Shown one piece after another: positions 1-64,000 of a stretch of DNA of 64,000 nt. Numbering within the stretch: the stretch's first letter is position 1; every line of letters begins with the position of its first letter. The stretch spans positions 124,001 through 188,000 of IMG/VR virus record IMGVR_UViG_3300005529_000001, one strand, 5' to 3'. The notes below the pieces were generated by a model that was not told the DNA's origin, did not search any database, and saw nothing but the letters and a program-made list of their open reading frames with translations. The translations under genes were made by a program, and so were the position numbers.

Positions 1-288
1 GTCCTTGCCTTCTACGATGCGGATGGCTTCTTCGTGTCGCCGTCGTCGTTCTTCGCGTGCGTCTCTCCGACGTTGCAAGATGCCCTTTCGCCATTTGGAG
101 AAATTCTCTTGGACCCAAATGATCGGAAGCACGATAGCTGCAACAACCATAAAGAGAGGCCAGGCTATCGCGATCAACGGGTAAGGAAGTCGATCGCTGT
201 CATTTGTGTCGTCAAAGAACGCTGCCACAGCGCAGGCAGGATAGCCTAGCACGTAGACAATCAGGAACAACCACCAATACCAGTGCAT
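1..288 (-). CDS. membrane protein, partial (runs off window)
   Basis: Own translation MHWYWWLFLIVYVLG...; two hydrophobic segments, GGAG upstream; not in ORF track. Confidence 0.55.
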   Translation of the reverse strand, partial: MHWYWWLFLIVYVLGYPACAVAAFFDDTNDSDRLPYPLIAIAWPLFMVVAAIVLPIIWVQENFSKWRKGILQRRRDAREERRRRHEEAIRIVEGKD

Positions 289-291
289 CAC

Positions 292-516
292 CTACTCCTG
301 TTGTGTTCTTGAGATGTCAACCGACTGAGCATAAAACGACTTAGCGTTTCGTAGTTTTGCCACCACCAAATCATGACGGATGACTGGGATAGCACACCTG
401 AAAAATGACTCACGCCATGCCGCAGCCTCCTCAAAGAAAGCTCGCCAGTCGCCTCGCTCGATCGCGAGGCTCATTGACCCCGAGTAACGGGAAGCGTTCT
501 CAAGCTCTTCGAGCAT
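292..516 (-). CDS. hypothetical protein
   Basis: ORF from MLEELENAS, directly downstream of 521-784. Confidence 0.5.
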   Translation of the reverse strand: MLEELENASRYSGSMSLAIERGDWRAFFEEAAAWRESFFRCAIPVIRHDLVVAKLRNAKSFYAQSVDISRTQQE

Positions 517-520
517 CCGT

Positions 521-784
521 TCACTTGTATGCATCGGGGTCAGCACGCATGTCTTGTTTGCACGACTCACACGGGTAACCGCCGGGCGTCGGGGTGCCGC
601 ACCCGTACCCGCCACCCTTGCACGGCTTGAGAGGTAGCTTGGCACGTCGTTCCCGCTCCTCAGCTTCTCGGATGGGTCGCAAACGCTGGTTCTCAAGGTC
701 CTGCATGCGGTACCGTACGAGTTGAAGTTCCTTTGGGTTATCGGTTAGGAACTTGACAACTTCTTGGGGAAGACCACGTGCCAT
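521..784 (-). CDS. hypothetical protein, C-terminal Cys cluster
   Basis: Start MARGLP has TACACT 6 nt upstream; C-terminal Cys residues including CxxC. Confidence 0.6.
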   Translation of the reverse strand: MARGLPQEVVKFLTDNPKELQLVRYRMQDLENQRLRPIREAEERERRAKLPLKPCKGGGYGCGTPTPGGYPCESCKQDMRADPDAYK

Positions 785-840
785 GCAAGCAGTGTACCCT
801 TTTACGTGAGTAGCGTACACTGTGGTCACGGGGTCCTGGA

Positions 841-1152
841 ATGAAAAAGTGGTTCGACCGTGTCCAAATCTGGCTGTACCTTGCGGGCCTTCCCACGATC
901 GCTTCGTGGGTTGGACGTTTTGGGTCTCCTCCCGTGCTCATCGAGCATGATGATGTTCATGAGCGTATCACGCTCCCAGAGATTGGCATTCCCACGGGCC
1001 GTGAGCACCTAGAGGGTGTTGGCTGGCGTTTGGACGAGTTCCCGCCCGAGCCTTTGCGAATTATTGACTTTGACAACACGTTCAACGACAACAGGCTCAT
1101 TGACATGGGCCGGGACGTTGCGCTGCCTCACTCGAAGCTCGACGTCAACTGA
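841..1152 (+). CDS. hypothetical protein
   Basis: Protein-like ORF divergent from 784, upstream of the phosphoesterase. Confidence 0.5.
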   Translation: MKKWFDRVQIWLYLAGLPTIASWVGRFGSPPVLIEHDDVHERITLPEIGIPTGREHLEGVGWRLDEFPPEPLRIIDFDNTFNDNRLIDMGRDVALPHSKLDVN

Positions 1153-1185
1153 ACTACGGACAGCGCGTGGGTTACAATACCCACC

Positions 1186-1959
1186 ATGAGTCGTCTGATT
1201 GTCATTGGTGATTTGCACGGGTGTCTGGCAGAAGCAGAGGAGCTGCTCCAGAAGTGTGACGCCCGTCCCGAGGACCACGTCCTCTTTTTGGGTGACCTCG
1301 TTGACCGTGGGCCCGACAGCGCTGGTTGCGTTGACCTCGCCATGCGCATCGAAGCGCGGCAAAACAAGCGTGCATGCATCCTCGGCAATCACGAAGAAAA
1401 ACACCTTTTCTATGACGACATCGAGCTACGCAAGGGCCACGTGCGTGTTGATGTCGAGACACATATCGAGACCCGCAAGCAGCTGAAGCGTCACCATTAC
1501 GACTACTTCAGGGCGATCCCGAAGTTCTTGCGTTTCCCAGAACACAACCTCGTCGCGGTCCATGCTGGTGTCTACCCTGGTCGCCCGATCGAGAAACAGA
1601 CCGATAGGCACCTGCTCCACATCCAGAGCATCAGGCCGCCCGAGGAGAAATCGATGTGGCCCAGCCGCATCCCACCCAACGAGACGGACTGGCGGTTCTG
1701 GCACCGCTACTGGGACGGGCCCGAACGCATCATCTTCGGTCACAGCGTCCTCAACAAGCCGCTGGTCACCGACAAGGTCATCGGCATCGATGGCGGCGCT
1801 TGTTTCGGCTTGGAGCTGTGGGCGTACGTTTTCCCTGATAATCAGCTCGTCAGCGTCAAGGGCCGTGGCTCACACGATCACAAGGACCTTGACAGGCGCG
1901 GCAACTCAAACAAGAAGCTCTACATCATTGATGAGGACCACGGCGTGGGCACGTACTGA
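1186..1959 (+). CDS. calcineurin-like metallophosphoesterase (ApaH/Ser-Thr phosphatase-like)
   Basis: Motifs GDLHG, LGDLVDRG, GNHE, VHAG, FGHS, IDGG. Confidence 0.9.
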   Translation: MSRLIVIGDLHGCLAEAEELLQKCDARPEDHVLFLGDLVDRGPDSAGCVDLAMRIEARQNKRACILGNHEEKHLFYDDIELRKGHVRVDVETHIETRKQLKRHHYDYFRAIPKFLRFPEHNLVAVHAGVYPGRPIEKQTDRHLLHIQSIRPPEEKSMWPSRIPPNETDWRFWHRYWDGPERIIFGHSVLNKPLVTDKVIGIDGGACFGLELWAYVFPDNQLVSVKGRGSHDHKDLDRRGNSNKKLYIIDEDHGVGTY

Positions 1960-2135
1960 TGAGCCAGTCCGACCGTGCCAAGAAGAAGGCGAAGGCGACG
2001 ACTAGCGATGGGTGGAACCGCGACCGGATGAATGAGACGCACCGGAAGGGCAAGCGCAAGGCAAAGAAACAAGTCAGTCGGGCTCGCCGACGCATCCCCA
2101 TTGAGGAGAGCGATGTCTCACAAGGTCCTGTTTAA
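1959..2135 (+). CDS. small basic protein (58 aa)
   Basis: Own translation MSQSDRAKKKAK...; start overlaps upstream stop. Confidence 0.45.
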   Translation: MSQSDRAKKKAKATTSDGWNRDRMNETHRKGKRKAKKQVSRARRRIPIEESDVSQGPV

Positions 2136-2346
2136 AGTCCCCAACCCGTTTCGCAAGACTTACCCGGGCCAAGCTAGCAAGCCGTGCTTCGTCTGGTTGA
2201 CACGTGAAGACCAGTATTGCGACGGCCGGAACGAAAACGCTCCGATCGGTTCTCACTACCTGTTGATGCTATATGGGCTTGACGGCCGTGTCAAGCTTCA
2301 CTATGAGCTCAACGTTTTGAACAGGATGCACGGACAACGAGGCTGA
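2113..2346 (+). CDS. hypothetical protein
   Basis: GAGGAG before MSHKVLF. Confidence 0.5.
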   Translation: MSHKVLFKVPNPFRKTYPGQASKPCFVWLTREDQYCDGRNENAPIGSHYLLMLYGLDGRVKLHYELNVLNRMHGQRG

Positions 2347-2769
2347 TCAGGTGCCCTCACGGCTGGTGTCGATGTTCTTTGACATCCACTCGTTCTCACG
2401 CTGCCAGGCATCCTTTGCGTTCTGGATGTCTTCTTCGTCTGCCATTCCGACGAAGTCCTCAGCCTTCCACACGTCGAAGCGACGTTGGCTTGAGTGACCA
2501 CCAAAACCGACGCTGATTGTCACATAGGGTTCCTGGTCCTTGTTATGAACGACGGTGAATTCCTTGATCTCACCAGCATGGGGCTTGCCTCGTCCTGAAC
2601 CGCGAAACCGTTCAGCGGGAGCAACCATGACCCAATCGCCCACCTTCAGCCCGTCATGCTCTGAGAGCTTCTCGTAGTGAGGCAGGCCCCGAGCGAAAGC
2701 TGCTTGCTTTGGATCTGTCGGAGCTGCTTCGCGAAGAGCGAGCCGGATCTTGCCTAATGTCGTTTTCAT
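2347..2769 (-). CDS. hypothetical protein with N-terminal leader and KOW/SH3-like segment
   Basis: MKTTLGKIRLALREA leader; LKVGDWVMV. Confidence 0.7.
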   Translation of the reverse strand: MKTTLGKIRLALREAAPTDPKQAAFARGLPHYEKLSEHDGLKVGDWVMVAPAERFRGSGRGKPHAGEIKEFTVVHNKDQEPYVTISVGFGGHSSQRRFDVWKAEDFVGMADEEDIQNAKDAWQRENEWMSKNIDTSREGT

Positions 2770-2788
2770 GTGTCCATCCTACCACGAA

Positions 2789-2998
2789 TCAATGTTTTTG
2801 TGAACTGGTAAGCAACGGCAACCAGACTGACTTGATGTCACGTGCAACCATCACGCCCGTGATGACAGCGATAGCACCTGAGGCTACGGGAACCAGCAGT
2901 GGTAGCTTGGTGAAGAAAAAGGTGAACAGACACGTTGCTGTCATGCTCACAAACACGATCCAACTGAACGTAGGACCAATGAGTTTTGTGGCGATCAT
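2789..2998 (-). CDS. small two-TM membrane protein
   Basis: GAGGAGG 5 nt before MIATKL; two hydrophobic stretches. Confidence 0.55.
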   Translation of the reverse strand: MIATKLIGPTFSWIVFVSMTATCLFTFFFTKLPLLVPVASGAIAVITGVMVARDIKSVWLPLLTSSQKH

Positions 2999-3008
2999 CG
3001 TTACCTCC

Positions 3009-3188
3009 TCAGTAGGGCATGCACTGTGGTCGGGTGTCAACACCCGGGAAGCGGCAGACGTAACCGGAAGGACAATCAGCCGGGCTGCTGCACGCCTTCG
3101 CACCAGGTGCCAGGGGCTTGACGTTCGTGGTCGAGAAACATGCCGTTAGGATGACTGCGGTCACCAACGCGGTGAGGAATTTCTTCAT
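3009..3188 (-). CDS. small Cys-rich lipoprotein (59 aa)
   Basis: Own translation MKKFLTALVTAVILTAC (lipobox) ...CSSPADCPSGYVC; not in track. Confidence 0.65.
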   Translation of the reverse strand: MKKFLTALVTAVILTACFSTTNVKPLAPGAKACSSPADCPSGYVCRFPGVDTRPQCMPY

Positions 3189-3358
3189 GTCGAGTAACTA
3201 TCGACCTCATGGTCTCGGTGGAGAAACCAAAAGACCGCACAGAACATCGAGATGAGGACTATGGCACCGGGGACGTTTTGTTGTCCGATCAGGCCATGAC
3301 AGCACATGCCGACAACAACGGCGATGACCCACAACGAGTAGGCTGCGGTTTTTGCCAT
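3185..3358 (-). CDS. small membrane protein (57 aa)
   Basis: Own translation MAKTAAYSLWVIAVVVG...; TAATGT 6 nt upstream; ATGA overlap with 3188. Confidence 0.55.
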   Translation of the reverse strand: MAKTAAYSLWVIAVVVGMCCHGLIGQQNVPGAIVLISMFCAVFWFLHRDHEVDSYST

Positions 3359-3364
3359 GATCGT

Positions 3365-3394
3365 ACATTATCAAGCACGATCACATCGTTTCAC
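3365..3394 (-). promoter_or_regulatory. putative promoter GTGAAA-N18-TAATGT, leaderless
   Basis: -10-like hexamer 6 nt before ATG 3358. Confidence 0.55.
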
Positions 3395-3664
3395 TCAGCG
3401 ACGCCAGGTGACTCGACCCTTGGTCAAATCGTAGGGAGAGACTTCGATGGTGACATTGTCACCGGGTAACAGACGGATGCGATTGATCCGCAGCTTGCCC
3501 GACAACGTGCACACGACCGTGTTGCCCGCCTCACACTTCACCCTGAAGAGCGTTCCCGGTAGGGCTTCCTCAACCCGTCCTTGAAGTTCCAGTCGGTCCT
3601 GCCGTTCCTCCGGCTCGGTCTGAAACTCTTGCTCCTGCCTGCCCCTTCTCTTGTTCTTGCTCAT
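3395..3664 (-). CDS. infA: translation initiation factor IF-1
   Basis: S1/OB signature G.V.EALPG..FRV....G..V.C.LSGK.R.N.IR.LPGD.V.IEVSPYDLTKGR.TWR. Confidence 0.92.
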   Translation of the reverse strand: MSKNKRRGRQEQEFQTEPEERQDRLELQGRVEEALPGTLFRVKCEAGNTVVCTLSGKLRINRIRLLPGDNVTIEVSPYDLTKGRVTWRR

Positions 3665-3860
3665 TGTCCTCGTCTTCGTTGTCAGCCGGACCACCAAGGC
3701 CCGGTGGTGGGCTCATCAAGCTGTTGCTACGTTCAAGGCTGGAGCCACCGCTCCCGCCCCCGTCCATGAAAAAACCAGCGCTGTACCTGAGGTCATCATC
3801 AACGCCAAACTCCAACAGCTGGCGGATCTTTGCTCGTAGCTCGTGCAACCTGATTCTCAT
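3570..3860 (-). CDS. hypothetical protein with N-terminal leader
   Basis: MRIRLHELRAKIRQLLEF; overlaps infA 5' end by 95 nt. Confidence 0.45.
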   Translation of the reverse strand: MRIRLHELRAKIRQLLEFGVDDDLRYSAGFFMDGGGSGGSSLERSNSLMSPPPGLGGPADNEDEDNEQEQEKGQAGARVSDRAGGTAGPTGTSRTG

Positions 3861-3864
3861 CCAT

Positions 3865-4263
3865 TTACGTATCTTGTTCGGACAGCTTCTGGGTCTCATG
3901 ACCAAAGAACAACAATGACCGTGAGTGTTCAAGGGCCCAACCCACGCCTATCTCACATGATCGCATCGTCGCGTAACATTTGATCGTTCGCCCGTGGTTT
4001 TCAGGGGCGACAAGAGCGTAGAAATCAATGCACTCGCTCGATTGCGTTTCAACATTGATTTCTCGAAGATCGCCGACACCTGTGATGAAAACGATGTCAC
4101 CGTTCGGGTGCCGCCCCGCCGCCACCACAATCCTCGCCCTGTCTGGATCAACACGCACCAGTTCCAATTCTTTCGTGGGCAACAGCTTCATGTAAGCGGG
4201 CACTTCAACGGTGACTGGCCCCTTGACGTGAATGTCAGAGTTGGGTGCGATCGTCAACTCCAT
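3865..4263 (-). CDS. hypothetical protein
   Basis: Globular-looking 132 aa ORF divergent from glf. Confidence 0.6.
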   Translation of the reverse strand: MELTIAPNSDIHVKGPVTVEVPAYMKLLPTKELELVRVDPDRARIVVAAGRHPNGDIVFITGVGDLREINVETQSSECIDFYALVAPENHGRTIKCYATMRSCEIGVGWALEHSRSLLFFGHETQKLSEQDT

Positions 4264-4316
4264 TTCAGAACAAGGTACAACGTCTGGGGATAAGGTACAT
4301 GCCTAGGTACCTACAG

Positions 4317-5423
4317 ATGCTCCCGTATGACTATCTGATCGTAGGTGCAGGTCTGTTCGGATCGACTTTCGCGTGGCACGCTAGACAACGTGGCAAGCGT
4401 GTCTTGGTCATAGACAAACGAAACCACGTGGGCGGGAACTGCTACACCCACCAGGTTGAAGGGATCCACGTCCATGCTTATGGCCCGCACATCTTCCACA
4501 CGAGCGATCAACAGGTCTGGTCATTCGTCAACAGGTTCGCTAGCTTTCACAAGTACGTGCACCGGGTCAAGGCTCGGCACGGTGACAAGCTGCTATCTTT
4601 GCCCGTCAACCTGATGACGTTCAACAAGCTATGGGACGTAAAGACGCCAGAAGAAGCCGAGGCAAGGCTCCAACAAGCCAGGACAGTTTGCCCGCATCCC
4701 AAGAACATGGAAGAGTGGGCCCTGTCGCAGGTCGGACCCGAGATCTACGAATTGCTCTTCAAACACTACACCACCAAACAATGGGGCCGAGACCCAAACC
4801 AGATGCCCGCCGCTGTGTTGAAGCGTCTGCCGATCAGGCTCACCTGGGATGACAACTACTATGATGACAAGTGGCAAGGGATCCCAACTGGCGGCTACAC
4901 CCGGATATTTGACGGGCTGTTAGAGGGCTGCGATGTCCGTCTGGGAATCGACTATCTGGCACACCGTGAAGAGCTTGACAAGCTAGCACGGGTTGTGGTG
5001 TACACAGGCCAAGTAGATGCGTATTACGATTACGCGTTGGGCAGGTTAGAATACCGCACGCTTGACTTTGAAACAAAGGTAATCCCCCACAGCAACTACC
5101 AAGGTTGCGCACAGCTGAACTGGACGGGCCCAGAAGTTCCCTGGACTCGGACAATCGAACACAAGCATTTCGAACTCACCGATGTGCCTGCTACCGTTGT
5201 CACGTGGGAGACACCTGCAGCGTACAAACCGGGTGATGAGCCCTACTACCCGATCAACGATACTAGGAACAACGATCTCTACATGAGGTATAAAGACCTA
5301 GCCGATCACGAACCCGGGGTCTTGTTTGGCGGACGGCTGGGAACCTATCGCTATTTTGACATGCACCAGGTGATTGCACAAGCAATGCACCTGGCGAAAC
5401 AAGAAGGGTTGATTGATGTCTGA
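4317..5423 (+). CDS. glf: UDP-galactopyranose mutase
   Basis: YDYLIVGAGLFG, GGNCY, YGPHIFHT, YTTKQWG, GRLGTYRYFDM; alternative start 4299. Confidence 0.95.
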   Translation: MLPYDYLIVGAGLFGSTFAWHARQRGKRVLVIDKRNHVGGNCYTHQVEGIHVHAYGPHIFHTSDQQVWSFVNRFASFHKYVHRVKARHGDKLLSLPVNLMTFNKLWDVKTPEEAEARLQQARTVCPHPKNMEEWALSQVGPEIYELLFKHYTTKQWGRDPNQMPAAVLKRLPIRLTWDDNYYDDKWQGIPTGGYTRIFDGLLEGCDVRLGIDYLAHREELDKLARVVVYTGQVDAYYDYALGRLEYRTLDFETKVIPHSNYQGCAQLNWTGPEVPWTRTIEHKHFELTDVPATVVTWETPAAYKPGDEPYYPINDTRNNDLYMRYKDLADHEPGVLFGGRLGTYRYFDMHQVIAQAMHLAKQEGLIDV

Positions 5424-6117
5424 CGTTCTTGCTTCTTTCTTGCTGCCATCTCGTGGACGAATCGATCGTTTGGTCCAGAGCATGCAATCAGTTCACCGTC
5501 GCAACGGCAACGTCTCACGTTGGGGTGAGATTCCCAACTATGAGTTCCTGATCCGTGCCGATGACGATGATGTCGCAACAGTCAACGTGCTTAAGAAGCA
5601 CTACGTTGGTGATCCGTACACTCGGGTCACGTTTGGTCCACGTGGACGTGGTTACCTGGACCTGCACTTGATGGTCAACGAGCTCGCCGCGCAAGCACGG
5701 GGTGAGTTCTTGGTCCTCTGGAACGACGATGCATTCATGGTCACTCCAGACTGGGATGACGTGCTGTTAAAGCACCTCAATGATCCACCCCTGATTTACC
5801 ATCCGACTTCTGCGGGCACCACTCGTAACATCTTTCCGATCGTCCGCCGTAGCATCTACCAAGCCATGGGCCGGTTTAGCGAGAGCGCCCTTAACGATTT
5901 TTACGTCTGGACGCTTGCAAAAAGGCTTGGTATCAACACGCAGATCAACATTGATGTCCGCCATGACCATCCGCAAGTTGGTGGGACAACGATCGATCAG
6001 ACGTACGTCGATGCAATGAAAGCGTGCACCGTTGTCAAAAATGACGACAAAGACCCACGGATCTTAGCGTGCTTGGACGAAGACGAAGCAAAGATCCGAG
6101 CGCTTCTCAGTAAGTGA
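5413..6117 (+). CDS. GT-A (GT2-like) glycosyltransferase
   Basis: LLPSRGR, IRADDDD, ARGEFLVLWNDD; overlaps glf stop. Confidence 0.75.
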   Translation: MMSDVLASFLLPSRGRIDRLVQSMQSVHRRNGNVSRWGEIPNYEFLIRADDDDVATVNVLKKHYVGDPYTRVTFGPRGRGYLDLHLMVNELAAQARGEFLVLWNDDAFMVTPDWDDVLLKHLNDPPLIYHPTSAGTTRNIFPIVRRSIYQAMGRFSESALNDFYVWTLAKRLGINTQINIDVRHDHPQVGGTTIDQTYVDAMKACTVVKNDDKDPRILACLDEDEAKIRALLSK

Positions 6118-6886
6118 GAAGTTGTCGCCAGTGTTCAGGCATGAGCTGAACCTCGCCCACCGCATATGGATCCCCGAATTGGTTTGACTGTTTATCGATA
6201 TTAGCGAACACATCAATAACAGACTGACGATCAGCGATGTTTAACCGGGCTGAATGACGACGGAAATACTCGTCAACATCGAGACACCAACCGTGAAGTA
6301 ACGACAGTGTTGGGTCAATTGGCTCATTGACTTGTTTGATACCATTCAAGTAAAAGTTATGGAAGCCCCTCTGGTACGTCATTGGCACTTTTGTCACCAG
6401 TGTCTTGTCATACATGGGTAGCCTCCACATCGACCGTCTGTCAACAAGGAGTTGAGCGCCTGGCGTCCGTGACAGCATCGCTTCACCCGGTTGTTGTACC
6501 ACATTCCACCCAACTGCACGTCTCCACTGGTCTTTTGACTTCAGGAAACGCTCACAATAGTCTCGCAAGTTAACGTACTTGGCATTGGGGATCAGGAACT
6601 CGTCGGTCTCGGCAAAGACAACGACGGGGTAGCGTTGGAGCAACTCACGTTGCATTTGCTCAACAACCTGTTTCAAAAACAGACTGACGTGAGTTCCACG
6701 TGACGGCACACACACAAAATTGACCCGAGGGTGAAGCAATCGTGCTTCTTCCACGCTCCCATCATCAGTTGAGTTATCGATCACATAGACGTCTTCAGGC
6801 GGAAAATTGCTGGTGTAGTAATTCAGCCACGTCCGGAGAAACAACGGCTCGTTTCGTGTGATGGTAAAAGCAGCGAAGTCTCCCAT
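6107..6886 (-). CDS. GT-A glycosyltransferase (Glyco_tranf_2_4/GT92-like)
   Basis: ITRNE..FL..WLNYY, VIDNSTDDGS, FAETDEFL. Confidence 0.75.
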   Translation of the reverse strand: MGDFAAFTITRNEPLFLRTWLNYYTSNFPPEDVYVIDNSTDDGSVEEARLLHPRVNFVCVPSRGTHVSLFLKQVVEQMQRELLQRYPVVVFAETDEFLIPNAKYVNLRDYCERFLKSKDQWRRAVGWNVVQQPGEAMLSRTPGAQLLVDRRSMWRLPMYDKTLVTKVPMTYQRGFHNFYLNGIKQVNEPIDPTLSLLHGWCLDVDEYFRRHSARLNIADRQSVIDVFANIDKQSNQFGDPYAVGEVQLMPEHWRQLLTY

Positions 6887-6923
6887 GTGTAGATTCTACT
6901 CTTCCATGATTTAAAGTGTTGCT

Positions 6924-7268
6924 ATGTGGACTGACCGCCCCCGGATGTGGACTGATGGGCTTGTCATGGCGACCCTAGTGGGTCTCCTCCTGATCATGAT
7001 AGTTAGCATCGGGTTTGAAACTAGTTCAGTTCCCATTTCAATCCCACAGTGCCAGGAAGTCGTCGTGACAATTCACCAAGGTGAGGAAACACTGGCAACA
7101 TGCCCCGCAGGGACATGGCTGGATATCATGGATGACAATGTCGTTTGCAGGTGCTCTCCCCAAGACCGTCACCAGCCCGTACCCAAGTTCATCACCCCTC
7201 CCTCGACCACACAAATACCGAAGGCAACTCCCCCGCAAAGAGACGACAAGGGCGGGATCGAGATCTGA
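6924..7268 (+). CDS. membrane-anchored/secreted protein
   Basis: N-terminal TM helix, Cys residues, Pro/Thr tail; TAAAGT 6 nt upstream. Confidence 0.55.
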   Translation: MWTDRPRMWTDGLVMATLVGLLLIMIVSIGFETSSVPISIPQCQEVVVTIHQGEETLATCPAGTWLDIMDDNVVCRCSPQDRHQPVPKFITPPSTTQIPKATPPQRDDKGGIEI

Positions 7269-7275
7269 TGCTTAG

Positions 7276-7518
7276 ATGCTGCTCATACTCACGGCACTGC
7301 TCACGTTCGTTTTGATTGTGGTCTTGTCGCGAGTTGGCATGCTTCACAAACGTGAAGCACAGGACTCACCTTTCATCGCTGACATTGCACACGGAATTTG
7401 CCCGCGGTGCGGGGCCCTACGCCCGGCTGTCAAATTGCCAGATCCCCCAAGCTTTTGGAAGAGCTTTAGCTGCACGTGTGGGTTCACGGTGAAGGCTCAC
7501 CTACGAGATCGAACGTAA
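7276..7518 (+). CDS. membrane-anchored zinc-ribbon protein
   Basis: N-terminal TM helix; CPRC...CTCG. Confidence 0.55.
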   Translation: MLLILTALLTFVLIVVLSRVGMLHKREAQDSPFIADIAHGICPRCGALRPAVKLPDPPSFWKSFSCTCGFTVKAHLRDRT

Positions 7519-7577
7519 CTCTAACGGTGAAACGACGTGCAACCATGGTGTAGGTTGTGATCAAGAGGTTACACACC

Positions 7578-8243
7578 ATGAGATCATTCGCAGCCGTCGC
7601 ACTGACGTTCGCCCTTGCTGCGTGCGGTTCGCACGCTGCGCCGCCCGCCCACACACCGCCGGGACCCGCGATCGTTGCTCTGGTTCGCCCACCGGCTGAA
7701 TCCGCTCCGAAGTCAACCGAAGCGACCACGAAGGTGCTCGATCACAAGTACTGGTCGATCGTGGTGCCCACCACGGCAGGCTGGGAGGTCAAGGACGACA
7801 GCGAGGAAGGTGTTGACCTGAACCGGATGGATCCGAAAACGGGCAAGCAGACGGCTTCGATCCAGATCGTCGCTCAGGATATCGGTCAGATGTCTCCGGA
7901 GGTGTTCATCCAGGTGGCTCCGGGCATGGTGAAGGAGAACATCCTTCCAGCCGGTGTTGAGATCACCGGTGTCAAGGGCCAGCACGGTCACTGGAAGGAC
8001 CACACGTCAAGCGTGGTCCAGATGCTGACAGACGCTCATGTCTTCGTCGGTGTCCTGACGACCGTCGACGAGGTCAACCACACGGGCTACATGGTCATCG
8101 CCATCGGTCCGATGACCCAGGCGGATGCAGACCTGCTCAGCAGCATCTCTCGCACCTTTGAGCTGAAGACGCCTCCTCCGCCCGCTGATGACTCAGTCAT
8201 CACGCCGCCCGAGTTCGAGAAGACGCCGTCTCCCAAGAAGTGA
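7578..8243 (+). CDS. lipoprotein
   Basis: Signal peptide with LAAC lipobox; GAGG upstream. Confidence 0.7.
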   Translation: MRSFAAVALTFALAACGSHAAPPAHTPPGPAIVALVRPPAESAPKSTEATTKVLDHKYWSIVVPTTAGWEVKDDSEEGVDLNRMDPKTGKQTASIQIVAQDIGQMSPEVFIQVAPGMVKENILPAGVEITGVKGQHGHWKDHTSSVVQMLTDAHVFVGVLTTVDEVNHTGYMVIAIGPMTQADADLLSSISRTFELKTPPPPADDSVITPPEFEKTPSPKK

Positions 8244-8464
8244 CAACAGCAGAATCCTGGGTCAAGCGCCTAGCCCCCGGTACGTTGCTCTATAACAAGA
8301 ACCACCAGGGGTTCTACCTGGTGGTTCATGCGTCTGCACGTGACTTCCCAGAGAAGTGGCTGGAGCTGTCGATATTGCTCGTCACGCCACAGTGCACATT
8401 GAAGAGACTCCAGGTAGAATCTGGCATCTTCACTGGCAACTGGGTGATCGTCGATGTCAGCTGA
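8240..8464 (+). CDS. small KOW/SH3-like protein
   Basis: LAPGTLLY...FYLVV. Confidence 0.55.
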   Translation: MTTAESWVKRLAPGTLLYNKNHQGFYLVVHASARDFPEKWLELSILLVTPQCTLKRLQVESGIFTGNWVIVDVS

Positions 8465-8726
8465 GAAGCTTTGCCCTGGTGACATGGTGTGCGCCGTCCA
8501 CCGGATGCGCGCCTGGCAAGACGATTGGGAACGTGGCAACGAGGGAGTCTGGGTCGAGCCCGGTGACCTGGCGGTGATCCTTCAAGTCTGGCGTGTTGGA
8601 CGCAGCCGCACTCGCCTACGGGTCCTGGTCAAGGAACGTATCGCGATGTTCTCGTGTTACACCCGAGACCTTGACAGGAATTGGCAAGTCAAGAGCAGGG
8701 AGTTGCACCTGTCCGGGAGCGCCTGA
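8454..8726 (+). CDS. small KOW/SH3-like protein
   Basis: LCPGDMV and VEPGDLAVILQV. Confidence 0.6.
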   Translation: MSAEKLCPGDMVCAVHRMRAWQDDWERGNEGVWVEPGDLAVILQVWRVGRSRTRLRVLVKERIAMFSCYTRDLDRNWQVKSRELHLSGSA

Positions 8727-9056
8727 TTATTCTTGCAGCCTCTGGCTGCCGAACAACCGGGCAGGGTTGCTGGCCTCGTCTGGGTGGATGATCCTGTTGC
8801 CTGGCACCCGGTAAAACCCGGGTGACATGACATCGTCATCGAGCCCGGGCGGCGTCCCAGCAATGCTCGCGAAGAAGATAACGTAGTACATGTGCGACTC
8901 CTCTTGGAGCGCGTTGGGCTCGACCCACTGGTGAGACCGCTGGATGACCAGGCCCAGTTGCAACCCACGGGTGAACAGCTGGGCCTCGCTCCCGCACCGA
9001 TCGACGAGACTCGATGCTAGGACGACGACCAGGTCTCCCGGAGCCCAGTCACGCAC
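8727..9056 (-). CDS. small KOW/SH3-like protein
   Basis: WAPGDLVVV...LGLVI. Confidence 0.55.
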   Translation of the reverse strand: MRDWAPGDLVVVLASSLVDRCGSEAQLFTRGLQLGLVIQRSHQWVEPNALQEESHMYYVIFFASIAGTPPGLDDDVMSPGFYRVPGNRIIHPDEASNPARLFGSQRLQE

Positions 9057-9264
9057 CTGCCGCCTCCAGGTCCCACGCGCCGAAGGGCCCCAGGAACCGG
9101 GGATGGGTCCCGCCGGTGACGACCCAGAACGACCAGGGCTGGCACTCGCTCAGGCCACGTTCATGGACATCGGGGATCCCGTTGGCTTGGGTCACGCTGA
9201 TCACGAGCGCCGGGGTCTCCCGGGCAACGGTCACCATGTCACCGGGCAGGAACGCGGGCATCAT
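9049..9264 (-). CDS. small KOW/SH3-like protein
   Basis: FLPGDMVTV...ALVISV. Confidence 0.55.
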   Translation of the reverse strand: MMPAFLPGDMVTVARETPALVISVTQANGIPDVHERGLSECQPWSFWVVTGGTHPRFLGPFGAWDLEAAGA

Positions 9265-9491
9265 GGATGCAACGCCTGACGCCCAGATATGTTGGGAACG
9301 TTGCTGAGATCAACGACCTGCAACGCGTCAGGCAGGTGCCACTTGAACTCGCTGCTGCGGTCACCTGTCGTCCACAGGACGAGCCAACTGCCGTTTTCCT
9401 CGCCGATGACCAGCCCCATCAGGTTGGCATCTACGTGCCACCTGACCCTTCTGACGACTAGCTCACCCGGCTTCAGGGAAAGGGCTGCCAC
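9261..9491 (-). CDS. small KOW/SH3-like protein
   Basis: LKPGELVVR...MGLVIG...WLVLW. Confidence 0.6.
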   Translation of the reverse strand: MAALSLKPGELVVRRVRWHVDANLMGLVIGEENGSWLVLWTTGDRSSEFKWHLPDALQVVDLSNVPNISGRQALHP

Positions 9492-9915
9492 TATCGTACG
9501 TATCTGGCCCCTTCGCTGGGTGAGCCGCCGCTAGTTCCCTAGCGACTGCAACGGCTTGTGATTCCATCACCCTGACATCTTGTGCGGCTTGGAAGGCCTT
9601 CCAGTAGAGCCATGAGGCTCTCAGCCCCTGGGTCACTGCGACCAAACCAAGGGCAAACCAGGGGCTGCGGTGAGCAACGAGACAAGCCAGTGTCAGCGCA
9701 ACCATGCTGATGACTGAGCCTGCCGCTGTCCCCCACGCGATCCGACGCTCCCGGTGAGCGTGGGCCGTGTCACGGTAGAACGACAACGCTAGGCCGAAGC
9801 CCACCGCTTCATCCTCAGAGACCTGGTTCCAGTCGACCCTTGAGACCTCATCAGTCATCAGGGCATCGATCTGGATGTCGACGGCTGGGATCTTGACCTC
9901 ACTGCTCACTTGCAT
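9463..9915 (-). CDS. two-TM membrane protein
   Basis: Two hydrophobic helices; start overlaps groEL stop region. Confidence 0.6.
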   Translation of the reverse strand: MQVSSEVKIPAVDIQIDALMTDEVSRVDWNQVSEDEAVGFGLALSFYRDTAHAHRERRIAWGTAAGSVISMVALTLACLVAHRSPWFALGLVAVTQGLRASWLYWKAFQAAQDVRVMESQAVAVARELAAAHPAKGPDTYDSGSPFPEAG

Positions 9916-11548
9916 GCTCCTTGCTGGGCTCATCAAAGATGACAGCGTCCAGCGACAGGAACGTCGTTGCCACGCTGGCGGCGTGCTTCAAAGCTGACCG
10001 GGTCACCTTCACGGGATCGATCACGCCCGCCTTGACGAGGTCCTCGTACTCTCCTGTCGCTGCGTTGTAGCCCAGCTCGTCACCCGCCGCGAGCTCGTGC
10101 TTCTTGTGTTCGAGCTCAGTGAGAATGACGCCGGGAGTTGCACCTGAGTTGCTGACGATCTTGTGCAGCGGGCCGAGGCAGGCCCGGAAGACCGCGTTGG
10201 CTGCCTGGACCTCTTCGGGGTCAACACCCTCAGCCTTGCCAACCTGGCCCTTGACGGCATTGACAGTGTTGAACAGGGCCATGCCGCCGCCGGGGACGAT
10301 CCCCTCTTCCGCGGCCGCTTTGGTCGCATTGAGAGCGTCTTCGATCCTGAACTTCCGCTCTTGCATCTCGATCTCGGTCGCGCCGCCGACGCGGATCACC
10401 GCGACTCCGTTGGCAAGCTTCGCTGCTCTGACACGAAGCTTCGTCAGCTCGTCTTGGGACAACGAGATGTCAGCCATCTGCGTCCGGATCTCTTCGACCC
10501 GAGCCTTGACAGCGTCCTTGGTCTTGCCGGGTCCCACCAACGTTGTCACCTTGGCGTCGGACACCACCTTTGACAGGCTGCCCAGATATTTGCTCTCGAA
10601 CTTGTCAAGCGATGCACCCGTTGCGCTGGAGATCAGCGTGGCCCCCGTCAACACGCAGATGTCTGCTAACAGGTCCTGACGGTGCTGGCCGTAACCGGGA
10701 GCCTTGACGCAAACAACCGGGAGCTTGTTCTGGACACGGTTGATGACGAGACCCGTCATCGCGTCTCCCTCGAAATCCTCCGCAATGAGGAGCAGAGGAG
10801 ACCGGACTTTCATGACCAGCTCTAGGATTGGCATGATGTCCTTGAAGCTTGAGATCTTCTTGTCGGTGATGAGGACCGTCGCGTTCTCATAGACCGCACG
10901 CATCCTCTCGGGATCGGTAACGAAGTACGGAGACACGTACCCGCGGTCAAGCTGCATGCCCTCGACCACCTCCATCGTTGTCTGCATGCCCTTGGCATCT
11001 TCGACAGTGATGACACCGTCACGTCCGACCTGTGCCATCGCATCAGCGATCTGCCTGCCGATGGTCTTGTCACCGTTAGCGCTGATGGTCCCGACCTGAG
11101 CGATCTCGTCGTCAGTCGTCACGGGCTTGGCGTGAGCTCTCAACCCCTCCAAGATCAGGTCAACGGTAGCATTGATGCCTCGGCAAACCGCCAATGGCGA
11201 TGCGCCAGCCTCGACAAGCTTCATCCCTTCCTTGACAAGGGCTTGTGTCAGGACGCTCGCTGTCGTCGTCCCATCACCAGCCACGTCGTTGGTCTGGCTT
11301 GCAGCTTCCCTGACAAGGTCAGCGCCCATCCGAGCGACGGGATCGCTGAGCTTGATCGATTTCGATACCGTCACCCCATCCTTCGTGACAAGGGGTGCCA
11401 TGCCCTGGCGCTGGATGAGGACCGTCTTGCCCCTGGGGCCCAGGGTGCAGCCGATTGCGTCAGCGGCCTTGTTGAGGCCCTCCATCAGCTTTTTACGAGC
11501 TTCGCTACTGAAGATGATCTGCGTTGTTGATTCGCCGGGTAGGTTCAT
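9899..11548 (-). CDS. groEL: chaperonin GroEL
   Basis: TLGPRG, TKDGVTV, AGDGTTT, GANGD-like TISANGD, EGMQLDRGY.SPYF, GGATEIE, IVPGGG, GVIDP.KV. Confidence 0.97.
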   Translation of the reverse strand: MNLPGESTTQIIFSSEARKKLMEGLNKAADAIGCTLGPRGKTVLIQRQGMAPLVTKDGVTVSKSIKLSDPVARMGADLVREAASQTNDVAGDGTTTASVLTQALVKEGMKLVEAGASPLAVCRGINATVDLILEGLRAHAKPVTTDDEIAQVGTISANGDKTIGRQIADAMAQVGRDGVITVEDAKGMQTTMEVVEGMQLDRGYVSPYFVTDPERMRAVYENATVLITDKKISSFKDIMPILELVMKVRSPLLLIAEDFEGDAMTGLVINRVQNKLPVVCVKAPGYGQHRQDLLADICVLTGATLISSATGASLDKFESKYLGSLSKVVSDAKVTTLVGPGKTKDAVKARVEEIRTQMADISLSQDELTKLRVRAAKLANGVAVIRVGGATEIEMQERKFRIEDALNATKAAAEEGIVPGGGMALFNTVNAVKGQVGKAEGVDPEEVQAANAVFRACLGPLHKIVSNSGATPGVILTELEHKKHELAAGDELGYNAATGEYEDLVKAGVIDPVKVTRSALKHAASVATTFLSLDAVIFDEPSKEHASEQ

Positions 11549-11554
11549 GCCCAG

Positions 11555-11584
11555 ATTCTATACCTGGGCAGATCACCTGTTCAG
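11555..11584 (-). promoter_or_regulatory. putative promoter CTGAAC-N18-TAGAAT, leaderless groEL
   Basis: TAGAAT 6 nt before ATG 11548; no SD. Confidence 0.55.
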
Positions 11585-11772
11585 GTGTCAAACAAGATGC
11601 CCAACGTCTGGTTGACTTCTTCCTGCTCCGCAGCAGTGAGGGACTCCGATAGCTTGATGATCTCTTCGTGAATCTTGGCGAATTTGACAGCCCTCGGCGT
11701 TCCCGGGAAAGCTGGACACAGCTCTGTCAGCTCCTTGGTCAGCTTCACCAGCTTCTGAGCGTTTGGGCTCAC
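11581..11772 (-). CDS. hypothetical protein
   Basis: GTG start overlapping upstream TGA. Confidence 0.5.
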   Translation of the reverse strand: MSPNAQKLVKLTKELTELCPAFPGTPRAVKFAKIHEEIIKLSESLTAAEQEEVNQTLGILFDT

Positions 11773-12059
11773 GCCTCGTATTCCTTGGTGACCTTGACGT
11801 AAACGGGTTGGCCCTTGCGCCACGCTACAGCGATGTTTCCCTTCAGGTAATCATCGATCATCGCCATCAAGACCAGCTTCTGTTGCGGGTCATTGGCTTT
11901 GTTAGCGTAGCGGAGCAGCTTGCGTTCCGTGAAGTCGACGACATTACGAAACGAAGACCCGCCGTGTAACTGAAATTCAGTGCAGCGTTCCTTCCTCTCG
12001 GGTAGGTTGGCAGCGTTGCGTGTAGCCATTGCTGGTCTAAGTAGGCCGTCAGCGCTCAT
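11769..12059 (-). CDS. hypothetical protein (start 12059 or 12029)
   Basis: GGAG before ATG 12059; TACTTA 8 nt before ATG 12029. Confidence 0.6.
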   Translation of the reverse strand: MSADGLLRPAMATRNAANLPERKERCTEFQLHGGSSFRNVVDFTERKLLRYANKANDPQQKLVLMAMIDDYLKGNIAVAWRKGQPVYVKVTKEYEA

Positions 12060-12347
12060 GTCATCACTCCGGGTTCAAATGACAACACGCCGGCTTTCCC
12101 GGCGCGTGTCAAGGAATCATGAGCGTTGGTCAACGTTAGGCTAGGTGATGATGTCTCCGAGCGATCCATGACATTACCATTGTAACTCTAAGTAGGGGTG
12201 ACCACCATCACTTTCTTTTTTCTTTGAGTTGCTTCTTGAGCTGTTCTTTGACGCTCTTCTGAGCTTTTTTCATCGCTCGTTTGAGGCTTCCCGCTTTTTT
12301 GATGTCATCCCACTTGAGAAGATCAGCAACGGTAGTATATTGTGTGT

Positions 12348-13904
12348 CTACTCGTCTGCATCCTCGTCGTCCGGGTCTAAAGGGTCACAATCATCCTCAC
12401 CCCCACCTTGCATGGCAACGATAGCATCTTTTAGCTGGTCCGGCGTGATCTCATTAACTTCACCAACATCTCCAAGACTAACTGGTTCGCTTGACGTCGT
12501 CTTAGCTACTGTTGCAGGTCTAGTCGCTATCGCAGCTTTCACGACGGAGATCATCCGTTGTATGCCGTCATCATCTTCATCGCGGTATTTCTCGAGCTTC
12601 TTGACCCGCGTTGCTAGCTCCCTGACGCTATCTGCGGCATCTTCTTTGTTCAGGTACGTACGCCTGACAACATACTCGTTGACAAACGCGATGGGCCAGT
12701 CCTTGACCAGGTCAAAGCCATCAGCGTAATCCCCAAGCACGTGCTGGACGACTTCTTCATCCATCTTGTCAATCAAAACCAGCTCATCGATGCGTCCAGG
12801 ACGGAGCAAAGCATCATCGAGCTTTTTCTTGTTGTTGACAGTGACGATGACCAGCTTCACCTTTTCTTGGAAGTACTCGAGCGTCTCGAGCAGCTGCGCT
12901 TGGTGATGTGTCCGATCAAAATCATCCAAGATGACAGCGTCAGGTTGGAAGATATTGAGGGCCTCGAACAGGGTCGAGTTGTCGAGCTGGCCCAGGTCTG
13001 CGATGCGGATCCGGAACGACCTCAGCCCCATCAGTTCTACGATCGTGCGGGCAAGCGTGGACTTGCCGGTCCCGGGCGGGCCGTAAAACATCACGCTCCT
13101 GGGCACCCCCGCCGCGAGAGGTTTCTTCAGGTACGTTGCGTAATCAACAGCACGCTTGGATTGCTTGGACTCGAACGCGTCATCTTCTTCAAAGACGACA
13201 CGTGCTTCGTTGTCCTTCAAAACGAGCCGGTTGTTCTTCCGCATCACCAAGCTCTTCCCCTCGAACTGTTCCCACAACAGCTTCTTGATGAAAGTCTTTG
13301 CTTCATCTACCCGTTCGGTCTCGACGTAGATGCTGTCAACCAGATGCAGCCGGCCCGTGTATTGCCAACCGATCTTGATGCCATTGGGCAATGCCAACAA
13401 CCTAATGAACGTGTTTTCTTCTGACGTCTTGATCTTCTCGTATGGGAACTTCTGGAGCACGTGGAGCAATGTCTGGGTGAAGTCCTGGCTGTAGGGCTCG
13501 GTCCACTCATCACCAGCGAAGTAATCTTCATTGTACGTCTCAACGTCTTCGACCATCAGCTTGCCCATGCTGAACGTGGCCTTACCTGCCGTCCACCATG
13601 ATGGCTTGTCAAGGAATGGCGTTGCGGCCTCAAACAGCTGGGTTCCCAACGCAAACGCTCGCTTGACCTTGTGCATGCTGAGGAAACGCCTGACCTCTTC
13701 GACCAGGGGCATCTCTTTCACTACCTTGAGCAGGTCTTCTTCTTCGTTTGGCATCAAACCACCGCTGTTTTTCGTTTCGCTGGGCGTAGCATACTTTTCG
13801 TTTTCAAGCTTGTCTTTCATTCGTTCGATTAACCGATCAGCTTCAATTTCAGCCTCAGCCTGATCGAGCAACTCCTTTCGAAACTTCTCCCAGTCAGTTC
13901 CCAT
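12348..13904 (-). CDS. classical-clade AAA+ ATPase
   Basis: Walker A GPPGTGKS, Walker B VILDDFD, SRH LDDALLRPGRID. Confidence 0.9.
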   Translation of the reverse strand: MGTDWEKFRKELLDQAEAEIEADRLIERMKDKLENEKYATPSETKNSGGLMPNEEEDLLKVVKEMPLVEEVRRFLSMHKVKRAFALGTQLFEAATPFLDKPSWWTAGKATFSMGKLMVEDVETYNEDYFAGDEWTEPYSQDFTQTLLHVLQKFPYEKIKTSEENTFIRLLALPNGIKIGWQYTGRLHLVDSIYVETERVDEAKTFIKKLLWEQFEGKSLVMRKNNRLVLKDNEARVVFEEDDAFESKQSKRAVDYATYLKKPLAAGVPRSVMFYGPPGTGKSTLARTIVELMGLRSFRIRIADLGQLDNSTLFEALNIFQPDAVILDDFDRTHHQAQLLETLEYFQEKVKLVIVTVNNKKKLDDALLRPGRIDELVLIDKMDEEVVQHVLGDYADGFDLVKDWPIAFVNEYVVRRTYLNKEDAADSVRELATRVKKLEKYRDEDDDGIQRMISVVKAAIATRPATVAKTTSSEPVSLGDVGEVNEITPDQLKDAIVAMQGGGEDDCDPLDPDDEDADE

Positions 13905-14103
13905 GTTGGCCCTCGGTTAGTCTCCGTTTCGGTGCGTGAGTAGCCACGGTCACCGTGATGATAGCGTCAGGTCCCACGAGCTCGAAGCCACGACGAATCG
14001 CGTCAACGACCCGCTGGATCGTGACCCGAGCATCAGCACCGCCGACCTTTAGGGTCAGGGTGCTGACGGCATCATACTGTTCGACGTGCGGCGCCTCACT
14101 CAT
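13894..14103 (-). CDS. hypothetical protein
   Basis: Fills gap between NRDE and AAA with overlapping ends. Confidence 0.45.
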   Translation of the reverse strand: MSEAPHVEQYDAVSTLTLKVGGADARVTIQRVVDAIRRGFELVGPDAIITVTVATHAPKRRLTEGQHGN

Positions 14104-14869
14104 TGGTTCCAAGCAAACGACCAGCAAGCGTCAGACTGGTTTGCTGACAAGCAGGTCCTTCCTTGTACCAGTACTCCGCAACCCCTTGATTGGACACGGT
14201 GATGAGGGAGGAGCTGACGGTGCCAAAGCTGTGTTCGTCAGCATGGACGCAAATAGCCTGGAACGGATCGTCTTTTGCTTGCCTGTGCGAGAAGTGAGAG
14301 GCGAGCGTGATGCACAGGCGCGTGCAGACCGTCTGGATGTCACCCACATATGGGTCCATCGTCAGGCTCCATGCCATTCGCTTTGTCCACTCTGTCTTCT
14401 CAGCGTACCGGTCTCCCCAGCAGTCATTGCTGATGACATTGAAGCCCGTTGGCATGGGCTGCATCTCGACGGATTGACCTTCTAACACTCGCGTCAGGAA
14501 CATCGCACCCGGCCTGCCAAAGACCAAGTTGAATGGGTTAAACCACTTTGGGTTAAGCTCTGACAGGATCCTCGCGGCTGCGGTGTGGTTTCCACACTCC
14601 AATAGCTGGCGAACCACCTGGCCTCGCGACAGCTTATTGTCGTCATGGTGACCATCATCCTGGTTGGTGATGCCAACGAACCACCCGCCATCCCCCACCC
14701 CGATCCACGTGCCTCCCCTGACCTCATCAATCGGTGCGATGTAGTTGCGACCCGGGATCGTCAGCAGTTGGGGTGCTAACGATCTCCTTCCGTACAGCTC
14801 GTCACGGTTGGCCGCGACGATCAGCGGGTAACCAGGAACAACTTCGTCAAGGACGATGAGCGTACACAT
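14096..14869 (-). CDS. NRDE/TANGO2-family Ntn hydrolase
   Basis: MCTL, AANRDE, GGTWIG, ITN, SRG. Confidence 0.9.
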   Translation of the reverse strand: MCTLIVLDEVVPGYPLIVAANRDELYGRRSLAPQLLTIPGRNYIAPIDEVRGGTWIGVGDGGWFVGITNQDDGHHDDNKLSRGQVVRQLLECGNHTAAARILSELNPKWFNPFNLVFGRPGAMFLTRVLEGQSVEMQPMPTGFNVISNDCWGDRYAEKTEWTKRMAWSLTMDPYVGDIQTVCTRLCITLASHFSHRQAKDDPFQAICVHADEHSFGTVSSSLITVSNQGVAEYWYKEGPACQQTSLTLAGRLLGTNE

Positions 14870-14872
14870 GGC

Positions 14873-15430
14873 TCAGTCTTCGTCGTCACTGTTATCATCA
14901 CTCTCGTGGAGATCGTCGGCGGTGAAGACGGGGGCCTCGGCGGTGGGCTTCAGCACGATTTCACACCAAGTCAGCGTGCCCTCATTGATGAAGAAGTGAG
15001 CAGTCTGAAGCACAATGTCCTCGCCATCATTGTTGTCATCACCGAAGGTGATGCTGCACTCGGCAGTGCCCTGAAGGCATGGGACGACCTTCTCGATAAA
15101 GATCGGAAAGAAGGTGTTCGCCGCGATCGCATCGTAATCGTCATCTGACCAATCGATGGTGTTGAGCTCGAGGCGAGTCGCGGCTTTCTTCCCGAGCTTG
15201 GAACCGCACTCACGGCAAAACTTAGCGTTGCCGTAGCTCTGGGTGCCGCAGTGACACTTGATCTTTTCCTTCGTGTTCTGGTCAGCCTCGTCTTCCAGGT
15301 CCGCGAGGAAGCAGTTCTGGGGGAGCTCGTGAGAGTACTTCTTGAGCAAGCGTTTCACATCGTTCGGGTCGATGGTGAGGTTAGCTTGTTCGGGGTTTAA
15401 CCAGGTGACGTTATCGATCCTTGTGGTCAT
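14873..15430 (-). CDS. acidic protein with zinc ribbon
   Basis: CHCG...FCRECG. Confidence 0.6.
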   Translation of the reverse strand: MTTRIDNVTWLNPEQANLTIDPNDVKRLLKKYSHELPQNCFLADLEDEADQNTKEKIKCHCGTQSYGNAKFCRECGSKLGKKAATRLELNTIDWSDDDYDAIAANTFFPIFIEKVVPCLQGTAECSITFGDDNNDGEDIVLQTAHFFINEGTLTWCEIVLKPTAEAPVFTADDLHESDDNSDDED

Positions 15431-16380
15431 GTCGGTGTCTCCTTGCGGACGTCATAAGCGTTCATCAGTCGTTTGCCAAGGTCACGCAAGAACGCGGGAC
15501 CGTACCTCAGGTTTCCTGTCGCTTCGAGGTCACGTTCCAAGAACTCGGGCAGGACCTCATCTTGGTGACGAGCGGACGCGATTCCCCAAGCGATTGATGC
15601 AACGCTGTCAGTGTCACCTCCCCAATCGATGACCTGGCGCATGATCCCCATCAGGCTGTCCTGCGTTGTCAGGAGGGTGTGGACCGCCCAAGCAGTGTTC
15701 ATGCCCACATCATAGGGAGAAGCCTTCACATTGCCAGCGACTGGGCCCACCCAAGGCTCACGGAAACGCTCGAAGACTGGCAGCTGGGTTACCAACCAGC
15801 TCGACAAGCTGGTGAAGTCTCGACGGTCATAGAGGGCATAGTGAGACATCAAGGCGACAGCAACAGCTGATGTCACGCCCTCGTACGTTGCATGTGTGGT
15901 GCCGGCTTGACGCATCGCCATTGTTTTGACCCACTCAGGGTCTGGGATGACCCCGAGGGGCACGCTTCGCATTGCCGCGCCGTTTTTAGTCGAGTCAGGC
16001 TTGAGCGTCAACCGGAGCTCATCACTCGTTTCCACCGACTCAAGGATCGCCTGGAACTTGCGGCTGTACCCGTCACGAGGGTCACGTTTGAACGCGTAAA
16101 ACCATGCTTCGACAAAGTCTTCGTGTTTCGCGGTCCGACCTTTGGTGAGCAGGAGCTCCGCCAGAGCGGCTGACATCTGGGTGTCATCAGTGTACATGCC
16201 CGGTCGTAGCTTGGTGTGGGTCGGGTGCTGCAGGTACCGTTCGAATTTACGTGCTTCAACATACAGCTCGGGCTTCTCTTTCTCCTTGACGTACTCGACG
16301 CAAGCAGCGTATGCATCTGCTTGCGCGATCCGGAGCAGCATGTTGTCGTTACGGTACCTCACTTGCCCTCTCGATGCCAT
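15427..16380 (-). CDS. ADP-ribosylglycohydrolase (ARH/DraG family)
   Basis: YTDDTQM, NGAAMR..PLG, GGDTDS.A.IA. Confidence 0.9.
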   Translation of the reverse strand: MASRGQVRYRNDNMLLRIAQADAYAACVEYVKEKEKPELYVEARKFERYLQHPTHTKLRPGMYTDDTQMSAALAELLLTKGRTAKHEDFVEAWFYAFKRDPRDGYSRKFQAILESVETSDELRLTLKPDSTKNGAAMRSVPLGVIPDPEWVKTMAMRQAGTTHATYEGVTSAVAVALMSHYALYDRRDFTSLSSWLVTQLPVFERFREPWVGPVAGNVKASPYDVGMNTAWAVHTLLTTQDSLMGIMRQVIDWGGDTDSVASIAWGIASARHQDEVLPEFLERDLEATGNLRYGPAFLRDLGKRLMNAYDVRKETPT

Positions 16381-16667
16381 TTCTCAAAGAGCTGGAACTT
16401 TTGGCTTGTCCTGAACCAAATCTCTTTTCGCTCTTCGAGAGTCATGTTACATTCTTGGAAGAAAGCAAGCGCCGCTTGTAAATCGCCTATCTCTTCGACG
16501 AGCTTCTTTCGCAGGTTGCTACCGTCGTAGTGGTTCGGGTCACCGTGGCTGCCGATCAGCTTGCCCAAGACCTGGCCCAGCTCGTCTTTCTCTTCGACGA
16601 GCTTGCCAAGCCCAGTCCAGATCTGGCTACCGATCGAGAAGTCGCCGTTTCCCTTCACGTCGTTCAT
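16359..16667 (-). CDS. MazG-like all-alpha nucleotide pyrophosphatase
   Basis: KLVEE.DEL.Q...K and EEIGDL acidic motifs. Confidence 0.65.
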   Translation of the reverse strand: MNDVKGNGDFSIGSQIWTGLGKLVEEKDELGQVLGKLIGSHGDPNHYDGSNLRKKLVEEIGDLQAALAFFQECNMTLEERKEIWFRTSQKFQLFEKWHREGK

Positions 16668-16765
16668 GGCGCGATCCGACAAGCGATGGCGATCGCAATG
16701 ATGACAATGCAGACCATCGTCCAGCCCGGGTACGTCCTGATAACGTCAACTAACGCGTTTTTCAT
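16664..16765 (-). CDS. 33-aa membrane peptide
   Basis: Own translation MKNALVDVIRTYPGWTMVCIVIIAIAIACRIAP; GGAGG upstream; ATGA overlaps at both ends. Confidence 0.45.
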   Translation of the reverse strand: MKNALVDVIRTYPGWTMVCIVIIAIAIACRIAP

Positions 16766-17205
16766 CCCCACCTCCTGTGGCCCCTACGATTCTTTTCTAC
16801 GTTGCCCTCAAGTACATCATTGAGGCACTCAGCGGCAGTGTCCCAGATGTCATAGGTGCGGCTGAGGCGGTTGTACTTCCATTCCTGTGTCCGACGATCG
16901 TCTTCGTCAGGACAAATGCGTGAGAGCTCCTCGTTGAGCCAGTAACCCAATGCAACAAGGGACTTCATGTCAGGGCTGGGCGAGTAGGTCTCGGGCCGGC
17001 CGACCATCCACGGCGCGAACAAACGATCGACGTCAGCTTCGACTGTTTGGCGGATCTTCGCTGCTGTGTACTGCTTCTCTTCGAGAAGCTTCTTCCAACA
17101 AGCGCATTTCACAGTCGCCAGCATGCTACACTGGCCACACGTGTGTTGGATCCCTTTTTTGTTGTGGATGCACTCGGGATCAGTGCACCATGTCTGTTCA
17201 GGCAT
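16762..17205 (-). CDS. Cys-rich hypothetical protein
   Basis: Start MPEQTWC; N-terminal Cys cluster. Confidence 0.55.
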   Translation of the reverse strand: MPEQTWCTDPECIHNKKGIQHTCGQCSMLATVKCACWKKLLEEKQYTAAKIRQTVEADVDRLFAPWMVGRPETYSPSPDMKSLVALGYWLNEELSRICPDEDDRRTQEWKYNRLSRTYDIWDTAAECLNDVLEGNVEKNRRGHRRWG

Positions 17206-17419
17206 TGTCTTTGAAAGGGTCCTCGATCGGTCCCCACCAACGTGTGAGCGGAGCAGTGAACTTCTCAACCGGGATGAAGTCCTCAATCTCGTTGACGTAA
17301 ATGCTGGGAGGATTACCGTCATCAAAGCAGTCCACGTAGAACCACTCGGGCGTCCTTCCATCGCCGCGATCTCTTAGCCACCAACCTTCCGAGGTGGGCA
17401 GCTTGGTTTCGCTAGCCAT
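17198..17419 (-). CDS. hypothetical protein
   Basis: Operon-coupled ORF LPTSEGWW...WWGPI. Confidence 0.55.
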   Translation of the reverse strand: MASETKLPTSEGWWLRDRGDGRTPEWFYVDCFDDGNPPSIYVNEIEDFIPVEKFTAPLTRWWGPIEDPFKDNA

Positions 17420-17637
17420 CAGCCACCCGTGTTGCCGACGTTGCCCGCGTCCTCGGGATCTTCCTTGGTCATGACAACCTGGTAGACACCACCATCGAGG
17501 TAGAGCTTGGCAACGTTTGGAGTCGAGTGGACAAAGTAGTGGTCCTGCGGCGACTCGCCCTTTGCCCTGGCGAGGAGGCTCAGGGCTGCTGTCAACTGGA
17601 TGAAGACGTTTGTTACGTCGGGAATCTTCTTGCTCAT
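17419..17637 (-). CDS. hypothetical protein
   Basis: Start MSKKIPDV, coupled to neighbours. Confidence 0.5.
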   Translation of the reverse strand: MSKKIPDVTNVFIQLTAALSLLARAKGESPQDHYFVHSTPNVAKLYLDGGVYQVVMTKEDPEDAGNVGNTGG

Positions 17638-17641
17638 GTTT

Positions 17642-18217
17642 TCACTTGGTTGTCTTGGTCGGAGTCGCTGACGGCGTGACCCGAGCGGGGCACTCACGTG
17701 CTTCAAGGCGGAACGGCGACACCATGACGCGGGGCTCGATGTAAACGGGCTTGGTCTCGTCACCGTTCGGGTCCTTCAACAGGACCCAGGTCCCCTCGGC
17801 AGCGGCAGGCATGAAGAGACCATTGGGCTCAGCTTGGGGCATCTGCTGCCAGCTCCATCCACCCCCATTTAGGCTCATCCTCTCCCACTTGGTGGGCGAC
17901 GAGTACTGCGTCGCGTATGGGAGGCCATAGCCCACCGACGGCCCGATGTAAACGAGGCACCCCTGCATCTCATTGACGATGTAGGTGTGTGTTGCAATCG
18001 CCTTGTCACGGAGCTCGTAGATGTCCTTCGCCATCCGCATCTCTTGAAACTTGACCACAGCCGGCATTCCTACCTGCTTAGAGGCTTCTTCCAGCGATTG
18101 AGCTTGCTGGGCAGCGATTTTCTGGTCTGTGGTGGGAGGCGGTTCCTCGCAACCCGGCAAGGCGATGAAGCCTGCGATCAAGCACACTGCGATTACACCA
18201 TACACTTCGCGGATCAT
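17642..18217 (-). CDS. phage-type lipoprotein
   Basis: LPGC lipobox-like; GYGLPYATQY and QAEPNGLF..AEGTW. Confidence 0.7.
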   Translation of the reverse strand: MIREVYGVIAVCLIAGFIALPGCEEPPPTTDQKIAAQQAQSLEEASKQVGMPAVVKFQEMRMAKDIYELRDKAIATHTYIVNEMQGCLVYIGPSVGYGLPYATQYSSPTKWERMSLNGGGWSWQQMPQAEPNGLFMPAAAEGTWVLLKDPNGDETKPVYIEPRVMVSPFRLEARECPARVTPSATPTKTTK

Positions 18218-18528
18218 AGCACGCTCCTTACGTCAGCGGGAACCTGGTCGGGCGAGAGACCCTCGACACGGTGTCGGATGACAGACAGGATCGCCTGTTT
18301 CGCAGCGGGATCCTTCTCCTTCATGTACGAGAGGTAGAGGTCTTCGAGGTCACGACGGGTGCCCTCGACATGAGATTGCGACTGCTCGTAGACCTTGGTC
18401 TGAGCGTTCTGCTCGGCGACGCCGAAAGTCTTTGTCTCCCAGATGCCCTCCGCTCGTGCGAAGATGCCCAATCCGAAACACAAAGCAATCACGCCGACAA
18501 TTGACATGACAACAGTGACTGGTCTCAT
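18214..18528 (-). CDS. membrane-anchored protein
   Basis: N-terminal TM helix, helical C-terminus; GGAGG upstream. Confidence 0.6.
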   Translation of the reverse strand: MRPVTVVMSIVGVIALCFGLGIFARAEGIWETKTFGVAEQNAQTKVYEQSQSHVEGTRRDLEDLYLSYMKEKDPAAKQAILSVIRHRVEGLSPDQVPADVRSVL

Positions 18529-18561
18529 TGATTCCCTCCGTGGGAGTTGTGAGACCATCAT

Positions 18562-18597
18562 AAAACAGCGGGCTTGGAGACTACACTCCAAGCCCGC
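18562..18597 (-). terminator. Rho-independent terminator
   Basis: Perfect 12-bp stem GCGGGCTTGGAG/CTCCAAGCCCGC, 6-nt loop, then TGTTTT on minus strand, after vWA gene. Confidence 0.75.
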
Positions 18598-18622
18598 CCC
18601 CAATTTAGCTACGATGTTGTCT

Positions 18623-19450
18623 TTACGGCATTTTTGGTGACTTCACGACGGTGACGGTCCCCGGGATGATGGCGGGTACCGCACAGGGATTGAGCTTAAG
18701 ATCCGCCAACAAGCTCGGGTCGGGCTCCCACTTCACGGGTCCAACACCGACGATGGTCGCATCCGATGCAAATGGGTTGTTCCCACCAAGGTTGTCGCCC
18801 GTCGCAGCGTTGTAAGTTGCCTGATTGTACAGGTTGTCCATCGTGCCCTGACCGCTGCTTCGGTAAGCTCCAACGGCGACTGACAGGCTACCCATCATGC
18901 CACGAGAGTGTGCCGCTGAAGGTGTGTATGACACCGTGTTGGACGCATGGATGCCAAGGCTCGTTCCCACCTGGTAAGCGTCCTGGTTGGCGCCAAGGTA
19001 AACGAACTCCCAGCTGTACTTAGTGCGTTGGTGAGTGATCTTGTCGAAGATCATCTTACGACCCACCTCGCCGCGGAACTCCTGGCTGCTATTCTCGCCC
19101 CCGTCGCTGACGATGACGAAGAGAACCTGGCTGGGTCGCTGGCCCTCGGGCATCGAGGCAAGCCGCCAGCCCACGTTGTCGACTGTCTTGCCAATGGCAT
19201 CGTACAAGGCAGTCATGCCCCGCGGTTCGAGGGTGTACTTGGGGACAGCCCACAGTGACTGGGCCACGTACTTGGTCTCATACTTGTCATCGAAGTCGTA
19301 AAGTGATACCAAGCACTCGCCATCCACGCTCTTCTGCTTCTGAATAAACTCGTCGATGCCAGCTGTCATGGCTTCGGCAATGTTGTTCATCGACGCGCTG
19401 CGGTCAACGAGAAAGATGATCTCAGTCTTGTTTGGTTTCGTCATGTTCAA
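18623..19450 (-). CDS. von Willebrand factor A domain protein
   Basis: MIDAS FLVDRSASM, T.LYDA, VIVSDG.EN.S, YLGANQDA. Confidence 0.85.
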   Translation of the reverse strand: MNMTKPNKTEIIFLVDRSASMNNIAEAMTAGIDEFIQKQKSVDGECLVSLYDFDDKYETKYVAQSLWAVPKYTLEPRGMTALYDAIGKTVDNVGWRLASMPEGQRPSQVLFVIVSDGGENSSQEFRGEVGRKMIFDKITHQRTKYSWEFVYLGANQDAYQVGTSLGIHASNTVSYTPSAAHSRGMMGSLSVAVGAYRSSGQGTMDNLYNQATYNAATGDNLGGNNPFASDATIVGVGPVKWEPDPSLLADLKLNPCAVPAIIPGTVTVVKSPKMP

Positions 19451-19686
19451 TTCCTCCAGACCTCGAGTACGTGGTCAACTTTCTCATACTCGACATGGTC
19501 TGCTTCAAGAGCTTCGCGTGCTTTACAACGGAGGCAGGTGATCTTTGTCCCGGGATCGTAATGTCCAGGTGAAACTTTTCCCGTCATGGGATCGTAGGAG
19601 GAGATGTTGCAACTACCGTTGATGTAGTAACAGGTGCAACGTCCCTGGGATAAGTCCTTGGCGAGGCTTTCCGTCCGAGCACCCAT
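19447..19686 (-). CDS. Cys-containing hypothetical protein
   Basis: CTC...CLRC; operon-coupled. Confidence 0.5.
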   Translation of the reverse strand: MGARTESLAKDLSQGRCTCYYINGSCNISSYDPMTGKVSPGHYDPGTKITCLRCKAREALEADHVEYEKVDHVLEVWRN

Positions 19687-19922
19687 CAGTTCACCATCAT
19701 CGATGTTGAAATTGAACAGATGTTGATCGGAGACATGCCCGGCGGGGGATCCCCTACGTAGTAGGGGTAACTTGGCACGGGTTGCCAGGGCTGGACTTGG
19801 GGCCAGATCGTTGGGATCGGTTGCCAGGGGTTATAGGGCTGGATACGTGGGCCCGCGTAAGGTGAGGGGTAAGGTTGACCACAGTGAGGACAGTGCCCAC
19901 AGTGCTTGCAAGGTTCAGACAT
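19686..19922 (-). CDS. Pro/Gln-rich hypothetical protein
   Basis: CKHCGHCPHCG then P/Q/W-rich tract. Confidence 0.5.
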   Translation of the reverse strand: MSEPCKHCGHCPHCGQPYPSPYAGPRIQPYNPWQPIPTIWPQVQPWQPVPSYPYYVGDPPPGMSPINICSISTSMMVN

Positions 19923-19927
19923 GGTTT

Positions 19928-20788
19928 TCAGTGCTGAACAGATGGGACCCAGTGCGTGGTTCGACCGTCCTTGGTCTCTTCCTTGACGACAGGGTTTCCC
20001 ATCGGGTCAGTCAGATTACCATACACCGCAAAACGCCTCTGCGCCCCGCCTTTGGAACCATCGGGATTTACATACGTCCTGATCGTCGCTCCACCCGAGT
20101 TGTAGCTTGCTCCCATCACATTGATGATCTGCTGACGTAGCTGTTTCAGTTCGTTGGGTGTCAAGCTGTTAACGGTCCGATGGGGTGAGAGCTCAGCTAG
20201 ATACAGCGCCTCAGCTTTCACGTAGTTGCCGATGCCGCTAAGCACCGACTGGTCCATCAAGGCCTCAGCCAAAGTCTTCATCGATCTCTTGAAGAGTTGC
20301 AGCTCAAACGTTTGCTGGTCGGGCGGGTGCTTCAGCATGTCGGGTCCCAGCGAAGCTAGCTTCTTTTTCATCAAGACATCGTCAGGATCATACACGAACT
20401 TGACTGTCCCAAAGTGGCGTGGGTCCCGAAAGCCCAGAGTCAACGGACCTTGCCCGTTGCCACTGTCAGCCCTTAGGATCAACGCAGTGTGCTTGTCAGG
20501 CTTTTGGGTGGTCCACTGCCCTGACATCCCGTAAGTGCACCAGACCCACCAGCCGTCGCCAACTGACCAGTACATGAACTTGCCCTTGCACTCGACGGCA
20601 TGGATGCGAAGACCGTTCTCTGGAATGCTGGAGTTTAGCTCAGCCAAACCCTCGGGATCCTTGTCAGCATAGCGGCCTCCCGTGCTGTCGCCGTGGTTTC
20701 GGTTGACGCTGATGGAGCGTAGATGTTTCCCTACCAGCAACTTCCCGAGGAAGTCAGCGCTGCGTCGTACTTCGGGTCCTTCCGGAAT
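19928..20788 (-). CDS. Fpg/Nei DNA glycosylase/AP lyase with ATT start codon
   Basis: (I)PEGPEV N-terminus, KGK, YGMSG, DPRHFG, LGPD, DQS..SGIGNY..E.LY, R.T.WVP..Q. Confidence 0.92.
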   Translation of the reverse strand: MPEGPEVRRSADFLGKLLVGKHLRSISVNRNHGDSTGGRYADKDPEGLAELNSSIPENGLRIHAVECKGKFMYWSVGDGWWVWCTYGMSGQWTTQKPDKHTALILRADSGNGQGPLTLGFRDPRHFGTVKFVYDPDDVLMKKKLASLGPDMLKHPPDQQTFELQLFKRSMKTLAEALMDQSVLSGIGNYVKAEALYLAELSPHRTVNSLTPNELKQLRQQIINVMGASYNSGGATIRTYVNPDGSKGGAQRRFAVYGNLTDPMGNPVVKEETKDGRTTHWVPSVQH

Positions 20789-20932
20789 GACGTTACCCCA
20801 TCCCTTCTCAGACTGCCGATCTTACATCGGGGTTGTCAAGTGTATGGAACGACGATACGCAATCGTGTTACAACAGCAAGACAACTCTGATACAGGGAGC
20901 GTGTCAGACCATATTCATGATCTTAGAGGTGA

Positions 20933-21826
20933 GTGATGAAGCGTCTTGCTTTGTGGGCCAGTGTTGTATTGCTGCCTGCTTGTTGCGTCATGGCCAAGAC
21001 GTCTACAACGAACCCGGCGAGCCACGATACGTTAGTCGAACAACTCGAACAGGAGACCCCAGCGATAGTCCGTTGGTACGACGAAGACAAGACTGACGAT
21101 GACGATCATCCCATCCATTACGATGATCCCGAGAAGATTCCTGATGATGCCAAGACAACGTTGAGAGCCTTCTGCTCGGCGGTGTGGCTGACAAACGATG
21201 TCATGTTGACCGCGGCACACTGTGTTGATGACATTGGCAAGCCCGCCAGCAGTGATGACGACGATGACATCACCGATCCGGTTGGAAAGCTCCAACACTT
21301 GCTGGAGATGTTGCAACACGGGCAAAACCCAATGACCGAAACGGCTCGTTGGAGCCCAGTTGGTCAGACTGTCTATTACTCTTCACATGGTGATGTCGAT
21401 GTCAAACACAAGGCGTATCACTCAGGCAAGGTGAAAGCCGTTGACTGGAACAACGACATCGCTCTGATAAAGGCTGACAGCCCAGGAAACCATCCCGTTG
21501 CTCGCCTCCGTGTGAGCGACGTCCATGACGGAGAAGAGCTTCACATTATCGGTCATCCCCTGGGCATGTGGTGGACATACGTTCACGGGTATGTTGCAGC
21601 ACAACGTCCAGAGTACCACGATGATCACGGGCACGTCTACCCCATCACCCAAGTGTCAGCCCCCGTTTACTTCGGGAACTCTGGTGGCGGAGCGTTTGAT
21701 GTTGATGGCAACCTCATCGGGATGGCAGACGCCATCACCAAGGCACCCGACACTGCGATCTTCATCCCGGTGACAACGATCCGTGCCTTCATGGAGCACG
21801 AACAGGTCATCCCACCCAAGCGTTAG
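20933..21826 (+). CDS. secreted trypsin-like serine protease
   Basis: Signal peptide; LTAAHC, NDIALI, GNSGG triad. Confidence 0.9.
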   Translation: MMKRLALWASVVLLPACCVMAKTSTTNPASHDTLVEQLEQETPAIVRWYDEDKTDDDDHPIHYDDPEKIPDDAKTTLRAFCSAVWLTNDVMLTAAHCVDDIGKPASSDDDDDITDPVGKLQHLLEMLQHGQNPMTETARWSPVGQTVYYSSHGDVDVKHKAYHSGKVKAVDWNNDIALIKADSPGNHPVARLRVSDVHDGEELHIIGHPLGMWWTYVHGYVAAQRPEYHDDHGHVYPITQVSAPVYFGNSGGGAFDVDGNLIGMADAITKAPDTAIFIPVTTIRAFMEHEQVIPPKR

Positions 21827-22116
21827 TGTCCCGGGGGCCCGTCCCAACACTTCAGCTGGCACGCTGTGAGACACTCGCTGTCGTCAGCAAGACATGCAAC
21901 GTCACAGCTGTCGATACAGCACTCAAACCACGTCTTCTTCTTGATGAAGTCGTGCCAGCTCTCACCTGGAACGGGAGCGTTCAAGACCACGCAAGAATCT
22001 AACGTCATCTTGACAGCTTGCTTGCTAGGCTGAACAGAGGTCGTGAAGACCGCGCAACCAGCAACAAACACTGTCGTCACAAACCAGGGCTTCAAGCAAC
22101 CCTCTGTCGGAACCAA
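21823..22116 (-). CDS. secreted Cys-rich protein
   Basis: Hydrophobic N-terminus with AGC; C-terminal Cys cluster. Confidence 0.5.
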   Translation of the reverse strand: MVPTEGCLKPWFVTTVFVAGCAVFTTSVQPSKQAVKMTLDSCVVLNAPVPGESWHDFIKKKTWFECCIDSCDVACLADDSECLTACQLKCWDGPPGH

Positions 22117-22523
22117 CGCCAGTAATCATTAAGGGCGTGGTCATTGGGACATTCATCACCGATGGTTCCCTGGCAGAAGATCTCCCAAGACCTTGCACCG
22201 TACTCCCCGATGCCATGCAGCTCTCGAGCGTGAGACCACCCGCCGTCCACGAACTGGTGGGTCATCTTCATCATGTTGTCTGTCCGTCTCGTTGCAAAGC
22301 CCAGGCTTCGGCAGACGTCCGCAACTGCAAGCGGGTTAGCATCGAGGAACGCTTGCGGCGTGGGCCACAGTCTTCTGAATTCAGGCAGTACCTTCTCGAC
22401 TTGTTTCCTGCTCGTCTGGTTCAGCATCATGCAAGAGATCAGGATCATCCACTCGTTGGGCCACAGGTCCTCCTGCAGCAACCCGAACGGGCTCCTGGGC
22501 GGTGTCCACTTTGTGTTCATCAT
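22092..22523 (-). CDS. MBD4-like HhH-GPD DNA glycosylase
   Basis: LLQEDLW..EW.ILISCMMLNQT, LG...RR, GIGEYG..SW.IF, DHAL..YW.W. Confidence 0.8.
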   Translation of the reverse strand: MMNTKWTPPRSPFGLLQEDLWPNEWMILISCMMLNQTSRKQVEKVLPEFRRLWPTPQAFLDANPLAVADVCRSLGFATRRTDNMMKMTHQFVDGGWSHARELHGIGEYGARSWEIFCQGTIGDECPNDHALNDYWRWFRQRVA

Positions 22524-22917
22524 TGTTCCCTCGCATCATTGCGAGCAATTTTGCTTGCTCCGCAATGAGTTCAGCTTGCTCGGCTCTTGCATCTTTCAAC
22601 GCAGTGATCGCCGTTTCTCGGAATGAAGTGTATGACTTATCAACGTAGTGTGAGCTGCTCGCGTTCGAACGTAACTGGCTTATTTGGTTTTCAAGCTCTT
22701 TTCGTCGTTCTAACAACACCGTCAGAGCCTGCTGGGCTGGGTTGTCTTTGATCGGTGGCGTGTCAAGCTCTGCTTGCCTCAGGTCGTTCTCAGCTTGGTA
22801 CCTCTCAACGCTAGCACGCGTTGAAACGGCATGCTTGCTGATGCTAGAGCCAACCAGCAACGCAATAACGATCACCAGGGTGACACAACCCACGATGATG
22901 AAAGGTAACGAAACCAT
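22381..22917 (-). CDS. membrane-anchored coiled-coil protein
   Basis: N-terminal TM helix, coiled coil; TAGGGT 6 nt upstream; overlaps glycosylase by 143 nt. Confidence 0.6.
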   Translation of the reverse strand: MVSLPFIIVGCVTLVIVIALLVGSSISKHAVSTRASVERYQAENDLRQAELDTPPIKDNPAQQALTVLLERRKELENQISQLRSNASSSHYVDKSYTSFRETAITALKDARAEQAELIAEQAKLLAMMRGNNDEHKVDTAQEPVRVAAGGPVAQRVDDPDLLHDAEPDEQETSREGTA

Positions 22918-22954
22918 GTTGTCACCCTAACACAAGAAACGGTGCTTTGACAAC

Positions 22955-24028
22955 TCAGACGTATTTGTAGCTTGCCAGCAACTTTCCAGCAGCCTCAAAG
23001 TCTTCGGGAGTTTTGATTGGTTGGTAACGTGCCTGTCGGGGTACACAGACGTATTGCGTTGGAAACTCTTCGGTGTATTGCTGCAACAATCGTTCGTGTT
23101 GGACGACGAGTTTGTTACCCATCTGTTTTCTGGTGCGATGCCAACGCCATTCGATGTTTGATTTTAGGACGTCAACATCAATGATCATTGTATTGGTATT
23201 GTGAAACTTTGCCTCATCAGCAAAACCAGCGGGTAACCGCCAGTCTTCAGCAACCTGCAAGCGGTTGTTGACATACGCTAACACGCCACCTTTGTCACTT
23301 GGCAAGCGCTCGACAACCTCTACTGTTACGTTAACGCCCTGGCGCTTGTGGAAACCCAACAAGCCGCTATGTGGTGCAGCTAGCACGTTATCAACGTTAC
23401 AGATGAAAGCGTACTTGACGTCGGGATACTCGTCAAGGACCCCGTTCTCAACCAGAGCAGGTCCCACATCACCGTGGCCCAACGGATATAGATCGGGGGC
23501 ACCGGGAGCGAACAGAGCAAGCCTGTTGTCCGGTGTCAACCTATAACCCTCAAACTGGGTGAAGATGCTTCCACGCGTCTTTGGTGACAACGCAAGCGTA
23601 TGCATGTGACGAGCGACGCTGCTTTGCATGTCAGGCGAGGTCATGATCCAGATGGGCATGTCTCCACCCTGCATCAGTTTCCAAGCCAACAAGCTGGTTT
23701 CGACGCCCGGGATCTTGGCAAAGACCTTGGGACCACCCACCCGAGTCCCGGTCCCGCCCGCCAAAATGACAAAAGCGACCTCACCCCGACGAACCATCTC
23801 GTCTCCAACGAGTTCATCACCGTTGCTGATCTCATCAATTGAGTAAACGCTCTTTGGGTCTGGGTGATCGGGCAAGTACATCGCGGGGTCTGCGTCCTGC
23901 CTAGTCGTCATCCGGACGAGCTCTTCGTCAGTCAACCCACCAGCTCGATGGACTCGAGCCTGGAATTCGGGCAACACCTGGGTCAGCTCTTCACGTAACG
24001 AACGTGCGAAGCCAGGTTCAGGTTTCAC
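22955..24028 (-). CDS. UDPGP/AGX-family UTP:sugar-1-phosphate uridylyltransferase
   Basis: VILAGGTGTR.GGPK, P.GHGD, CNVDNV, KGG, NTN. Confidence 0.85.
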   Translation of the reverse strand: MKPEPGFARSLREELTQVLPEFQARVHRAGGLTDEELVRMTTRQDADPAMYLPDHPDPKSVYSIDEISNGDELVGDEMVRRGEVAFVILAGGTGTRVGGPKVFAKIPGVETSLLAWKLMQGGDMPIWIMTSPDMQSSVARHMHTLALSPKTRGSIFTQFEGYRLTPDNRLALFAPGAPDLYPLGHGDVGPALVENGVLDEYPDVKYAFICNVDNVLAAPHSGLLGFHKRQGVNVTVEVVERLPSDKGGVLAYVNNRLQVAEDWRLPAGFADEAKFHNTNTMIIDVDVLKSNIEWRWHRTRKQMGNKLVVQHERLLQQYTEEFPTQYVCVPRQARYQPIKTPEDFEAAGKLLASYKYV

Positions 24029-24216
24029 TTGAACTCTTCGAACGCCTTGGTCAACATCGCATCAGATCGTTGGCAACGAGCTTGGGTTTCGTTGTCAACT
24101 GATCCCGATTTTCGATACTGAGCGTATGCCATCTTGAGGCATCGTTGTCGTTCAGCAACGGCAATACGAAGCTGCACATACTCCCACGGGATGATGTTGT
24201 TCATTCGCACTTGCAT
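24025..24216 (-). CDS. hypothetical protein
   Basis: Fills gap, overlapping both neighbours. Confidence 0.45.
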   Translation of the reverse strand: MQVRMNNIIPWEYVQLRIAVAERQRCLKMAYAQYRKSGSVDNETQARCQRSDAMLTKAFEEFK

Positions 24217-24926
24217 GAGCTTTGTGACCAGACCTTGACTACACTAAAACCGTTGATGACATCAGACCCAGCGCCACCGCAGATGTCTCCGACCTCGCCC
24301 CCGCCCTTGTCATCAAAGTACCCAGTGCTGACATCGGGGTCAGTGACGGTTTCATAGAGCTCGTGTGAAACGGTCGCGTTCAAGTTCGAGACGTTGTTGT
24401 TATAACCGATGATAGCAAATGAGTAGGGAACCGTTCCGTAGTTCGAAGTGTAATGGTAACCATTCCACTTGTTCGACTTCATTTTCTGCGTGATTGCTCC
24501 CGGAGGGAGGAAAACGACGTATATGCTGCTGTTGTCAGGAACAGGAAGAAACCCATTCTGAAAGTCAGACTCCAATTGAGTGGTTATCTTGCCATCGTCG
24601 ATCGGGTTCCCGGTCGGGAGCGGATCATTGAACTGTTTGTCATCCATGACTCCTTCCTGGATCCCGTATTCGGCCAGACGGTCGAAAACTTTGCTCGCAT
24701 TCAACAACGTCAGCCATTCACCCATCTCGTTTTGAGATTCGTTGCTCGTTGACCAGTAATCGCCCAAGAACACAAACCTGACGACAGGTTGTGGGATCAA
24801 CCGCGGGGGTGATGCATGTGCAACAACGTCGTGTGCACAGCTAGTTGGTGTTGGGCTAAACGATTCAGTGGCACCGCTGCACGCGATGAATGTCACAAAA
24901 CCCAACGTGGTCAACCACTTCTTCAT
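24201..24926 (-). CDS. secreted/lipoprotein with Phi-1/EXORDIUM-like zincin motif
   Basis: IAC lipobox-like; YVVFLP, ATVSHELYETVTDP, EVGDIC. Confidence 0.65.
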   Translation of the reverse strand: MKKWLTTLGFVTFIACSGATESFSPTPTSCAHDVVAHASPPRLIPQPVVRFVFLGDYWSTSNESQNEMGEWLTLLNASKVFDRLAEYGIQEGVMDDKQFNDPLPTGNPIDDGKITTQLESDFQNGFLPVPDNSSIYVVFLPPGAITQKMKSNKWNGYHYTSNYGTVPYSFAIIGYNNNVSNLNATVSHELYETVTDPDVSTGYFDDKGGGEVGDICGGAGSDVINGFSVVKVWSQSSCKCE

Positions 24927-24933
24927 GTTTGCC

Positions 24934-25131
24934 TCAGTTCGCGAAAGTTCGATGCTTGACAAAGACCATGCACTTATCGCTGCCTTTCGCAGCGATCTGT
25001 TCCAGGAACAATTCTAATTGGTTCTTGGTGAAGACCAAGACATAACCGTCCTTGACGGTGACGACAGCAACTCCTTCACGATCGGCCATGTCTAAAATGT
25101 CACTCGGGCCCAGGTCGGACTTGACTGTCAT
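24934..25131 (-). CDS. hypothetical protein
   Basis: TAGACT 6 nt before ATG. Confidence 0.55.
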   Translation of the reverse strand: MTVKSDLGPSDILDMADREGVAVVTVKDGYVLVFTKNQLELFLEQIAAKGSDKCMVFVKHRTFAN

Positions 25132-25179
25132 GATCAAAGTCTACAACCTGGGCCCGAGTTTGTTACTCAGGGTTGTTCA

Positions 25180-26247
25180 TCAGGAAGTGGGCCAGTTCTC
25201 TATCAACAACGCGATCACATCATCAAGTGACAGCAACGATCCCGTTACTGGCGCTGGATCGGGCTGAGGATCTGGACACGGATCCGGTGGAACGGGTTGC
25301 GGGTCTGGCGGGGGAAGTGGAACCGGAATGGGAGCTGGTGCCGGAGGAGGCGCGGGCGGCGCCGGTGGAACTGGCGCGGGCGGCGGGACTGGAACGGGAG
25401 CCGGAGGGATCGGCGCTGGTGCTGGGACGGGCGCAGGAACCGGAGCGTTCCCGCCCATCACATTGAAATCATTGACCAGGTCGGTCCAAGCGACCCCGTT
25501 CGGTGCTGATGTCGCCCCCTTCGCAAGCTGGTCGCTCGTCAGCATCACGTAGAGCTCACCGCCACCTGCTGCGCTGCACAGGTGCGAAAGCGCTGCCCAA
25601 GTCAACGTTCCGATGAGACCCCAGCTGTCGATCTGGACACCCTGGGCGTTGTAACCGACGCCCATGACACAGTGGCCGTTGTTTGGATCGGGCGTGCCAT
25701 CGTCCCAAACGAAACCGTTGGCTGACGGGAAAGGGTTGATCCAAGCGTCGGGCAACGCCATGCCGATGTAAAGGTTCTCAAACAGGTACATCGCCTGCAT
25801 GACCTCTGTCTTGTTGGAGGCATCGACCGCCAAGTAAGCGATGAGTTTCGTCCCATCAGCAAACTGGTTCTTGATCCACCAGTCCATCGCCGTCGGCAGG
25901 TCGGTACCATTGTCAGTCGACGGATCACCCTTGACATAGCCAGCGATCGCGCTATAGTCTGACACGATCTGGTCGTTGGTTGCAACGAAGCCGTCACCCG
26001 CGTTGCCCGTCTCGGTGCCGACAACGTGGTATCCACCAGCGATGACGCAGTCACCCAGCGTGTCATTCATAAAGACCTGTGTCAGCGACACAGCCTTGGC
26101 ACTGTAATCGACAGTTGCAGGCGGCGCTGGCAGCGTCTTCAGGTAGTCTGCCAGCTTCAGGTGCTTGAGTGACGGATCAGAAGGCTTGCGGCCTCCCAGC
26201 TTGATGATGTGGCCCAGGTGTGGGGCTGTGACTTCCTTCAAGGACAT
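25180..26247 (-). CDS. papain-like cysteine peptidase with Pro-rich tail
   Basis: NDTLGDC, GHCV..VGY, DSWG; PAP repeats; GGAGG and TACTTA upstream. Confidence 0.75.
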   Translation of the reverse strand: MSLKEVTAPHLGHIIKLGGRKPSDPSLKHLKLADYLKTLPAPPATVDYSAKAVSLTQVFMNDTLGDCVIAGGYHVVGTETGNAGDGFVATNDQIVSDYSAIAGYVKGDPSTDNGTDLPTAMDWWIKNQFADGTKLIAYLAVDASNKTEVMQAMYLFENLYIGMALPDAWINPFPSANGFVWDDGTPDPNNGHCVMGVGYNAQGVQIDSWGLIGTLTWAALSHLCSAAGGGELYVMLTSDQLAKGATSAPNGVAWTDLVNDFNVMGGNAPVPAPVPAPAPIPPAPVPVPPPAPVPPAPPAPPPAPAPIPVPLPPPDPQPVPPDPCPDPQPDPAPVTGSLLSLDDVIALLIENWPTS

Positions 26248-26292
26248 TTACGACCTCCGGCCGTAAGTATGTCCCTCAAGAAAACGCGGGTG

Positions 26293-26856
26293 TTACTTTT
26301 CAGGCAATCCTAGTTTGGCCCACAGCTGTTTGTTGTAGTTACCAAAAGGCCCCGCGAACAGGACAGAGGGTTTGACCCACTTGATGACGCCCGTCTCGGG
26401 CGTGTTGATCTCACCTTCTACTTCACACGCAAAAGTGTACGTGATGTAACCGTCATCTTCCTGGTGGGTGAAGACGTGGGAGAGCTTGGTCGCGGTCAGG
26501 CCCGTCTCTTCGTAGAGCTCACGGGCCGCAGCTTGTTCGGGAGTCTCACCGGGATCGACTTTACCACCCGGTAAACCAAACGCTGATGGGTCGTCCTTGC
26601 GGCTGACGGCCAAAGCATGACCATCGTCTGTCAGGATCAGACAACACGCCGCCAGCTTCTTGCCTTGCATCTCCTGGTTCTCCTCGTTAGCTTCGTCATC
26701 AAGAATGTTGCTGCTAGCACCAGGCCTGATGCCCGCATCGCCCGTCGAGTTTCCTGTTGGGAACAACGGGCCTGCAACGCCGTCCTTGCCATACTCCTTG
26801 TTGCCGAAGCCCGTCAGGACTTCAACAATGTATTCACGGAGCAATCGTTTGCTCAT
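26293..26856 (-). CDS. NUDIX hydrolase with N-terminal leader
   Basis: Nudix box GGKVDPGETPEQAAARELYEETG; starts MSKRLLREYIVEV. Confidence 0.9.
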   Translation of the reverse strand: MSKRLLREYIVEVLTGFGNKEYGKDGVAGPLFPTGNSTGDAGIRPGASSNILDDEANEENQEMQGKKLAACCLILTDDGHALAVSRKDDPSAFGLPGGKVDPGETPEQAAARELYEETGLTATKLSHVFTHQEDDGYITYTFACEVEGEINTPETGVIKWVKPSVLFAGPFGNYNKQLWAKLGLPEK

Positions 26857-27065
26857 TGGTATCGCTCCGGGTTGAACGGGCTCATTCCATGCTTACCACC
26901 GGGCGTTGGACACGAAGTGGTACTGGTGCAAATGGGCGTTTCTGTTGTGGAATGCCCGTCGTCAGAAACAACCCTGTGTTGCTGGCACTGTGAGCACAGG
27001 TTGCTGATGACAACGAGGCCAAACATGAACGCAAGCAGGAACAGGATGCCCTTGTTTACTTTCAT
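26853..27065 (-). CDS. small membrane-anchored protein
   Basis: N-terminal TM helix, Cys residues. Confidence 0.5.
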   Translation of the reverse strand: MKVNKGILFLLAFMFGLVVISNLCSQCQQHRVVSDDGHSTTETPICTSTTSCPTPGGKHGMSPFNPERYQ

Positions 27066-27382
27066 CAGTCTTCACCCTCACTCAACCTCGTGTCGAGCAA
27101 GTTGTACATCGTCTGTCTCGCGGCGTGTTTGTCGCCCCGGAAACGGCTGACAAGCATGGGCCACTTCCGAGCCACATAACGGTGGACGCGCAGCTTGTGA
27201 TGGTGAGACCGTTCACCCATTTCTTCTAGCCACTCATCAGCGATGTGATGTGCTTCCTTGTCGGAAGGTTCGTCAGGAGAGTCTTGAAAGCCAGTCCCGT
27301 GTAGGACAGACATCATCCTGGGATCGATGCGTAGCTCCGCCAACGTGGCGTGAATGAACTGGCGCAGCAAGCTTGACATCAC
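27065..27382 (-). CDS. hypothetical protein with N-terminal leader
   Basis: MMSSLLRQFIHATLAEL. Confidence 0.6.
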   Translation of the reverse strand: MMSSLLRQFIHATLAELRIDPRMMSVLHGTGFQDSPDEPSDKEAHHIADEWLEEMGERSHHHKLRVHRYVARKWPMLVSRFRGDKHAARQTMYNLLDTRLSEGED

Positions 27383-28635
27383 GTCCTCGGTTTCAACAAC
27401 ATCTTAACCAACCAGGTGATGGCATCGATGAAGCTCTGGAAGCCCGACTTGGCTGGCCCATGGACGGGGACAGGAGTGACTGGCGCGGGCAGAGGGGTGG
27501 GCATTGGCCCGGGTTGCACGGGCGGTGGAGGGGGCGGCGTGGGGGCCGGCTGGTCCTGCACGAGGACGGGGATGCCGAGCTTGTCTGGGTCCCACCACTC
27601 TTGCATGGGCCTGCCAAGGGACGTCAGGACGTTCCCGGTACCCTCCGTGATCGCGTTGTTGGCGCGGCCACCTCCGCCATGGTCAGCGATGCCGTTTGCA
27701 TCGACATCGCTGAGACACCACTCAACGTGGTCGTTATTGGTTCCCGGCGTGTTGTAACGCATCAGAGCGCCACGCTTTGGCATTGTCTTTCCATCAAACT
27801 TGACAAGAGCGCCCGTGTTGATGCCGATCTGTCGGACCCATGACACCGCCATGCCCGACACGTACTTCTTGTTCAGGATCGGGTCACGGACACCCGCCTC
27901 AGCCATGATGCCCAAAGCGGACGTTGCACAGTTGGTGGAGACGGTGACGACCGCGTTTGGGTCATCGACGCCACGTGCCACAAGCTTGCCCAGCTCATCA
28001 CGCCGCGTGCTGAGGTTGCAACCGACGTGCGACTTCACCAGCCTGACGATCCGGTCAGCTGGGCTCTCGTTCGCGAGCAACGGTTGCTGGTTGACGGGAA
28101 CGTTGCTGCTCGAGGGATCAGGATGGGTTGGTGGCGCTGGTGGAGGGGGAGGATCGATGGGAGCTGGGTGAACCAACGGCTGGCCATCGGGGGTCAAGAA
28201 CAGCTGACGTTCGCGGACTCGCCGGTTGTAGAGGCCCTTGTCTTGAGTCAGCTTGCCGTTGATGACAGCGTGGCACCAGAGGAGCATCGCGTCAGCTGCG
28301 CCCGCAACATCGCCAGCATTTAGCTTGGTTCGCATCGACGAACCGGCCAACGAACCTGTGCCGCAGTTGAAGGTGAACGACACCAGGGCATCAAACATGT
28401 TCTGGGTCAAGCCGGAGTACGTGATGTCCTTGTTGACAGCACCTTCCGCAGTGCTCACGTCACCGGCTAGGATCTGCAACGCTTGGTCATGGGTGATGCC
28501 GTTTGGGAACGACTCACCAGGCCGCACAACGTGCCCGATCCCGATCGTTGGGATCCCAGCAATGTCCTTGTAAACGTGATCGACTTCCCCTTCTTCGCGT
28601 GCGATGAAGTTAAGTCCATTCTGGGACGTTTTCAT
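27379..28635 (-). CDS. endolysin: GH24 lysozyme plus putative CHAP/NlpC-like domain
   Basis: IAREEG...YKD.AG..TIGIGH, FDALVSFTFN.G, GL..RR..E..LF; second domain NCATS...NDHVE; Pro linkers. Confidence 0.88.
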   Translation of the reverse strand: MKTSQNGLNFIAREEGEVDHVYKDIAGIPTIGIGHVVRPGESFPNGITHDQALQILAGDVSTAEGAVNKDITYSGLTQNMFDALVSFTFNCGTGSLAGSSMRTKLNAGDVAGAADAMLLWCHAVINGKLTQDKGLYNRRVRERQLFLTPDGQPLVHPAPIDPPPPPAPPTHPDPSSSNVPVNQQPLLANESPADRIVRLVKSHVGCNLSTRRDELGKLVARGVDDPNAVVTVSTNCATSALGIMAEAGVRDPILNKKYVSGMAVSWVRQIGINTGALVKFDGKTMPKRGALMRYNTPGTNNDHVEWCLSDVDANGIADHGGGGRANNAITEGTGNVLTSLGRPMQEWWDPDKLGIPVLVQDQPAPTPPPPPPVQPGPMPTPLPAPVTPVPVHGPAKSGFQSFIDAITWLVKMLLKPRT

Positions 28636-28640
28636 GTCCC

Positions 28641-28646
28641 TAAATA
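28641..28646 (-). promoter_or_regulatory. putative late-type promoter element TATTTA
   Basis: 5 nt before endolysin ATG; recurring TA[CGT]TTA class. Confidence 0.5.
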
Positions 28647-28658
28647 GGCGTGGGACGG

Positions 28659-28961
28659 TCAGGCAGCTACGGGCTTTTTCTCGCCCTTCGGTGCTGCAGA
28701 CTTGAGCTTCGCGACGCTTGCTCGGATGAGAGCGGTGACCTGGTTATGCAGGTCTGACATCTCCCTCTCGACGTCCTGGGGCGGGAACTGTGCTTTCAGC
28801 TTCTCGCCCACCGTGTTGACGAGCTGGGCGACCTGTTGCTTGACGCTGCCCTCAGCACCGCTGCCCGGTTCACCGCCTTTTGCAGCGGGATCCCTGGGGG
28901 CGTCCATGGCTTCTTTGACGAGCTTCTTGATGAGTGCGTTGGTAACAGGGGTGCGGGCCAT
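28659..28961 (-). CDS. hypothetical protein with N-terminal leader
   Basis: TNALIKKLVKEAM; TAGTTA 5 nt upstream. Confidence 0.6.
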   Translation of the reverse strand: MARTPVTNALIKKLVKEAMDAPRDPAAKGGEPGSGAEGSVKQQVAQLVNTVGEKLKAQFPPQDVEREMSDLHNQVTALIRASVAKLKSAAPKGEKKPVAA

Positions 28962-28969
28962 GCCAGTAA

Positions 28970-29485
28970 CTAGGCTTTCACCCGTGCGACTGCTTCATCA
29001 AACCAACGGCTGACAGTCTTGGGAAAGGGCCACATGTAACCGTAAGCGCTCGAGACGAACTGCTTCAAGTACCAAGCTCGACGCTTGTCATCATTGTAAT
29101 CGATCCCGTAATCTGCAAAAGCTTGGAGAGACTCTGCATACGCTTGCTGTTCCAGCTTGGCTCGGCAATAGGACAGGCCCACCGGGAAAAGGATGAGCAA
29201 GTAAAGAAGGGCATACACGGGGTACGTCAACGTGCGTGATTGCCGCATGTGAACGCGCTCGTGACGCAGGATCGAGCACCTATCGTCATCGCCGAACGTC
29301 TCCCAGCCATCAGGCACGTACACCGTGTGATAGATCGTCGTCACGTAGCTAGTCATGAATTGCTGGCCCAGGACGAGTCCAACCAGCTTCATGAACCAGC
29401 TATCGTTCTTTTTAGCGATGTTGAAAGAGGGGAACTCTGTTTTTATCTCGGCGCACAGACCTTGATAATCAGGTGTGATTGTCAT
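28970..29485 (-). CDS. HExxH zincin-like protein (DUF4157-like)
   Basis: ILRHERVH...LEQQAY. Confidence 0.65.
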   Translation of the reverse strand: MTITPDYQGLCAEIKTEFPSFNIAKKNDSWFMKLVGLVLGQQFMTSYVTTIYHTVYVPDGWETFGDDDRCSILRHERVHMRQSRTLTYPVYALLYLLILFPVGLSYCRAKLEQQAYAESLQAFADYGIDYNDDKRRAWYLKQFVSSAYGYMWPFPKTVSRWFDEAVARVKA

Positions 29486-29489
29486 GCTG

Positions 29490-29984
29490 TTACGTATTCT
29501 TCTTGGACGGCAGCTTGAGCCGTCCTTCTGTTGCAGCCCTCTTCACCGCACCGATGACGTCCACCACTTGACCAGCTGCGCGTCGCGCGTCGATCTCAAA
29601 TGGGTTGTCATAGTAGGGGTGAGCGTGCAAGCAGAACTTCAGTCCCACGTACGCTAGTCCGTAAAAGATGGGCAAGAAAACGCCCAGCACCATGCCCTGA
29701 CGTACGTGTTCCTGTTCGTGTCGCAGGGCCATGCGACCGTGGTGGGTGTCCAGGTTCCCGTTAAGAACGACGACGTTGCCGATGGTGTGCCCCGCCCAGT
29801 GCCTCCACGAGTATCTCAACCAGCTGGGCATCAGGTCATTGTTGACAAACCAAACCAGCGCGTCATCTTTGCGACCCTCGTTGGTGTACCACCCAAGGAC
29901 GGTGAATGCTGTGACGTAGATGAGGCCACACAACGTGAGCGGGAGGGCCCACAACCAGCCCAACGTCCGCCAAGGTTGCTTCAC
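29490..29984 (-). CDS. HExxH-like membrane-associated metallopeptidase
   Basis: RHEQEHVRQ, YYDNPFEIDAR. Confidence 0.65.
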   Translation of the reverse strand: MKQPWRTLGWLWALPLTLCGLIYVTAFTVLGWYTNEGRKDDALVWFVNNDLMPSWLRYSWRHWAGHTIGNVVVLNGNLDTHHGRMALRHEQEHVRQGMVLGVFLPIFYGLAYVGLKFCLHAHPYYDNPFEIDARRAAGQVVDVIGAVKRAATEGRLKLPSKKNT

Positions 29985-30028
29985 ACCCCACCTCCCATAC
30001 GGGTAGGTAGGCCAGTTCGTTCAATTGT

Positions 30029-30433
30029 TCACTTCGGAAGAATCACGTGTGGCACTCGTGACTTCCACTCAACGTACTCGCCAACAACCTTCTGGTGACG
30101 CTTGCGAAGCTGCTCAAACTTCTCAGTGAAGTCGACATTCAGGGCAACCCTCTCAACAAAGAGATCGTCCCAAGTAACCTTGGGCAACGCCACCTTCAGT
30201 TCCCAGAGGTTGGCACCTTCAATCGCACCAGGAGCGTCGTTGTAAAACGTGACAGTTGAGACCCCCTGGGGTGAATCGAATTCAACGAGCGCCCCATCTA
30301 TTGACAGCTTTTTGCCCTCTTGGCGAATGACGTCTTTCAAACCCTCGAGGTCGGCTGTCAGCGACCTGATGGTGCGATTGAGTTCCACTGCTTTGGCGAT
30401 GGCCTGGCTCACGCGAGCGTTCTTGACCGGCAT
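30029..30433 (-). CDS. hypothetical protein
   Basis: GGAGG upstream and TGG-TAGACT promoter-like site. Confidence 0.6.
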   Translation of the reverse strand: MPVKNARVSQAIAKAVELNRTIRSLTADLEGLKDVIRQEGKKLSIDGALVEFDSPQGVSTVTFYNDAPGAIEGANLWELKVALPKVTWDDLFVERVALNVDFTEKFEQLRKRHQKVVGEYVEWKSRVPHVILPK

Positions 30434-30475
30434 GGTGCCTCCACACCATCCAGTCTACCACAAATCATACATGAC

Positions 30476-30739
30476 TTACACTGTCGGAACCCACTCCATT
30501 TTGGAGCGGTCGAAGCGCATGATGTGAGGCGGTTTCTTGCATATCAAGATGACATCTTTTGGAGCAACCATCGCTAGCTGGTAATCGAGCGGTAGCTCGA
30601 ACGCAGGCAGGTCCTCCCATGTCTTCACTCCCTCTGGGATGGGAAACAGGTGGATGAGGTTGATGTATGCGTTTGGGTCGATGAGAAGCAGCTGGCCTGG
30701 CGTGATCTTGACGATGGGAATCGTTGCTTTGGTGCTCAT
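30476..30739 (-). CDS. hypothetical protein
   Basis: ATGA overlap with exonuclease stop. Confidence 0.55.
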   Translation of the reverse strand: MSTKATIPIVKITPGQLLLIDPNAYINLIHLFPIPEGVKTWEDLPAFELPLDYQLAMVAPKDVILICKKPPHIMRFDRSKMEWVPTV

Positions 30740-31578
30740 TGTGGACCCCACAGAGGATCGAACGTTGCGACGAACTTGTCCCAAGTTGATTCCTTTAGCA
30801 TGCTCTTGAAAGCCATCCCTTCGAACTCGGCCTTTATGAGCGTCCAATCACGTGGACAGCCCGATGACCGCATCTTCAACGCTTCTGCGTCAGACCACCT
30901 GTAGAACCTGATGAGCCTGACGTTACGGTCAGCGTGTTCAGCCAACGTGTTGTCCTTATCAAGGAAGTTCATCAGCTTGTGTGGGTCGCTCGCAAGCTCA
31001 GCGGCCCGCGTGTCTCCAACGCCCGGCAACCCCGGGATGTTGTCACTGCCGTCTCCCCTCAGAGACTTCCACACAACGTAGCTGTAACCCTCGGGAGGGC
31101 TGACATACTTTTTGGTGATCGGGTTGTAGAGCTTGACGTTGCCAAACTCCTGGAGCATCTGGATGAAATCGGTGTCAGTCGAGACCACAGTGAACTCGAT
31201 CGCCGAGCTCGCTCGACAGACCAGATTATAGATCAGGTCGTCAGCCTCAAAATCGGGGTGTTGTACCACGGTGATCGGCAACATGTGTGACAGGATGCGA
31301 ACGATGATCTCGTTCTGCCGCCTGTAATCTTCCTCGCTACGCTTTCCCTCCTTGGGCTCATCACGCCCAATGCGGTTTGCCTTGTACGTGGGAAGCATGT
31401 CTAGCTGACGTTTTGGTGCGCCCTCCAACGTGAAATAGACCCGGGTCGGTTCCATCGTCTCAACCAATGACCGCAGGTTACGGACAAAGTTGAAGACGAC
31501 GTTAAAGTCACCCAACTGGAAGCCAGCGCGAGCACGGTACATGAAATTGTGCCCGTCAATGATCAGTACCTTGCTCAT
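30736..31578 (-). CDS. 5'-3' exonuclease/flap endonuclease (PolI-N, T4 RNase H-like)
   Basis: IIDGHN, FEADD, STDTDF.Q, GDGSDNIPG.PGVG. Confidence 0.92.
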   Translation of the reverse strand: MSKVLIIDGHNFMYRARAGFQLGDFNVVFNFVRNLRSLVETMEPTRVYFTLEGAPKRQLDMLPTYKANRIGRDEPKEGKRSEEDYRRQNEIIVRILSHMLPITVVQHPDFEADDLIYNLVCRASSAIEFTVVSTDTDFIQMLQEFGNVKLYNPITKKYVSPPEGYSYVVWKSLRGDGSDNIPGLPGVGDTRAAELASDPHKLMNFLDKDNTLAEHADRNVRLIRFYRWSDAEALKMRSSGCPRDWTLIKAEFEGMAFKSMLKESTWDKFVATFDPLWGPQ

Positions 31579-31913
31579 GTTCTCCCCAGCGGGTACTCCT
31601 TGTCGGGTACCATGTTTGTGTGTTCGGGTGGCCCAGAAACCACACCTTGTTCAGCGAACCTGCAACAGGGCCCATCACCTTGCGTGTTGTGGTCATATAG
31701 GACGGTCATGAAGTATCGCCCGTCAGCTTGCTTGCGAGCCCACCAGTCGATGCTGGGCATGATGTCCTTGCATGACGTTACGTCAATGACGACTCCACGA
31801 GGCGTGACATCTACGACCCGGTGCGCCCATGTCCGGATACCAAAAGTGACAACGTCACCGACCTTGAACTTCCGTTGCGCCTTCTTGCGCTGGGCTCGGG
31901 TCAGGTTTCTCAC
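31575..31913 (-). CDS. KOW/SH3-like hypothetical protein
   Basis: FKVGDVV; TGG-TAGACT 6 nt before GTG. Confidence 0.6.
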   Translation of the reverse strand: MRNLTRAQRKKAQRKFKVGDVVTFGIRTWAHRVVDVTPRGVVIDVTSCKDIMPSIDWWARKQADGRYFMTVLYDHNTQGDGPCCRFAEQGVVSGPPEHTNMVPDKEYPLGRT

Positions 31914-31949
31914 CAGACAAGTCTACCACAACCGGGGCGAAAATTACAC

Positions 31950-32237
31950 TTACTTGTTGCCAAGGGCGCTGGAGCGATCGAGGTCATGCAATACCTCATC
32001 AATGATTCCCATCGCCTGCCGTAAGCGGACATCGATCGTCGGTGTCGGCGGGATGCCTCTCAGAGCAGCATACCTCTTCACGTCCTCGCGTGAAGCGAAA
32101 ATCTTCTCCCATGCTGAAGCAAGTCGCGCCTGCAAGACATCGATGGGACCGTCAGGGATGTCACGTTTTCGGGCGGTGACCTCGAGCCGTGCCAGTGTGG
32201 CTTGTGAATCGTGCCGCAAAGCCTGTTCTCCGTTCAT
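31950..32237 (-). CDS. hypothetical protein
   Basis: Coupled to 32234-33154. Confidence 0.5.
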   Translation of the reverse strand: MNGEQALRHDSQATLARLEVTARKRDIPDGPIDVLQARLASAWEKIFASREDVKRYAALRGIPPTPTIDVRLRQAMGIIDEVLHDLDRSSALGNK

Positions 32238-33154
32238 GGCGTGCTCTTTTCCAACAGAGATCCGACAACACTCTGGCCCAGTTGTTCAGCGATCTGGTCA
32301 AGCGTCAGGTCACAGACCTCGTCGATCCAATCACCCACAACATAGAGGACACGACGGTCCTTCATCAAGCCAAACAAGATCGGGTCACGCTTGGCTGCTT
32401 TTTCAGCCTGCGTCTCAGCATAAGACTTGGCTTGGGGATCGTAATGAAGGACAGCATAGTTGTCAAAGATGCCCAGCTCGTTGGCGCGTTGCATCTTGGC
32501 GACGATGTTCTCTGGGATGGTTCGTCCAAAGTTGCGAACCCAATCCAATCGTAGGCCCTTCTTGGCTTGCTTGACGAACTTGACGACCGTCTCTTCGGTC
32601 AAGAACTTGGGCATGCCGAGAGCAACGAGCTGCGTCTCCATCCTGTAAGCATTGAGCCCGCCCTTCAGTTGCTCAACCAAGGCGTGTTGGCCCGCGGCCA
32701 AAGCGTTGGTGATGGCGCGGTCGTAACCCTTGGCTCGGGCTTCAACAACGCTGAGCTCCTCAGCGTTGTTTTTCAGGTGACTGAAGAACTCCAGGATGGT
32801 AATGCCCGGGTTTTCCTCCGGGGACGGTGGGGGCGGAGGTGGCTTTCGCCAGAAGGCGAGCCTAGACCAGAAACCTGGTCCCTCTTTTTTAGAAGAGTCA
32901 TATGGGACCATGCGAATGTTGAAGTCGCTGTTTAACGCGGTGCCCAAGTTGACGACTTGCGCCGGGCCCGCGGGATTTAAGACGATACTCCCGTTCCACG
33001 GGTTCCCCATCATCACTTCGCCCTCGCTGTCCTCTAACGTGTCGTCATACTTCGACGTCTTGTCACGCTTCTTGCCCTTCTGGAACTTGGGCAACAGAGG
33101 ATCAGTCACGAAGAACTCAAACACCTCGAGCTTGTTGTTGCGGATCATTGCCAC
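32234..33154 (-). CDS. conserved-looking phage hypothetical protein
   Basis: 306 aa ORF; FD.YAVLHYDP...RDPILFG. Confidence 0.7.
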   Translation of the reverse strand: MAMIRNNKLEVFEFFVTDPLLPKFQKGKKRDKTSKYDDTLEDSEGEVMMGNPWNGSIVLNPAGPAQVVNLGTALNSDFNIRMVPYDSSKKEGPGFWSRLAFWRKPPPPPPSPEENPGITILEFFSHLKNNAEELSVVEARAKGYDRAITNALAAGQHALVEQLKGGLNAYRMETQLVALGMPKFLTEETVVKFVKQAKKGLRLDWVRNFGRTIPENIVAKMQRANELGIFDNYAVLHYDPQAKSYAETQAEKAAKRDPILFGLMKDRRVLYVVGDWIDEVCDLTLDQIAEQLGQSVVGSLLEKSTP

Positions 33155-34293
33155 TCCAACGCATCGCGGTACTCGCGTGCGGTTTGCCTAATGTCCTCGT
33201 GCTGCTTTTTGTCCCACTCCCTACGCCTGCGATCGCGCTCCTCAAGGGAGAGCCGCCAGTCATCGCTATGGTAGTAGGGACGCCGGCAACCGGGTCCCAG
33301 CTTCCACTCTTCGGCAAGGTCAGTCCACTGTTGTGCGGTGCGGTAGTTGTGCCTGTTGTGCTCGTTGGTTCGGATCTCAGCAACGAAGTCATCGCTGACC
33401 TCGCCGACGTCAGCCTCAAACTTGGGCGATGCCATGAAGATGATCGGTGGATTGCTGTAGCGATCTCCTTCTTTGCTGACGTAATAGAGATTTGGCTCTT
33501 CATTCCAGTAAAAGTTGCACCTCTCAAGCCACGTCATCTTGTCCCAGTTGCGGCAGACCTCCATGTACCGCTTCCGACCCGCTTTCCAGGTGTCAGAAGC
33601 GTATTCGAGATCATCAATGTCCTCGTCCGTCTGGTCGGCCTCTTTGTTCGAGGGCGGCATCTCAACGAAGGCAAACTGGACCTTGGCACACCTCGGCCTC
33701 TTCACCCTGCCCAAAAAGAGGTGCAGCGTCTTGTCTTTCTTCCTGTAGATGTGGCCTACCTGTAACGTGCTCTCAGTCGGGGTCAGCCCCGCCTTTTGGG
33801 CAAGCTCGAATGCCTTCTTGTCGTTGGCACCGCGCAGCATCGACTGGTGCAGCTCGCCGTCAACAAGCACGAGGCGTACCTGGCTCCCCAACACGCCCCA
33901 GACGAAAGTGCCTGACACGATCCCCATTGGGAGGATACCCACCCGTTTCATCACCTCGAGGACCTGGTCTTCGCGGAGGTCAAACCTGCGGTTGTTGTCA
34001 TCGATGACCTTGTAGGCTCGGCCACCCTCACTCCTGACGTGGAGGTCGGTGATGGTGATAGCGAAGGGCTCGTTGTCTCGGACAATGACTTCGGGTTCGT
34101 GCTTGTCGTTGCTTCGCCAACCATAACCCCGTGCCCAACGTTTGGCTGTCTCGGGAGCTGTCTTCGACTCAGGGTTGTACGGGAAGGTGTCTCGTACCTC
34201 GATCTTCTCATCAACGATGTTGGTTGCTTTGCACTTGGGCCGCATGCAGTAAGCGACCCTATCGAGCAACCGACCGCCCTCGGGAGACTTCAT
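33145..34293 (-). CDS. hypothetical protein
   Basis: 382 aa ORF; TGT-TAGGGT 6 nt upstream. Confidence 0.7.
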   Translation of the reverse strand: MKSPEGGRLLDRVAYCMRPKCKATNIVDEKIEVRDTFPYNPESKTAPETAKRWARGYGWRSNDKHEPEVIVRDNEPFAITITDLHVRSEGGRAYKVIDDNNRRFDLREDQVLEVMKRVGILPMGIVSGTFVWGVLGSQVRLVLVDGELHQSMLRGANDKKAFELAQKAGLTPTESTLQVGHIYRKKDKTLHLFLGRVKRPRCAKVQFAFVEMPPSNKEADQTDEDIDDLEYASDTWKAGRKRYMEVCRNWDKMTWLERCNFYWNEEPNLYYVSKEGDRYSNPPIIFMASPKFEADVGEVSDDFVAEIRTNEHNRHNYRTAQQWTDLAEEWKLGPGCRRPYYHSDDWRLSLEERDRRRREWDKKQHEDIRQTAREYRDALEWQ

Positions 34294-34324
34294 GTCACCA
34301 CCCTAACACGTCAGGGGGTGTTTT

Positions 34325-34741
34325 TCATACATTCATCAAAACACAACCCGCAACGATCATGATCCCGCCGAGAGCACGGACCACGGTCATCGGTTCACCC
34401 AACAACAGCCACGCTAGCACGAAAGCGATGCCTGGGTAAACGCTGGTCAGTGACGCAACGACATTGACTGGCTTGTGTTCAAGCGCGAACATGAACGCAT
34501 AGACCGCAATCAGACCAAGCACCGATGTCACTGTTGCCCAAAAGATGCCAGGACGCGTCCATGCAAACGTGTCACCACGCCACTTCATCCACAAGAAAAC
34601 GAGCGGAGCGACTGAGGAGTAAACATACAGCGTCACCAGCTGGACCAGCATCGGTGACATGTTGCGAACGGCGAGTTTTGATGTGATGACCCACGTGCCC
34701 CAACCCAAAAGAGCGCACGCGATGTAAAACCAATCACGCAT
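34325..34741 (-). CDS. EamA/DMT-family transporter
   Basis: About 5 TM helices; V..V..L...YP...LA.LLLGE......G...I..G. Confidence 0.85.
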   Translation of the reverse strand: MRDWFYIACALLGWGTWVITSKLAVRNMSPMLVQLVTLYVYSSVAPLVFLWMKWRGDTFAWTRPGIFWATVTSVLGLIAVYAFMFALEHKPVNVVASLTSVYPGIAFVLAWLLLGEPMTVVRALGGIMIVAGCVLMNV

Positions 34742-35067
34742 CAGATGTCCTTCAGTTTTTCACCGCCCAAGATGTGGAAATGCAAGTGTTTCATCGTCTG
34801 GCCCGAATCTGAACCTACGTTGGTCACGATCCGGTAACCCTCCGGGAGGTTGATGTTGGCAAAGTGAGTGGCCAGCGACAGCATCCTTCCCGCGTGGACG
34901 AAATCACGTTGGCAGGTGGCATGGATGTCGGGGTCACAGTGACGGCCAATCGCCAGGTAATGCCTGGTAGCTGCTGGGTCTTTGGCACGGATGATGATCC
35001 CGACCTCGTTTGTGTCAAGGATCTCGGTTGAGATCTCTTTGTTCACGATCTTACAGAAGACGCACAT
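34741..35067 (-). CDS. HIT-family nucleotide hydrolase
   Basis: CVFCKI, D..A..HYL, GYRIVTN.G...GQT..HLHFHILGG. Confidence 0.92.
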   Translation of the reverse strand: MCVFCKIVNKEISTEILDTNEVGIIIRAKDPAATRHYLAIGRHCDPDIHATCQRDFVHAGRMLSLATHFANINLPEGYRIVTNVGSDSGQTMKHLHFHILGGEKLKDI

Positions 35068-35447
35068 CAGTTAACCTTCTTGGACGCCTCGGCCCGTTCT
35101 TTCTCAGTCACGCCCTCGCTCAGCTTGCCATGCCCAATGTTCCAGGTGCAACCCGCGGCTTCGCTGACAATCAAGCTCCAAAACTTGCCCTTGACCAGTT
35201 TCATCACATCACACAGCTCAGCATGGATGCCCGAAGCGTTGTACTCTTTCTTCTCTTCCTCGGACTTCGGAGCTCGATGGATGGACAAAGCAACTACACA
35301 CGCTGGGGACTCCTCGTACTCGAGGATCATGCACCGTGCTAGCGGGCCGACCGTCCACCCACGCCTGATCATCTTTGCACACAAAGCTTCGGCAAAGTTC
35401 GTGTTTGACGTAGTAAACCAGACATACCAGATTGCTGACAAGTTCAC
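35067..35447 (-). CDS. hypothetical protein
   Basis: Operon-coupled ORF. Confidence 0.55.
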   Translation of the reverse strand: MNLSAIWYVWFTTSNTNFAEALCAKMIRRGWTVGPLARCMILEYEESPACVVALSIHRAPKSEEEKKEYNASGIHAELCDVMKLVKGKFWSLIVSEAAGCTWNIGHGKLSEGVTEKERAEASKKVN

Positions 35448-35881
35448 CCCTGCTTCAAGTGATCAGTTGATGGCATCTCGTATTGAGCCATTGCGACCTC
35501 ACCCTGGAACGCTTTGCCGATGGCCTCGCTAATGAACATCTTGCGGTGGTAACGTTGTCGATAGTAAGCGGCATGAAAGACCTCGGTCTCTCCCTCTTTC
35601 CTAGGAACCCTGACCAGGTGATCGATGCTCTTTCCCCAACCGCCAAAAGAAACGAAGTCATCGATGCTCAGCGTCCGGTAACCGAGACCGCTGTAAGCCT
35701 TTTCCGTCAGTTGCCACTGGTCTAGCAACCTGTCAAAGCCGACGCACTCTCCCATGTAGATCATGGAGACAACGCTACCCATCTCCGCGCCTGCAAGGAC
35801 ATACGCTTCGATGATCTCATCATCTCGGAAGACCCGGACGTCCTTGCCAAACCGGTTGCGCCACCACCGTTTGAGTCCCAT
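35444..35881 (-). CDS. hypothetical protein
   Basis: Operon-coupled ORF. Confidence 0.55.
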   Translation of the reverse strand: MGLKRWWRNRFGKDVRVFRDDEIIEAYVLAGAEMGSVVSMIYMGECVGFDRLLDQWQLTEKAYSGLGYRTLSIDDFVSFGGWGKSIDHLVRVPRKEGETEVFHAAYYRQRYHRKMFISEAIGKAFQGEVAMAQYEMPSTDHLKQG

Positions 35882-36087
35882 CAGACTGCCTCACCGATCT
35901 CTTCATCGATCGCAGCACAAACGAGCTCACCAGCCGTGGCAGGCAAGCTGACTGCGACCTGGTCCTTGAGCCGGTACAGGCTCATGACGTGTCTCAGCTT
36001 CATCGTGTAAACTTGCCGAGCTCGCCGGCTCTCGCTCCAGATGAGCGCAAAGACCAGGAACCCGATCACCGCCACGATGAAGTGCAT
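35881..36087 (-). CDS. small membrane-anchored protein
   Basis: N-terminal TM helix; TAGGGT 5 nt upstream. Confidence 0.55.
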   Translation of the reverse strand: MHFIVAVIGFLVFALIWSESRRARQVYTMKLRHVMSLYRLKDQVAVSLPATAGELVCAAIDEEIGEAV

Positions 36088-36118
36088 GCCTAACCCTACA
36101 ACGGGTTGCGCGCTTTTT

Positions 36119-36391
36119 TCAGGCGCTCTTCTTGGTGGGATGGCCCGCCATCTTCGACCAGACTTCGAATGGGACCATCTTGAGCGCTTTCAATGCCATG
36201 TCAGCAGCGTCTGCCCACGCCTCCACACCAGCTTGGTCGTTGATCTCGCCTGACTTGACCAAGTCAATGATGTGTTGCTGCATGTGCTCGCGAACGGCTT
36301 CCTTCTTCATGTAATCAGGATGAGCAGCGATACGAGCTTCCTCTATCGCTTTCGCAAACATCTGGCGCAGCCTACCGACTGTCGTCCGCAT
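36119..36391 (-). CDS. hypothetical protein with N-terminal leader
   Basis: MRTTVGRLRQMFAKAIEEA; TACTTA 5 nt upstream. Confidence 0.65.
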   Translation of the reverse strand: MRTTVGRLRQMFAKAIEEARIAAHPDYMKKEAVREHMQQHIIDLVKSGEINDQAGVEAWADAADMALKALKMVPFEVWSKMAGHPTKKSA

Positions 36392-36406
36392 TCTCGTAAG
36401 TATCGA

Positions 36407-36949
36407 TCAGCCCTGCATGCTTTCGGGCACTTTGATGCTGTTTACCTTCACCCGTGTGCCATCGGGCATCTCAACCTCTAGCTTCTCGTTGTCAGCCTGG
36501 AGTTCAGCAGCGAGTTCAGCGAGTTCGGGGGGCGGGGCCTGAGGCCGCTTGGGTTGCTTCTTGGGCGGGGGCGGGACCCGGGTCTGCTTGATCTGTCCCG
36601 GCTCTGCGGGCTTCAGGGGCACGGGCATGTCCTCTGAATTTGTCTCCTCGAACCCAGAAGGGTACCACTCCTGTGCTTTAGCAACCGCAGCCTCTACCAT
36701 CGTGTTGATCCCGCTGGTCGCTCGCTCTAAGAGAGCTCTCTGGACCTTGGCAGCGGAGTCGAAGAATTCCCCCTCGACCCTGTCAATCGCAACGGGTTCA
36801 CCAGCTGACGGACCACCGCGGACCATGTAGGTGACAGCTTGGCCCTCGAGAGTCTTCCGAGACACCTCCTCGACGACCTGCATCGGGTAGATCTTGGTCT
36901 CCTTGTGGAGGACCACATACAGGATCTGGCCGACACGGTAAGATGTCAC
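36407..36949 (-). CDS. hypothetical protein, SH3-like N-terminus
   Basis: YRVGQILYVV. Confidence 0.6.
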   Translation of the reverse strand: MTSYRVGQILYVVLHKETKIYPMQVVEEVSRKTLEGQAVTYMVRGGPSAGEPVAIDRVEGEFFDSAAKVQRALLERATSGINTMVEAAVAKAQEWYPSGFEETNSEDMPVPLKPAEPGQIKQTRVPPPPKKQPKRPQAPPPELAELAAELQADNEKLEVEMPDGTRVKVNSIKVPESMQG

Positions 36950-37431
36950 TTTCGCTTCCCCTTGGTCACAGCAGCCTGACGTGCGGGCTTTTTCCGTGTG
37001 GGCTTGGTGGGTTCAGGAGCACCCCCATCATCGTCATCACCAGGGTGGAAGTGAGGACCGGTCTCCGGCTCGTGAAAGAGAGCTGACGGGTCTCCGTCAG
37101 GGCCGAGCTGTTCCTCTTCACCCATGTCATCTGCGATCCTGATGACATCGAGGATGGGTGCACCCGTTGTCATGACAACAAAATCCGGCGCTTCCTTGTT
37201 GAGCGGGATGTTAGCGCTCTTACAGAGAGCTGACACCTCTGCCCATAGCTGGGTCTCAGCGATGGAACGCTGCTCGCTCGCGGCCAGTGCTTGGCTCACC
37301 GTCCGCGACCCGTCAGGAGGTAGCAAGACCGACAGCACGTCACGCAGGTGTAGCAGCTGCACCTTGGTTAGCAACAGCTCCCACGTAGGTTGGGGAGTCA
37401 GCTGGATTGGTTTGTCCTTCTTGGCCGGCAT
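36946..37431 (-). CDS. hypothetical protein
   Basis: TAGGAT 6 nt upstream. Confidence 0.6.
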   Translation of the reverse strand: MPAKKDKPIQLTPQPTWELLLTKVQLLHLRDVLSVLLPPDGSRTVSQALAASEQRSIAETQLWAEVSALCKSANIPLNKEAPDFVVMTTGAPILDVIRIADDMGEEEQLGPDGDPSALFHEPETGPHFHPGDDDDGGAPEPTKPTRKKPARQAAVTKGKRK

Positions 37432-37453
37432 GATGCGATCCTACTACACACGT

Positions 37454-37750
37454 TCACTCAGTGGGATCGGTCAGCGCCTCGATGAACAGGTCAAAAGCGT
37501 CACGACGTTGGACTGCGTTCTGGAGCTTGATGATCCGCAGAGCGATCTGGAGCGTTTTCATGTCCAGCTTCTCTTTGTACTCTTCGATCAGCTCTTTCTT
37601 GTCCTGCTTGAGCGTCTCAATCTCGTTGTCGATGTTCTCAGCCTTGGTCATGAACTCCTTGACGAGTTCACGGAGAGCATTGAGCTCATCCGGCTGCATC
37701 TCAGCAATCGCCTTGTCAACCGTGGGTGCGTTTTTCTTTCCTCGTGCCAT
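37454..37750 (-). CDS. GapR/DUF2312/T4 DsbA-like DNA-binding protein
   Basis: L..LV.E......IDNEIE.LK.DKKE...EYK...D.K.L..ALRI.K coiled pattern. Confidence 0.6.
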   Translation of the reverse strand: MARGKKNAPTVDKAIAEMQPDELNALRELVKEFMTKAENIDNEIETLKQDKKELIEEYKEKLDMKTLQIALRIIKLQNAVQRRDAFDLFIEALTDPTE

Positions 37751-37782
37751 GCTGCCACCCTACTTTGCGGAGCGCTAAAAGA

Positions 37783-38097
37783 TCACTCATTGCGGAACGG
37801 TGGGCAACACTGGCCTTCGTGGTTGTCAACGAGCCGACACAAGCCCATCTTTCCCTCAGAATCATAGACAGGCGAGTTGCAACGTGGTGCCCGTTCCGCT
37901 TCCGGCGTCCAGTTGTCGATATGGATGTTCGGAGCTGACAAATCATTTTCTGCGCCGAACGTGATCGTTGCTCCAGTCACGTTCTGACCAGCTTTACGAA
38001 GCTGCTTGACGAACTCCGCCGCCAGACGATCAGCGTCAGTCGGGCTGCTGTTGTGGTGACACCCGATGCCCTTGATTACGATGGACCAGTTTCCCAT
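37783..38097 (-). CDS. hypothetical protein
   Basis: TAAGAT 6 nt before ATG 38097. Confidence 0.6.
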   Translation of the reverse strand: MGNWSIVIKGIGCHHNSSPTDADRLAAEFVKQLRKAGQNVTGATITFGAENDLSAPNIHIDNWTPEAERAPRCNSPVYDSEGKMGLCRLVDNHEGQCCPPFRNE

Positions 38098-38115
38098 GGT
38101 CACATCTTACTTCGA

Positions 38116-39204
38116 TCACAGCGACTTGATCTTGCTGATCGTCTGCTGGTAATCTTGCGCGATCGGAGAGTTTCCAAACTTCTTCGCTTGTTGTTGCAAG
38201 CTCTTGACGTAAAAAGCCTTCATCGACTTCTTGACGCCAACTAGCAGCTGCTGTTCTGCAGCTCGACGAGCGTTTGGCTCGATCTGGGCCAACTTCTCTG
38301 CACCCTTGATTCGCTTGCCCAGCTTTTGTTGCAAGTCTTGGACCGAGTTCGCTTTCAACACTGCTTGCGCTTGCTTGTAGACTTGCGTTAGGGGCGTCCT
38401 GATGAGTTGCTGCGCCTGCTGTCGCATCTTACGACCCAACTGGCTGTCGTTGACAGCAGCGATCAGTTTCGGGTTGTTGAGCATCTGGTCGCCGCTGGCT
38501 TGCTGTTTATCCGCATCTTCACGGATGACGCCCTCCATGTGCCCACCAAAGCCCATGTCGCCGTAGCCGCCGAGGTCATAGCCCCCACCACCTCCCATTG
38601 CCTTGTTGAGGTTCTTGTCATCCTTGCGATGGGGACCCTCTTCACCGCCCAGCTCTTTCTTGAGACGATCGAGGTAACCGTCAATGGTTCCTCCAGTGAG
38701 CGTGCTCAGCAGGCCGATCGCTGCACCTGGCGCTTTCTTTGCAAGCGAACCGATGATGAACTTGGCGGGGTCATACATGAATGACAAGAACAAGAAATCT
38801 TCGTCCTTGAAGGCGTCCCAGTTCGCTTGGTAAACCTCAGCGTACTCCTGACGGATCTTGTCGATGTTCTCTTTTTCTTTCTGGAAGATCTCGTTGTACG
38901 AGTCTGTCAGGACCGGGATCAGAGTCGTAGCGATGGTCTCAAAAGCGACCCTAACGAGGGTCTGCGCTTTCTGGGACAGCTCTTTGGTCTTGCCCGCCGC
39001 AGTCTGGACTACGTCAACGAAGGGCCGAACGAAGATGTTGTAGAGCTGGTCGTTGGAGCCGAACGAGACTCCCCAGGGAGAGTTCGTGGCATCCCACATG
39101 GCCAGGTCATAGTAGGTGGAATCTCCACCAAACCCACCATCGTCCTCTTGTAGGACCTCTTGGACAAACTCCTTGAGAAGGACCTTTTCAGCTAGACGCC
39201 CCAT
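38116..39204 (-). CDS. hypothetical protein with N-terminal leader (virion-internal candidate)
   Basis: EKVLLKEFVQEVLQED; TATTTA 6 nt upstream. Confidence 0.7.
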   Translation of the reverse strand: MGRLAEKVLLKEFVQEVLQEDDGGFGGDSTYYDLAMWDATNSPWGVSFGSNDQLYNIFVRPFVDVVQTAAGKTKELSQKAQTLVRVAFETIATTLIPVLTDSYNEIFQKEKENIDKIRQEYAEVYQANWDAFKDEDFLFLSFMYDPAKFIIGSLAKKAPGAAIGLLSTLTGGTIDGYLDRLKKELGGEEGPHRKDDKNLNKAMGGGGGYDLGGYGDMGFGGHMEGVIREDADKQQASGDQMLNNPKLIAAVNDSQLGRKMRQQAQQLIRTPLTQVYKQAQAVLKANSVQDLQQKLGKRIKGAEKLAQIEPNARRAAEQQLLVGVKKSMKAFYVKSLQQQAKKFGNSPIAQDYQQTISKIKSL

Positions 39205-39210
39205 CCACCC

Positions 39211-39216
39211 TAAATA
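39211..39216 (-). promoter_or_regulatory. putative late-type promoter element TATTTA
   Basis: 6 nt before ATG 39204. Confidence 0.5.
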
Positions 39217-39219
39217 GGC

Positions 39220-39681
39220 TCACAGAGGCCTAGCGACGTTCCCGTTCTCCAAGTGCTTGAACAGGGCTTCTACGCCCGTCGCGACCAGTGGACGCTGGTA
39301 GACGTGGATCGTTGGGAGCTCCCCCACGTCGAACCACCGAGCGTCGGCAACCTCGCTGTCGGGATCATCGTGCCGCGGGTCATCACTGCCCACCACGGTG
39401 CATAACCAGGAGACAACTGTCTTGTCTTCGTTTTGCGTCAAGCAGCCCACGTCGGGCAGCTTCATCCCAAGGACGACTTGGACACCAGCTTCCTCACGAA
39501 CTTCACGAATTGCGCACTCTTCCTGAGTCTCTCCCGGGTGCATGTGCCCCTTCGGGATTCCCCATGAGTCCTTGTGAGCAAACTGCTTGATCAGGAGCAC
39601 CTCGATCCGTCCGTCGCGCTGTCGCCAGGGCAGCCCGCCGCAGGACATTGACTTCCTACGTTCCTTGTTCTCTGTCTTCAT
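39220..39681 (-). CDS. NUDIX hydrolase (Ap4A hydrolase-like)
   Basis: WGIPKGH..PGET.EECAIREVREEAG. Confidence 0.9.
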   Translation of the reverse strand: MKTENKERRKSMSCGGLPWRQRDGRIEVLLIKQFAHKDSWGIPKGHMHPGETQEECAIREVREEAGVQVVLGMKLPDVGCLTQNEDKTVVSWLCTVVGSDDPRHDDPDSEVADARWFDVGELPTIHVYQRPLVATGVEALFKHLENGNVARPL

Positions 39682-39702
39682 GCTACCACTGTAACCCAGG
39701 CT

Positions 39703-41292
39703 TCAGCTCGTTGACACACCGCCCAAGAGAAGCGCCCAAACGGCTTCACCATCAATGCTGTTGGGTAGGTTCTTGACGAATTGAGCCTTGTCACCGTTAG
39801 CGAGCCAATGGCGCATCTGGGTACCAGACACATCTACTGTGGAAGAACGCTCAATTGCTCTTGTCTTGATCTGTCCGTTAGCAACCAAAGTACCAGCATA
39901 CTTGGGCAGGGTATCAAACCTGTTGGCGTCGCTGGGGTCTGAATAGATGCTGAAGATGTCACGGCTGGAGTCGTCGTTAGCGTGACCCAGGAGCTCGAAG
40001 ACCTTGCCCACTGGCGAGCCCCCGTATACGACAGCAACGTTGTCAGGTAGCGAGGGTACGATCTGCTCTTGCCAGATTCGCTCCATTGCTTTGCCGCTGA
40101 TGTTGTCACGATCTGATAGCGACACAAAGACAGTGACCCTATCGTTTTCCTGTGCAGCCAGTCGGATGATAGCATCATGACCCGCATGGTAAGGTTTGTA
40201 TGCACCAGGAACGAGACCGATCTTCATGGGTGTTACCATCGATGCAGGCTGGAAGTATTTGAAGTGCGCATCGCCTTTAGACATGTTGAGAAACTTCACT
40301 GTCTTGTCATAGTCGGCTTTTGGGATAACGAGGTATTGGGTGGGTCTATCCACGGGACGCACCAGGAAGATGTAATCAGTGAAGAAACTCTCGCTGCCCT
40401 TCATCGTGTGGCTGACATACCTGCAGAAATGGTAGATGCCTTCCGGATCTCGGATCATCTGGTCTTCGCGGTACAGGCTCGGCGTGCCGTTCCAATCAAG
40501 GTGATTAAGGATCTCAATCACGGAATAAAACTCTTGCCAGTCACCGAGGTGCATGTTGCCATACTCAAGGCTGGCATTGACATTGTTGAGCAACCTGACA
40601 ACCCACTCAAGTTTTCGAACCTCTTGGTCAGACAGTCGCTTGCCTGCTTTCTTGATCAGATCAGGCATAATGTCGATGATCCGTTCAATTCGGCGTCGGA
40701 CACGGTTGATGTTTCGCCGAGAGTGAGCTCCCCCGCGGAAGGTGTTGTCGTCAGTTGCTTTGGTTTCCGCAGTCTCTCCGCCAGGTAATGCATGGTCGCA
40801 CCGGCCACCCTTGGGAGGAATTGCACCCATCAACGCATTGATCTCGTTCTCCCCAGGACCCTTGCCTCGTGCGTACTTGACATCAGCAGTCACGGGTGGC
40901 AGGTGCAACCAGGTATGAAACGCTGGAAACTGGAACTTGGGACCGTCTGGGAAGACGATGGGAGGCAGCGCGGGTCGGACACGACAAGTGAACTCTTCTG
41001 GGATCTCTCCCAACTCAATGGCAAGGTCTCGTGCTAATTGCCTGTCTTCGGCGATGTACTTGGGCTCAACGGGATAACGCCGGAGGTTCCGTAGCTTGGC
41101 TGCGGTATTGCACTTAGCTTTGTCACGTTCCCACCGTTCTTTTTCAGCTGCTAGAAACTGGTCGAACGTCTCCAACTTGGAGCTGACATCAACCAGTCGA
41201 TCGAACGTGGCGACACGTTGTAGCTCGATGGTGGTCGGGTCTTCCAGTTCACGGAGAGGTTGGACCCGATCGCGGATGCTCTCAAGCAGCAT
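39703..41292 (-). CDS. fusion: putative PD-(D/E)xK-like domain plus HxGH cytidylyltransferase-like domain
   Basis: C-terminal PGAYKPYHAGH and VSGTQMR; central GPGE...D.......E.K. Confidence 0.7.
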   Translation of the reverse strand: MLLESIRDRVQPLRELEDPTTIELQRVATFDRLVDVSSKLETFDQFLAAEKERWERDKAKCNTAAKLRNLRRYPVEPKYIAEDRQLARDLAIELGEIPEEFTCRVRPALPPIVFPDGPKFQFPAFHTWLHLPPVTADVKYARGKGPGENEINALMGAIPPKGGRCDHALPGGETAETKATDDNTFRGGAHSRRNINRVRRRIERIIDIMPDLIKKAGKRLSDQEVRKLEWVVRLLNNVNASLEYGNMHLGDWQEFYSVIEILNHLDWNGTPSLYREDQMIRDPEGIYHFCRYVSHTMKGSESFFTDYIFLVRPVDRPTQYLVIPKADYDKTVKFLNMSKGDAHFKYFQPASMVTPMKIGLVPGAYKPYHAGHDAIIRLAAQENDRVTVFVSLSDRDNISGKAMERIWQEQIVPSLPDNVAVVYGGSPVGKVFELLGHANDDSSRDIFSIYSDPSDANRFDTLPKYAGTLVANGQIKTRAIERSSTVDVSGTQMRHWLANGDKAQFVKNLPNSIDGEAVWALLLGGVSTS

Positions 41293-41323
41293 GCTCAACT
41301 CTACACAACATGTGAAGCTAAGT

Positions 41324-42139
41324 TCAGCCGCCAGCGAGTGCGTCGATATACTCGAGAGCCTTCTCGGGCTCATCTCCCAACAAGCGAGGTGTCTTCGTCA
41401 CAAGCTCACGCATCTCACTGGCAAACGTCAGCATGATTTGTGGACCAAGCTTCTTCCAACGTGACCGGAACAGCGCGACAACGACGCCCTCAAACGTCCG
41501 TGTGTCCTGGGCTGACGCTTTCTTGCCAAACACCTTGTGAACGATGGTGTCCGGGTCGCTGCTGACGCGGAAACGACAATTAGTTTTCCAGTCTTTCAGG
41601 ACCCGCCCGTTCTTTCCCCTTTTCGTCTGCTTGACTTCAAACAGTCCCATGTCAAAGTCAATGCACCACCTGTAACGTTCAAGGGGAGAGACGCTGGGCC
41701 ACTTCTCTTCTGAGGCAAAACGGGTTATGACGTTTAGCAACACGTTCCGAGCCACGTTCTTGACGTGGCTGTAATCTGGGTGCTTTGGGTCTTCTGATGT
41801 GCCTGCTCGGGCCCACCGAAGGTATGTTGGATCACCCAGCATGATGTCGACTTGATATCCAGGGTCTTCTGCACCGTAACACACAGACACGATGTTGCCA
41901 CCGACCCGACGGGTGTTATGCTTGCCGAAGTGCTGGGCGATGGCTTCATACGCTTCTTCAGGGGTTCCCTTAAACTTGCAAGCAACATCGATGTCGCCCA
42001 TCAGCTGCTTCTTGCCAGTGGTACCGATTGGCTCTGGATCTGTCAAACCTGCCATCGCTAGATCACGTTGCAGCTGCGGCCACTCCCTCTCAAACATCTC
42101 AAGGGTGATGGGTTCGATGGTGTCAAACCTGTTACACAT
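41324..42139 (-). CDS. Pol-beta-superfamily nucleotidyltransferase
   Basis: IGTTGKK...GDIDV and QVDIM. Confidence 0.75.
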   Translation of the reverse strand: MCNRFDTIEPITLEMFEREWPQLQRDLAMAGLTDPEPIGTTGKKQLMGDIDVACKFKGTPEEAYEAIAQHFGKHNTRRVGGNIVSVCYGAEDPGYQVDIMLGDPTYLRWARAGTSEDPKHPDYSHVKNVARNVLLNVITRFASEEKWPSVSPLERYRWCIDFDMGLFEVKQTKRGKNGRVLKDWKTNCRFRVSSDPDTIVHKVFGKKASAQDTRTFEGVVVALFRSRWKKLGPQIMLTFASEMRELVTKTPRLLGDEPEKALEYIDALAGG

Positions 42140-43352
42140 GCTGCATCTCCATCTTCGGGATGTCCTTGCGACCGAACTTGAACAGCGCCATGATCTGGTG
42201 AGCGGGAGCAAAAGCTCCTGTGAACTTGTATGCTTGGCCCTTGTAGAAGAAGACGATTCCCTCCATCGCCGCGGCCAGGTTCTCGACGCTGCCCAGGCGT
42301 GACATCTCCTTCCGCAGGACTGCCATGGCTGCCTGGTGCCCGCTAGCCTGGATTGTCTCGATGGCTCGAGCGAGGTATGCCTGCAGCCTCGCAACCTCTG
42401 CGTCGGATCGGGAAATGAGTGACGATGGCAAGCCCCGCAACACTTCAATGGCAAACGCGTGGATCGTCTTCTCGATAGGTGCCAAGTACTTGGGCTTCAG
42501 CACCTCGTCGCTATGCCGGACAAAGACCTGGATCTTCTCGTGGAGTTCCTTGGGAGCGACACGCTTGATAGTGATGACAGTGGGCGCCCCGGGCCTGCCC
42601 ACCACACGTTCTAACGTCATCTTGGCAACGACGCCGGGTAAGTCGAGAGCCCTGACATCAAGTTCCAGACGTTTGTTGAGATAGTCGTAGATACTGGCGC
42701 CTTCGGTAACGCCGGCAACGACCATCGCCGCTTCAAATTGCCAGAACGCCTTGTTCACGACCGAGAAAGGTAGCGTCTTGAGCTTCAAGCCGACAGGGCC
42801 ACGGACATGCCAGTCCTTGACGGTCACCGCCTGCTGCATCCTGTCCAGCTGGCTGAGCATCAGCTCCAAACCACGGTTGTCGTCAACCTGCGTGAACTCG
42901 TCACCGGTTGCCTGATAGATGGGCCAGCTATGGAAAACGACGCTGTTGGAGTCGTATGTGATGACGTTGGGGTCAGCCGCGTAGATGATCTCCATCGAGT
43001 ACCAGCGGTGACCGCCCTTGAAGATCCACTGACGTTGCCTGTCGCTCAGCGAGTTCAGAGCTTGGGTCAACACCTTGAAGGCATCGTTGAACGCGGTCTC
43101 GACGTTGCCCCTGCCAAAGAACTTCTTGGCCAACGCTGCAGCGTCCATGCCCCCGCTCCTGATGTCATTGGGATTTCGGGCGACCCTGAGCACCTCACCG
43201 TCACAGGTGAAGACGAGGTTCATCCCATCAAGCTTCTCGGTGACCCCCTCGAGTTTTCCAGCTGCCGCAGAGGCAAGCACTTCCTTGATCTCGCCAAAGG
43301 TGAGACCTAGGTTCTCGTAGAGGTGTTGGAGATGGCCTGCTGCGCCACCCAT
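42132..43352 (-). CDS. ATP-dependent ligase-like (RNA ligase/DUF6267-like) protein
   Basis: GAAGHL.H, TEKLDG (KxDG), EGIVF, YKFTG.FAP. Confidence 0.75.
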   Translation of the reverse strand: MGGAAGHLQHLYENLGLTFGEIKEVLASAAAGKLEGVTEKLDGMNLVFTCDGEVLRVARNPNDIRSGGMDAAALAKKFFGRGNVETAFNDAFKVLTQALNSLSDRQRQWIFKGGHRWYSMEIIYAADPNVITYDSNSVVFHSWPIYQATGDEFTQVDDNRGLELMLSQLDRMQQAVTVKDWHVRGPVGLKLKTLPFSVVNKAFWQFEAAMVVAGVTEGASIYDYLNKRLELDVRALDLPGVVAKMTLERVVGRPGAPTVITIKRVAPKELHEKIQVFVRHSDEVLKPKYLAPIEKTIHAFAIEVLRGLPSSLISRSDAEVARLQAYLARAIETIQASGHQAAMAVLRKEMSRLGSVENLAAAMEGIVFFYKGQAYKFTGAFAPAHQIMALFKFGRKDIPKMEMQHV

Positions 43353-43356
43353 GGCA

Positions 43357-43650
43357 CTACCTCGAATCGGTGCTGGTTGGTGCGGGGTTGTCGACCTTGC
43401 CCGAGCGCTTCGCTGATGACAGCTCGCTCTTCAAGCGTCCGATCAGACGTGAGTAGTTAGCCCGCGCTTCGCTACCACGCTTCTGTTTGCTACGAAAGTG
43501 CATCAGTTCCTCGATGCGGCGTTCCAGGTCGCGGATGTGCTTGGTGGATCCGTGCTTCACCCGAGAGCCGTCACTGACGTCAGCTTCCCTGACTTTTCTT
43601 TCGACGACGAGTTCGACGAACTCTTTCAGGGTTTTCTTCGGGCTTGGCAT
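43357..43650 (-). CDS. basic protein with N-terminal leader
   Basis: KKTLKEFVELVVERKVREA. Confidence 0.6.
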   Translation of the reverse strand: MPSPKKTLKEFVELVVERKVREADVSDGSRVKHGSTKHIRDLERRIEELMHFRSKQKRGSEARANYSRLIGRLKSELSSAKRSGKVDNPAPTSTDSR

Positions 43651-43880
43651 CCTGCTTCATCTCCCGCTCGGCCTTGTCAACAGCGCCGTTGAGGCTACCC
43701 CATACATACATCCGAACGTGGTCGTCATCCAGGGTCTGGTCACCCGTGAGCCCATAGTGCTGGCGCAGCTTGGCGATGAACTGGGGTGACATTTCAACCT
43801 CCAGCACGCCGCCTTGGGGCAAGGTGATGCTGCGTTTTTCAGCGACCTTGTCAGGCGGGAGTTGGGGGTGGTTGCTCATG
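43580..43880 (-). CDS. hypothetical protein
   Basis: TACTGT 6 nt before MSNHPQ. Confidence 0.55.
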
Positions 43881-43912
43881 TGGGAACAGTAACCCATTCC
43901 CAAACAAGTGTT

Positions 43913-44677
43913 TCACTTACGTCTTTTCGGGACGATGGGTGAGGGCGGTGTGGTGTCTTCCTCGGCTCCCGCACCAGCCGGTGCAGGACCGCCAGCGGGT
44001 GCAGCGGGTTTCGGTGATGCCTTGCTGGTCTCGCCGGGCCCCTTGATGACATTGGGCTTCTTCTGGATCGTCTTGGGCTCGTTGCCCTTTTCCATGTTGA
44101 CGTCAGCGGGTTGTGCGTCAGGCGAGACAGCGGCTTGGCCGGGCACCTCTCCTGTCACGATCTGGCTGATCCCCTGGAGGAATGACATCAGGGCCACGCG
44201 CTCGGGCTTCTTCAGCTTGGCAACGTAAGTGTCGATAGCTTGTGAGACTGCGCTGTCCTTGAAGGACTTGCCGCTGCGGATCGAGTTCAGCTTCTCGACG
44301 ATGTCCTTGACACTGATGTCGCCACGCTTCAGCTTATCAGCGGTGTCATCAGCGGGCTCGACCTGGTCATCCTTGTCAGGCATGTTGTCGGGCATCGGGC
44401 TCTCTGCATCCTCGGCGCCGCCACCCGCCATCGCATCATCCCCACCAGCGTCACCGCCCCCGCCGTCGAACAGGCTGTCAACGTCACCGCCCAAGTCCGG
44501 TTCTGAAGCAGGCTCATCAGGCTTGCCCGCCACAGAGCTAGCTGTCTTCAGCTGCTTCTCCTTCTCAGTCAACGCTTTGTGCGCCAACGAGCTCTTGTAA
44601 CCCGTCTCAAAGACGTGGCCCAGGTATGCTCGCAACGACTTTCCGCTGTCGATCTTCACCGTACGTTCGTCTGACAT
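43913..44677 (-). CDS. low-complexity protein with N-terminal leader
   Basis: KSLRAYLGHVFET; acidic/Pro-Ala-rich. Confidence 0.65.
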   Translation of the reverse strand: MSDERTVKIDSGKSLRAYLGHVFETGYKSSLAHKALTEKEKQLKTASSVAGKPDEPASEPDLGGDVDSLFDGGGGDAGGDDAMAGGGAEDAESPMPDNMPDKDDQVEPADDTADKLKRGDISVKDIVEKLNSIRSGKSFKDSAVSQAIDTYVAKLKKPERVALMSFLQGISQIVTGEVPGQAAVSPDAQPADVNMEKGNEPKTIQKKPNVIKGPGETSKASPKPAAPAGGPAPAGAGAEEDTTPPSPIVPKRRK

Positions 44678-45057
44678 CACCGGCCTCCCCATCGTGTCTT
44701 GTTCATCGGACGGTCCTGGATGCGAGCCGCGCGCCGGCGTTGCGGGTTGTCCTCGGTCTTGCGATCGATCTTCTGGCGCTGGTGTTCATCAACAACGATG
44801 CGGTCCATGAACTTGTCGAACTCCGTCACCTTGTTTTCGAATTGCCTCTCACCTGGCGGCAAGAAAGACTTTGAAAGATCGTAGTCTTCGTCCCTATCGA
44901 CATGACCGCCTTCCTCTTCTGGGCAGCCCATGCCTGGGATGCACGGGCCATCGTGGCCGTCACGGCCCCCGCAACCATAGCAGATCGCTTCGTCAGGAAG
45001 CTCCATGTCGAGGTCTTCGGGACCCTCTAATCCTGTGCGTGGTGCCATACCGGGCAT
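44677..45057 (-). CDS. hypothetical protein
   Basis: AGGAG SD and TAGTTA upstream. Confidence 0.6.
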   Translation of the reverse strand: MPGMAPRTGLEGPEDLDMELPDEAICYGCGGRDGHDGPCIPGMGCPEEEGGHVDRDEDYDLSKSFLPPGERQFENKVTEFDKFMDRIVVDEHQRQKIDRKTEDNPQRRRAARIQDRPMNKTRWGGR

Positions 45058-45089
45058 GATCTTCTCCTGTGATAACTAGGAGGTTCGAG

Positions 45090-45512
45090 TCACCGTGCGG
45101 GGCGCTTGAGACCAAGGCCCAGGACGCACAGACCGTTCCTGACGTCCAGATGGTCCATCCGTGCCGCCTTGATCAGGAAGGGACCCGGAGCCTTGATGAC
45201 ACGATCGCCATAGTGCAGCTCGTAACCCTGGAAGACAAGCTGTGCCGCTGACACGACATTGAATGCGTCTTCGAGCGTTACCTTGAACTCTAGCTCGGGT
45301 TCGACATCGAACAGGACTGACTGCAGGTGACCGACAACCGCGGTGCCCTTGCCCGAACCAAATTGGATGTTCGCCACGACGGTGACAACGGAACCCTCGA
45401 GCTGGTCAGCTGCTTGGACGATCGCCTCGTCTTCTAGCTCCGCAGGGACCTGGCCCCTGAGGACCTCGCTCATCAGGACTTTAGACGTCTCCGGTTGGAT
45501 CCTCGTCTCCAT
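45090..45512 (-). CDS. hypothetical protein
   Basis: TAGGAT 6 nt upstream. Confidence 0.6.
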   Translation of the reverse strand: METRIQPETSKVLMSEVLRGQVPAELEDEAIVQAADQLEGSVVTVVANIQFGSGKGTAVVGHLQSVLFDVEPELEFKVTLEDAFNVVSAAQLVFQGYELHYGDRVIKAPGPFLIKAARMDHLDVRNGLCVLGLGLKRPAR

Positions 45513-45897
45513 CCTCGAATCCTACAACAACGTTGGGCCTGGAGACGAGGTCTTTGAAGACACAGTCAGCAAACCGAGCGTATTCCTTGTCTAGCTCGGT
45601 CACGCGTTCAGCGGTCTTGGTCTGCACCCTGAGGCTCACTTCGCCCTCATCGATCCTGATCTGCGCGTTGTGCTGGACATCACGCTCGTGGGCTAACAAT
45701 GCGATGACAAACTGGTCACGTTGGTCGCCCTCGCGGAACGTGTAGGTCTTGTAGAGGGCGCCGTCAGCTTCGTGCCACCTGTCCATCGGGATGATGGGCG
45801 CTTGGGGCGTACGCGCTCTGATGGGCAAGCCACCGAGCTGCATCGGGCGCTGCGCTCGTTGGATGAACTGTTCGTTGAGTTGCGTTAGCTTGGTCAT
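45481..45897 (-). CDS. pterin-4-alpha-carbinolamine dehydratase-like protein
   Basis: W......LYKTY.F, QH.A.I.I, V.L...T.....VTELD..YA...D. Confidence 0.75.
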   Translation of the reverse strand: MTKLTQLNEQFIQRAQRPMQLGGLPIRARTPQAPIIPMDRWHEADGALYKTYTFREGDQRDQFVIALLAHERDVQHNAQIRIDEGEVSLRVQTKTAERVTELDKEYARFADCVFKDLVSRPNVVVGFEDGDEDPTGDV

Positions 45898-46445
45898 CAG
45901 TTCTTTTGTGAGCCGGGCTCGTCTTCTGGGTATGTGTTATCAATTGTACCCTCTTGCCAGTGTTCTCGGACAGTCATTGACGTGTCTGTAACGATCCACG
46001 CGCCAGGCGAGCTTGGAATGAAAACGGCGAGGATGACTTTGTCCCCTGGCTTGAAACGCGTCTTTTTGATGGGCTGGAATCCGGTGGGATCCATGTCAGC
46101 CGCGAGATCAGGGTAGCTGATCATAACGCTTGACCCGGCATCGTAGCTGTCACCAAACGCATGTTCGACTGTCGTTATTGCGGTACCCTTGATGAGGGGA
46201 TCGCCGGCGGGCAAGACGATTGGGCACCCGTCAGCTTCACCAGGATCATTTTCAATCTCCTGCTTGTCAGTGATGTGCGTGCCAAGCAACGTTGCCATCT
46301 GCTGGGCGGCAGCATGGCACGCTTGTTCGTTGCCTTTGACAAACCAAGCACAAAGATCACCTTCCCAGTCAAACATGCACGTCATGAACTGGCCTTTTGC
46401 GGCTTCCGCAATCAGAGCACGAAGTTGTCTTAGAGTAGTTTTCAT
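45897..46445 (-). CDS. hypothetical protein with N-terminal leader
   Basis: MKTTLRQLRALIAEA. Confidence 0.65.
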   Translation of the reverse strand: MKTTLRQLRALIAEAAKGQFMTCMFDWEGDLCAWFVKGNEQACHAAAQQMATLLGTHITDKQEIENDPGEADGCPIVLPAGDPLIKGTAITTVEHAFGDSYDAGSSVMISYPDLAADMDPTGFQPIKKTRFKPGDKVILAVFIPSSPGAWIVTDTSMTVREHWQEGTIDNTYPEDEPGSQKN

Positions 46446-46452
46446 CCCAACA

Positions 46453-46842
46453 TCACATCTCCCACTCGTCGCCCGTCCATTTCATGTCGCTGCCACCGCC
46501 AGCGAGATTCGCGACGGCTTCATCGTCATAGAAGTGAAGAACGTATCCGGGGAAATCGGACAATGCATTTTCATAGTATGGGCTATCAAAATCACCGAAC
46601 GCTTGCAACGACCAACGGCACTGATCAGGTGAAAGCAACCCAGGCTCTTGTGGGTCCCAATCTCCCGTCTCTTTGGCGGCTTCTACGTTATCTTTGTAGA
46701 GTTCCAGTGCAGAAGCCCATGCTTCAGGAAAGAACTGCATGACCTGGTCAATTGACAATGGCACGGTATGCTGACCGCTACTAATGTCTGGCTTGAGGGC
46801 TTCTTGAATCAGCTTCTTGAGCTTACCGATTGTTGTTTTCAT
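46453..46842 (-). CDS. acidic protein with N-terminal leader
   Basis: MKTTIGKLKKLIQEAL. Confidence 0.65.
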   Translation of the reverse strand: MKTTIGKLKKLIQEALKPDISSGQHTVPLSIDQVMQFFPEAWASALELYKDNVEAAKETGDWDPQEPGLLSPDQCRWSLQAFGDFDSPYYENALSDFPGYVLHFYDDEAVANLAGGGSDMKWTGDEWEM

Positions 46843-47615
46843 CCCAGCACCACAACTCCACCAACGACCGCTGCTTCCGTGAAGCTGCTGCCATGTGTCC
46901 AGATCCGACGGTCACGGTCGATGACACATGACCCACCCTTGTATGACATGTCACGTTCAGTGCCCACGCGGTTGCTGACGACCACGTTTGCGCGTGTCTC
47001 CTCAACCAGCTCGACCCAAGCGTTGTCCGGGTAACCGTACGCAGCGCCCCAGTTCGTCAGCAGGGCGATGGTGTCAACGCTGCCCAGCTTGTAAAAACGC
47101 TGTGTTGTTGCATGGTGGATGTACGACTCACGGTAACGGTTCGATGCGTCTCTGCAGATCAGGACACCCAACCTTCCCGCGGGGGTGATGATGACCGGAG
47201 CGGGTGCCTCGCTGGGCTGTGCCCACAGGTTGTCGCTGCCATAGAGGTTGTGCTTCTGGGCGTTGCCCGCCAACCCGTTGGGTCCCACGACGGCGGCTGA
47301 GTTGTACAGCTTTCCCTCACAGAGCTCGGTGTAACCGAAGACGACGTAGCAACCAAACTTCCGGGTGATAGCTTCGAAAGCACAGGTTTGGTAACCATCA
47401 CGTGTCTGTGCGACCTCGACGGCTTCACGGGGCGAGTGCAGGTTGTAACCCCCGATACAAGTCTCGGGCAACACGACCAGCATCGCGCCCTTGGCTGCAG
47501 CTTCGAACGTCAGCTCGAGCGCAGTCGCCAGGTTCTCTTGGACCCGCCCGAGCTTGGGCTCGTACTGGACCGCAGCGACAACCTGTGTCTGTGGGATCGC
47601 GGTGACAAACTCCAT
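46839..47615 (-). CDS. carbon-nitrogen hydrolase (nitrilase superfamily)
   Basis: AAVQ, VVLPE, YNSA, K..LY, GVLICRD (E-K-C triad). Confidence 0.9.
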   Translation of the reverse strand: MEFVTAIPQTQVVAAVQYEPKLGRVQENLATALELTFEAAAKGAMLVVLPETCIGGYNLHSPREAVEVAQTRDGYQTCAFEAITRKFGCYVVFGYTELCEGKLYNSAAVVGPNGLAGNAQKHNLYGSDNLWAQPSEAPAPVIITPAGRLGVLICRDASNRYRESYIHHATTQRFYKLGSVDTIALLTNWGAAYGYPDNAWVELVEETRANVVVSNRVGTERDMSYKGGSCVIDRDRRIWTHGSSFTEAAVVGGVVVLG

Positions 47616-49111
47616 CACTTCTTGCCCTTCTTGGGAGACTCCTTGATCACGTTGGACCACTTCTCTCCGTTTGGCATCTCAACGATGAAGATGCCCTTCT
47701 TACCGTGACGGTGGACGTTGACCTTGGTGCCCGCCCTGTACTGCGTCTTGTTTGGGTTCGTTGGCCGAGCCTCGACGCCGTCAGCGATGACGTACGGTCC
47801 CTTGTTATCAGCCATGACCATCGCGGCGGCTTCAGATAGCAACGGGCTCTTCGCTCGCTTGCTCTCGTCAAACCCGCTCCAGTCAACAGCAGCTGACTTG
47901 CCCGATGCCATCTTGACATCCTTGCTCTTGCCCGGGCGACCCACTGGCTTTGACGGCTTGCTTGGGTCAGCTGCAACGCTCTTGCCGCTGATGTTTGCAG
48001 GGTCATCCTCGTCAAGCTGTTCATCGCCCTCGCCCAACGGGTCCTCGAGATCTTCGGGCTTGGCTTTCATGTTGCGACGGATAGTGTTGTGAAGGTACTC
48101 ACGGAAACCGTCCAGCTCACGGACGATGTCTGGGTGGTCCTTCATCAGCTGGACATCAGCCGCGGTCAGCTCACCCGTCTTGTTCAGCATGCCGATGTAA
48201 TCGTTCATTGCCGTCAAGACCAGGATCTCACGGTCATCTTCCGGCAGCTCATAAAGGAACTTGAACCGCAGCAACGCCTTGTCGACGGCTTGCTTGGCGC
48301 CTGACACCGACATGCCAGCTTCTTTGGCGATGTCCTCAAATGAAGCAGCGCCGACCTGGCCCAGAGCTCCGATCTCCTGGTGAGCGTGCTTCGGCTTCTT
48401 CTCAGCCTCTTCATCACCACCCTCTTCGTCTGGGAGATGGGGTTCTTCTTCAGCCGCGGGCTCCTCCTCGTACTTCTCGACAGATGGGCCCAACGTCTTC
48501 CGCAGGTCTCCGACAGTCTTCTCGTGCCGCTTCTGGTATTCACCACCGTGAACGCCCATCGGGATCTTCTTTGCGACCACGTTGTTCGGGTTCGTGGCGG
48601 GCGACAAGTCTTTCTTCTCCTTGCCAGCTTGATCCAGGTCCGCCTCAGTCAGGCCACGTGCTTCCAGGATCGCCTTGCGGATGCGTGCCCGCAGCATTTC
48701 TTCTACCTTGTTCGTCGTCGGCATCTTGCCCTCGTGTTGTTCCTTGTCTTTGCCGCTGTTGCCAGCGTTGTCGATCGCTTCTTGGCTACCGGCCACCATG
48801 GCTGCCTGGGTCGCAGCATCAATCTCGTCTTTTTCGCTACGCCTGTCAAGTGCAGTCTTGACCGCGGTGAACACCGCCGGCATGTCGGTGTCAGGCAGGT
48901 TCTTGACCAGCTGCTGGATCGCCACTCCGAACTCTGTCTTGTCCTGTGGCGTGAAGTTCGGGTTGACGGGGTCAGTCACAGCGACGGACGGGTCGGTGAT
49001 GGGATTGATCTTAACAGCCGGGCTCTCGCCCTCGCCTGACCATCCCGTCGAATCCAGGGCTTCGCGCACCATCTCCCGGAGCGCTTTGTCGCTGATGACG
49101 ACCTTTGTCAC
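47615..49111 (-). CDS. large protein with leader and internal xxE repeats (virion-internal candidate)
   Basis: KALREMVREAL; internal IRKAILEARGLTEA and LLSEA. Confidence 0.7.
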   Translation of the reverse strand: MTKVVISDKALREMVREALDSTGWSGEGESPAVKINPITDPSVAVTDPVNPNFTPQDKTEFGVAIQQLVKNLPDTDMPAVFTAVKTALDRRSEKDEIDAATQAAMVAGSQEAIDNAGNSGKDKEQHEGKMPTTNKVEEMLRARIRKAILEARGLTEADLDQAGKEKKDLSPATNPNNVVAKKIPMGVHGGEYQKRHEKTVGDLRKTLGPSVEKYEEEPAAEEEPHLPDEEGGDEEAEKKPKHAHQEIGALGQVGAASFEDIAKEAGMSVSGAKQAVDKALLRFKFLYELPEDDREILVLTAMNDYIGMLNKTGELTAADVQLMKDHPDIVRELDGFREYLHNTIRRNMKAKPEDLEDPLGEGDEQLDEDDPANISGKSVAADPSKPSKPVGRPGKSKDVKMASGKSAAVDWSGFDESKRAKSPLLSEAAAMVMADNKGPYVIADGVEARPTNPNKTQYRAGTKVNVHRHGKKGIFIVEMPNGEKWSNVIKESPKKGKK

Positions 49112-49112
49112 T

Positions 49113-49469
49113 TCAGCCTCCCGACACTGGGTTCTTCGCGTTTGAATCAACCCAGTGACGTCCGAAGTACAACGTCAGGATCGGGATGAAGTATGCACCC
49201 GCAGCCGCGGCGTCAAAGGGCCTGAAAGAGACAGGACCTACTTTGTCAACGATCGACAGGATGTATGCGATTGACGTGATGACAAAAGCGACGGTGACGA
49301 ACGTGGTGCTGACGCTCCCGTTTCCGTTGGTGTCCTTGATCCAGAACCACGATGCCTTGACCTCGGTGGGATCTGACACGGGCGTCTCACTGACCGCTTG
49401 GGCTGGCACATGTTGCACTCCAGCAGCGGGAGCCTGGGGATCGGGCGGGAGGGGCTGTGACTCGTCCAT
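49113..49469 (-). CDS. two-TM membrane protein (holin-like)
   Basis: Two hydrophobic helices in 118 aa; GAGG upstream. Confidence 0.55.
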   Translation of the reverse strand: MDESQPLPPDPQAPAAGVQHVPAQAVSETPVSDPTEVKASWFWIKDTNGNGSVSTTFVTVAFVITSIAYILSIVDKVGPVSFRPFDAAAAGAYFIPILTLYFGRHWVDSNAKNPVSGG

Positions 49470-49529
49470 GGTTACCTCTGATGGGCACTATACCACAGCC
49501 CACCGCAGGTAAGTAGGATGCCCGGGACG

Positions 49530-50078
49530 TCAGTGTGTGGCTTTCGAGAGCGCAAAAGCCGTCAGGACGGTGGTAACCACCCCGCCGACGAACCCGACAC
49601 CGATCCACACCCCAGCTCCAGGCCCGCCCGTGTTCTTTTTAAGCTGGTCCTGCAAGATCTGGCTCTGCTTCTGTGCATCGGTGAGCTGGGCGTTCAGGAT
49701 GTTCTTGTCAGCTGTGCACGTAGTCGCTGATGAATCTAGCGCGTATTTCTTGTCAGCTGCGTCAACCTCCTGTTGGCGCTGGACCGCGAGCTGTGCTGCC
49801 GCTGCTGCGGTGTCACGTTGCGCGATGACTGATGCCACCGCCTCGGGAGAAAACAGCACCCCCGTCAAAGGAGACGCTTGCCCCTTGTTAAGCGGGTAGA
49901 TGACCGGGGGCGGCGAGGGAGCCGCAGGAGCAGTCGCAACAGGTGCTGCTGGCGCGGGAGGGCTTGCCCAAGCGGGTGAGGCAGTGACCAGCATCGTGGT
50001 GACGAGCAACGCTGAGATTCCTCTGTAGATGGGCCGAGGGGGGAGGGGCCGGGGTGACTTTTTCATGTTGGACCTCAT
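49530..50078 (-). CDS. secreted coiled-coil protein with C-terminal TM helix
   Basis: Signal-like ASPAWA; C-terminal GVWIGVGFVGG helix. Confidence 0.65.
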   Translation of the reverse strand: MRSNMKKSPRPLPPRPIYRGISALLVTTMLVTASPAWASPPAPAAPVATAPAAPSPPPVIYPLNKGQASPLTGVLFSPEAVASVIAQRDTAAAAAQLAVQRQQEVDAADKKYALDSSATTCTADKNILNAQLTDAQKQSQILQDQLKKNTGGPGAGVWIGVGFVGGVVTTVLTAFALSKATH

Positions 50079-50470
50079 TGCGCTGGCACCTGGACGACGA
50101 ACCCGAACTTCGATGCAGCGAGGTCAGCGAGCCCTTTCGCATCGTTGCCATACTTCTTGACGATCTGGCTGGTCTCCTGTGTCTGTTGCTGCTGCAGCTG
50201 AGCCTGAGCCTGGACGTACTCCTGTTGGATCTGAGCTAACTGCGTTTGGTACTGCTGCAACTCTTGCTGGTGCTGTGCCACCTCGTCAGCGCGAGCCTTG
50301 TTGACTGCCGCTATCTCCTGTGCATGTGCAGCATCAAGCTTGTTGACGATGTCAACCTGAGCTTTCTGTTCGTGCCTGACCCAGGCGTAACCCACAACGA
50401 TGGCAACAACCAGCAAGATCGCTTGCCAGTGGGTTTTGAAGAAACTCCAGACAGACGTGAGCACGGGCAT
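50075..50470 (-). CDS. membrane-anchored coiled-coil protein (i-spanin-like architecture)
   Basis: N-terminal TM helix followed by Gln/Ala-rich helix. Confidence 0.65.
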   Translation of the reverse strand: MPVLTSVWSFFKTHWQAILLVVAIVVGYAWVRHEQKAQVDIVNKLDAAHAQEIAAVNKARADEVAQHQQELQQYQTQLAQIQQEYVQAQAQLQQQQTQETSQIVKKYGNDAKGLADLAASKFGFVVQVPAQ

Positions 50471-50503
50471 GTTTACCTCAGAGGATGGGATCAGTTCCGG
50501 GAA

Positions 50504-50860
50504 TCAATTTGGTTTCTCCCCAGCTTGTTTACGAAGCTTTGCAGCTTCGACAGCGGTGGTATCTTTGGTGTCGATGACGGGCGTCTCGATGTCGGGCATC
50601 TCCATGTTCATCGAGTTCTCATTGAGCTTCTTGAAGATGACCTGCTGCATCTGCCACATCTGCTGCATCACTCCGTGGTGGACGCGCTGGTTGTGGGCGA
50701 GGACGGCAACTGCTTCCGCGACGTGACCCAGCTGCTCAGCACAAGCATGAAGACCTAGGGCTAACATCTTGACAGTCCGCGTTGCTTCGACGGCTTTGTC
50801 AAAGACGCGATCGATAAACGACACCGCATCCTCAGCCTCAGGCGGATAGTGAATCTTCAT
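50504..50860 (-). CDS. hypothetical protein
   Basis: GGAGG upstream. Confidence 0.6.
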   Translation of the reverse strand: MKIHYPPEAEDAVSFIDRVFDKAVEATRTVKMLALGLHACAEQLGHVAEAVAVLAHNQRVHHGVMQQMWQMQQVIFKKLNENSMNMEMPDIETPVIDTKDTTAVEAAKLRKQAGEKPN

Positions 50861-51164
50861 CGTCGATTTCCTCCGAATCGTCGTTTATCAAATCGTACAA
50901 CGTATCAGAGTCAAGTTCATTAAGCCCACGTCGTCGGGTACGAAGCCCAGGCCTCAAACCCGTACCAGCCAGAGCAGCTCGTGCCCGTTCACGTTTCATC
51001 TGCTCGACCAGGCGAACAGCTGACTTGTTGCCCTCAGCCACGCACTTGGCAAACCACTCGAACGCTTCTTGCATCGAAGCGTCCATCTCAACCAGGGTCG
51101 ACTTGAACCTGGTGTGGACGGGCTTCATCAGCTTCACGTGAACGTTGGTGCTCTTGCCCTCCAC
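50838..51164 (-). CDS. hypothetical protein (possible ribbon-helix-helix)
   Basis: Short beta strand VHVKL followed by helices. Confidence 0.5.
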   Translation of the reverse strand: MEGKSTNVHVKLMKPVHTRFKSTLVEMDASMQEAFEWFAKCVAEGNKSAVRLVEQMKRERARAALAGTGLRPGLRTRRRGLNELDSDTLYDLINDDSEEIDDEDSLSA

Positions 51165-51167
51165 TTG

Positions 51168-51845
51168 TCACGCCGGCGCGCCGCCGCCTCCTGGGCCCGC
51201 CTCAGCAGAGCCGCTTGCACGAGCAGCGGGCGGTGCTGGGAATTTGTCGTCATCGACTGACTGCCTATCCTGGCCGGGGACCATGCCATGATCGTCACGC
51301 ATGACGTTGTCAAACGCTTGCAGGACCTCGTCGTTGTAGTTCTTCTGCAAGAAACCACGCGCTCGGCGCATCAACGTAGCCTTGACTTCAAGCAAGCTGT
51401 CATAGTTCTCAATGAGCCTGACGACATCATCACAGAACTTGGCGACATCAACGTCTTCCATCGTCAGCTTCCCAGCGTCATCGTCACCCATCATGTCGTC
51501 AGCACCGGGAGCAGCATCATCAGCGCCCTGGGCATCCTTGTCTCCCTGGCCCGCCTCGATCAGGACTCCCTTGACCAGGTCACGCCAGTCCATCGCTTCC
51601 ATCTGTGCGGCGCTGCCGGGACCCTGGAGCGAGTTGTCTGTCTTCTTGGAATCGGTCTCGTACTGCATCAGGTACTTGTCGACCTGCTCATCCAGCGAGT
51701 CACCGCTAGCGCCCGTCACGTGTGCCTGGCTGTCATCGGGCGCTTCCTCAGGAGCCTCCTCGAGGACACGAAGGTAAGTGTCCATCCGACCGCGTTTTGC
51801 TTCGGACATGATCTGACGGAGATCACCCATCCTTAATCGCATCAT
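51168..51845 (-). CDS. acidic protein with N-terminal leader
   Basis: MRLRMGDLRQIMSEA. Confidence 0.65.
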   Translation of the reverse strand: MMRLRMGDLRQIMSEAKRGRMDTYLRVLEEAPEEAPDDSQAHVTGASGDSLDEQVDKYLMQYETDSKKTDNSLQGPGSAAQMEAMDWRDLVKGVLIEAGQGDKDAQGADDAAPGADDMMGDDDAGKLTMEDVDVAKFCDDVVRLIENYDSLLEVKATLMRRARGFLQKNYNDEVLQAFDNVMRDDHGMVPGQDRQSVDDDKFPAPPAARASGSAEAGPGGGGAPA

Positions 51846-52600
51846 GAGCCCCTCTTCTGTCCCTGGCCCATCACCTGTGCCAGCTCCTCAGCCTTCTTGA
51901 AACGTTCTTCGATGACATCGAAGTTAAGCTCTTTCATCATCGCAACCAGGTATGACTCCTTGTCGGTCTGGTAATCTTTGAAGTACGAGTGCTCGTGCAT
52001 GTCAATGACGACCAACGGGTAGAACCCGAGCATCACGTCTTGTGAGTTGTTGCTGACCATCGTGTTGATGTAGCGTTGGAGGTACATGTGATAGCCGCAG
52101 ACAGCCCATCCCTGCCCGCTGCCCATCGCGCAAGCCATGAAGTCTTTCTGCCAGTCGTTGAATGTTCCAAAGTCACGTTCTAACCTCAGGTACGTCATCG
52201 AGTCCATGTAGACTTCGCTGTGAGGATCGAAGCAGTTGGCAAAGTACAGCTCGTGAAGCCACACTGCATTGAGGTTGTATGTCTCATCCAGCTTCAGGCT
52301 ACGGTAATCGCTGTGCTTGCTGTCGGCTTGCGCTCGTTCTGCGGTGTCGAGCTCGCTGCTGACGCGGTTCAGCGTCTCGATGTGGCCCTTGTAAAGAGCC
52401 TCGTGAGCGTCCTTCGTCTTCTGTGACGCAAACTCGGTCACCTGACTGTACTGCTTGGGTTGCGCGACGTACGCCTCGTCAAGCGGTTCGGGTCCCGGGA
52501 TCTGCTTCTTCAGCGACTCTTTGATGATGCCAGCGAGGTCAACACCCTCTGCAAGACCCAGCAAGCCGTCACCTGTCTTTCCGTTCGAGCTCATGGCCAT
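51842..52600 (-). CDS. Fe/Mn superoxide dismutase-like protein with N-terminal leader
   Basis: HEALYKGH, LHELYFAN, GQGWA, PLVVIDMHEHSY..DY. Confidence 0.82.
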   Translation of the reverse strand: MAMSSNGKTGDGLLGLAEGVDLAGIIKESLKKQIPGPEPLDEAYVAQPKQYSQVTEFASQKTKDAHEALYKGHIETLNRVSSELDTAERAQADSKHSDYRSLKLDETYNLNAVWLHELYFANCFDPHSEVYMDSMTYLRLERDFGTFNDWQKDFMACAMGSGQGWAVCGYHMYLQRYINTMVSNNSQDVMLGFYPLVVIDMHEHSYFKDYQTDKESYLVAMMKELNFDVIEERFKKAEELAQVMGQGQKRGS

Positions 52601-52627
52601 ACTTATCAGGTGGGTCGGGCGCAGGAC

Positions 52628-52903
52628 ATGACAGAACAGCTCCTCAGGCAGTTCATCAAGGAGACTCTGGACAGTCTCGACCTCGACCAGAGCCTGGTCA
52701 AGAAGGATGACACTGACGGCAAGCCCGTCATTCGCAAACTAGTCACCTTCAAGAAACGTGGCACACGGTTTCACAAGGGCGACAACCTGAACACTGACAT
52801 CAACATGGATGGTAACCTCGTCGTTGATGACAGTGAGATCTGGGAACCCGATATGACCAAAGAGAAGGTCAAGACGGGCCGGACCGTCCACCGAGTAGCG
52901 TAA
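52628..52903 (+). CDS. hypothetical protein with N-terminal leader
   Basis: MTEQLLRQFIKETL; TACTTA upstream. Confidence 0.6.
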   Translation: MTEQLLRQFIKETLDSLDLDQSLVKKDDTDGKPVIRKLVTFKKRGTRFHKGDNLNTDINMDGNLVVDDSEIWEPDMTKEKVKTGRTVHRVA

Positions 52904-53132
52904 ATAGCTGGCCTCGGATGACATCGTCACGGATGTCGTGAGCAAACTTGACGCATTCCGGGTCCTTGGAATGAGCCTCCTGGTCCTCGTAGGCCTCATC
53001 GCACCCACACGGAGAACCGTTGATGTCACGGGTGCCCCCGTTGCAACAGTTGTTACCACAGTCGGCGCAGATGACCATGTCACACTCGCAACCGAAACAG
53101 TATGACAGGGTGTGACGAGACGGGCGTGCCAT
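52869..53132 (-). CDS. Cys-rich hypothetical protein
   Basis: CFGCEC...CADCGNNCCNG. Confidence 0.5.
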   Translation of the reverse strand: MARPSRHTLSYCFGCECDMVICADCGNNCCNGGTRDINGSPCGCDEAYEDQEAHSKDPECVKFAHDIRDDVIRGQLFTLLGGRSGPS

Positions 53133-53135
53133 GGG

Positions 53136-53795
53136 TCAGACTGTAAACTGTCCAGCTTTGAATTGTTTGTCAGTCACTCTTATCAACTTCAAGTTATTCT
53201 TGTGGAACCACTCGTCCTGTCGCCTATCGATCTGGTACTTCAACAGGATTGTACGATCGCGTGGCGTCTTGAACCTCATAATCTCTTCCAGCGAGCGGTC
53301 AAGCCCGTGCCAGTACTCGCCGTCAAACTGCACGTAGGTATCGATGCTCTTAACGTAAAAGTCGATGGGCCACTTGTTGACGACAACTTGACGTTCTACG
53401 TTGCCGAACTGTAACACGAGCCACTCGTAAAACGCATCTTCACTCTTGGAGTTGAAGTACGAACCGTTCCGTTTCATCGTCTCATGACGTTGTCGGCACT
53501 TTTCGGGCGTGTTAGCTAGAAAATGTACTTCAGGAAGCGAGAGAACTGATTTGACACCAAAGCGTGCTAGTACGGTCGCTTGTTGCTTAGCAACAACATC
53601 AGGTTGAACTCTTGCCTGCGTACACAGTTCTCGATGTTCAGCTTGCGAACACTTACATGAACAGAAGTGTTGTGGTTGGCTCTCATATCCCGACGAGAAG
53701 TTTGTTACGAATCTTCGACCACAGTGATCACACTGAACTTCCAGCTTTTGAAGAGGCTTACGACGACTAGGCACTGAAAACTTACGAAGCAACAC
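53136..53795 (-). mobile_element. free-standing DUF559/Vsr-like endonuclease (putative homing endonuclease)
   Basis: N-terminal CDHC...FCSCKC; SKSE, IDFY, QFDGEYWH, D..QD......LIRV; visibly more A/T-rich than flanks. Confidence 0.7.
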
Positions 53796-53835
53796 GAGAT
53801 CTACATATCTCCCGCGTCTAATTCGTACTCAGTTT

Positions 53836-54117
53836 CTAGTCCAACTCATATTCTTGTTCGAGCGTAGACTTATCGACGATGAACTTCTCGTCCTCAGGCG
53901 TCCTTAGGATGACATCCCGGGGTCCAACGCTGTCGATGGTGTAACGGATCTGACTGCCCTTGTGCTTCACCTTGAGCTCGGGCGACAGCACGTCCTTCGG
54001 GTCGTGACCGACCTTCGAGTTCATGACCATGTCGATCTGCTCGGCGAGCTGGTCAACCTTCTTCTGCCACTCCTCACGCATCACACGGAGGACGTCTGCT
54101 TCTGTTAGCGGCTTCAC
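53836..54117 (-). CDS. hypothetical protein with N-terminal leader
   Basis: LTEADVLRVMREEW; TAGTTA 5 nt upstream. Confidence 0.65.
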   Translation of the reverse strand: MKPLTEADVLRVMREEWQKKVDQLAEQIDMVMNSKVGHDPKDVLSPELKVKHKGSQIRYTIDSVGPRDVILRTPEDEKFIVDKSTLEQEYELD

Positions 54118-54125
54118 GACAGTAA

Positions 54126-54689
54126 CTATCGCCGGGCCAGAGCTTGGTAGATGGCTTCCTGCAGGGTCAACACCTCGACCCCAGCGCTTTTCAGGAGATC
54201 GATCCCATCAGTGATCCGATACGGGATCTCATAGACGACTCTGGCAATCTCCGCGTTGACGATCAGCTTCGCACACTCCTTGCACGGGCTGTTCGTCACG
54301 TACATGTGCTTCGGTCTGGCAAAGTTGTAGTCGCACTTGACGAGAGCGTTGACCTCAGCGTGGACAGTGCCGCTCTTCCCGCGTTCGAGCGATTCAACGT
54401 GATTGGGACCGCCCTTCCACATCCCGTTGTACCCTACGCTGAGCATCTGCGTGTTGTTCGACGAAACGACGATCGCTCCCACTTTCAATGCCGGGTCGAT
54501 CGAGCGCAAAGCGATTGTCTTTGCGACCTGCATCCAGACTGACGGCCAGGTCGGACGTTCGGGTTCCTTGTCCTCAACGAGAACAGTCAAGCAGAACTTG
54601 CACGTCTGCCCACCGGCATCATTCTCCACCCAATGATGGAAGATGTCTTTGGTGTTTGCTAGACACGCTTCGTTTAGGTTTCCCATCAA
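54126..54689 (-). CDS. dCMP deaminase
   Basis: VGAIVV, SVGYNG, HAEVNAL, SPCKECAKLI. Confidence 0.92.
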   Translation of the reverse strand: MMGNLNEACLANTKDIFHHWVENDAGGQTCKFCLTVLVEDKEPERPTWPSVWMQVAKTIALRSIDPALKVGAIVVSSNNTQMLSVGYNGMWKGGPNHVESLERGKSGTVHAEVNALVKCDYNFARPKHMYVTNSPCKECAKLIVNAEIARVVYEIPYRITDGIDLLKSAGVEVLTLQEAIYQALARR

Positions 54690-55861
54690 GCCCCCACCAT
54701 GGATTGGAACAACTCGCTCTCAAGGCGATGGATTTCCTGGCCTAGCGCTTTGCCCGAAAACCCCTGTGCCATCAGGGGCTCACCCCTGAAAGGCTCAGAG
54801 CCCAGGTACCGCAAGAAAGCATCGAACTCTGCGTTCGAGGGCATCCCGCGAGCACGAACGTACTCAACGTACATCGTGAAGGCGTCATCTTCTGACATGC
54901 CCAGGGCTTTCTCGGCCTTGCGGAGCTTCAGAGCGGTGTCCTTCGTGATGTTACGGAGCCGGAGCAAGAACGTGACTTGCGCGACCTCGTCAACCGAGTA
55001 CTTCAGGTGAAGCAGCTTTTTCCCCAACGTCTCAAGGTTCTCATCATCCAAGATGAGAGCTAGCACGACCGGGACGGTGTTGGAATCGACCCCACGCGTA
55101 GACACGAGGTTGTCCAGGTACGTTGACACTTTGAGCCCGGGCAGCACCCGATCCCACAACCCCAACGACGTCATGAGGTTCATCAACCGTTGTGGTTTCT
55201 CAGCTGCTACGATCGACTTGACAAGCTCGTCCCGGACCCGTTCAAACGAGACGCCATCAAGGTTGTTGTCACGCTGAATGGCTGCGAACGTTTCTTTGGA
55301 GATCTCAAAGCCGAGCTTGACTGCGAACCTGATGGCTCGCAACACCCTGAGCCTGTCTTCGGCAAACCTGTCCTCGGGACGTCCAACCGTCCTGATGACC
55401 TTGTGACGAATGTCATCGAGCCCGCCGACTAGGTCAACGACCTCTTGCGCGGTGATGTCATAGAACAGAGCGTTGATCGTCAGGTCCCGACGTTGCACGT
55501 CTTCCTTGATCGTCGCGAAGCGTACCTGTGGGTGGCGACCCGCGCTCAGGTCCTCACGGAACGTTGCGATCTCGTACTCCTCGGAAGGAGACCCATCGTG
55601 GGTGTACGTCCTCGTTCGGATGACGCCGAAAGCCTTGCCGACTGCATCCGTTAGCCATCGTCCCGTGGTGTGGAGCAAGCGCTCCACTTGGTCAGGAGTG
55701 GCATCAGTTGCGAGGTCGAAATCCTTGGGCTTCTTGCCCATCACCGCGTCACGCACTGCACCACCGACCAGGTGCAGTGCGTAGCCATTCGTATGAAAGA
55801 GCATCGCCAGCGATTTGACATCGCTGTGCAAGTCAATCTTGAGAGGCTGACGGACTACCAT
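54686..55861 (-). CDS. cca: class II CCA-adding enzyme/tRNA nucleotidyltransferase
   Basis: LVGGAVRD, DFDLAT, EIATFR, DVQRRDLTINAL, EDRLRVLRAIRF, VSFERVRDEL. Confidence 0.9.
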   Translation of the reverse strand: MVVRQPLKIDLHSDVKSLAMLFHTNGYALHLVGGAVRDAVMGKKPKDFDLATDATPDQVERLLHTTGRWLTDAVGKAFGVIRTRTYTHDGSPSEEYEIATFREDLSAGRHPQVRFATIKEDVQRRDLTINALFYDITAQEVVDLVGGLDDIRHKVIRTVGRPEDRFAEDRLRVLRAIRFAVKLGFEISKETFAAIQRDNNLDGVSFERVRDELVKSIVAAEKPQRLMNLMTSLGLWDRVLPGLKVSTYLDNLVSTRGVDSNTVPVVLALILDDENLETLGKKLLHLKYSVDEVAQVTFLLRLRNITKDTALKLRKAEKALGMSEDDAFTMYVEYVRARGMPSNAEFDAFLRYLGSEPFRGEPLMAQGFSGKALGQEIHRLESELFQSMVGA

Positions 55862-55867
55862 GCGGTC

Positions 55868-55897
55868 ATCCTACCATCGTTGGTGGTTGGTTTTCAC
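55868..55897 (-). promoter_or_regulatory. putative promoter GTGAAA-N18-(TGG)TAGGAT, leaderless
   Basis: 6 nt before ATG 55861. Confidence 0.55.
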
Positions 55898-56475
55898 TCT
55901 TTCGCGATGTTCGCTCGTTTGTCAACGGCAAGATGGTGGCGAAAGCAACGCGGCTCATAGAGCTCCGCGCCACCGACCTGGATCTCCTCGCCGTCTGTCT
56001 GTTTCTTGTGAGTGTAGAAAGCGTCACGCCCACATTCAGTGCAGACCGCTGCACATTTTTCGACATGCGTTGCCCAAGCCATCAGCTTCTCGACCTCGTG
56101 GAATGGCTTGCCCAGGTATGACAGGTCCAACGTTGAGACCACGACATCGATGCCGAGCTGGTAAAGGTAGATCAGGACGTCGGCGACGCCCGGGATCATG
56201 AACGCTTCGTCAACGGCAACCACCTCGGGCATCTGTTCCGCTTCCGCAAGCGCGCCCAAGATGTCTGACCCCTCCTTGACAAGGGTAGCATCGTGTTTCC
56301 AGCCCGAGTGACTGACAACCTCAGTGTTGCTGTACCTGGCATCGATCGCGGGCTTGAAGACCTGGATTCGCTTGTGTTGGTACTTGGCACGCTCAAGAGC
56401 GAGCAACAGTTTCGTCGTTTTTGACGAGAACATTGCGCCCGCGAAGACCGTCAGCGTTGGGTTCTGCCCGCTCAT
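55894..56475 (-). CDS. tdk: thymidine kinase (type II)
   Basis: GAMFSSKTT, KP.ID.RY, AVDEA.F, C..CG, YEPRC..H. Confidence 0.93.
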   Translation of the reverse strand: MSGQNPTLTVFAGAMFSSKTTKLLLALERAKYQHKRIQVFKPAIDARYSNTEVVSHSGWKHDATLVKEGSDILGALAEAEQMPEVVAVDEAFMIPGVADVLIYLYQLGIDVVVSTLDLSYLGKPFHEVEKLMAWATHVEKCAAVCTECGRDAFYTHKKQTDGEEIQVGGAELYEPRCFRHHLAVDKRANIAKE

Positions 56476-57029
56476 GCGAACCTATGTTCCAGGATGACGA
56501 AGGGAGCGCGGCACACCGAGTCATACCTTGCTGCAGCCTCAAGGGCTAACGTGATTCGTTTCTTTGGGTCCATTTGCATGTCTCTTGTCGCGTACATTGC
56601 CCCGTTGGCAACTTGCGCGCCCACACCGATGCAACAGTAATCATCCTGAGGACAACCAACATCAAAATCTTCTTCGATGGAATAGAGCTTGCCGTTGTAT
56701 CCCACCAGCAACCCAACCGAGTGAAACTCTTCTTCGTCTTCCCTCTTCAGAGATCCTTTTTCCTTGTGCAACTCTCTGACAGCATCGATGAAGTTGATGA
56801 CCATGTAAGCCATGTCATCGTGCTTCTTGGGCTTGTCAGGTGCTTCGAAAGCGTACCGCAACAGCTGTCCCACACGGAAGCTTCCCGCAAAACCTATGAT
56901 GAAGTCACCGTTGATGAAGACTTTTTCGTCAGCCCGGCCGAGAACAGAGGTGCCTTTCGTATCGGATGCCAACGAATCAGCACCCATATAGATCACGCCG
57001 TTCTCGACCAAGCCAACGATACAGGTCAT
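56472..57029 (-). CDS. HslV/proteasome-like Ntn peptidase, paralog 1
   Basis: MTCIVG (Thr1), GADS, KVF, IGFAGS, IGVGA. Confidence 0.8.
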   Translation of the reverse strand: MTCIVGLVENGVIYMGADSLASDTKGTSVLGRADEKVFINGDFIIGFAGSFRVGQLLRYAFEAPDKPKKHDDMAYMVINFIDAVRELHKEKGSLKREDEEEFHSVGLLVGYNGKLYSIEEDFDVGCPQDDYCCIGVGAQVANGAMYATRDMQMDPKKRITLALEAAARYDSVCRAPFVILEHRFA

Positions 57030-57033
57030 GGAC

Positions 57034-57603
57034 TCAGTTCCGGTTCTTCACCACCAGCGTATCGAACGGTGGAGCACAGCCTGCGTTCTTGGTAGAAGCT
57101 TCGAGTGCCATGAGAACACGCTTCTTGGCGCCGCCCCACATTTTCTTGGTCGCTTCGAACGAACCGAGCGCCAGCTTGCTGCCGCTGCCGACAGAAGCAA
57201 ACTTCTCATCGCCTTCGACCAGCTGAAAGTTACCCTCGAGCGTGTAGAGATGGCCACGATAAGCGACCAACATCGCGCCTTCAAAGCAGATCTCACCGTT
57301 ACCGCCGAATGGGCTGTTGTCAGGACCCGCTGCGTCGAGCTTCTTGAGGCCCTCGCGGATCGCTGGAACTAGCTCGGTCACTAGGAACTGCCTATCATCG
57401 CCGCCTGCCTGGATGGGCAGCTCGATGCCATGTTTTAGCGCGTCCATGACCTTGGGCAGGCCGCAGACACCAAAGCCCACATCGCCCTTTGCAAAGATCT
57501 TGGGCTCCTTGAGCAAGGTCCTATTGAGACCGCCATCCGTGGCCGCCCGATCTCCGCCGAGCCACACCTTGTTCCCATCAACCAAACCGACTATGCAGGT
57601 CAT
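57034..57603 (-). CDS. HslV/proteasome-like Ntn peptidase, paralog 2
   Basis: MTCIVG (Thr1), GGDR, KIF, SVGSGS..ALG. Confidence 0.8.
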   Translation of the reverse strand: MTCIVGLVDGNKVWLGGDRAATDGGLNRTLLKEPKIFAKGDVGFGVCGLPKVMDALKHGIELPIQAGGDDRQFLVTELVPAIREGLKKLDAAGPDNSPFGGNGEICFEGAMLVAYRGHLYTLEGNFQLVEGDEKFASVGSGSKLALGSFEATKKMWGGAKKRVLMALEASTKNAGCAPPFDTLVVKNRN

Positions 57604-57782
57604 GACTTGTTCTCCGAGCTTGACTTCTTGGTGTCCTGTTCACCGGCAACGTACGACGACCAAGCGATCAACGTCATCGCGTTGAATGCTTCGCCAGTGT
57701 AGCCGAGTTTCTTTGCTGCCTTGATCGCTTTCGTGATCGACGAAGCGAGTGTATCACGCCAAACAGTGTTGTCTTCGCTCAT
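57600..57782 (-). CDS. hypothetical protein
   Basis: Coupled ORF between hydroxymethylase and peptidases. Confidence 0.5.
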   Translation of the reverse strand: MSEDNTVWRDTLASSITKAIKAAKKLGYTGEAFNAMTLIAWSSYVAGEQDTKKSSSENKS

Positions 57783-57785
57783 TAG

Positions 57786-58553
57786 TCATCCTTCCTTTGT
57801 GTTGTACGGCGAGTCTGGGTAGAGTTCACGGTATTGTGACTTGGATACGGCGATCTCTCCCGTCTTGGTAAAATGGTCTACCAAGTAGAAGTGTCGCTCG
57901 TAGACGTGGAGACTGCCTGCGCTCCAGTGAATGTCACCCTCAGGCAACTGGAGATCCTTGGCAAGGTTGGCAAGGACGGTATACTGCCAGGCTCGATCGT
58001 TCTTGTAACCCAGAACCGCGTCATTGGATCGCATCTGGACCACGGCATGAAGAGCACCATCACGGACTAGGTACTGTACCGCGTTGGTGCACATGAAGTC
58101 GCTCCGGCCATCGATGTTGTACTCCTCCCACATCGAGGGACGGGTGTAGATGACAACAGCCCTCCGGCTCTCCGGGTTTTTCTTGAGCTCGGCCAGCACT
58201 TTTGTGTACTGGCCACCGTTCTCTGGGCTGTAGGTCGTCCACCCGTAGTTGCTGTTGATGGTACCGTCCTTAGAAGCGACAGCTTTCCACACCGTGGGTG
58301 CCCCGCCCGGGATGTCATTGACGTTCCGGCTCTGGCTCATGTACCACATCTCCTCGCGGTGGATGTAGTCCCAGTCAACCTTGCCGAACAGGGCGTCGTC
58401 CGAAGCGATGAAGTTAGCCCCAACGATCTCAATCGTCCTCTTGCCAACCAGAGAGGTCATCGACGCTTCCCGGTTGACGCTAGTGAATTTCTCCTCGGCA
58501 AGAAGAGAAGCGAATTGGTCCCTGATCGACTGCGTTGAATTGTAGAGCGTCAT
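57786..58553 (-). CDS. dCMP hydroxymethylase (T4 gp42-like, thymidylate synthase superfamily)
   Basis: KRTIEIVGANF, INSNYGW, NPESRR..IYTRPSM, DFMCTN, MRSND..GYKND.AWQ, GSLHVYERHFYLVDH track recalled T4 gp42; Asp rather than TS Asn. Confidence 0.9.
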   Translation of the reverse strand: MTLYNSTQSIRDQFASLLAEEKFTSVNREASMTSLVGKRTIEIVGANFIASDDALFGKVDWDYIHREEMWYMSQSRNVNDIPGGAPTVWKAVASKDGTINSNYGWTTYSPENGGQYTKVLAELKKNPESRRAVVIYTRPSMWEEYNIDGRSDFMCTNAVQYLVRDGALHAVVQMRSNDAVLGYKNDRAWQYTVLANLAKDLQLPEGDIHWSAGSLHVYERHFYLVDHFTKTGEIAVSKSQYRELYPDSPYNTKEG

Positions 58554-59503
58554 TTGTTAAGCTTCATCTTTCCGACCCAATCCCAGTTGTCTTCGTACCA
58601 TTTGACGGTCCGATCCAGACCCTCCCAGAACCTGACCAGTGGGACATATCCTAACAACTGTTGTGCTTTTGTCACGTCGGCTTGGGTGTGCATGACATCG
58701 CCGGCGCGCCAGGGCGCGTTGCAGACCTGAGCACCTGGATAACGCTTGCCCAGCTCGATGATGATGTCACGGTTAGTCGTTCGGTCTCCACATGCTACGT
58801 TGATGCACTCAGCATTGAGCAAACCTGATACGTTTCCAGCCTTGACACACGCATCGACAACGTTGTCAACGTAACACATGTCGCGGCTCTGGCTGCCGTC
58901 GCCGTCGCTACGAAGAGGGATGCCCTTCTTGATCGCTGTCAACCAGGCTGACACCGCGGTTGAATACGGGCTGTCACCCAGCTGGTTGGGTCCAAAGACA
59001 TTGAAGAAACGCAAACAAACGCTGTCAAGCTTGTAAAGATCGCGGTACAAGACCAGGTAATCTTCAATGATCGACTTCTGAAGAGCATATGGTGACTTGG
59101 GGTTCTTACGCTCGTTCTCGCTGGTGGGTAGTATGTCAGCCCCACCGTATACCGACGAGCTAGACGCGAAAACGAACCGCTTGACGTTGTCCCGACAGGC
59201 ATCCATCAACGCCAACGTCCGGGACACGTTGACGTGGTTGGTTTCTAGCGGGTGCTCGACTGAGTACGACACCCTGGGAACAGCCGCCAAGTGAAAGATG
59301 ACATCGTACCTGCCCTGCTTTATCTCGTGCAATACATCAGCATGAGCAAAATCTTTCGTGATTACCGCCTGGCCATGAGGTACAAACTCCAGGTGACCGT
59401 TGGACAGATCGTCAACAGTGTCAACATCCCACCCTTCGTCCAAGCAACGCTTGACAAGGTTCGATCCGATGAAGCCCGCGCCGCCAGTGACAAGGACGTG
59501 CAT
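58550..59503 (-). CDS. NAD-dependent NDP-sugar epimerase (GalE/WbpP-like)
   Basis: GGAGFIG, FHLAA, ASSSSVYG, YALQK (YxxxK), RFFNVFGP, GDG.QSRD. Confidence 0.93.
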   Translation of the reverse strand: MHVLVTGGAGFIGSNLVKRCLDEGWDVDTVDDLSNGHLEFVPHGQAVITKDFAHADVLHEIKQGRYDVIFHLAAVPRVSYSVEHPLETNHVNVSRTLALMDACRDNVKRFVFASSSSVYGGADILPTSENERKNPKSPYALQKSIIEDYLVLYRDLYKLDSVCLRFFNVFGPNQLGDSPYSTAVSAWLTAIKKGIPLRSDGDGSQSRDMCYVDNVVDACVKAGNVSGLLNAECINVACGDRTTNRDIIIELGKRYPGAQVCNAPWRAGDVMHTQADVTKAQQLLGYVPLVRFWEGLDRTVKWYEDNWDWVGKMKLNK

Positions 59504-59509
59504 GAGCGG

Positions 59510-59515
59510 ATCATA
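59510..59515 (-). promoter_or_regulatory. -10-like TATGAT heading the epimerase-hydroxymethylase operon
   Basis: 6 nt before ATG 59503. Confidence 0.55.
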
Positions 59516-59536
59516 ACCCGCCCGCCGTCCAAAGTT

Positions 59537-60058
59537 TCAGTACCGCGTGGTGTCGACCCAAGCACCGTCGGCAGGAACCCACTGCCACGGTGGCATGTCT
59601 TCCTCTTCGCTTGGTTCACCCTCGGTTGCCATCAGAGCCCAAGGAACACCATCAACAACAATCGATGGGTCATTTTCGTCGACCGCTTCAAGGACGTAAA
59701 AGTACGTGAGATCAGCAGGAGCATCAGCAAGAGCAACAACGGCTTCAGGCACCATCTTTTCTAGCTCTTGAAGGGTGAATGCCTGCATGTGATGCAAGCC
59801 CTCAGACAACACCTTCATGGCATCGTTGACGTAATAGTCGAGGATGTCGGCTTCGACCTTGTTGGATCCTGCTTCCTGGACTGCGCTGCTCCAGCTCGTG
59901 AAGGTAGTGTCCCACCCATCACTGTCATCTGTGAACCGGCGACCGATCTTAGCCTCGACAAGACGTCGAAACTTCCGATGATCATCAATGATCATTTCTT
60001 CATTCAGTGCGCGTTCGATCTCCTCACGCACCAGGGCCCTTAGCGACTTCTCATCCAT
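59537..60058 (-). CDS. acidic protein with N-terminal leader
   Basis: MDEKSLRALVREEIERALNEE; TACTTA 6 nt upstream. Confidence 0.65.
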   Translation of the reverse strand: MDEKSLRALVREEIERALNEEMIIDDHRKFRRLVEAKIGRRFTDDSDGWDTTFTSWSSAVQEAGSNKVEADILDYYVNDAMKVLSEGLHHMQAFTLQELEKMVPEAVVALADAPADLTYFYVLEAVDENDPSIVVDGVPWALMATEGEPSEEEDMPPWQWVPADGAWVDTTRY

Positions 60059-60059
60059 G

Positions 60060-61424
60060 TCAGGTAAGTAGGCCCATCCTGCGCATGGCGGCGGGAGTTG
60101 TTGCCTCGTAGGAGCACCGCTTCCTGATGACTTCCAACAGCTTCTGGTTGATGTTGTGACGGGCATTCTCCCGTGATGGACACTGAACACGCCCAATCGA
60201 CCTGTCAAGCAAATCAACCAAATTGATGAGATTTACTTCACCCAGCACGTATTGGCTCACCCCAGCCTCCTCAGCCAGGCTCGAATACTCGTAGTTGTCG
60301 AGCCACAGTGGCATGCATCCCAACTCGACGCATTCTCGAGCAGCTGTCCCGCCATACGGATCCTTGTTATAGAGGCCCAGAGCGATGTGGGAGTTCCGTG
60401 CCACGTACTTGTACTCGTCACGGTTGAAAGTGTCATCCGTCAGCTTGACGTAGCCGTTGGCCCCACATTTCTCTTCGAGCTCAGCGTTAGAGAACTTGAA
60501 ATTTGGATTGCCACACACTACGACGTAGTCCCGTCGCCGTTGTCGCAGCTGGGGAAGGATATCGAACATGAACTTCATACCGTTGGTATAGTCGCCGCTC
60601 GACGGAGAGATCCGATTGGGGAAGAACAGGACGCACTTTCCCTCCGTCTTGGCTTTCCATTCCGCCGCAGAAAAACGGACGTTCTTCATGTCAGGTTCCA
60701 GCAACGTCTCCGCCGAGGAGTACCCGTCGTCCCAGGGCATTGACTTGGCACGAACGTCATCAACCACGTCCTGGGTGAACCACTTGCCCATGCTGTCAAA
60801 GAACTGCAACATCGCTGACTCGCACTGCCAGAAGTTGTAGTCGGCCCGGAGTGCGGCTTCACACTGGCCAAGCCACAGTGAACACTCTTGCGGGAACTTG
60901 GGGACTTCAGGCACATCTACAAAGTGGGAGTGGACGTAGAACTTGGGTTGGTAACCACCGTTGATGTGAAACATCGCCTTGAAGTTACGAAGGTGCATCG
61001 GATCATTGATGTAGACCGCGTCGTACTTCAACTCTGGGTGCTTTTTGTGATTGTGGATCCCGATGCTCAGGGAGACCTTGTTGAAGTTGAGATCGTACCT
61101 GGTCGCCAGCGCGTTTGCCATTACTTCGTGCTGGATATAGTTGAGCCGGCCCCGGTCTTCTTTGGTCGGATCGACATAACCATAGAGGCAATGCCAGTCA
61201 AGATCCGGGTTGACGATCCACGGATAATCAACGCACTGGCTAGCGTTTTCATAGTAGGTATCGAACAGCTTCGGTCCCATCACGTCGATCTGGAGATCTG
61301 GGTTGCGGCGCAACATCTCTCGCACCCGCCCCATCACCATCTGCCACCCGCTGTCGCAAGCCAGGTCAAACTTGTTGTGTTTGTAGTTGATGTTACTCAG
61401 CTGAGTCTGGACTAGCAGGCGCAT
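60060..61424 (-). CDS. GT-B-fold glycosyltransferase (candidate DNA glycosyltransferase)
   Basis: Two-domain size; FFPNRIS..DYTNG, YGG.AARE.VELGC.PL; start MRLLVQ after GGAAAGG. Confidence 0.7.
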   Translation of the reverse strand: MRLLVQTQLSNINYKHNKFDLACDSGWQMVMGRVREMLRRNPDLQIDVMGPKLFDTYYENASQCVDYPWIVNPDLDWHCLYGYVDPTKEDRGRLNYIQHEVMANALATRYDLNFNKVSLSIGIHNHKKHPELKYDAVYINDPMHLRNFKAMFHINGGYQPKFYVHSHFVDVPEVPKFPQECSLWLGQCEAALRADYNFWQCESAMLQFFDSMGKWFTQDVVDDVRAKSMPWDDGYSSAETLLEPDMKNVRFSAAEWKAKTEGKCVLFFPNRISPSSGDYTNGMKFMFDILPQLRQRRRDYVVVCGNPNFKFSNAELEEKCGANGYVKLTDDTFNRDEYKYVARNSHIALGLYNKDPYGGTAARECVELGCMPLWLDNYEYSSLAEEAGVSQYVLGEVNLINLVDLLDRSIGRVQCPSRENARHNINQKLLEVIRKRCSYEATTPAAMRRMGLLT

Positions 61425-61761
61425 GCTTGAACCTTTCCCTGATGTCGGCGTGGTGTTCATCGCAGTGTGCACGTGCCTGCTCAAAAAGCGCAACTAGGAT
61501 GCGACGCAGTTTCCTGTTGTCGTCGAAAGTCAGGTCTTCAATGATTTCCCTGGCGCAGTGCTCAGCCCACTTCTCCTTGTTGAACGTGACCTCACCGTAC
61601 TGATCATCGATCACCCATGACCCGGGCGCTGCGGCTTTTGACCTGAACTTGGTCTTGAAGGTGATGTGACCGCTCGACCAATCCTCGAAGCCAGGAACGC
61701 ACTCCTTTCGAGCGTCGAGCATGTGGAACTCGACGCCCATGATGAAAGCGCTCTTGCTCAT
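61393..61761 (-). CDS. hypothetical protein
   Basis: ATGA overlap with exonuclease stop. Confidence 0.55.
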   Translation of the reverse strand: MSKSAFIMGVEFHMLDARKECVPGFEDWSSGHITFKTKFRSKAAAPGSWVIDDQYGEVTFNKEKWAEHCAREIIEDLTFDDNRKLRRILVALFEQARAHCDEHHADIRERFKHAPASPDSAE

Positions 61762-62321
61762 GTCGTGCTTCGCTTCAGGTTCTGTCTCAGCCACTCGGTA
61801 CACTCCTTACCATGTGCGATGCTCTCGAGAACGTCGTCTTGGGCACGGTGCGCTTGGGCTTTCTTGAGCTGCGGCATTCCCATCGACCGGCAGTACAGTT
61901 TCAGCACCGAGACGTCATAGCACCTGACATCGTTCTCACGGAACTCGAACCGCGTTGCTACCCTAGGCATGTGGACTTTCATGAACTTGTAATCAAAACG
62001 GATGCTAGATCCTCCCATGACGGGTCGTTCGTCTGGGTCACCAACAAGCGGGACAACACGAAGGAGGTCTTCCTCAACGTCCCGTACCTGTTTCGCAAGC
62101 CACGACGAACAGTCAGCAAGCAGACCGTTCTTGGTGTGCATCTCCAAGACGATCGGTCTCAGATCAGATGGAATCCACGGGGCCAACGGCATCACTGCAT
62201 GGTACACGGGCCTGGCGTTGAAGGGGTCGTTGAAGTCCGCGACGGACACCGCGAGCTCCAACGGCTTGTCTTTGTCAGGATCGATGCCCGTTGACTCAAA
62301 GTCAAGCCAGAAGATCTTCAT
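61758..62321 (-). CDS. DEDDh 3'-5' exonuclease (oligoribonuclease-like)
   Basis: WLDFESTG, EMH.KNGL, GSSI.FD..F, DVS, HRA.DD..ES. Confidence 0.9.
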   Translation of the reverse strand: MKIFWLDFESTGIDPDKDKPLELAVSVADFNDPFNARPVYHAVMPLAPWIPSDLRPIVLEMHTKNGLLADCSSWLAKQVRDVEEDLLRVVPLVGDPDERPVMGGSSIRFDYKFMKVHMPRVATRFEFRENDVRCYDVSVLKLYCRSMGMPQLKKAQAHRAQDDVLESIAHGKECTEWLRQNLKRSTT

Positions 62322-62602
62322 GCGTTTCTCAGCGCAGCTGTCAGCAAACCGATCAATGGTCGCAACGTTTGTCCCGTACGCGCTGCCTCTTTCCCACCGC
62401 GACTGAGCAGCGCATCTAAGGATAACGCCATTGCTCGAGCTTCATCGTGGTCGAGCTCAATGGTGACTGTCTTCGCCAACCGCTTGGGATCAGTCTTAGC
62501 GTTCTCCCAGATGCCCAAGCAAGTGGGACACCCATCGGGATACTTCGCTGTCTTCATCGGCATCCGACGTGCCTGGTACTTCGGGTGTTCTTTGCACTTC
62601 AT
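62318..62602 (-). CDS. hypothetical protein
   Basis: C..H...C..C; operon-coupled. Confidence 0.55.
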   Translation of the reverse strand: MKCKEHPKYQARRMPMKTAKYPDGCPTCLGIWENAKTDPKRLAKTVTIELDHDEARAMALSLDALLSRGGKEAARTGQTLRPLIGLLTAALRNA

Positions 62603-63153
62603 CAGACCACCCTGTAGATGAAATAATGAACGTCATCGAGCTCACGTTGGAGGTTCTCATCGTCAACGTTGAGCTTCAGGAGCTTGCATTTGGTCCATGA
62701 CGCAAAGTCCATGTACGCATCATGGATCTGCTGGAGCGTCTCCCCCTTGACGGTTGGGTCAAGATCATCAACGATCTTTGAGTAATCTGTACGGCAAGCA
62801 AGGATGATGCGAGCGTCGAGCTTGGCCCACTCTTCGTCGAGATGCCTCAGCATCCTGTCGTCAGTCACCCGGCCGAACGTCTTGCTGTAAGCATACTCGC
62901 ATGGGTAACCACGATCGAAGATGACAGACTGGCCTGTTTGTTTGAGCAGGTCCATAACCCGGGGGTCAGCATACCGCAGCTGTTCTAGGAACAGCTCACG
63001 TTTCGAGACCCGGCTTGACAAGAAAGCATCGTGCTCGCTCGACGCCTTGAAGTAAGGGATGTCGGTGACCCTGGAGAGGGCCTTGCTTATCTCTGTTTTC
63101 CCAGACATGTCGGGCCCAACGAAGAAAACGATGCGTTGCCGTCCCACGTACAT
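62602..63153 (-). CDS. P-loop nucleoside-monophosphate kinase (thymidylate/dNMP kinase-like)
   Basis: GPDMSGKT, FDR..P.EY.Y. Confidence 0.8.
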   Translation of the reverse strand: MYVGRQRIVFFVGPDMSGKTEISKALSRVTDIPYFKASSEHDAFLSSRVSKRELFLEQLRYADPRVMDLLKQTGQSVIFDRGYPCEYAYSKTFGRVTDDRMLRHLDEEWAKLDARIILACRTDYSKIVDDLDPTVKGETLQQIHDAYMDFASWTKCKLLKLNVDDENLQRELDDVHYFIYRVV

Positions 63154-63159
63154 GGCTCT

Positions 63160-63165
63160 ATCCTA
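63160..63165 (-). promoter_or_regulatory. -10-like TAGGAT heading the kinase-exonuclease-GT operon
   Basis: 6 nt before ATG 63153. Confidence 0.55.
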
Positions 63166-63186
63166 ACCTACCGCCCTGCAAATCGA

Positions 63187-63192
63187 TACTTA
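63187..63192 (+). promoter_or_regulatory. putative late-type element TACTTA
   Basis: 7 nt before ATG 63200. Confidence 0.5.
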
Positions 63193-63199
63193 GAGAGTC

Positions 63200-64000
63200 A
63201 TGAGGGTCAGTCTGGGCGTCCTGAGGGACTACGTCTCCAACCTGTTGGTTGAGAATCGCATCGATGATGCACGTGAAAAATACCCCGACATCGAAGAGGA
63301 TGTCTTCCAAAACCTCGTCGCGAACCAACCCGGCGGGTCGAACAACAAGTACCTGATGTGGTCAGCCAAGCAGGTTGACGACGAGGTAATGCCTGAAGAG
63401 GTCATCATGGCCATCAGGTTGTTTCACGACAACGTTCACCGTCTCAAGCAAAAGGACATCAACCAGTACGAGAGCGTCGAAGCCCTCGACACCGCCATTG
63501 ACGAGCTCCAGAAGAACAAGAGCAAGAGCCAAGAAGCCAAGCAAGCGAAGGCTGACACCCAGGTCATCTACAACGACGACAACTGGCTCGTTGTCCGCCC
63601 GTACACTGCTGACGCATCATGCAAGTACGGCGCAGGTTCAAAGTGGTGCATCTCGGCCACTGCATCTCGCAACTACTTCAACTCGTACTCAGAGACCAAC
63701 AACAAGTTCTACTTTGTCATCGACAAGAAATCAACTAGCAACACGCCCAACTCAAAGTTCGCTATCGCTATCGTTGCAGCGGGCTTGGCTGCCGCCGGTC
63801 GCGAGATCCAGGTCTACAACGCCTCCGATAGCTTGGTGTCTCTGAACACCGTAGCTAGCGCCGTCGGTAGCAAGTGGCCTGAAATCTGGGAAAAGATCCA
63901 AGCTCACGTCGCAGCAAACCCGAAGACCCGTGAGGTCGAAGACGCTGAGAGAGCGACTGAAGAGCATGTTGCTGCGTTGTTGAAAGGCGAGAAGCTTAGC
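63200..64000 (+). CDS. PcfJ-like domain protein with N-terminal leader, partial
   Basis: Own translation MRVSLGVLRDYVSNLLVEN...KDINQY...WLVVRP.T..ASCKYG.GSKWCIS; open to window end; not in track. Confidence 0.75.
   Translation, partial: MRVSLGVLRDYVSNLLVENRIDDAREKYPDIEEDVFQNLVANQPGGSNNKYLMWSAKQVDDEVMPEEVIMAIRLFHDNVHRLKQKDINQYESVEALDTAIDELQKNKSKSQEAKQAKADTQVIYNDDNWLVVRPYTADASCKYGAGSKWCISATASRNYFNSYSETNNKFYFVIDKKSTSNTPNSKFAIAIVAAGLAAAGREIQVYNASDSLVSLNTVASAVGSKWPEIWEKIQAHVAANPKTREVEDAERATEEHVAALLKGEKLS

What the first reader, a model, noticed from the sequence alone, without database searches (positions are those of the whole stretch)
4317..59503. Dispersed route to a furanose sugar donor: pyrophosphorylase -> 4-epimerase -> mutase
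Seen: three enzymes that chain together chemically, namely a UDPGP/AGX-family uridylyltransferase (22955-24028), a GalE/WbpP-like epimerase (58550-59503) and a UDP-galactopyranose mutase (4317-5423). Established: this series gives UDP-Glc(NAc) -> UDP-Gal(NAc)p -> UDP-Gal(NAc)f, and some Glf homologues accept GalNAc or arabinose donors. Inference: the phage can make its own furanose donor. It could feed either the GTs next to glf or the hmC GT, and the latter would give galactofuranosyl-type DNA. The genes are unlinked, so the connection is hypothetical.
Basis: inference. Interest (0 to 1): 0.68.

Follow-up and report, generated by a model that had tools for sequence, protein, structure and literature searches.

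The report
Three phage sugar enzymes, separate modules
The three sugar-nucleotide enzymes are real, but in this uncultivated 369-kb jumbo phage they belong to different gene modules: the epimerase partners a DNA (hydroxymethylcytosine) glycosylation module, while the furanose-making mutase travels with its own two glycosyltransferases, so furanose-decorated DNA is unlikely.

Summary
All three genes exist at the stated coordinates. Glf passes the curated UDP-galactopyranose mutase equivalog cut-off. The 357-aa UDPGP-like protein folds as a compact UGP/AGX-type pyrophosphorylase core. The epimerase is an extended SDR with an intact Ser/Tyr/Lys triad, and its closest solved relatives are group-3 UDP-GlcNAc/GalNAc 4-epimerases (PelX, WbgU, WbpP).

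They do not behave as one pathway. The epimerase overlaps by 4 nt a T4 gp42-type dCMP hydroxymethylase and lies beside a GT4-type GT-B glycosyltransferase and a thymidylate-kinase-like gene. The GT-B, epimerase and hydroxymethylase arrangement is conserved in related jumbo-phage contigs and matches published epimerase-dependent 5hmC glycosylation clusters.

Glf is the head of a 2.6-kb cassette (glf plus two GT2 genes). The cassette is cleanly missing at the syntenic site of relative G009, which keeps the hmC module, the UDPGP-like gene and a UDP-xylose synthase. In relative G016 a separately acquired glf sits inside a large glycan operon. The glf-adjacent GT2's only paralogue lies in the query's own 19-kb glycan operon.

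The UDPGP-like enzyme is the only sugar-1-phosphate nucleotidyltransferase detected, so it is probably a general UDP-sugar supplier.

Verdict: observation confirmed, interpretation partly supported. A furanose donor is plausible, but its delivery to hmC DNA is not supported.

The parts
4317..5423 (+). glf: UDP-galactopyranose mutase, head of the 2.6-kb glf cassette
   Evidence: TIGR00031 at 391 bits, above the 304 cut-off. PDB 4mo2 and 1i8t at E about 1e-127. Member of a 13-sequence jumbo-phage Glf clade with 96/98 support. Single copy in the genome.
5413..6117 (+). GT2a: soluble GT-A (GT2) glycosyltransferase overlapping the glf stop (an ATG lies at 5416); candidate galactofuranosyltransferase
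   Evidence: PF00535 at 25.8 bits, above the 23.3 cut-off. phrog_14945 glycosyltransferase, E 4e-12. Directly downstream of glf in 4 of 4 clade contexts. Its only paralogue is the GT2 at genome 328948-329655 in the glycan operon (35%, 1e-32). No hydrophobic segment.
6107..6886 (-). GT2b: second, convergent GT2-like gene of the cassette
   Evidence: PF13704 at 25.3 bits, below the 27.5 cut-off, and TIGR04440 at E 1e-4. Conserved with the cassette in G003 at 61%, where an extra paralogue also lies upstream of glf. No hits in PHROGs, PDB or phage isolates.
22955..24028 (-). Compact UDPGP-family UDP-sugar pyrophosphorylase; substrate undetermined
   Evidence: PF01704 at 78 bits. AF2 pLDDT 91.7. 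Foldseek ties UGPases and AGX/UAP at E about 2e-23. A Gly-rich loop and a GHGD motif are readable in the sequence. About 100 metagenomic homologues, several on 320-361 kb contigs. No PF00483 enzyme in the genome.
57786..58553 (-). T4 gp42-type dCMP hydroxymethylase, which makes 5hm-dCMP
   Evidence: E 3.5e-74 to 1b49/1b5d, with the catalytic Cys and the Asp aligned to T4 D179 conserved. D169 (E. coli ThyA numbering) is retained, so it is not the 5hoC-synthase type by the criterion read. It is the only TS-family gene in the genome.
58550..59503 (-). UDP-sugar 4-epimerase (extended SDR) overlapping the hydroxymethylase start by 4 nt; proposed donor-maker for the hmC glycosyltransferase
   Evidence: PelX 6wjb E 1e-51, with WbgU and WbpP next. 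Residues aligned with PelX S121/Y146/K150 are Ser/Tyr/Lys. Below all NCBIfam equivalog cut-offs. Found beside the GT-B and the TS-family gene in nearly all related loci.
59537..60058 (-). Small acidic ORF (about 173 aa) of unknown function between GT-B and epimerase
   Evidence: The open frame is conserved with G005 by tblastx at E 3e-39. No Pfam hit (protein 7). Absent in L015, where GT-B and epimerase abut.
60063..61424 (-). GT-B (GT4-like, retaining type) glycosyltransferase; candidate hmC DNA glycosyltransferase. The true start is about 23 codons inside the 477-aa ORF.
   Evidence: AF2 pLDDT 87. Foldseek best matches are BshA, SPS, OtsA and MshA at E 1e-11 to 1e-10. Atlas features point to GT4/GT1. 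18 related viral loci. No hits in Pfam, PHROGs or NCBIfam.
61758..62321 (-). DnaQ/RNase T-type exonuclease lying inside the module in the query lineage
   Evidence: PF00929 at E 2.7e-10. phrog_192, DNA polymerase exonuclease subunit.
62602..63153 (-). P-loop nucleotide (thymidylate-like) kinase; proposed to phosphorylate the modified dNMP
   Evidence: phrog_761 thymidylate kinase, E 7e-9. AAA_28 at 26 bits. Directly abuts GT-B in distant relatives L027, L029 and L031. The same kinase-GT-TS core appears in the clusters tabulated.

Best explanation
The window comes from a complete 369-kb jumbo phage that is rich in sugar-nucleotide genes. The three enzymes serve at least two separate systems.

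(1) DNA module, window 57786-63153, minus strand. A gp42-type hydroxymethylase makes 5hm-dCMP. A thymidylate-kinase-like enzyme helps take it towards the triphosphate, and it is incorporated during replication. The GT4-type GT-B enzyme then glycosylates hmC in DNA, using a UDP-sugar that its partner 4-epimerase makes from a host-type UDP-sugar. The sugar is most likely UDP-GalNAc or UDP-Gal, as a pyranose.

(2) glf cassette, window 4317-6886. Glf converts UDP-Galp to UDP-Galf. The overlapping GT2a, and probably GT2b, transfer Galf to a non-DNA glycan. That glycan is most plausibly the product of the phage's large glycan operon at genome 312-331 kb.

(3) The UDPGP-like enzyme is the only sugar-1-phosphate uridylyltransferase found in the genome. 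It tops up the UDP-Glc and/or UDP-GlcNAc pool for all of these.

Shown here: gene identities, folds, gene linkage, and distribution among relatives. Inferred: every substrate, every acceptor, and whether the DNA is actually modified.
For: Identity of the hmC module:
- The hydroxymethylase matches T4 gp42 at E 3.5e-74 with Cys and Asp conserved.
- It overlaps the epimerase by 4 nt.
- The GT-B fold has pLDDT 87 and matches BshA, MshA, SPS and OtsA.
- The kinase matches a PHROG thymidylate kinase family.
- Synteny holds across the related loci, and every TS-family homologue there has Asp at the cytosine-specifying position.

Precedent:
- GT plus epimerase pairs install Hex, HexNAc or HexA on 5hmC only when the epimerase is co-expressed.
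- A kinase-GT-TS-homologue core is present in the DLP3, RB69 and RL38J1 clusters.

glf is separate:
- The cassette is cleanly absent between conserved flanking genes in G009, which keeps the hmC module, UDPGP and UXS.
- The glf-GT2a pair is conserved in 4 of 4 contexts.
- G016's glf lies next to PseB-like, DegT, GT4, carbamoyltransferase, formyltransferase and GT9 genes, and it falls outside the jumbo-phage Glf clade.
- GT2a's only paralogue is in the glycan operon.
- GT2a's only homologue in an isolated phage (Pelagibacter phage HTVC008M) sits with a methyltransferase, a carbamoyltransferase and Ugd, in a genome with no TS-family gene.

UDPGP as general supplier:
- No PF00483 enzyme in the genome.
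- Single copy.
- Present in every gp42-lineage relative whose contig covers that region.
Against: - No chemistry was done. The DNA modification, the sugar identities and the acceptors are all inferred.
- GT-A-fold phage GTs can glycosylate 5hmC DNA, so the fold of GT2a and GT2b does not exclude DNA as their acceptor.
- Both GT2s are soluble, and no Bac_transf priming enzyme was found. The glycan operon is flanked by replication and metabolic genes, not structural ones. The acceptor of the glycan system is therefore unknown.
- Most relatives are fragments (2-78% complete), so absences outside the syntenic site are weak evidence.
- A phage Glf has been proposed to serve DNA glycosylation in Pootjesviridae.
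- Glf still needs UDP-Galp.
Confidence: 0.6

Rival explanations
1. UDPGP, epimerase and Glf make UDP-Gal(NAc)f. Either the GT-B, or the GT2 enzymes acting as second-sugar adders, put a furanose on hmC or on glycosyl-hmC.
For: - All three enzymes are present and look intact.
- A phage Glf has been proposed as the UDP-Galf source for DNA glycosylation in Pootjesviridae.
- GT-A-fold DNA GTs exist.
- The GT2s are soluble.
- The glf cassette is fairly common in the gp42-type subclade.
Against: - The hmC module is conserved without glf, with a clean syntenic absence in G009.
- glf is always paired with GT2a and never sits beside the hmC module.
- G016's glf lies in a glycan operon.
- The affinities of GT2a's paralogue and of its one isolate homologue are with glycan clusters.
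- The Pootjesviridae Glf is very distant and stands alone without adjacent GTs.
- The epimerase's nearest characterised relative is HexNAc-specific, while Glf looks Gal-type.
Confidence: 0.1
2. A pentose route. Phage Ugd-like dehydrogenases and the conserved UDP-xylose synthase make UDP-Xyl. The epimerase is a UDP-Xyl 4-epimerase that gives UDP-L-Arap. hmC is then xylosylated or arabinosylated, and where glf is present it could give UDP-L-Araf.
For: - UXS matches human UXS1 at E 5e-87.
- UXS is conserved in 9 of 19 related contigs and usually lies 10-13 kb upstream of GT-B, next to the DnaE-type polymerase.
- Two UDPG_MGDP_dh-family genes are present.
- UGM can turn over UDP-arabinopyranose.
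- Pentosylated cytosines exist in phage DNA.
Against: - G016 (78% complete) has the epimerase module but no UXS. G018 has UXS and GT-B but no epimerase.
- The epimerase's nearest solved relatives are HexNAc epimerases.
- Known arabinosyl-cytosine phages use a different donor route, D-arabinose from ribulose-5-P.
- UXS could equally serve the glycan operon.
Confidence: 0.12
3. The glf cassette, and perhaps the glycan operon, remodels the infected host's surface polysaccharide (a seroconversion or superinfection-exclusion type function) and does not decorate a phage component.
For: - glf plus GT2 pairs are typical of bacterial O-antigen and capsule loci (established knowledge).
- The jumbo-phage Glf clade is nearest to bacterial Glfs at 54-57% identity.
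- The cassette is accessory, being present or absent among relatives.
Against: - No Bac_transf-type priming phosphoglycosyltransferase was found in the genome. Flippase and polymerase families were not searched.
- Both GT2s lack membrane segments.
- The phage looks lytic and has a very large genome.
Confidence: 0.13

Closest known systems
Epimerase-paired DNA glycosyltransferase clusters ('subclass II') of Burke et al., bioRxiv 10.1101/2023.12.21.572611
   Same: A GT is adjacent to a sugar epimerase and next to the enzyme that creates 5hmC. In that work the GT's activity on 5hmC depended on co-expressing the partner epimerase, and the products were Hex, HexNAc or HexA. Their GT-B DNA GTs also resemble BshA and MshA.
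   Different: There, 5hmC is made post-replicatively by a C5-methyltransferase plus a TET-like dioxygenase. Here it is made pre-replicatively by a gp42-type TS homologue. The GT-B here has no detectable sequence match in isolated phages. No activity has been tested here.
T4 hmC pathway (gp42 dCMP hydroxymethylase plus alpha- and beta-glucosyltransferases)
   Same: The hydroxymethylase is a close homologue (E 3.5e-74). Both have a post-replicative GT-B glycosyltransferase.
   Different: No member of the T4 alpha-GT or beta-GT Pfam families was found (the controls were uninformative). This phage has its own epimerase and its own UDP-sugar pyrophosphorylase, whereas T4 relies on host UDP-glucose. 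No MazG-type dCTPase was detected.
Pootjesviridae (Rhizobium phage RL38JI) galactosyl-5-hydroxycytosine DNA with a phage-encoded Glf, Lee et al. NAR 2026 (PMC13326640)
   Same: A phage-encoded UDP-galactopyranose mutase is found in a phage with a TS-homologue-based cytosine hypermodification cluster that has a kinase-GT-TS core.
   Different: The TS homologue there carries D169N and makes 5hoC. Ours keeps D169 and has N177D, which is the hydroxymethyl type. The Pootjesviridae glf stands alone without adjacent GTs and is phylogenetically very distant. Ours is fused into a glf-GT2-GT2 cassette.
Bacterial glf plus GT2 galactofuranosyltransferase pairs in O-antigen, capsule and arabinogalactan loci (established knowledge)
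   Same: A mutase is immediately followed by GT-A/GT2 enzymes. Glf is 54-57% identical to bacterial Glfs.
   Different: The GT2s here are small and soluble, and no lipid-carrier priming enzyme was detected. The acceptor is unknown.
Eukaryote-type UDP-glucose and UDP-GlcNAc pyrophosphorylases (UGP, AGX/UAP; PF01704)
   Same: The catalytic core fold matches (TMq 0.70-0.78), as do the Gly-rich loop and the GHGD-type motif.
   Different: It is about 100-150 residues shorter than the solved enzymes (TMt about 0.55-0.6). It matches both substrate classes equally well, and it belongs to a family that is almost entirely metagenomic and viral.

Membership tests
UDP-galactopyranose mutase (TIGR00031 / PF03275) | Score above the curated equivalog cut-off over the full length | tested here: met
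   391 bits against a 303.75 cut-off, covering residues 4-362 of 368. PF03275 at 249 bits.
UDP-galactopyranose mutase (TIGR00031 / PF03275) | N-terminal FAD-binding Rossmann motif and full-length alignment to solved UGMs | tested here: met
   NAD_binding_8 at 86 bits over residues 8-74. End-to-end alignments to 4mo2 and 1i8t.
UDP-galactopyranose mutase (TIGR00031 / PF03275) | Donor specificity: Gal, GalNAc or Ara | tested here: inconclusive
   The positions aligned with C. jejuni UNGM R59 and R168 are His and Lys, as in E. coli UGM. The significance of these residues rests on my memory and could not be verified in the library. An enzyme assay is needed.
UDPGP family (PF01704; UGP/AGX/USP) | Pfam gathering score and catalytic-core fold | tested here: met
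   78.4 bits against a cut-off of 22. AF2 pLDDT 91.7 and Foldseek E 2e-23 to UGP and AGX structures.
UDPGP family (PF01704; UGP/AGX/USP) | Full three-domain architecture of the solved enzymes (about 450-500 aa) | tested here: not met
   357 aa. TM-score normalised to the targets is only about 0.55-0.61, and the Pfam match covers profile positions 31-341 of 413. It is a compact core-only variant.
UDPGP family (PF01704; UGP/AGX/USP) | Substrate: Glc-1-P, HexNAc-1-P or others | not testable with these tools
   Structural matches tie between UGP and AGX/UAP. Source annotations of homologues are split between the two.
GalE/WbpP-type UDP-hexose 4-epimerase (extended SDR) | Rossmann fold plus the Ser/Tyr/Lys catalytic triad | tested here: met
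   PF01370 at 177 bits. The residues aligned with PelX S121, Y146 and K150 are Ser, Tyr and Lys (the residue roles come).
GalE/WbpP-type UDP-hexose 4-epimerase (extended SDR) | Equivalog-level match to GalE (TIGR01179) or TviC (NF011728) | tested here: not met
   145 bits against a 262 cut-off for GalE, and 160 bits against a 760 cut-off for TviC. I therefore file it as a 4-epimerase-like SDR, not as GalE or TviC.
GalE/WbpP-type UDP-hexose 4-epimerase (extended SDR) | Substrate group: 1 = hexose, 2 = both, 3 = HexNAc | tested here: inconclusive
   The ranking of solved relatives favours group 3: PelX, 6dnt, WbgU and WbpP at 144-179 bits, against E. coli GalE at about 84 bits (PelX's group comes). 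Identity is only about 40%, so this does not settle specificity.
T4 gp42-type dCMP hydroxymethylase | Close homology, the catalytic Cys, and Asp in place of the TS Asn177. D169 retained, so not the 5hoC-synthase type. | tested here: met
   E 3.5e-74 to 1b49. The Cys-containing and KND motifs align with those of T4.
Epimerase-dependent 5hmC DNA glycosyltransferase cluster (Burke subclass II) | GT adjacent to a sugar epimerase and to a 5hmC-forming enzyme | tested here: met
   The gene order is GT-B, then epimerase, then hydroxymethylase. It is conserved in most of the 18 related loci.
Epimerase-dependent 5hmC DNA glycosyltransferase cluster (Burke subclass II) | Glycosyl transfer to 5hmC in DNA | not testable with these tools
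   Needs reconstitution and nucleoside LC-MS.
T4 alpha- and beta-glucosyltransferase families (PF11440, PF09198) | Profile match anywhere in the genome | tested here: not met
   No match at E <= 0.1. The control genomes gave no positive hit either, so the sensitivity of this search is unproven.
GT2 galactofuranosyltransferase (GT2a, GT2b) | GT-A/GT2 profile match | tested here: inconclusive
   GT2a: PF00535 at 25.8 bits, above the 23.3 cut-off, and PHROG glycosyltransferase at E 4e-12. GT2b is below cut-off (PF13704 at 25.3 bits against 27.5). Galf-transferase activity is inferred only from adjacency to glf.

The most novel reading that the evidence does not exclude
In glf-bearing members of this jumbo-phage clade, the sugar that the GT-B puts on hmC is extended by the soluble GT-A enzymes of the glf cassette with galactofuranose. 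Alternatively, the GT-B itself uses a furanose donor. Either way the result would be the first furanose-hexose-containing glycan on hydroxymethylcytosine DNA, built from a phage-encoded supply line of pyrophosphorylase, epimerase and mutase.
Probability: 0.1. Interest if true: 0.75.

Novelty: new member of a known kind. Interest (0 to 1): 0.42.

Why it matters
The work separates two things that looked like one pathway.

First, it points to a conserved, self-supplied hmC glycosylation module in an uncultivated clade of 320-370 kb phages. The module has a gp42-type hydroxymethylase, a nucleotide kinase, a GT4-type GT and a dedicated 4-epimerase, and the phage also encodes its own UDP-sugar pyrophosphorylase. 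This combines the T4-style pre-replicative route with the epimerase-dependent GT logic that has so far been shown experimentally for TET-type clusters. The predicted DNA sugar is a 4-epimer (GalNAc or Gal), not glucose.

Second, it shows that phage-encoded Glf is not a reliable marker of furanosylated DNA. Here Glf behaves as part of an accessory glycan cassette. That matters for anyone mining viral genomes for DNA hypermodifications, or predicting sensitivity to type IV restriction and glycosylation-sensing defences.

Tried and rejected
- Near-identity DNA searches of both loci against isolated phages found nothing.
- tblastn of the GT-B and of GT2b against isolated phages found nothing.
- Sequence searches of GT2a, GT2b and the kinase against PDB gave only noise.
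- The T4 alpha-GT and beta-GT Pfam families, MazG, NTP_transferase (PF00483) and Bac_transf were sought in the whole genome and not found. For the two T4 families the controls were uninformative.
- I tried twice to verify in the paper library the UNGM residues that govern GalNAc acceptance, and failed. That argument is therefore marked as resting on memory.
- I considered that the epimerase might be functionally tied to the conserved UDP-xylose synthase. I rated this low because the two genes are not strictly co-distributed.
- I looked for structural genes flanking the glycan operon to support virion glycosylation and found none, so I make no claim about the acceptor.
- The BFVD fold search of the GT-B returned generic phage GT-B enzymes, with one annotated DNA alpha-GT at rank 27. 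That is not discriminating.
- Tools not used: the reads tools, the complex predictor and the large representative-protein search. They could not decide the question.

Full report
**Where the window lies.** The window is bases 124001-188000 of a single 369,475-bp contig. IMG/VR classes it as a complete virus with direct terminal repeats. GC is about 55%. No isolated phage shares near-identical DNA. This is an uncultivated jumbo phage.

All three ORFs are open at the stated coordinates.
- Glf (4317-5423, +) scores 391 bits on the curated equivalog model TIGR00031, whose cut-off is 304. It aligns end to end with the solved mutases of C. jejuni and E. coli at E about 1e-127.
- The UDPGP-like protein (22955-24028, -) passes Pfam PF01704 at 78 bits against a cut-off of 22. 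It has no PHROG or NCBIfam match, and at sequence level it reaches solved UGPases only at E 2.5e-7.
- I folded the UDPGP-like protein with 24 homologues. The model is confident (pLDDT 91.7). It matches UDP-Glc pyrophosphorylases and AGX/UAP UDP-GlcNAc pyrophosphorylases equally well, at E about 2e-23 and TMq 0.70-0.78. At 357 aa it is a core-only version of these 450-500-aa enzymes. Its substrate cannot be read from the data.
- The epimerase (58550-59503, -) is an extended SDR. Its best solved relatives are PelX (6wjb, E 1e-51), 6dnt, WbgU and WbpP, while E. coli GalE scores far lower. The residues aligned with PelX S121, Y146 and K150 are Ser, Tyr and Lys. PelX is a group-3 enzyme that interconverts UDP-GlcNAc and UDP-GalNAc, and it gave no significant UDP-Glc to UDP-Gal conversion. 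The phage protein falls below every NCBIfam equivalog cut-off. I file it as a 4-epimerase-like SDR of unsettled specificity that leans towards HexNAc.

**The epimerase is not unlinked.**
- The gene that overlaps its 3' end by 4 nt (57786-58553) is annotated by Pfam only as thymidylate synthase. In fact it is a close homologue of T4 gp42 dCMP hydroxymethylase (E 3.5e-74). The catalytic Cys is conserved, and so is the Asp that replaces the uracil-specifying Asn of TS.
- By the criterion of Lee et al. 2026, D169N marks 5-hydroxy-dCMP synthases. This protein keeps D169, so it is the hydroxymethyl type. It is the only TS-family gene in the genome.
- Upstream lies a 454-aa protein (60063-61424; the homologues show the true start is inside the 477-aa ORF). 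It has no family match. Its AF2 model has pLDDT 87 and is a GT-B fold. The best matches are the retaining GT4 enzymes BshA, MshA, SPS and OtsA. The protein atlas also points to GT4/GT1.
- Further upstream is a P-loop protein that matches the PHROG 'thymidylate kinase' family (62602-63153).

**The module is conserved.**
- The GT-B has relatives at 18 IMG/VR loci. In most of these the epimerase and a TS-family gene follow it directly. In the more distant ones the kinase abuts the GT-B.
- Every TS-family homologue at these loci has Asp at the cytosine-specifying position. They fall into two lineages, a gp42-like one and a roughly 330-aa one.
- The architecture has two published counterparts. One is the kinase-GT-TS-homologue core of the DLP3, RB69 and RL38J1 hypermodification clusters. 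The other is the 'subclass II' clusters of Burke et al., where a DNA GT sits next to a sugar epimerase and installs Hex, HexNAc or HexA on 5hmC only when the epimerase is co-expressed.
- The simplest reading is that the epimerase makes the donor for the neighbouring hmC glycosyltransferase. No mutase is needed.

**Glf belongs to something else.**
- Its stop overlaps the start of GT2a (5413-6117; PF00535 above cut-off, PHROG glycosyltransferase). A second GT2-like gene converges on that one (6107-6886).
- The glf-GT2a pair recurs at the same site, between a metallophosphatase and a chaperonin gene, in G003, in a 325-kb Logan contig and in a 50-kb ENA contig.
- Relative G009 is 216 kb and collinear with the window. 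There the homologues of the two genes flanking the cassette lie about 290 bp apart. The 2.6-kb cassette is cleanly missing, while the hmC module, the UDPGP-like gene and a UDP-xylose synthase are all present.
- In G016 (267 kb, 78% complete), glf lies 145 kb from the hmC module, inside a long operon. Its neighbours are homologues of the query's PseB-like dehydratase, DegT aminotransferase and GT4 genes, plus a carbamoyltransferase, a formyltransferase, an RmlD-like reductase, GT2 and GT9 genes and a sugar-kinase domain.
- A maximum-likelihood tree puts the query's Glf in a supported clade of 13 jumbo-phage sequences (96/98). G016's Glf falls outside it among bacterial sequences, on a long branch, which is consistent with a separate acquisition. 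The Pootjesviridae Glfs are very distant.
- GT2a's only paralogue in the genome is the GT2 inside the phage's own glycan operon (35% identity, E 1e-32).
- GT2a's only homologue in an isolated phage is gp156 of Pelagibacter phage HTVC008M. It sits with a methyltransferase, a NodU-like carbamoyltransferase and a UDP-glucose dehydrogenase, in a genome with no TS-family gene at all.

**The wider sugar inventory.**
- A 19-kb operon at genome 312168-330652 carries three GT2 genes, three GT1/GT4-like genes, a methyltransferase, a PseB/CapD-type dehydratase, a DegT aminotransferase, a GNAT and two UDP-sugar dehydrogenase-family genes.
- Two more GTs lie at genome 337953-340429.
- A UDP-glucuronate decarboxylase (UXS; E 5e-87 to human UXS1) lies at genome 195690-196688, next to a DnaE-type polymerase.
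- The UDPGP-like gene is the only sugar-1-phosphate nucleotidyltransferase I could find. There is no PF00483 enzyme, and the gene is single copy. I therefore read it as a general supplier of UDP-Glc and/or UDP-GlcNAc.
- It sits among repair and nucleotide genes (NUDIX, Fpg/Nei, 5'-3' exonuclease), not among sugar genes.
- It occurs in every gp42-lineage relative whose contig covers that region, and in none of the three second-lineage relatives that cover it. That pattern cannot be separated from plain relatedness.

- The mutase step is very probably real, so the phage can probably make a furanose donor.
- Glf must draw on UDP-Galp. That could come from the host, or from the phage epimerase if the epimerase accepts non-acetylated substrates.
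- The link to hmC DNA is not supported by distribution, linkage or paralogy.
- It is not excluded. GT-A-fold phage GTs do glycosylate 5hmC. Both GT2s are soluble. No lipid-carrier priming enzyme was found. The glycan operon's flanks are not structural genes. A phage Glf has been proposed to feed DNA glycosylation in Pootjesviridae, although there glf stands alone and the base is 5hoC, not 5hmC.

**Confidence in each reading.**
- Separate modules: 0.6.
- Host-surface remodelling by the glf cassette: about 0.13.
- Pentose route through UXS: about 0.12.
- Furanose on DNA: about 0.1.

**Limits.**
- Every substrate and acceptor is inferred.
- Most relatives are fragments.
- The argument from the UNGM specificity residues rests on memory.

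Noticed in passing
window 59537-60058 (-): A small acidic ORF of about 173 aa fills the 559-bp 'gap' between GT-B and epimerase. It is conserved with relative G005 (tblastx E 3e-39) and absent where the two genes abut in L015. It has no family match.
   Followed up: partly
genome 195690-196688 (L009:8690-9688, -), outside the window: A UDP-glucuronate decarboxylase (UDP-xylose synthase; E 5e-87 to human UXS1) lies next to a DnaE-type Pol III alpha gene. It is conserved in 9 of 19 related contigs, usually 10-13 kb upstream of the hmC module. Its consumer is unknown.
   Followed up: partly
genome 312168-330652 (L008) and 337953-340429 (L044:7953-10429): A 19-kb glycan operon carries GT2 x3, GT1/GT4-like x3, a methyltransferase, a PseB-like dehydratase, DegT, a GNAT and two UDP-sugar dehydrogenase-family genes. 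Two further GTs lie nearby. The flanks are PhoH, a helicase, NAMPT and an exonuclease, not structural genes. The acceptor is unknown.
   Followed up: partly
L021-L024, L027, L029-L031 (TS-family gene next to GT-B): More distant relatives carry a second lineage of TS homologue, mostly about 330 aa, only about 30% identical to gp42 but also with Asp at the cytosine-specifying position and D169 retained. The base it produces is unknown.
   Followed up: partly
window 24201-24962 and 25180-26247 (-): Two genes next to the UDPGP-like gene have no counterpart at this position in the four closest related loci, so they are insertions in the query lineage. One matches phrog_19005 of unknown function. 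The other has no match.
   Followed up: no
window 54686-57603 (-): Downstream of the hydroxymethylase lie two tandem HslV-like peptidase paralogues, a thymidine kinase and a CCA-adding tRNA nucleotidyltransferase. All are conserved in relatives.
   Followed up: no
window 9899-16380 (-): A run of unusual host-like genes: a GroEL-type chaperonin, an AAA ATPase, a TANGO2-family protein and an ADP-ribosylglycohydrolase. They are conserved in relatives.
   Followed up: no
window 19928-20740 (-) and 26293-26856 (-): An Fpg/Nei-type DNA glycosylase and a NUDIX hydrolase flank the UDPGP region. No MazG-type dCTPase was found in the genome, so the NUDIX enzyme is a candidate for the dCTP-clearing role that hmC phages need.
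   Followed up: no
L008:9880-10482 (genome 320880-321482): An ORF with a REase_MTES_1575-like domain sits in the middle of the glycan operon. It has a homologue in the unrelated position L030:13581-13928. It looks like a mobile endonuclease insertion.
   Followed up: no
L034:7207-7986 (relative G003): G003 carries an extra paralogue of GT2b (38% identity) immediately upstream of glf, so the cassette varies in GT content between close relatives. The 325-kb Logan contig has three genes of 262-313 aa on the opposite strand after GT2a.
   Followed up: no

What the first reader, a model, noticed from the sequence alone, without database searches (positions are those of the whole stretch)
57786..63153. 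Candidate new glycosylated-hydroxymethylcytosine DNA modification system
Seen: a T4 gp42-like dCMP hydroxymethylase (catalytic DFMCTN Cys; YKND Asp where thymidylate synthase has Asn) starts inside the stop codon of an NDP-sugar epimerase (ATGA overlap at 58550-58553). Just upstream on the same strand are a GT-B glycosyltransferase, a DEDDh exonuclease and a dNMP kinase, with thymidine kinase and dCMP deaminase downstream. Established: T4 makes hmdCMP with gp42, phosphorylates it with a phage kinase and glucosylates hmC in DNA with GT-B enzymes, using UDP-glucose that needs no epimerase. Inference: coupling an epimerase to the hydroxymethylase suggests the sugar is not glucose (Gal/GalNAc or a derivative), giving a different hypermodified base in a non-T4-like jumbo phage.
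Basis: partly seen in the sequence, partly recalled or inferred. Interest (0 to 1): 0.86.

Follow-up and report, generated by a model that had tools for sequence, protein, structure and literature searches.

The report
Phage cytosine hydroxymethylation and glycosylation genes
A 369-kb soil-type jumbo phage carries a T4-like enzyme that makes hydroxymethyl-cytosine, next to a sugar epimerase, a nucleotide kinase and a phage-only glycosyltransferase family, so it probably coats its DNA with a sugar other than glucose; this is a new variant of a known anti-restriction strategy, and no chemistry has been shown.

Summary
On the minus strand lie a Tmk-like kinase, a DEDDh exonuclease, a 454-aa protein, an SDR epimerase and a thymidylate-synthase homologue, with thymidine kinase and dCMP deaminase further on. 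The ATGA overlap at 58550-58553 is real.

- **Hydroxymethylase:** E 3.5e-74 to T4 gp42. It matches gp42 at all 11 active-site positions and lacks the 5-hydroxycytosine-synthase signature.
- **Glycosyltransferase:** the 454-aa protein hits no sequence library. Its model (pLDDT 93.6) is a retaining-type GT-B.
- **Family distribution:** small, almost absent from 185,579 cellular genomes, with no match among 50,697 deposited phage records.
- **Synteny:** in 31 IMG/VR loci the family sits with the kinase and a gp42-signature TS homologue from three deep clades. In 26 of 28 loci with readable flanks an epimerase is also present.
- **Remote relatives:** in other phage lineages they again lie beside nucleotide-metabolism or sugar-nucleotide genes.

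The likeliest reading is pre-replicative 5hmC followed by glycosylation with an epimerase-supplied sugar (GalNAc or Gal type).

Three caveats apply. The overlap is the array's usual junction style. The exonuclease probably serves replication. Epimerase-dependent glycosylation of 5hmC has already been shown for TET-type phage pathways. I rate it a new variant of a known kind, unproven biochemically.

The parts
62602..63153 (-). Tmk/dNK-like P-loop nucleotide kinase, the candidate 5hm-dCMP kinase
   Evidence: PHROG 761 thymidylate kinase 7e-9. The family profile hits deoxynucleoside kinase 2JAQ at 1.4e-4 and YorR 3KB2. The AF2 model (pLDDT 84.7) matches thymidylate kinases, dAK and YorR. It is present next to the GT-B in all 31 loci where the flank exists. 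It is 31-33% identical to kinases beside remote GT relatives in L099 and L103.
62318..62602 (-). 94-aa ORF of unknown function, overlapping both neighbours
   Evidence: No family hit. Homologues occur only in L007-L009 and L029.
61758..62321 (-). DEDDh (RNase T / oligoribonuclease-like) exonuclease, probably serving replication or RNA turnover and not the modification core
   Evidence: PF00929 at 2.7e-10. PHROG 192 'DNA polymerase exonuclease subunit'. Oligoribonuclease model at 77 bits, below its 106-bit cut-off. It is missing from about half of the related loci. A Pol III alpha gene lies just upstream.
61393..61803 (-). 136-aa ORF of unknown function
   Evidence: No family hit. It is poorly conserved.
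60060..61424 (-). GT-B fold glycosyltransferase of an unannotated, phage-restricted family, the candidate DNA (5hmC) glycosyltransferase
   Evidence: There are no sequence-library hits. The AF2 model has pLDDT 93.6 and pTM 0.91. Foldseek hits are sucrose-phosphate synthase, GlgM, MshA, BshA, glycogen synthase, OtsA and PimA at E 1e-8 to 4e-11. It has 357 metagenomic homologues and 148 cluster representatives among 1.84 billion. Only one fragment occurs in 185,579 cellular genomes.
59537..60058 (-). About 173-aa ORF of unknown function between the GT and the epimerase (a variable slot)
   Evidence: The internal ATG is at 60058. There is no family hit. It is conserved only in L007. Other loci carry different inserts or none at this position.
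58550..59503 (-). Extended-SDR NDP-sugar 4-epimerase, WbpP/WbgU-like
   Evidence: PF01370 at 5e-52. The best solved relatives are 6WJB, 6DNT and WbgU at E 1e-47 to 1e-51. GGAGFIG and the Ser...YxxxK triad are aligned. Thr sits where E. coli GalE has Tyr299 and the HexNAc epimerases have Ser.
57786..58553 (-). dCMP hydroxymethylase (T4 gp42 type 5hm-dCMP synthase)
   Evidence: E 3.5e-74 to 1B49 and 50-52% identity to T4-like gp42 homologues. It is identical to gp42 at 11 active-site positions, including L143D, C146, D169 and N177D. It falls in a 100/100 clade with T4 gp42. It is only 27% identical to the RB69 5-hydroxy-dCMP synthase.
55894..56475 (-). Thymidine kinase (accompanying pyrimidine metabolism)
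   Evidence: PF00265 at 2.3e-39. It is syntenic in most loci.
54126..54689 (-). dCMP deaminase (accompanying pyrimidine metabolism)
   Evidence: HAEVNA and PCKECA zinc motifs are present in the translation. Homologues carry PF00383. It is syntenic in nearly all loci and also lies beside remote GT relatives.
4245..6886 (.). Possible accessory sugar module with an unproven link: UDP-galactopyranose mutase (4245-5423, +), GT2 (5413-6117, +), GT2 (6107-6886, -)
   Evidence: PF03275 at 5e-74. Weak GT2 hits. The arrangement is found only on this contig, and Glf alone is also on the contig of L025.
22955..24028 (-). Possible accessory gene: UDPGP-family nucleotide-sugar pyrophosphorylase
   Evidence: PF01704 at 5.7e-22. 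It is only distantly related to solved UGPases and UAP, at E about 1e-7.

Best explanation
The cluster encodes a two-stage cytosine hypermodification pathway.

Stage 1, before replication:
- The gp42-type enzyme converts dCMP to 5-hydroxymethyl-dCMP using methylene-tetrahydrofolate.
- The adjacent Tmk-like kinase phosphorylates it. A cellular NDP kinase completes the triphosphate.
- The phage's own Pol III-type replicase incorporates it in place of C.
- dCMP deaminase and thymidine kinase balance the pyrimidine pools.

Stage 2, after replication:
- The 454-aa retaining-type GT-B transfers a sugar from a UDP-sugar onto the hydroxymethyl group in DNA.
- The neighbouring 4-epimerase makes that donor from a common host nucleotide sugar. 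UDP-GalNAc from UDP-GlcNAc is most likely. UDP-Gal from UDP-Glc is the alternative.

The result would be glycosyl-5hmC DNA that resists host restriction and CRISPR nucleases.

What is shown and what is inferred:
- Shown by sequence and fold: the identity and active-site signature of the hydroxymethylase, the folds of the GT and the kinase, the subfamily of the epimerase, and the conserved neighbourhood.
- Inferred: that the kinase acts on 5hm-dCMP, that the GT's acceptor is 5hmC in DNA, the identity of the sugar, and the degree of replacement of C.
For: Hydroxymethylase:
- E 3.5e-74 to T4 gp42 structures.
- Identical to gp42 at W80, Y94, D143, C146, T147, M165, R166, S167, D169, G173 and D177. 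It differs from ThyA and from the 5hoC synthases RB69 gp48 and phiM9 td.2.
- It falls in a 100/100 clade with gp42.
- The diagnostic residues are taken from PMC13326640.

Glycosyltransferase:
- High-confidence GT-B model.
- Its best structural neighbours are MshA 3C4Q, BshA 3MBO, PimA 2GEJ and a sucrose-phosphate synthase. These or their close relatives are the templates reported for phage DNA arabinosyltransferases in PMC13326640 Table 1.

Genomic association:
- In 31 IMG/VR loci (GT identity 41-100%) the GT sits with the kinase and a TS homologue. An epimerase is present in 26 of 28 loci with a readable flank.
- Every TS homologue has the gp42 signature, although they belong to three deep clades. 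The slot has been refilled by different genes with the same predicted chemistry.
- GT and epimerase are directly adjacent (0-63 nt) in nine loci.

Remote GT relatives (E 1e-14 to 1e-80) in other phage lineages:
- L099 to L101: UDP-sugar dehydrogenase plus SDR plus GT, with a 4-nt overlap in L100 and L101.
- L099 and L103: a homologous kinase.
- L100 to L102 and L105: dCMP deaminase.
- L099, L100 and L105: dUTPase_2.
- L100, L104 and L105: TS homologues.
- L105: SHMT.

Family distribution:
- Essentially absent from 185,579 cellular genomes.

Epimerase and kinase:
- The epimerase is closest to UDP-GlcNAc/GalNAc 4-epimerases, with a small gatekeeper residue.
- The kinase fold matches Tmk, YorR and dNK. 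These are the templates reported for the kinases in the RB69, DLP3 and RL38J1 clusters.
Against: - There is no biochemical or read-level evidence. The acceptor of the GT is inferred from neighbourhood only.
- The GT's nearest structures act on small phosphorylated acceptors, not DNA. It shows no sequence similarity to T4 alpha/beta-GT families (no Pfam hit), to RB69 gp46/47 or to phiM9 gp269.
- No dCTPase (MazG- or dUTPase-type) and no gp1-type dNMP kinase were found among the roughly 80 window ORFs scanned. Only two NUDIX hydrolases were found. Full replacement of C is therefore not assured. The other roughly 300 kb of the genome could not be read.
- The epimerase is missing near the GT in L027, L032 and L105.
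- The best viral structural neighbours are Arthrobacter phage GTs of unknown role.
- The epimerase scores below every NCBIfam equivalog cut-off, so its substrate is a prediction.
Confidence: 0.6

Rival explanations
1. The DNA carries plain 5hmC, or partly replaced C. The GT-B and epimerase glycosylate something else, such as virion proteins, a host envelope component or a small molecule. They would sit in the early nucleotide-metabolism array only through linkage.
For: - The best BFVD structural neighbours are Arthrobacter phage glycosyltransferases of unknown role.
- PDB neighbours use small-molecule acceptors.
- A separate Glf plus GT2 module and a UDPGP-family enzyme elsewhere in the window show that this phage handles nucleotide sugars for possibly other ends.
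- In other phages Glf often sits beside SDR epimerases, in 14 of 57 loci.
Against: - The association of this GT family with TS homologues, dCMP deaminase, dUTPase_2 and the kinase recurs in unrelated phage lineages, and with three non-orthologous TS clades.
- The family is virtually absent from cellular genomes.
- There are no structural or lysis genes in the array.
Confidence: 0.15
2. The GT does glycosylate 5hmC in DNA, but with a common host sugar (glucose from UDP-Glc, as in T4). The epimerase serves another purpose, for example feeding UDP-Gal to the Glf/GT2 module.
For: - Three loci have the GT, the kinase and a TS homologue but no epimerase nearby (L027, L032, L105).
- In the published TET-type systems one GT worked without its epimerase.
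- The window also encodes Glf, which needs UDP-Galp.
Against: - An epimerase is present in 26 of 28 family loci and is directly adjacent to the GT in nine.
- Remote relatives keep an SDR translationally coupled to the GT.
- Glf is found on only two of the GT-bearing contigs.
Confidence: 0.12
3. Glycosylation happens at the nucleotide level. The GT would act on 5hm-dCMP, a small phosphorylated acceptor. The dedicated Tmk-like kinase would then phosphorylate the glycosylated nucleotide, and the phage Pol III-type polymerase would incorporate it.
For: - The nearest structures (SPS, OtsA, MshA, GlgM) all glycosylate small phosphorylated acceptors.
- A dedicated, strictly co-inherited kinase of a non-gp1 type accompanies the GT even in remote lineages.
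Against: - The same structural templates were reported for arabinosyltransferases that were shown to act on DNA.
- All known phage sugar modifications are installed after replication (established knowledge; PMC13326640 abstract).
Confidence: 0.07
4. The TS homologue is not a hydroxymethylase. It would be a dCMP methylase, a thymidylate synthase or a 5-hydroxy-dCMP synthase, and then there would be no hydroxymethyl handle for a sugar.
For: Product specificity in this superfamily has surprised before: RB69 gp48 was long annotated as a hydroxymethylase.
Against: - Asp at the N177 position excludes dUMP specificity.
- Asp at the L143 position and Asp kept at the 169 position match gp42, not ThyA or the 5hoC synthases.
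- It is 50-52% identical to gp42 homologues and only 27% identical to RB69 gp48.
Confidence: 0.04

Closest known systems
T4 glucosyl-5hmC pathway (gp42 dCMP hydroxymethylase, gp1 dNMP kinase, gp56 dCTPase, alpha- and beta-glucosyltransferases)
   Same: The hydroxymethylase is a true gp42 relative with an identical active-site signature. In T4 a GT-B gene also lies beside the hydroxymethylase, as beta-gt is next to gene 42. dCMP deaminase and thymidine kinase accompany the pathway.
   Different: The GT belongs to a different, unannotated GT-B family of GT4-like retaining type, with no Pfam hit for the T4 GT families. The kinase is Tmk/dNK-like, not gp1-like. No dCTPase was seen in the window. 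An epimerase is present. The replicase is Pol III alpha-type, and the genome is 369 kb at 55% GC.
Epimerase-paired DNA glycosyltransferase clusters ('subclass II') of TET/5mYOX phages (bioRxiv 10.1101/2023.12.21.572611)
   Same: A sugar epimerase next to a GT supplies a non-glucose donor. Hex, HexNAc and HexA adducts on 5hmC were shown by co-expression. That study also mined TS-associated GT contigs with epimerases.
   Different: There, 5hmC is made on DNA by a methyltransferase plus a dioxygenase, and the epimerase-paired GTs have a GT-A fold. Here 5hmC is made as a nucleotide by a gp42-type enzyme, and the GT is a GT-B with no detectable sequence relation to T4 beta-GT-like enzymes.
Glycosyl-5-hydroxycytosine clusters of RB69, DLP3 and Pootjesviridae (RL38J1, phiM9): TS homologue, GT and Tmk-like 'nucleotide kinase' (PMC13326640)
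   Same: The three-gene logic is the same: TS homologue, GT-B and Tmk-like kinase. The structural templates for GT and kinase are the same. Pootjesviridae also encode Glf. One remote member of this GT family (P0203 in L104) sits directly after an RB69-like 5hoC synthase.
   Different: The window's TS homologue keeps Asp169, Trp80 and Gly173, so it is the hydroxymethyl type, not the hydroxy type. The GT shows no sequence similarity to RB69 gp46/47 or phiM9 gp269. The sugar supply is an epimerase rather than an arabinose pathway.

Membership tests
T4 gp42-type dCMP hydroxymethylase (thymidylate synthase superfamily) | TS fold with the catalytic cysteine (E. coli C146 / T4 C148) | tested here: met
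   PF00303 at 6e-21. Cys aligns in DFMCTN.
T4 gp42-type dCMP hydroxymethylase (thymidylate synthase superfamily) | Asp in place of Asn177 (cytosine specificity), and an acidic residue in place of Leu143 (water access, hydroxymethyl product) | tested here: met
   Positions 177 and 143 are both Asp in an alignment with E. coli ThyA and T4 gp42. The criteria come from PMC13326640.
T4 gp42-type dCMP hydroxymethylase (thymidylate synthase superfamily) | Full-length similarity to, and clade membership with, gp42 | tested here: met
   E 3.5e-74 over residues 34-242. It falls in a 100/100 clade with T4 gp42.
T4 gp42-type dCMP hydroxymethylase (thymidylate synthase superfamily) | Product is 5-hydroxymethyl-dCMP | not testable with these tools
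   Needs an enzyme or in vivo product assay.
5-hydroxy-dCMP synthase (RB69 gp48 type) | Asn in place of Asp169 (diagnostic), together with Ala80 and Val173 | tested here: not met
   The window protein has D169, W80 and G173. RB69 gp48 and phiM9 td.2 have N, A and V. Identity to gp48 is 27%.
T4 alpha-/beta-glucosyltransferase families | Sequence membership in the T4 GT families | tested here: not met
   There is no Pfam, PHROG or NCBIfam hit at E <= 0.01 and no tblastn match in 50,697 phage records. T4 GT structures are not among the top 50 fold matches.
T4 alpha-/beta-glucosyltransferase families | GT-B two-Rossmann fold | tested here: met
   pLDDT 93.6, with 383 PDB matches at E <= 0.001; the 50 listed are almost all GT-B enzymes.
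T4 alpha-/beta-glucosyltransferase families | Transfers sugar to 5hmC in duplex DNA | not testable with these tools
   Inferred only from gene neighbourhood.
GT4-like retaining GT-B glycosyltransferases (Glycos_transf_1) | Match to the family models above threshold | tested here: inconclusive
   The window protein has no hit. Remote family members give sub-threshold hits to PF00534 (1.5e-5), PF13439 (0.0017) and QTMAN_N. Structural neighbours are GT4, GT5 and GT20 enzymes.
UDP-hexose / UDP-HexNAc 4-epimerase (extended SDR) | GxxGxxG NAD site and the Ser...YxxxK catalytic triad, without the Asp-Glu pair of 4,6-dehydratases | tested here: met
   GGAGFIG, SSSSVYG and SPYALQK align with WbgU and 6WJB. 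That a dehydratase pair is absent is read from the sequence using established motif knowledge.
UDP-hexose / UDP-HexNAc 4-epimerase (extended SDR) | Score above a curated equivalog cut-off (GalE, TviC) | tested here: not met
   TviC scores 160 bits against a cut-off of 760. GalE scores 145 against 262. The subfamily is therefore inferred from the nearest structures.
UDP-hexose / UDP-HexNAc 4-epimerase (extended SDR) | Small residue at the GalE Tyr299 'gatekeeper' position, which permits N-acetylated substrates | tested here: met
   Thr aligns with Tyr299 of E. coli GalE and with Ser of 6WJB, 6DNT and WbgU. The functional meaning comes from the literature on WbpP and GalE, recalled and not tested here.
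Epimerase-paired DNA-GT clusters of TET/5mYOX phages (subclass II) | Cytosine methyltransferase plus 5mYOX dioxygenase as the source of 5hmC, and a GT-A fold GT | tested here: not met
   No such domains occur in the array. The GT is GT-B.
Thymidylate/deoxynucleoside kinase-like P-loop kinases | P-loop and Tmk/dNK fold | tested here: met
   GPDMSGKT is present. The profile hits 2JAQ and 3KB2. Fold hits are to Tmk at E about 1e-5 to 1e-6. The substrate was not testable.

The most novel reading that the evidence does not exclude
A previously undescribed, phage-only GT-B family installs an epimerase-derived sugar (GalNAc or Gal type, perhaps extended with galactofuranose by the Glf/GT2 genes) on pre-replicatively made 5hmC. 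Together with its dedicated Tmk-like kinase and an NDP-sugar SDR, it would give soil jumbo phages a hypermodified base not yet seen in any isolate. The same GT family would serve both 5hmC-type and 5hoC-type pathways in other lineages.
Probability: 0.4. Interest if true: 0.65.

Novelty: new variant of a known kind. Interest (0 to 1): 0.55.

Why it matters
Sugar-coated cytosines are a main way in which phages escape restriction enzymes and CRISPR nucleases, and they are a source of enzymes for DNA labelling.

If the prediction holds, this cluster adds several things:
- a new DNA glycosyltransferase family with no cultured representative;
- a probable new base (HexNAc- or Gal-5hmC);
- a portable kinase-epimerase-GT module that occurs with different hydroxymethylase lineages.

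It would also flag a whole clade of 300-370 kb environmental phages as having modified DNA. That matters for how well they are sequenced and for how hosts could be assigned.

Tried and rejected
- Sequence searches with the 454-aa protein found nothing: Pfam, PHROGs, NCBIfam, PDB by phmmer and by profile, and tblastn against 50,697 phage records. Only the predicted fold identified it.
- Profile comparison of the GT family with the candidate DNA glycosyltransferases of phiM9 (gp269) and RB69 (gp46 and gp47, compared as separate pieces) gave no relation, with probability below 1%. tblastn with a remote member (P0203) against phages also found nothing.
- I considered that the TS homologue could be a 5-hydroxy-dCMP synthase, as recently shown for RB69. 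The diagnostic residues and the tree reject this.
- I considered the Glf/GT2/UDPGP genes as part of one pathway (Glc-1-P to UDP-Glc to UDP-Gal to UDP-Galf). Glf is found on only one other GT-bearing contig, and the Glf-GT2-GT2 arrangement is unique to this contig. The link therefore stays open and is listed only as possible.
- A search for a dCTPase among about 80 window ORFs found none, only two NUDIX proteins.
- Promoter and terminator scans were at chance level. No tRNA genes were found.
- DNA-level search found no close cultured relative of the region.

Full report
**Observation.** The region is a tightly packed, co-directional gene array on the minus strand. In order of transcription it holds:
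- a P-loop kinase (62602-63153);
- a 94-aa ORF;
- an RNase T-like DEDDh exonuclease (61758-62321);
- a 136-aa ORF;
- a 454-aa protein (60060-61424);
- an ORF of about 173 aa;
- an SDR epimerase (58550-59503);
- a thymidylate-synthase homologue (57786-58553);
- a 60-aa ORF;
- two HslV-like paralogues;
- thymidine kinase (55894-56475);
- a CCA-adding-type nucleotidyltransferase;
- dCMP deaminase (54126-54689).

The ATGA overlap of the epimerase stop and the hydroxymethylase start is real. However, 4-nt overlaps join four other gene pairs in the same array. The overlap is therefore the array's usual junction and no evidence of a special link. The window is part of IMGVR_UViG_3300005529_000001, 369,475 bp, so 'jumbo' is right. 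No cultured phage is close at the DNA level.

**The hydroxymethylase.**
- It matches the solved T4 dCMP hydroxymethylase at E 3.5e-74. The next best hits, true thymidylate synthases, score about 1e-14.
- It is 50-52% identical to gp42 homologues of T4-like phages.
- A 2026 paper showed that some 'hydroxymethylase-like' TS homologues (RB69 gp48, DLP3 gp80, RL38J1 gp216) in fact make 5-hydroxy-dCMP. It gave diagnostic residues: Asn177 to Asp for cytosine, Leu143 to Asp/Glu for a non-methyl product, and Asp169 to Asn for hydroxylation (PMC13326640).
- I aligned the window protein with E. coli ThyA, T4 gp42, RB69 gp48 and both phiM9 TS homologues. At the eleven positions around C5 it equals gp42 (W80, Y94, D143, C146, T147, M165, R166, S167, D169, G173, D177). 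It differs from the 5hoC synthases (A80, E143, N169, V173).
- It is only 27% identical to RB69 gp48 and lies in a 100/100 clade with T4 gp42.
- The assignment as a 5hm-dCMP synthase is as firm as sequence can make it.

**The glycosyltransferase.**
- The 454-aa protein matches nothing in Pfam, PHROGs, NCBIfam or PDB sequences, and nothing in 50,697 deposited phage genomes.
- It has 357 metagenomic homologues, many on contigs of 300-370 kb.
- A model built on 43 of them is very confident (pLDDT 93.6, pTM 0.91).
- The model matches retaining GT-B enzymes at E 1e-8 to 4e-11: sucrose-phosphate synthase, GlgM, MshA, BshA, glycogen synthase, OtsA and PimA.
- MshA, BshA, PimA and a sucrose-phosphate synthase are also the templates reported for the DNA arabinosyltransferases of DLP3 and RB69.
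- Among viral models the best matches are Arthrobacter phage GTs. A cyanophage 'DNA alpha-GT' ranks 18th.
- The family is small, with 148 representatives at E <= 1e-3 among 1.84 billion cluster representatives.
- It is all but absent from 185,579 bacterial and archaeal genomes, where only one 1-kb fragment was found.
- Some remote members give sub-threshold hits to Glycos_transf_1, Glyco_transf_4 and the queuosine-tRNA mannosyltransferase N-domain. It is therefore a divergent, phage-restricted offshoot of GT4-like enzymes.

**The epimerase and the kinase.**
- The SDR protein has the NAD motif and the Ser/Tyr/Lys triad.
- It is closest to UDP-GlcNAc/GalNAc 4-epimerases (6WJB, 6DNT, WbgU, WbpP; E 1e-41 to 1e-52). 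It is less close to E. coli GalE (30% identity).
- Where GalE has the bulky Tyr299 it has Thr, and the HexNAc epimerases have Ser. By the established gatekeeper rule, recalled and not tested here, this allows N-acetylated substrates.
- It is below all NCBIfam equivalog cut-offs, so the substrate is a prediction.
- The kinase family profile hits deoxynucleoside kinase and YorR. Its model matches thymidylate kinases. These are again the templates reported for the 'nucleotide kinases' inside the RB69, DLP3 and RL38J1 clusters.

**Comparative evidence within the family.**
- In 31 IMG/VR loci carrying a relative of the GT (41-100% identity), the kinase and a TS homologue are present wherever the flank exists. 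An epimerase is present in 26 of 28. TK and dCMP deaminase are present in most.
- All TS homologues have the gp42 signature at the eleven positions. Yet they fall into three deep clades separated by long branches. The slot beside the GT has thus been filled by different lineages of the same predicted enzyme. This argues for function rather than mere inheritance.
- The GT and the epimerase are directly adjacent in nine loci. The epimerase-hydroxymethylase junction varies, with 0 to 2.4 kb between them and the order reversed in three loci.

**Comparative evidence from remote relatives.** Remote GT relatives (E 1e-14 to 1e-80) lie on unrelated, mostly smaller phage contigs:
- L100 and L101 have UDP-sugar dehydrogenase, then SDR, then GT with a 4-nt overlap. 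L100 also has dCMP deaminase, a B-family polymerase and a TS homologue with Asp177.
- L099 has dUTPase_2, dehydrogenase, SDR, a kinase 31% identical to the window's, UDG, and then the GT.
- L102 has the GT, a deoxyribosyltransferase-like gene, a U32 peptidase and dCMP deaminase.
- L104 has an RB69-like 5hoC-type TS homologue directly followed by the GT.
- L105 has the GT, a Tmk-like kinase, dUTPase_2, dCMP deaminase, a TS homologue, SHMT and Pol III alpha.

In five of the seven remote contigs read (L099 to L102 and L105) the family sits among pyrimidine-nucleotide genes. On the short contig L104 its one identified neighbour is a TS homologue, and on L103 it is a homologous kinase.

**Mechanism.** The best-supported reading is a T4-like logic with different parts.
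1. 5hm-dCMP is made by the gp42-type enzyme.
2. It is phosphorylated by the Tmk-like kinase and incorporated during replication.
3. It is then glycosylated on DNA by the GT-B.
4. The donor is made by the epimerase from a host UDP-sugar. UDP-GalNAc is most likely and UDP-Gal is possible.

The acceptor, the sugar and the extent of replacement are inferences. No dCTPase or gp1-type kinase was found among about 80 window ORFs scanned, only two NUDIX hydrolases. Most of the genome lies outside the window.

**Other sugar genes.** The window also encodes:
- a UDP-galactopyranose mutase overlapped by a GT2 gene;
- a second GT2 gene, convergent with the first (4245-6886);
- a UDPGP-family pyrophosphorylase (22955-24028).

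Glf also occurs in Pootjesviridae and in Aeromonas phages. Pootjesviridae have glycosylated cytosine, and Aeromonas phages supplied the T4-like hydroxymethylase hits, so a role in extending the DNA glycan is conceivable. However, Glf was found on only one other GT-bearing contig, and the Glf-GT2-GT2 arrangement is unique here. I list the module as possible, not as part of the system.

**Rivals.**
- The GT and epimerase serve another target and the DNA carries plain 5hmC (0.15).
- The sugar is ordinary glucose and the epimerase has another role (0.12).
- Glycosylation occurs on the nucleotide before polymerisation (0.07). This would be truly new. It is hinted at only by the small-phosphorylated-acceptor templates and the dedicated kinase.
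- The TS homologue makes something else (0.04).

**Comparison with what is known, and novelty.** The system works like the T4 pathway and like the TS-GT-kinase clusters of RB69, DLP3 and RL38J1. The pairing of an epimerase with a DNA GT acting on 5hmC was shown experimentally for TET-type phage clusters. That study also mined TS-associated GT contigs. What is new here:
- the GT family, which is unannotated, has no cultured member, and is unrelated by sequence to the T4, RB69 or phiM9 enzymes;
- its combination with a gp42-type enzyme and a HexNAc-type epimerase;
- its spread through a clade of 100-370 kb environmental phages with a Pol III alpha-type replicase.

I rate it a new variant of a known kind, with interest 0.55.

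Noticed in passing
window 56472-57603 (-): Two tandem HslV / proteasome-beta-like Ntn-hydrolase paralogues (PHROG 1040, 1.7e-23 and 1.9e-15) lie between the hydroxymethylase and thymidine kinase. The pair is conserved at this position in most related loci. No HslU-like partner was seen nearby.
   Followed up: partly
window 4245-6886: UDP-galactopyranose mutase (PF03275, 5e-74) overlaps a GT2 gene by 11 nt and is followed by a convergent second GT2 gene. The GT2 next to Glf is a candidate galactofuranosyltransferase. The arrangement is unique to this contig among 57 Glf loci.
   Followed up: partly
window 22955-24028 (-): A short (357 aa) UDPGP-family nucleotide-sugar pyrophosphorylase. It is only distantly related to solved UDP-Glc and UDP-GlcNAc pyrophosphorylases (E about 1e-7), and its specificity is unknown.
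   Followed up: partly
window 26293-26856 (-) and 39220-39681 (-): Two NUDIX hydrolases. They are the only candidates seen in the window for a dCTP-clearing activity, since no MazG- or dUTPase-type dCTPase was found.
   Followed up: no
window 54686-55861 (-): A CCA-adding / poly(A) polymerase family nucleotidyltransferase overlaps dCMP deaminase by 4 nt, yet no tRNA gene is detected anywhere in the 64-kb window.
   Followed up: no
window 9899-21826, 34325-34741, 45481-47660 and 51842-52600: An unusual set of cellular-type genes for a phage. It includes a GroEL-like chaperonin, an AAA ATPase, a TANGO2-family protein, an ADP-ribosylglycohydrolase, an Fpg/Nei DNA glycosylase and a trypsin-like protease. 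It also includes an EamA transporter fragment, pterin-4a-carbinolamine dehydratase, a CN hydrolase and a protein with an Fe/Mn superoxide dismutase C-domain.
   Followed up: no
L014, L015, L019, L020, L025, L026, L028, L031-L034, L036 (TS homologue next to the GT): In these related loci the slot beside the GT is filled by TS homologues only 26-35% identical to the window's. They belong to two further deep clades but have exactly the gp42 active-site signature. They may be hydroxymethylase lineages that have not been characterised.
   Followed up: partly
L104:469-2473: A remote member of the GT family (P0203) directly follows a TS homologue that is 52% identical to RB69 gp48 and has the 5-hydroxycytosine-synthase signature. 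The GT family may therefore also serve 5hoC pathways.
   Followed up: partly
L099-L101 and L105: Remote GT relatives are preceded by a UDP-glucose/GDP-mannose dehydrogenase plus an SDR, which suggests a uronic-acid donor. In L105 a serine hydroxymethyltransferase follows the TS homologue, which would regenerate methylene-tetrahydrofolate.
   Followed up: no
L016:7221-7844 and six other loci; L032:12693-13541; L034:6933-7841; L026:9137-9991: Variable extras occur inside the cluster in relatives. A weak SAM-methyltransferase-like gene lies right after the kinase in seven loci. There is also an ATP-grasp (RimK-like) gene, a radical-SAM gene, and an Apyc1-type anti-Pycsar metallo-beta-lactamase.
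   Followed up: no
window 53136-53795 (-): A weak HNH-endonuclease-like ORF lies between dCMP deaminase and the SOD-like gene, possibly a homing endonuclease. Related loci carry GIY-YIG, DUF7487 and Vsr-like inserts, and split, intein-bearing Pol III alpha genes.
   Followed up: no
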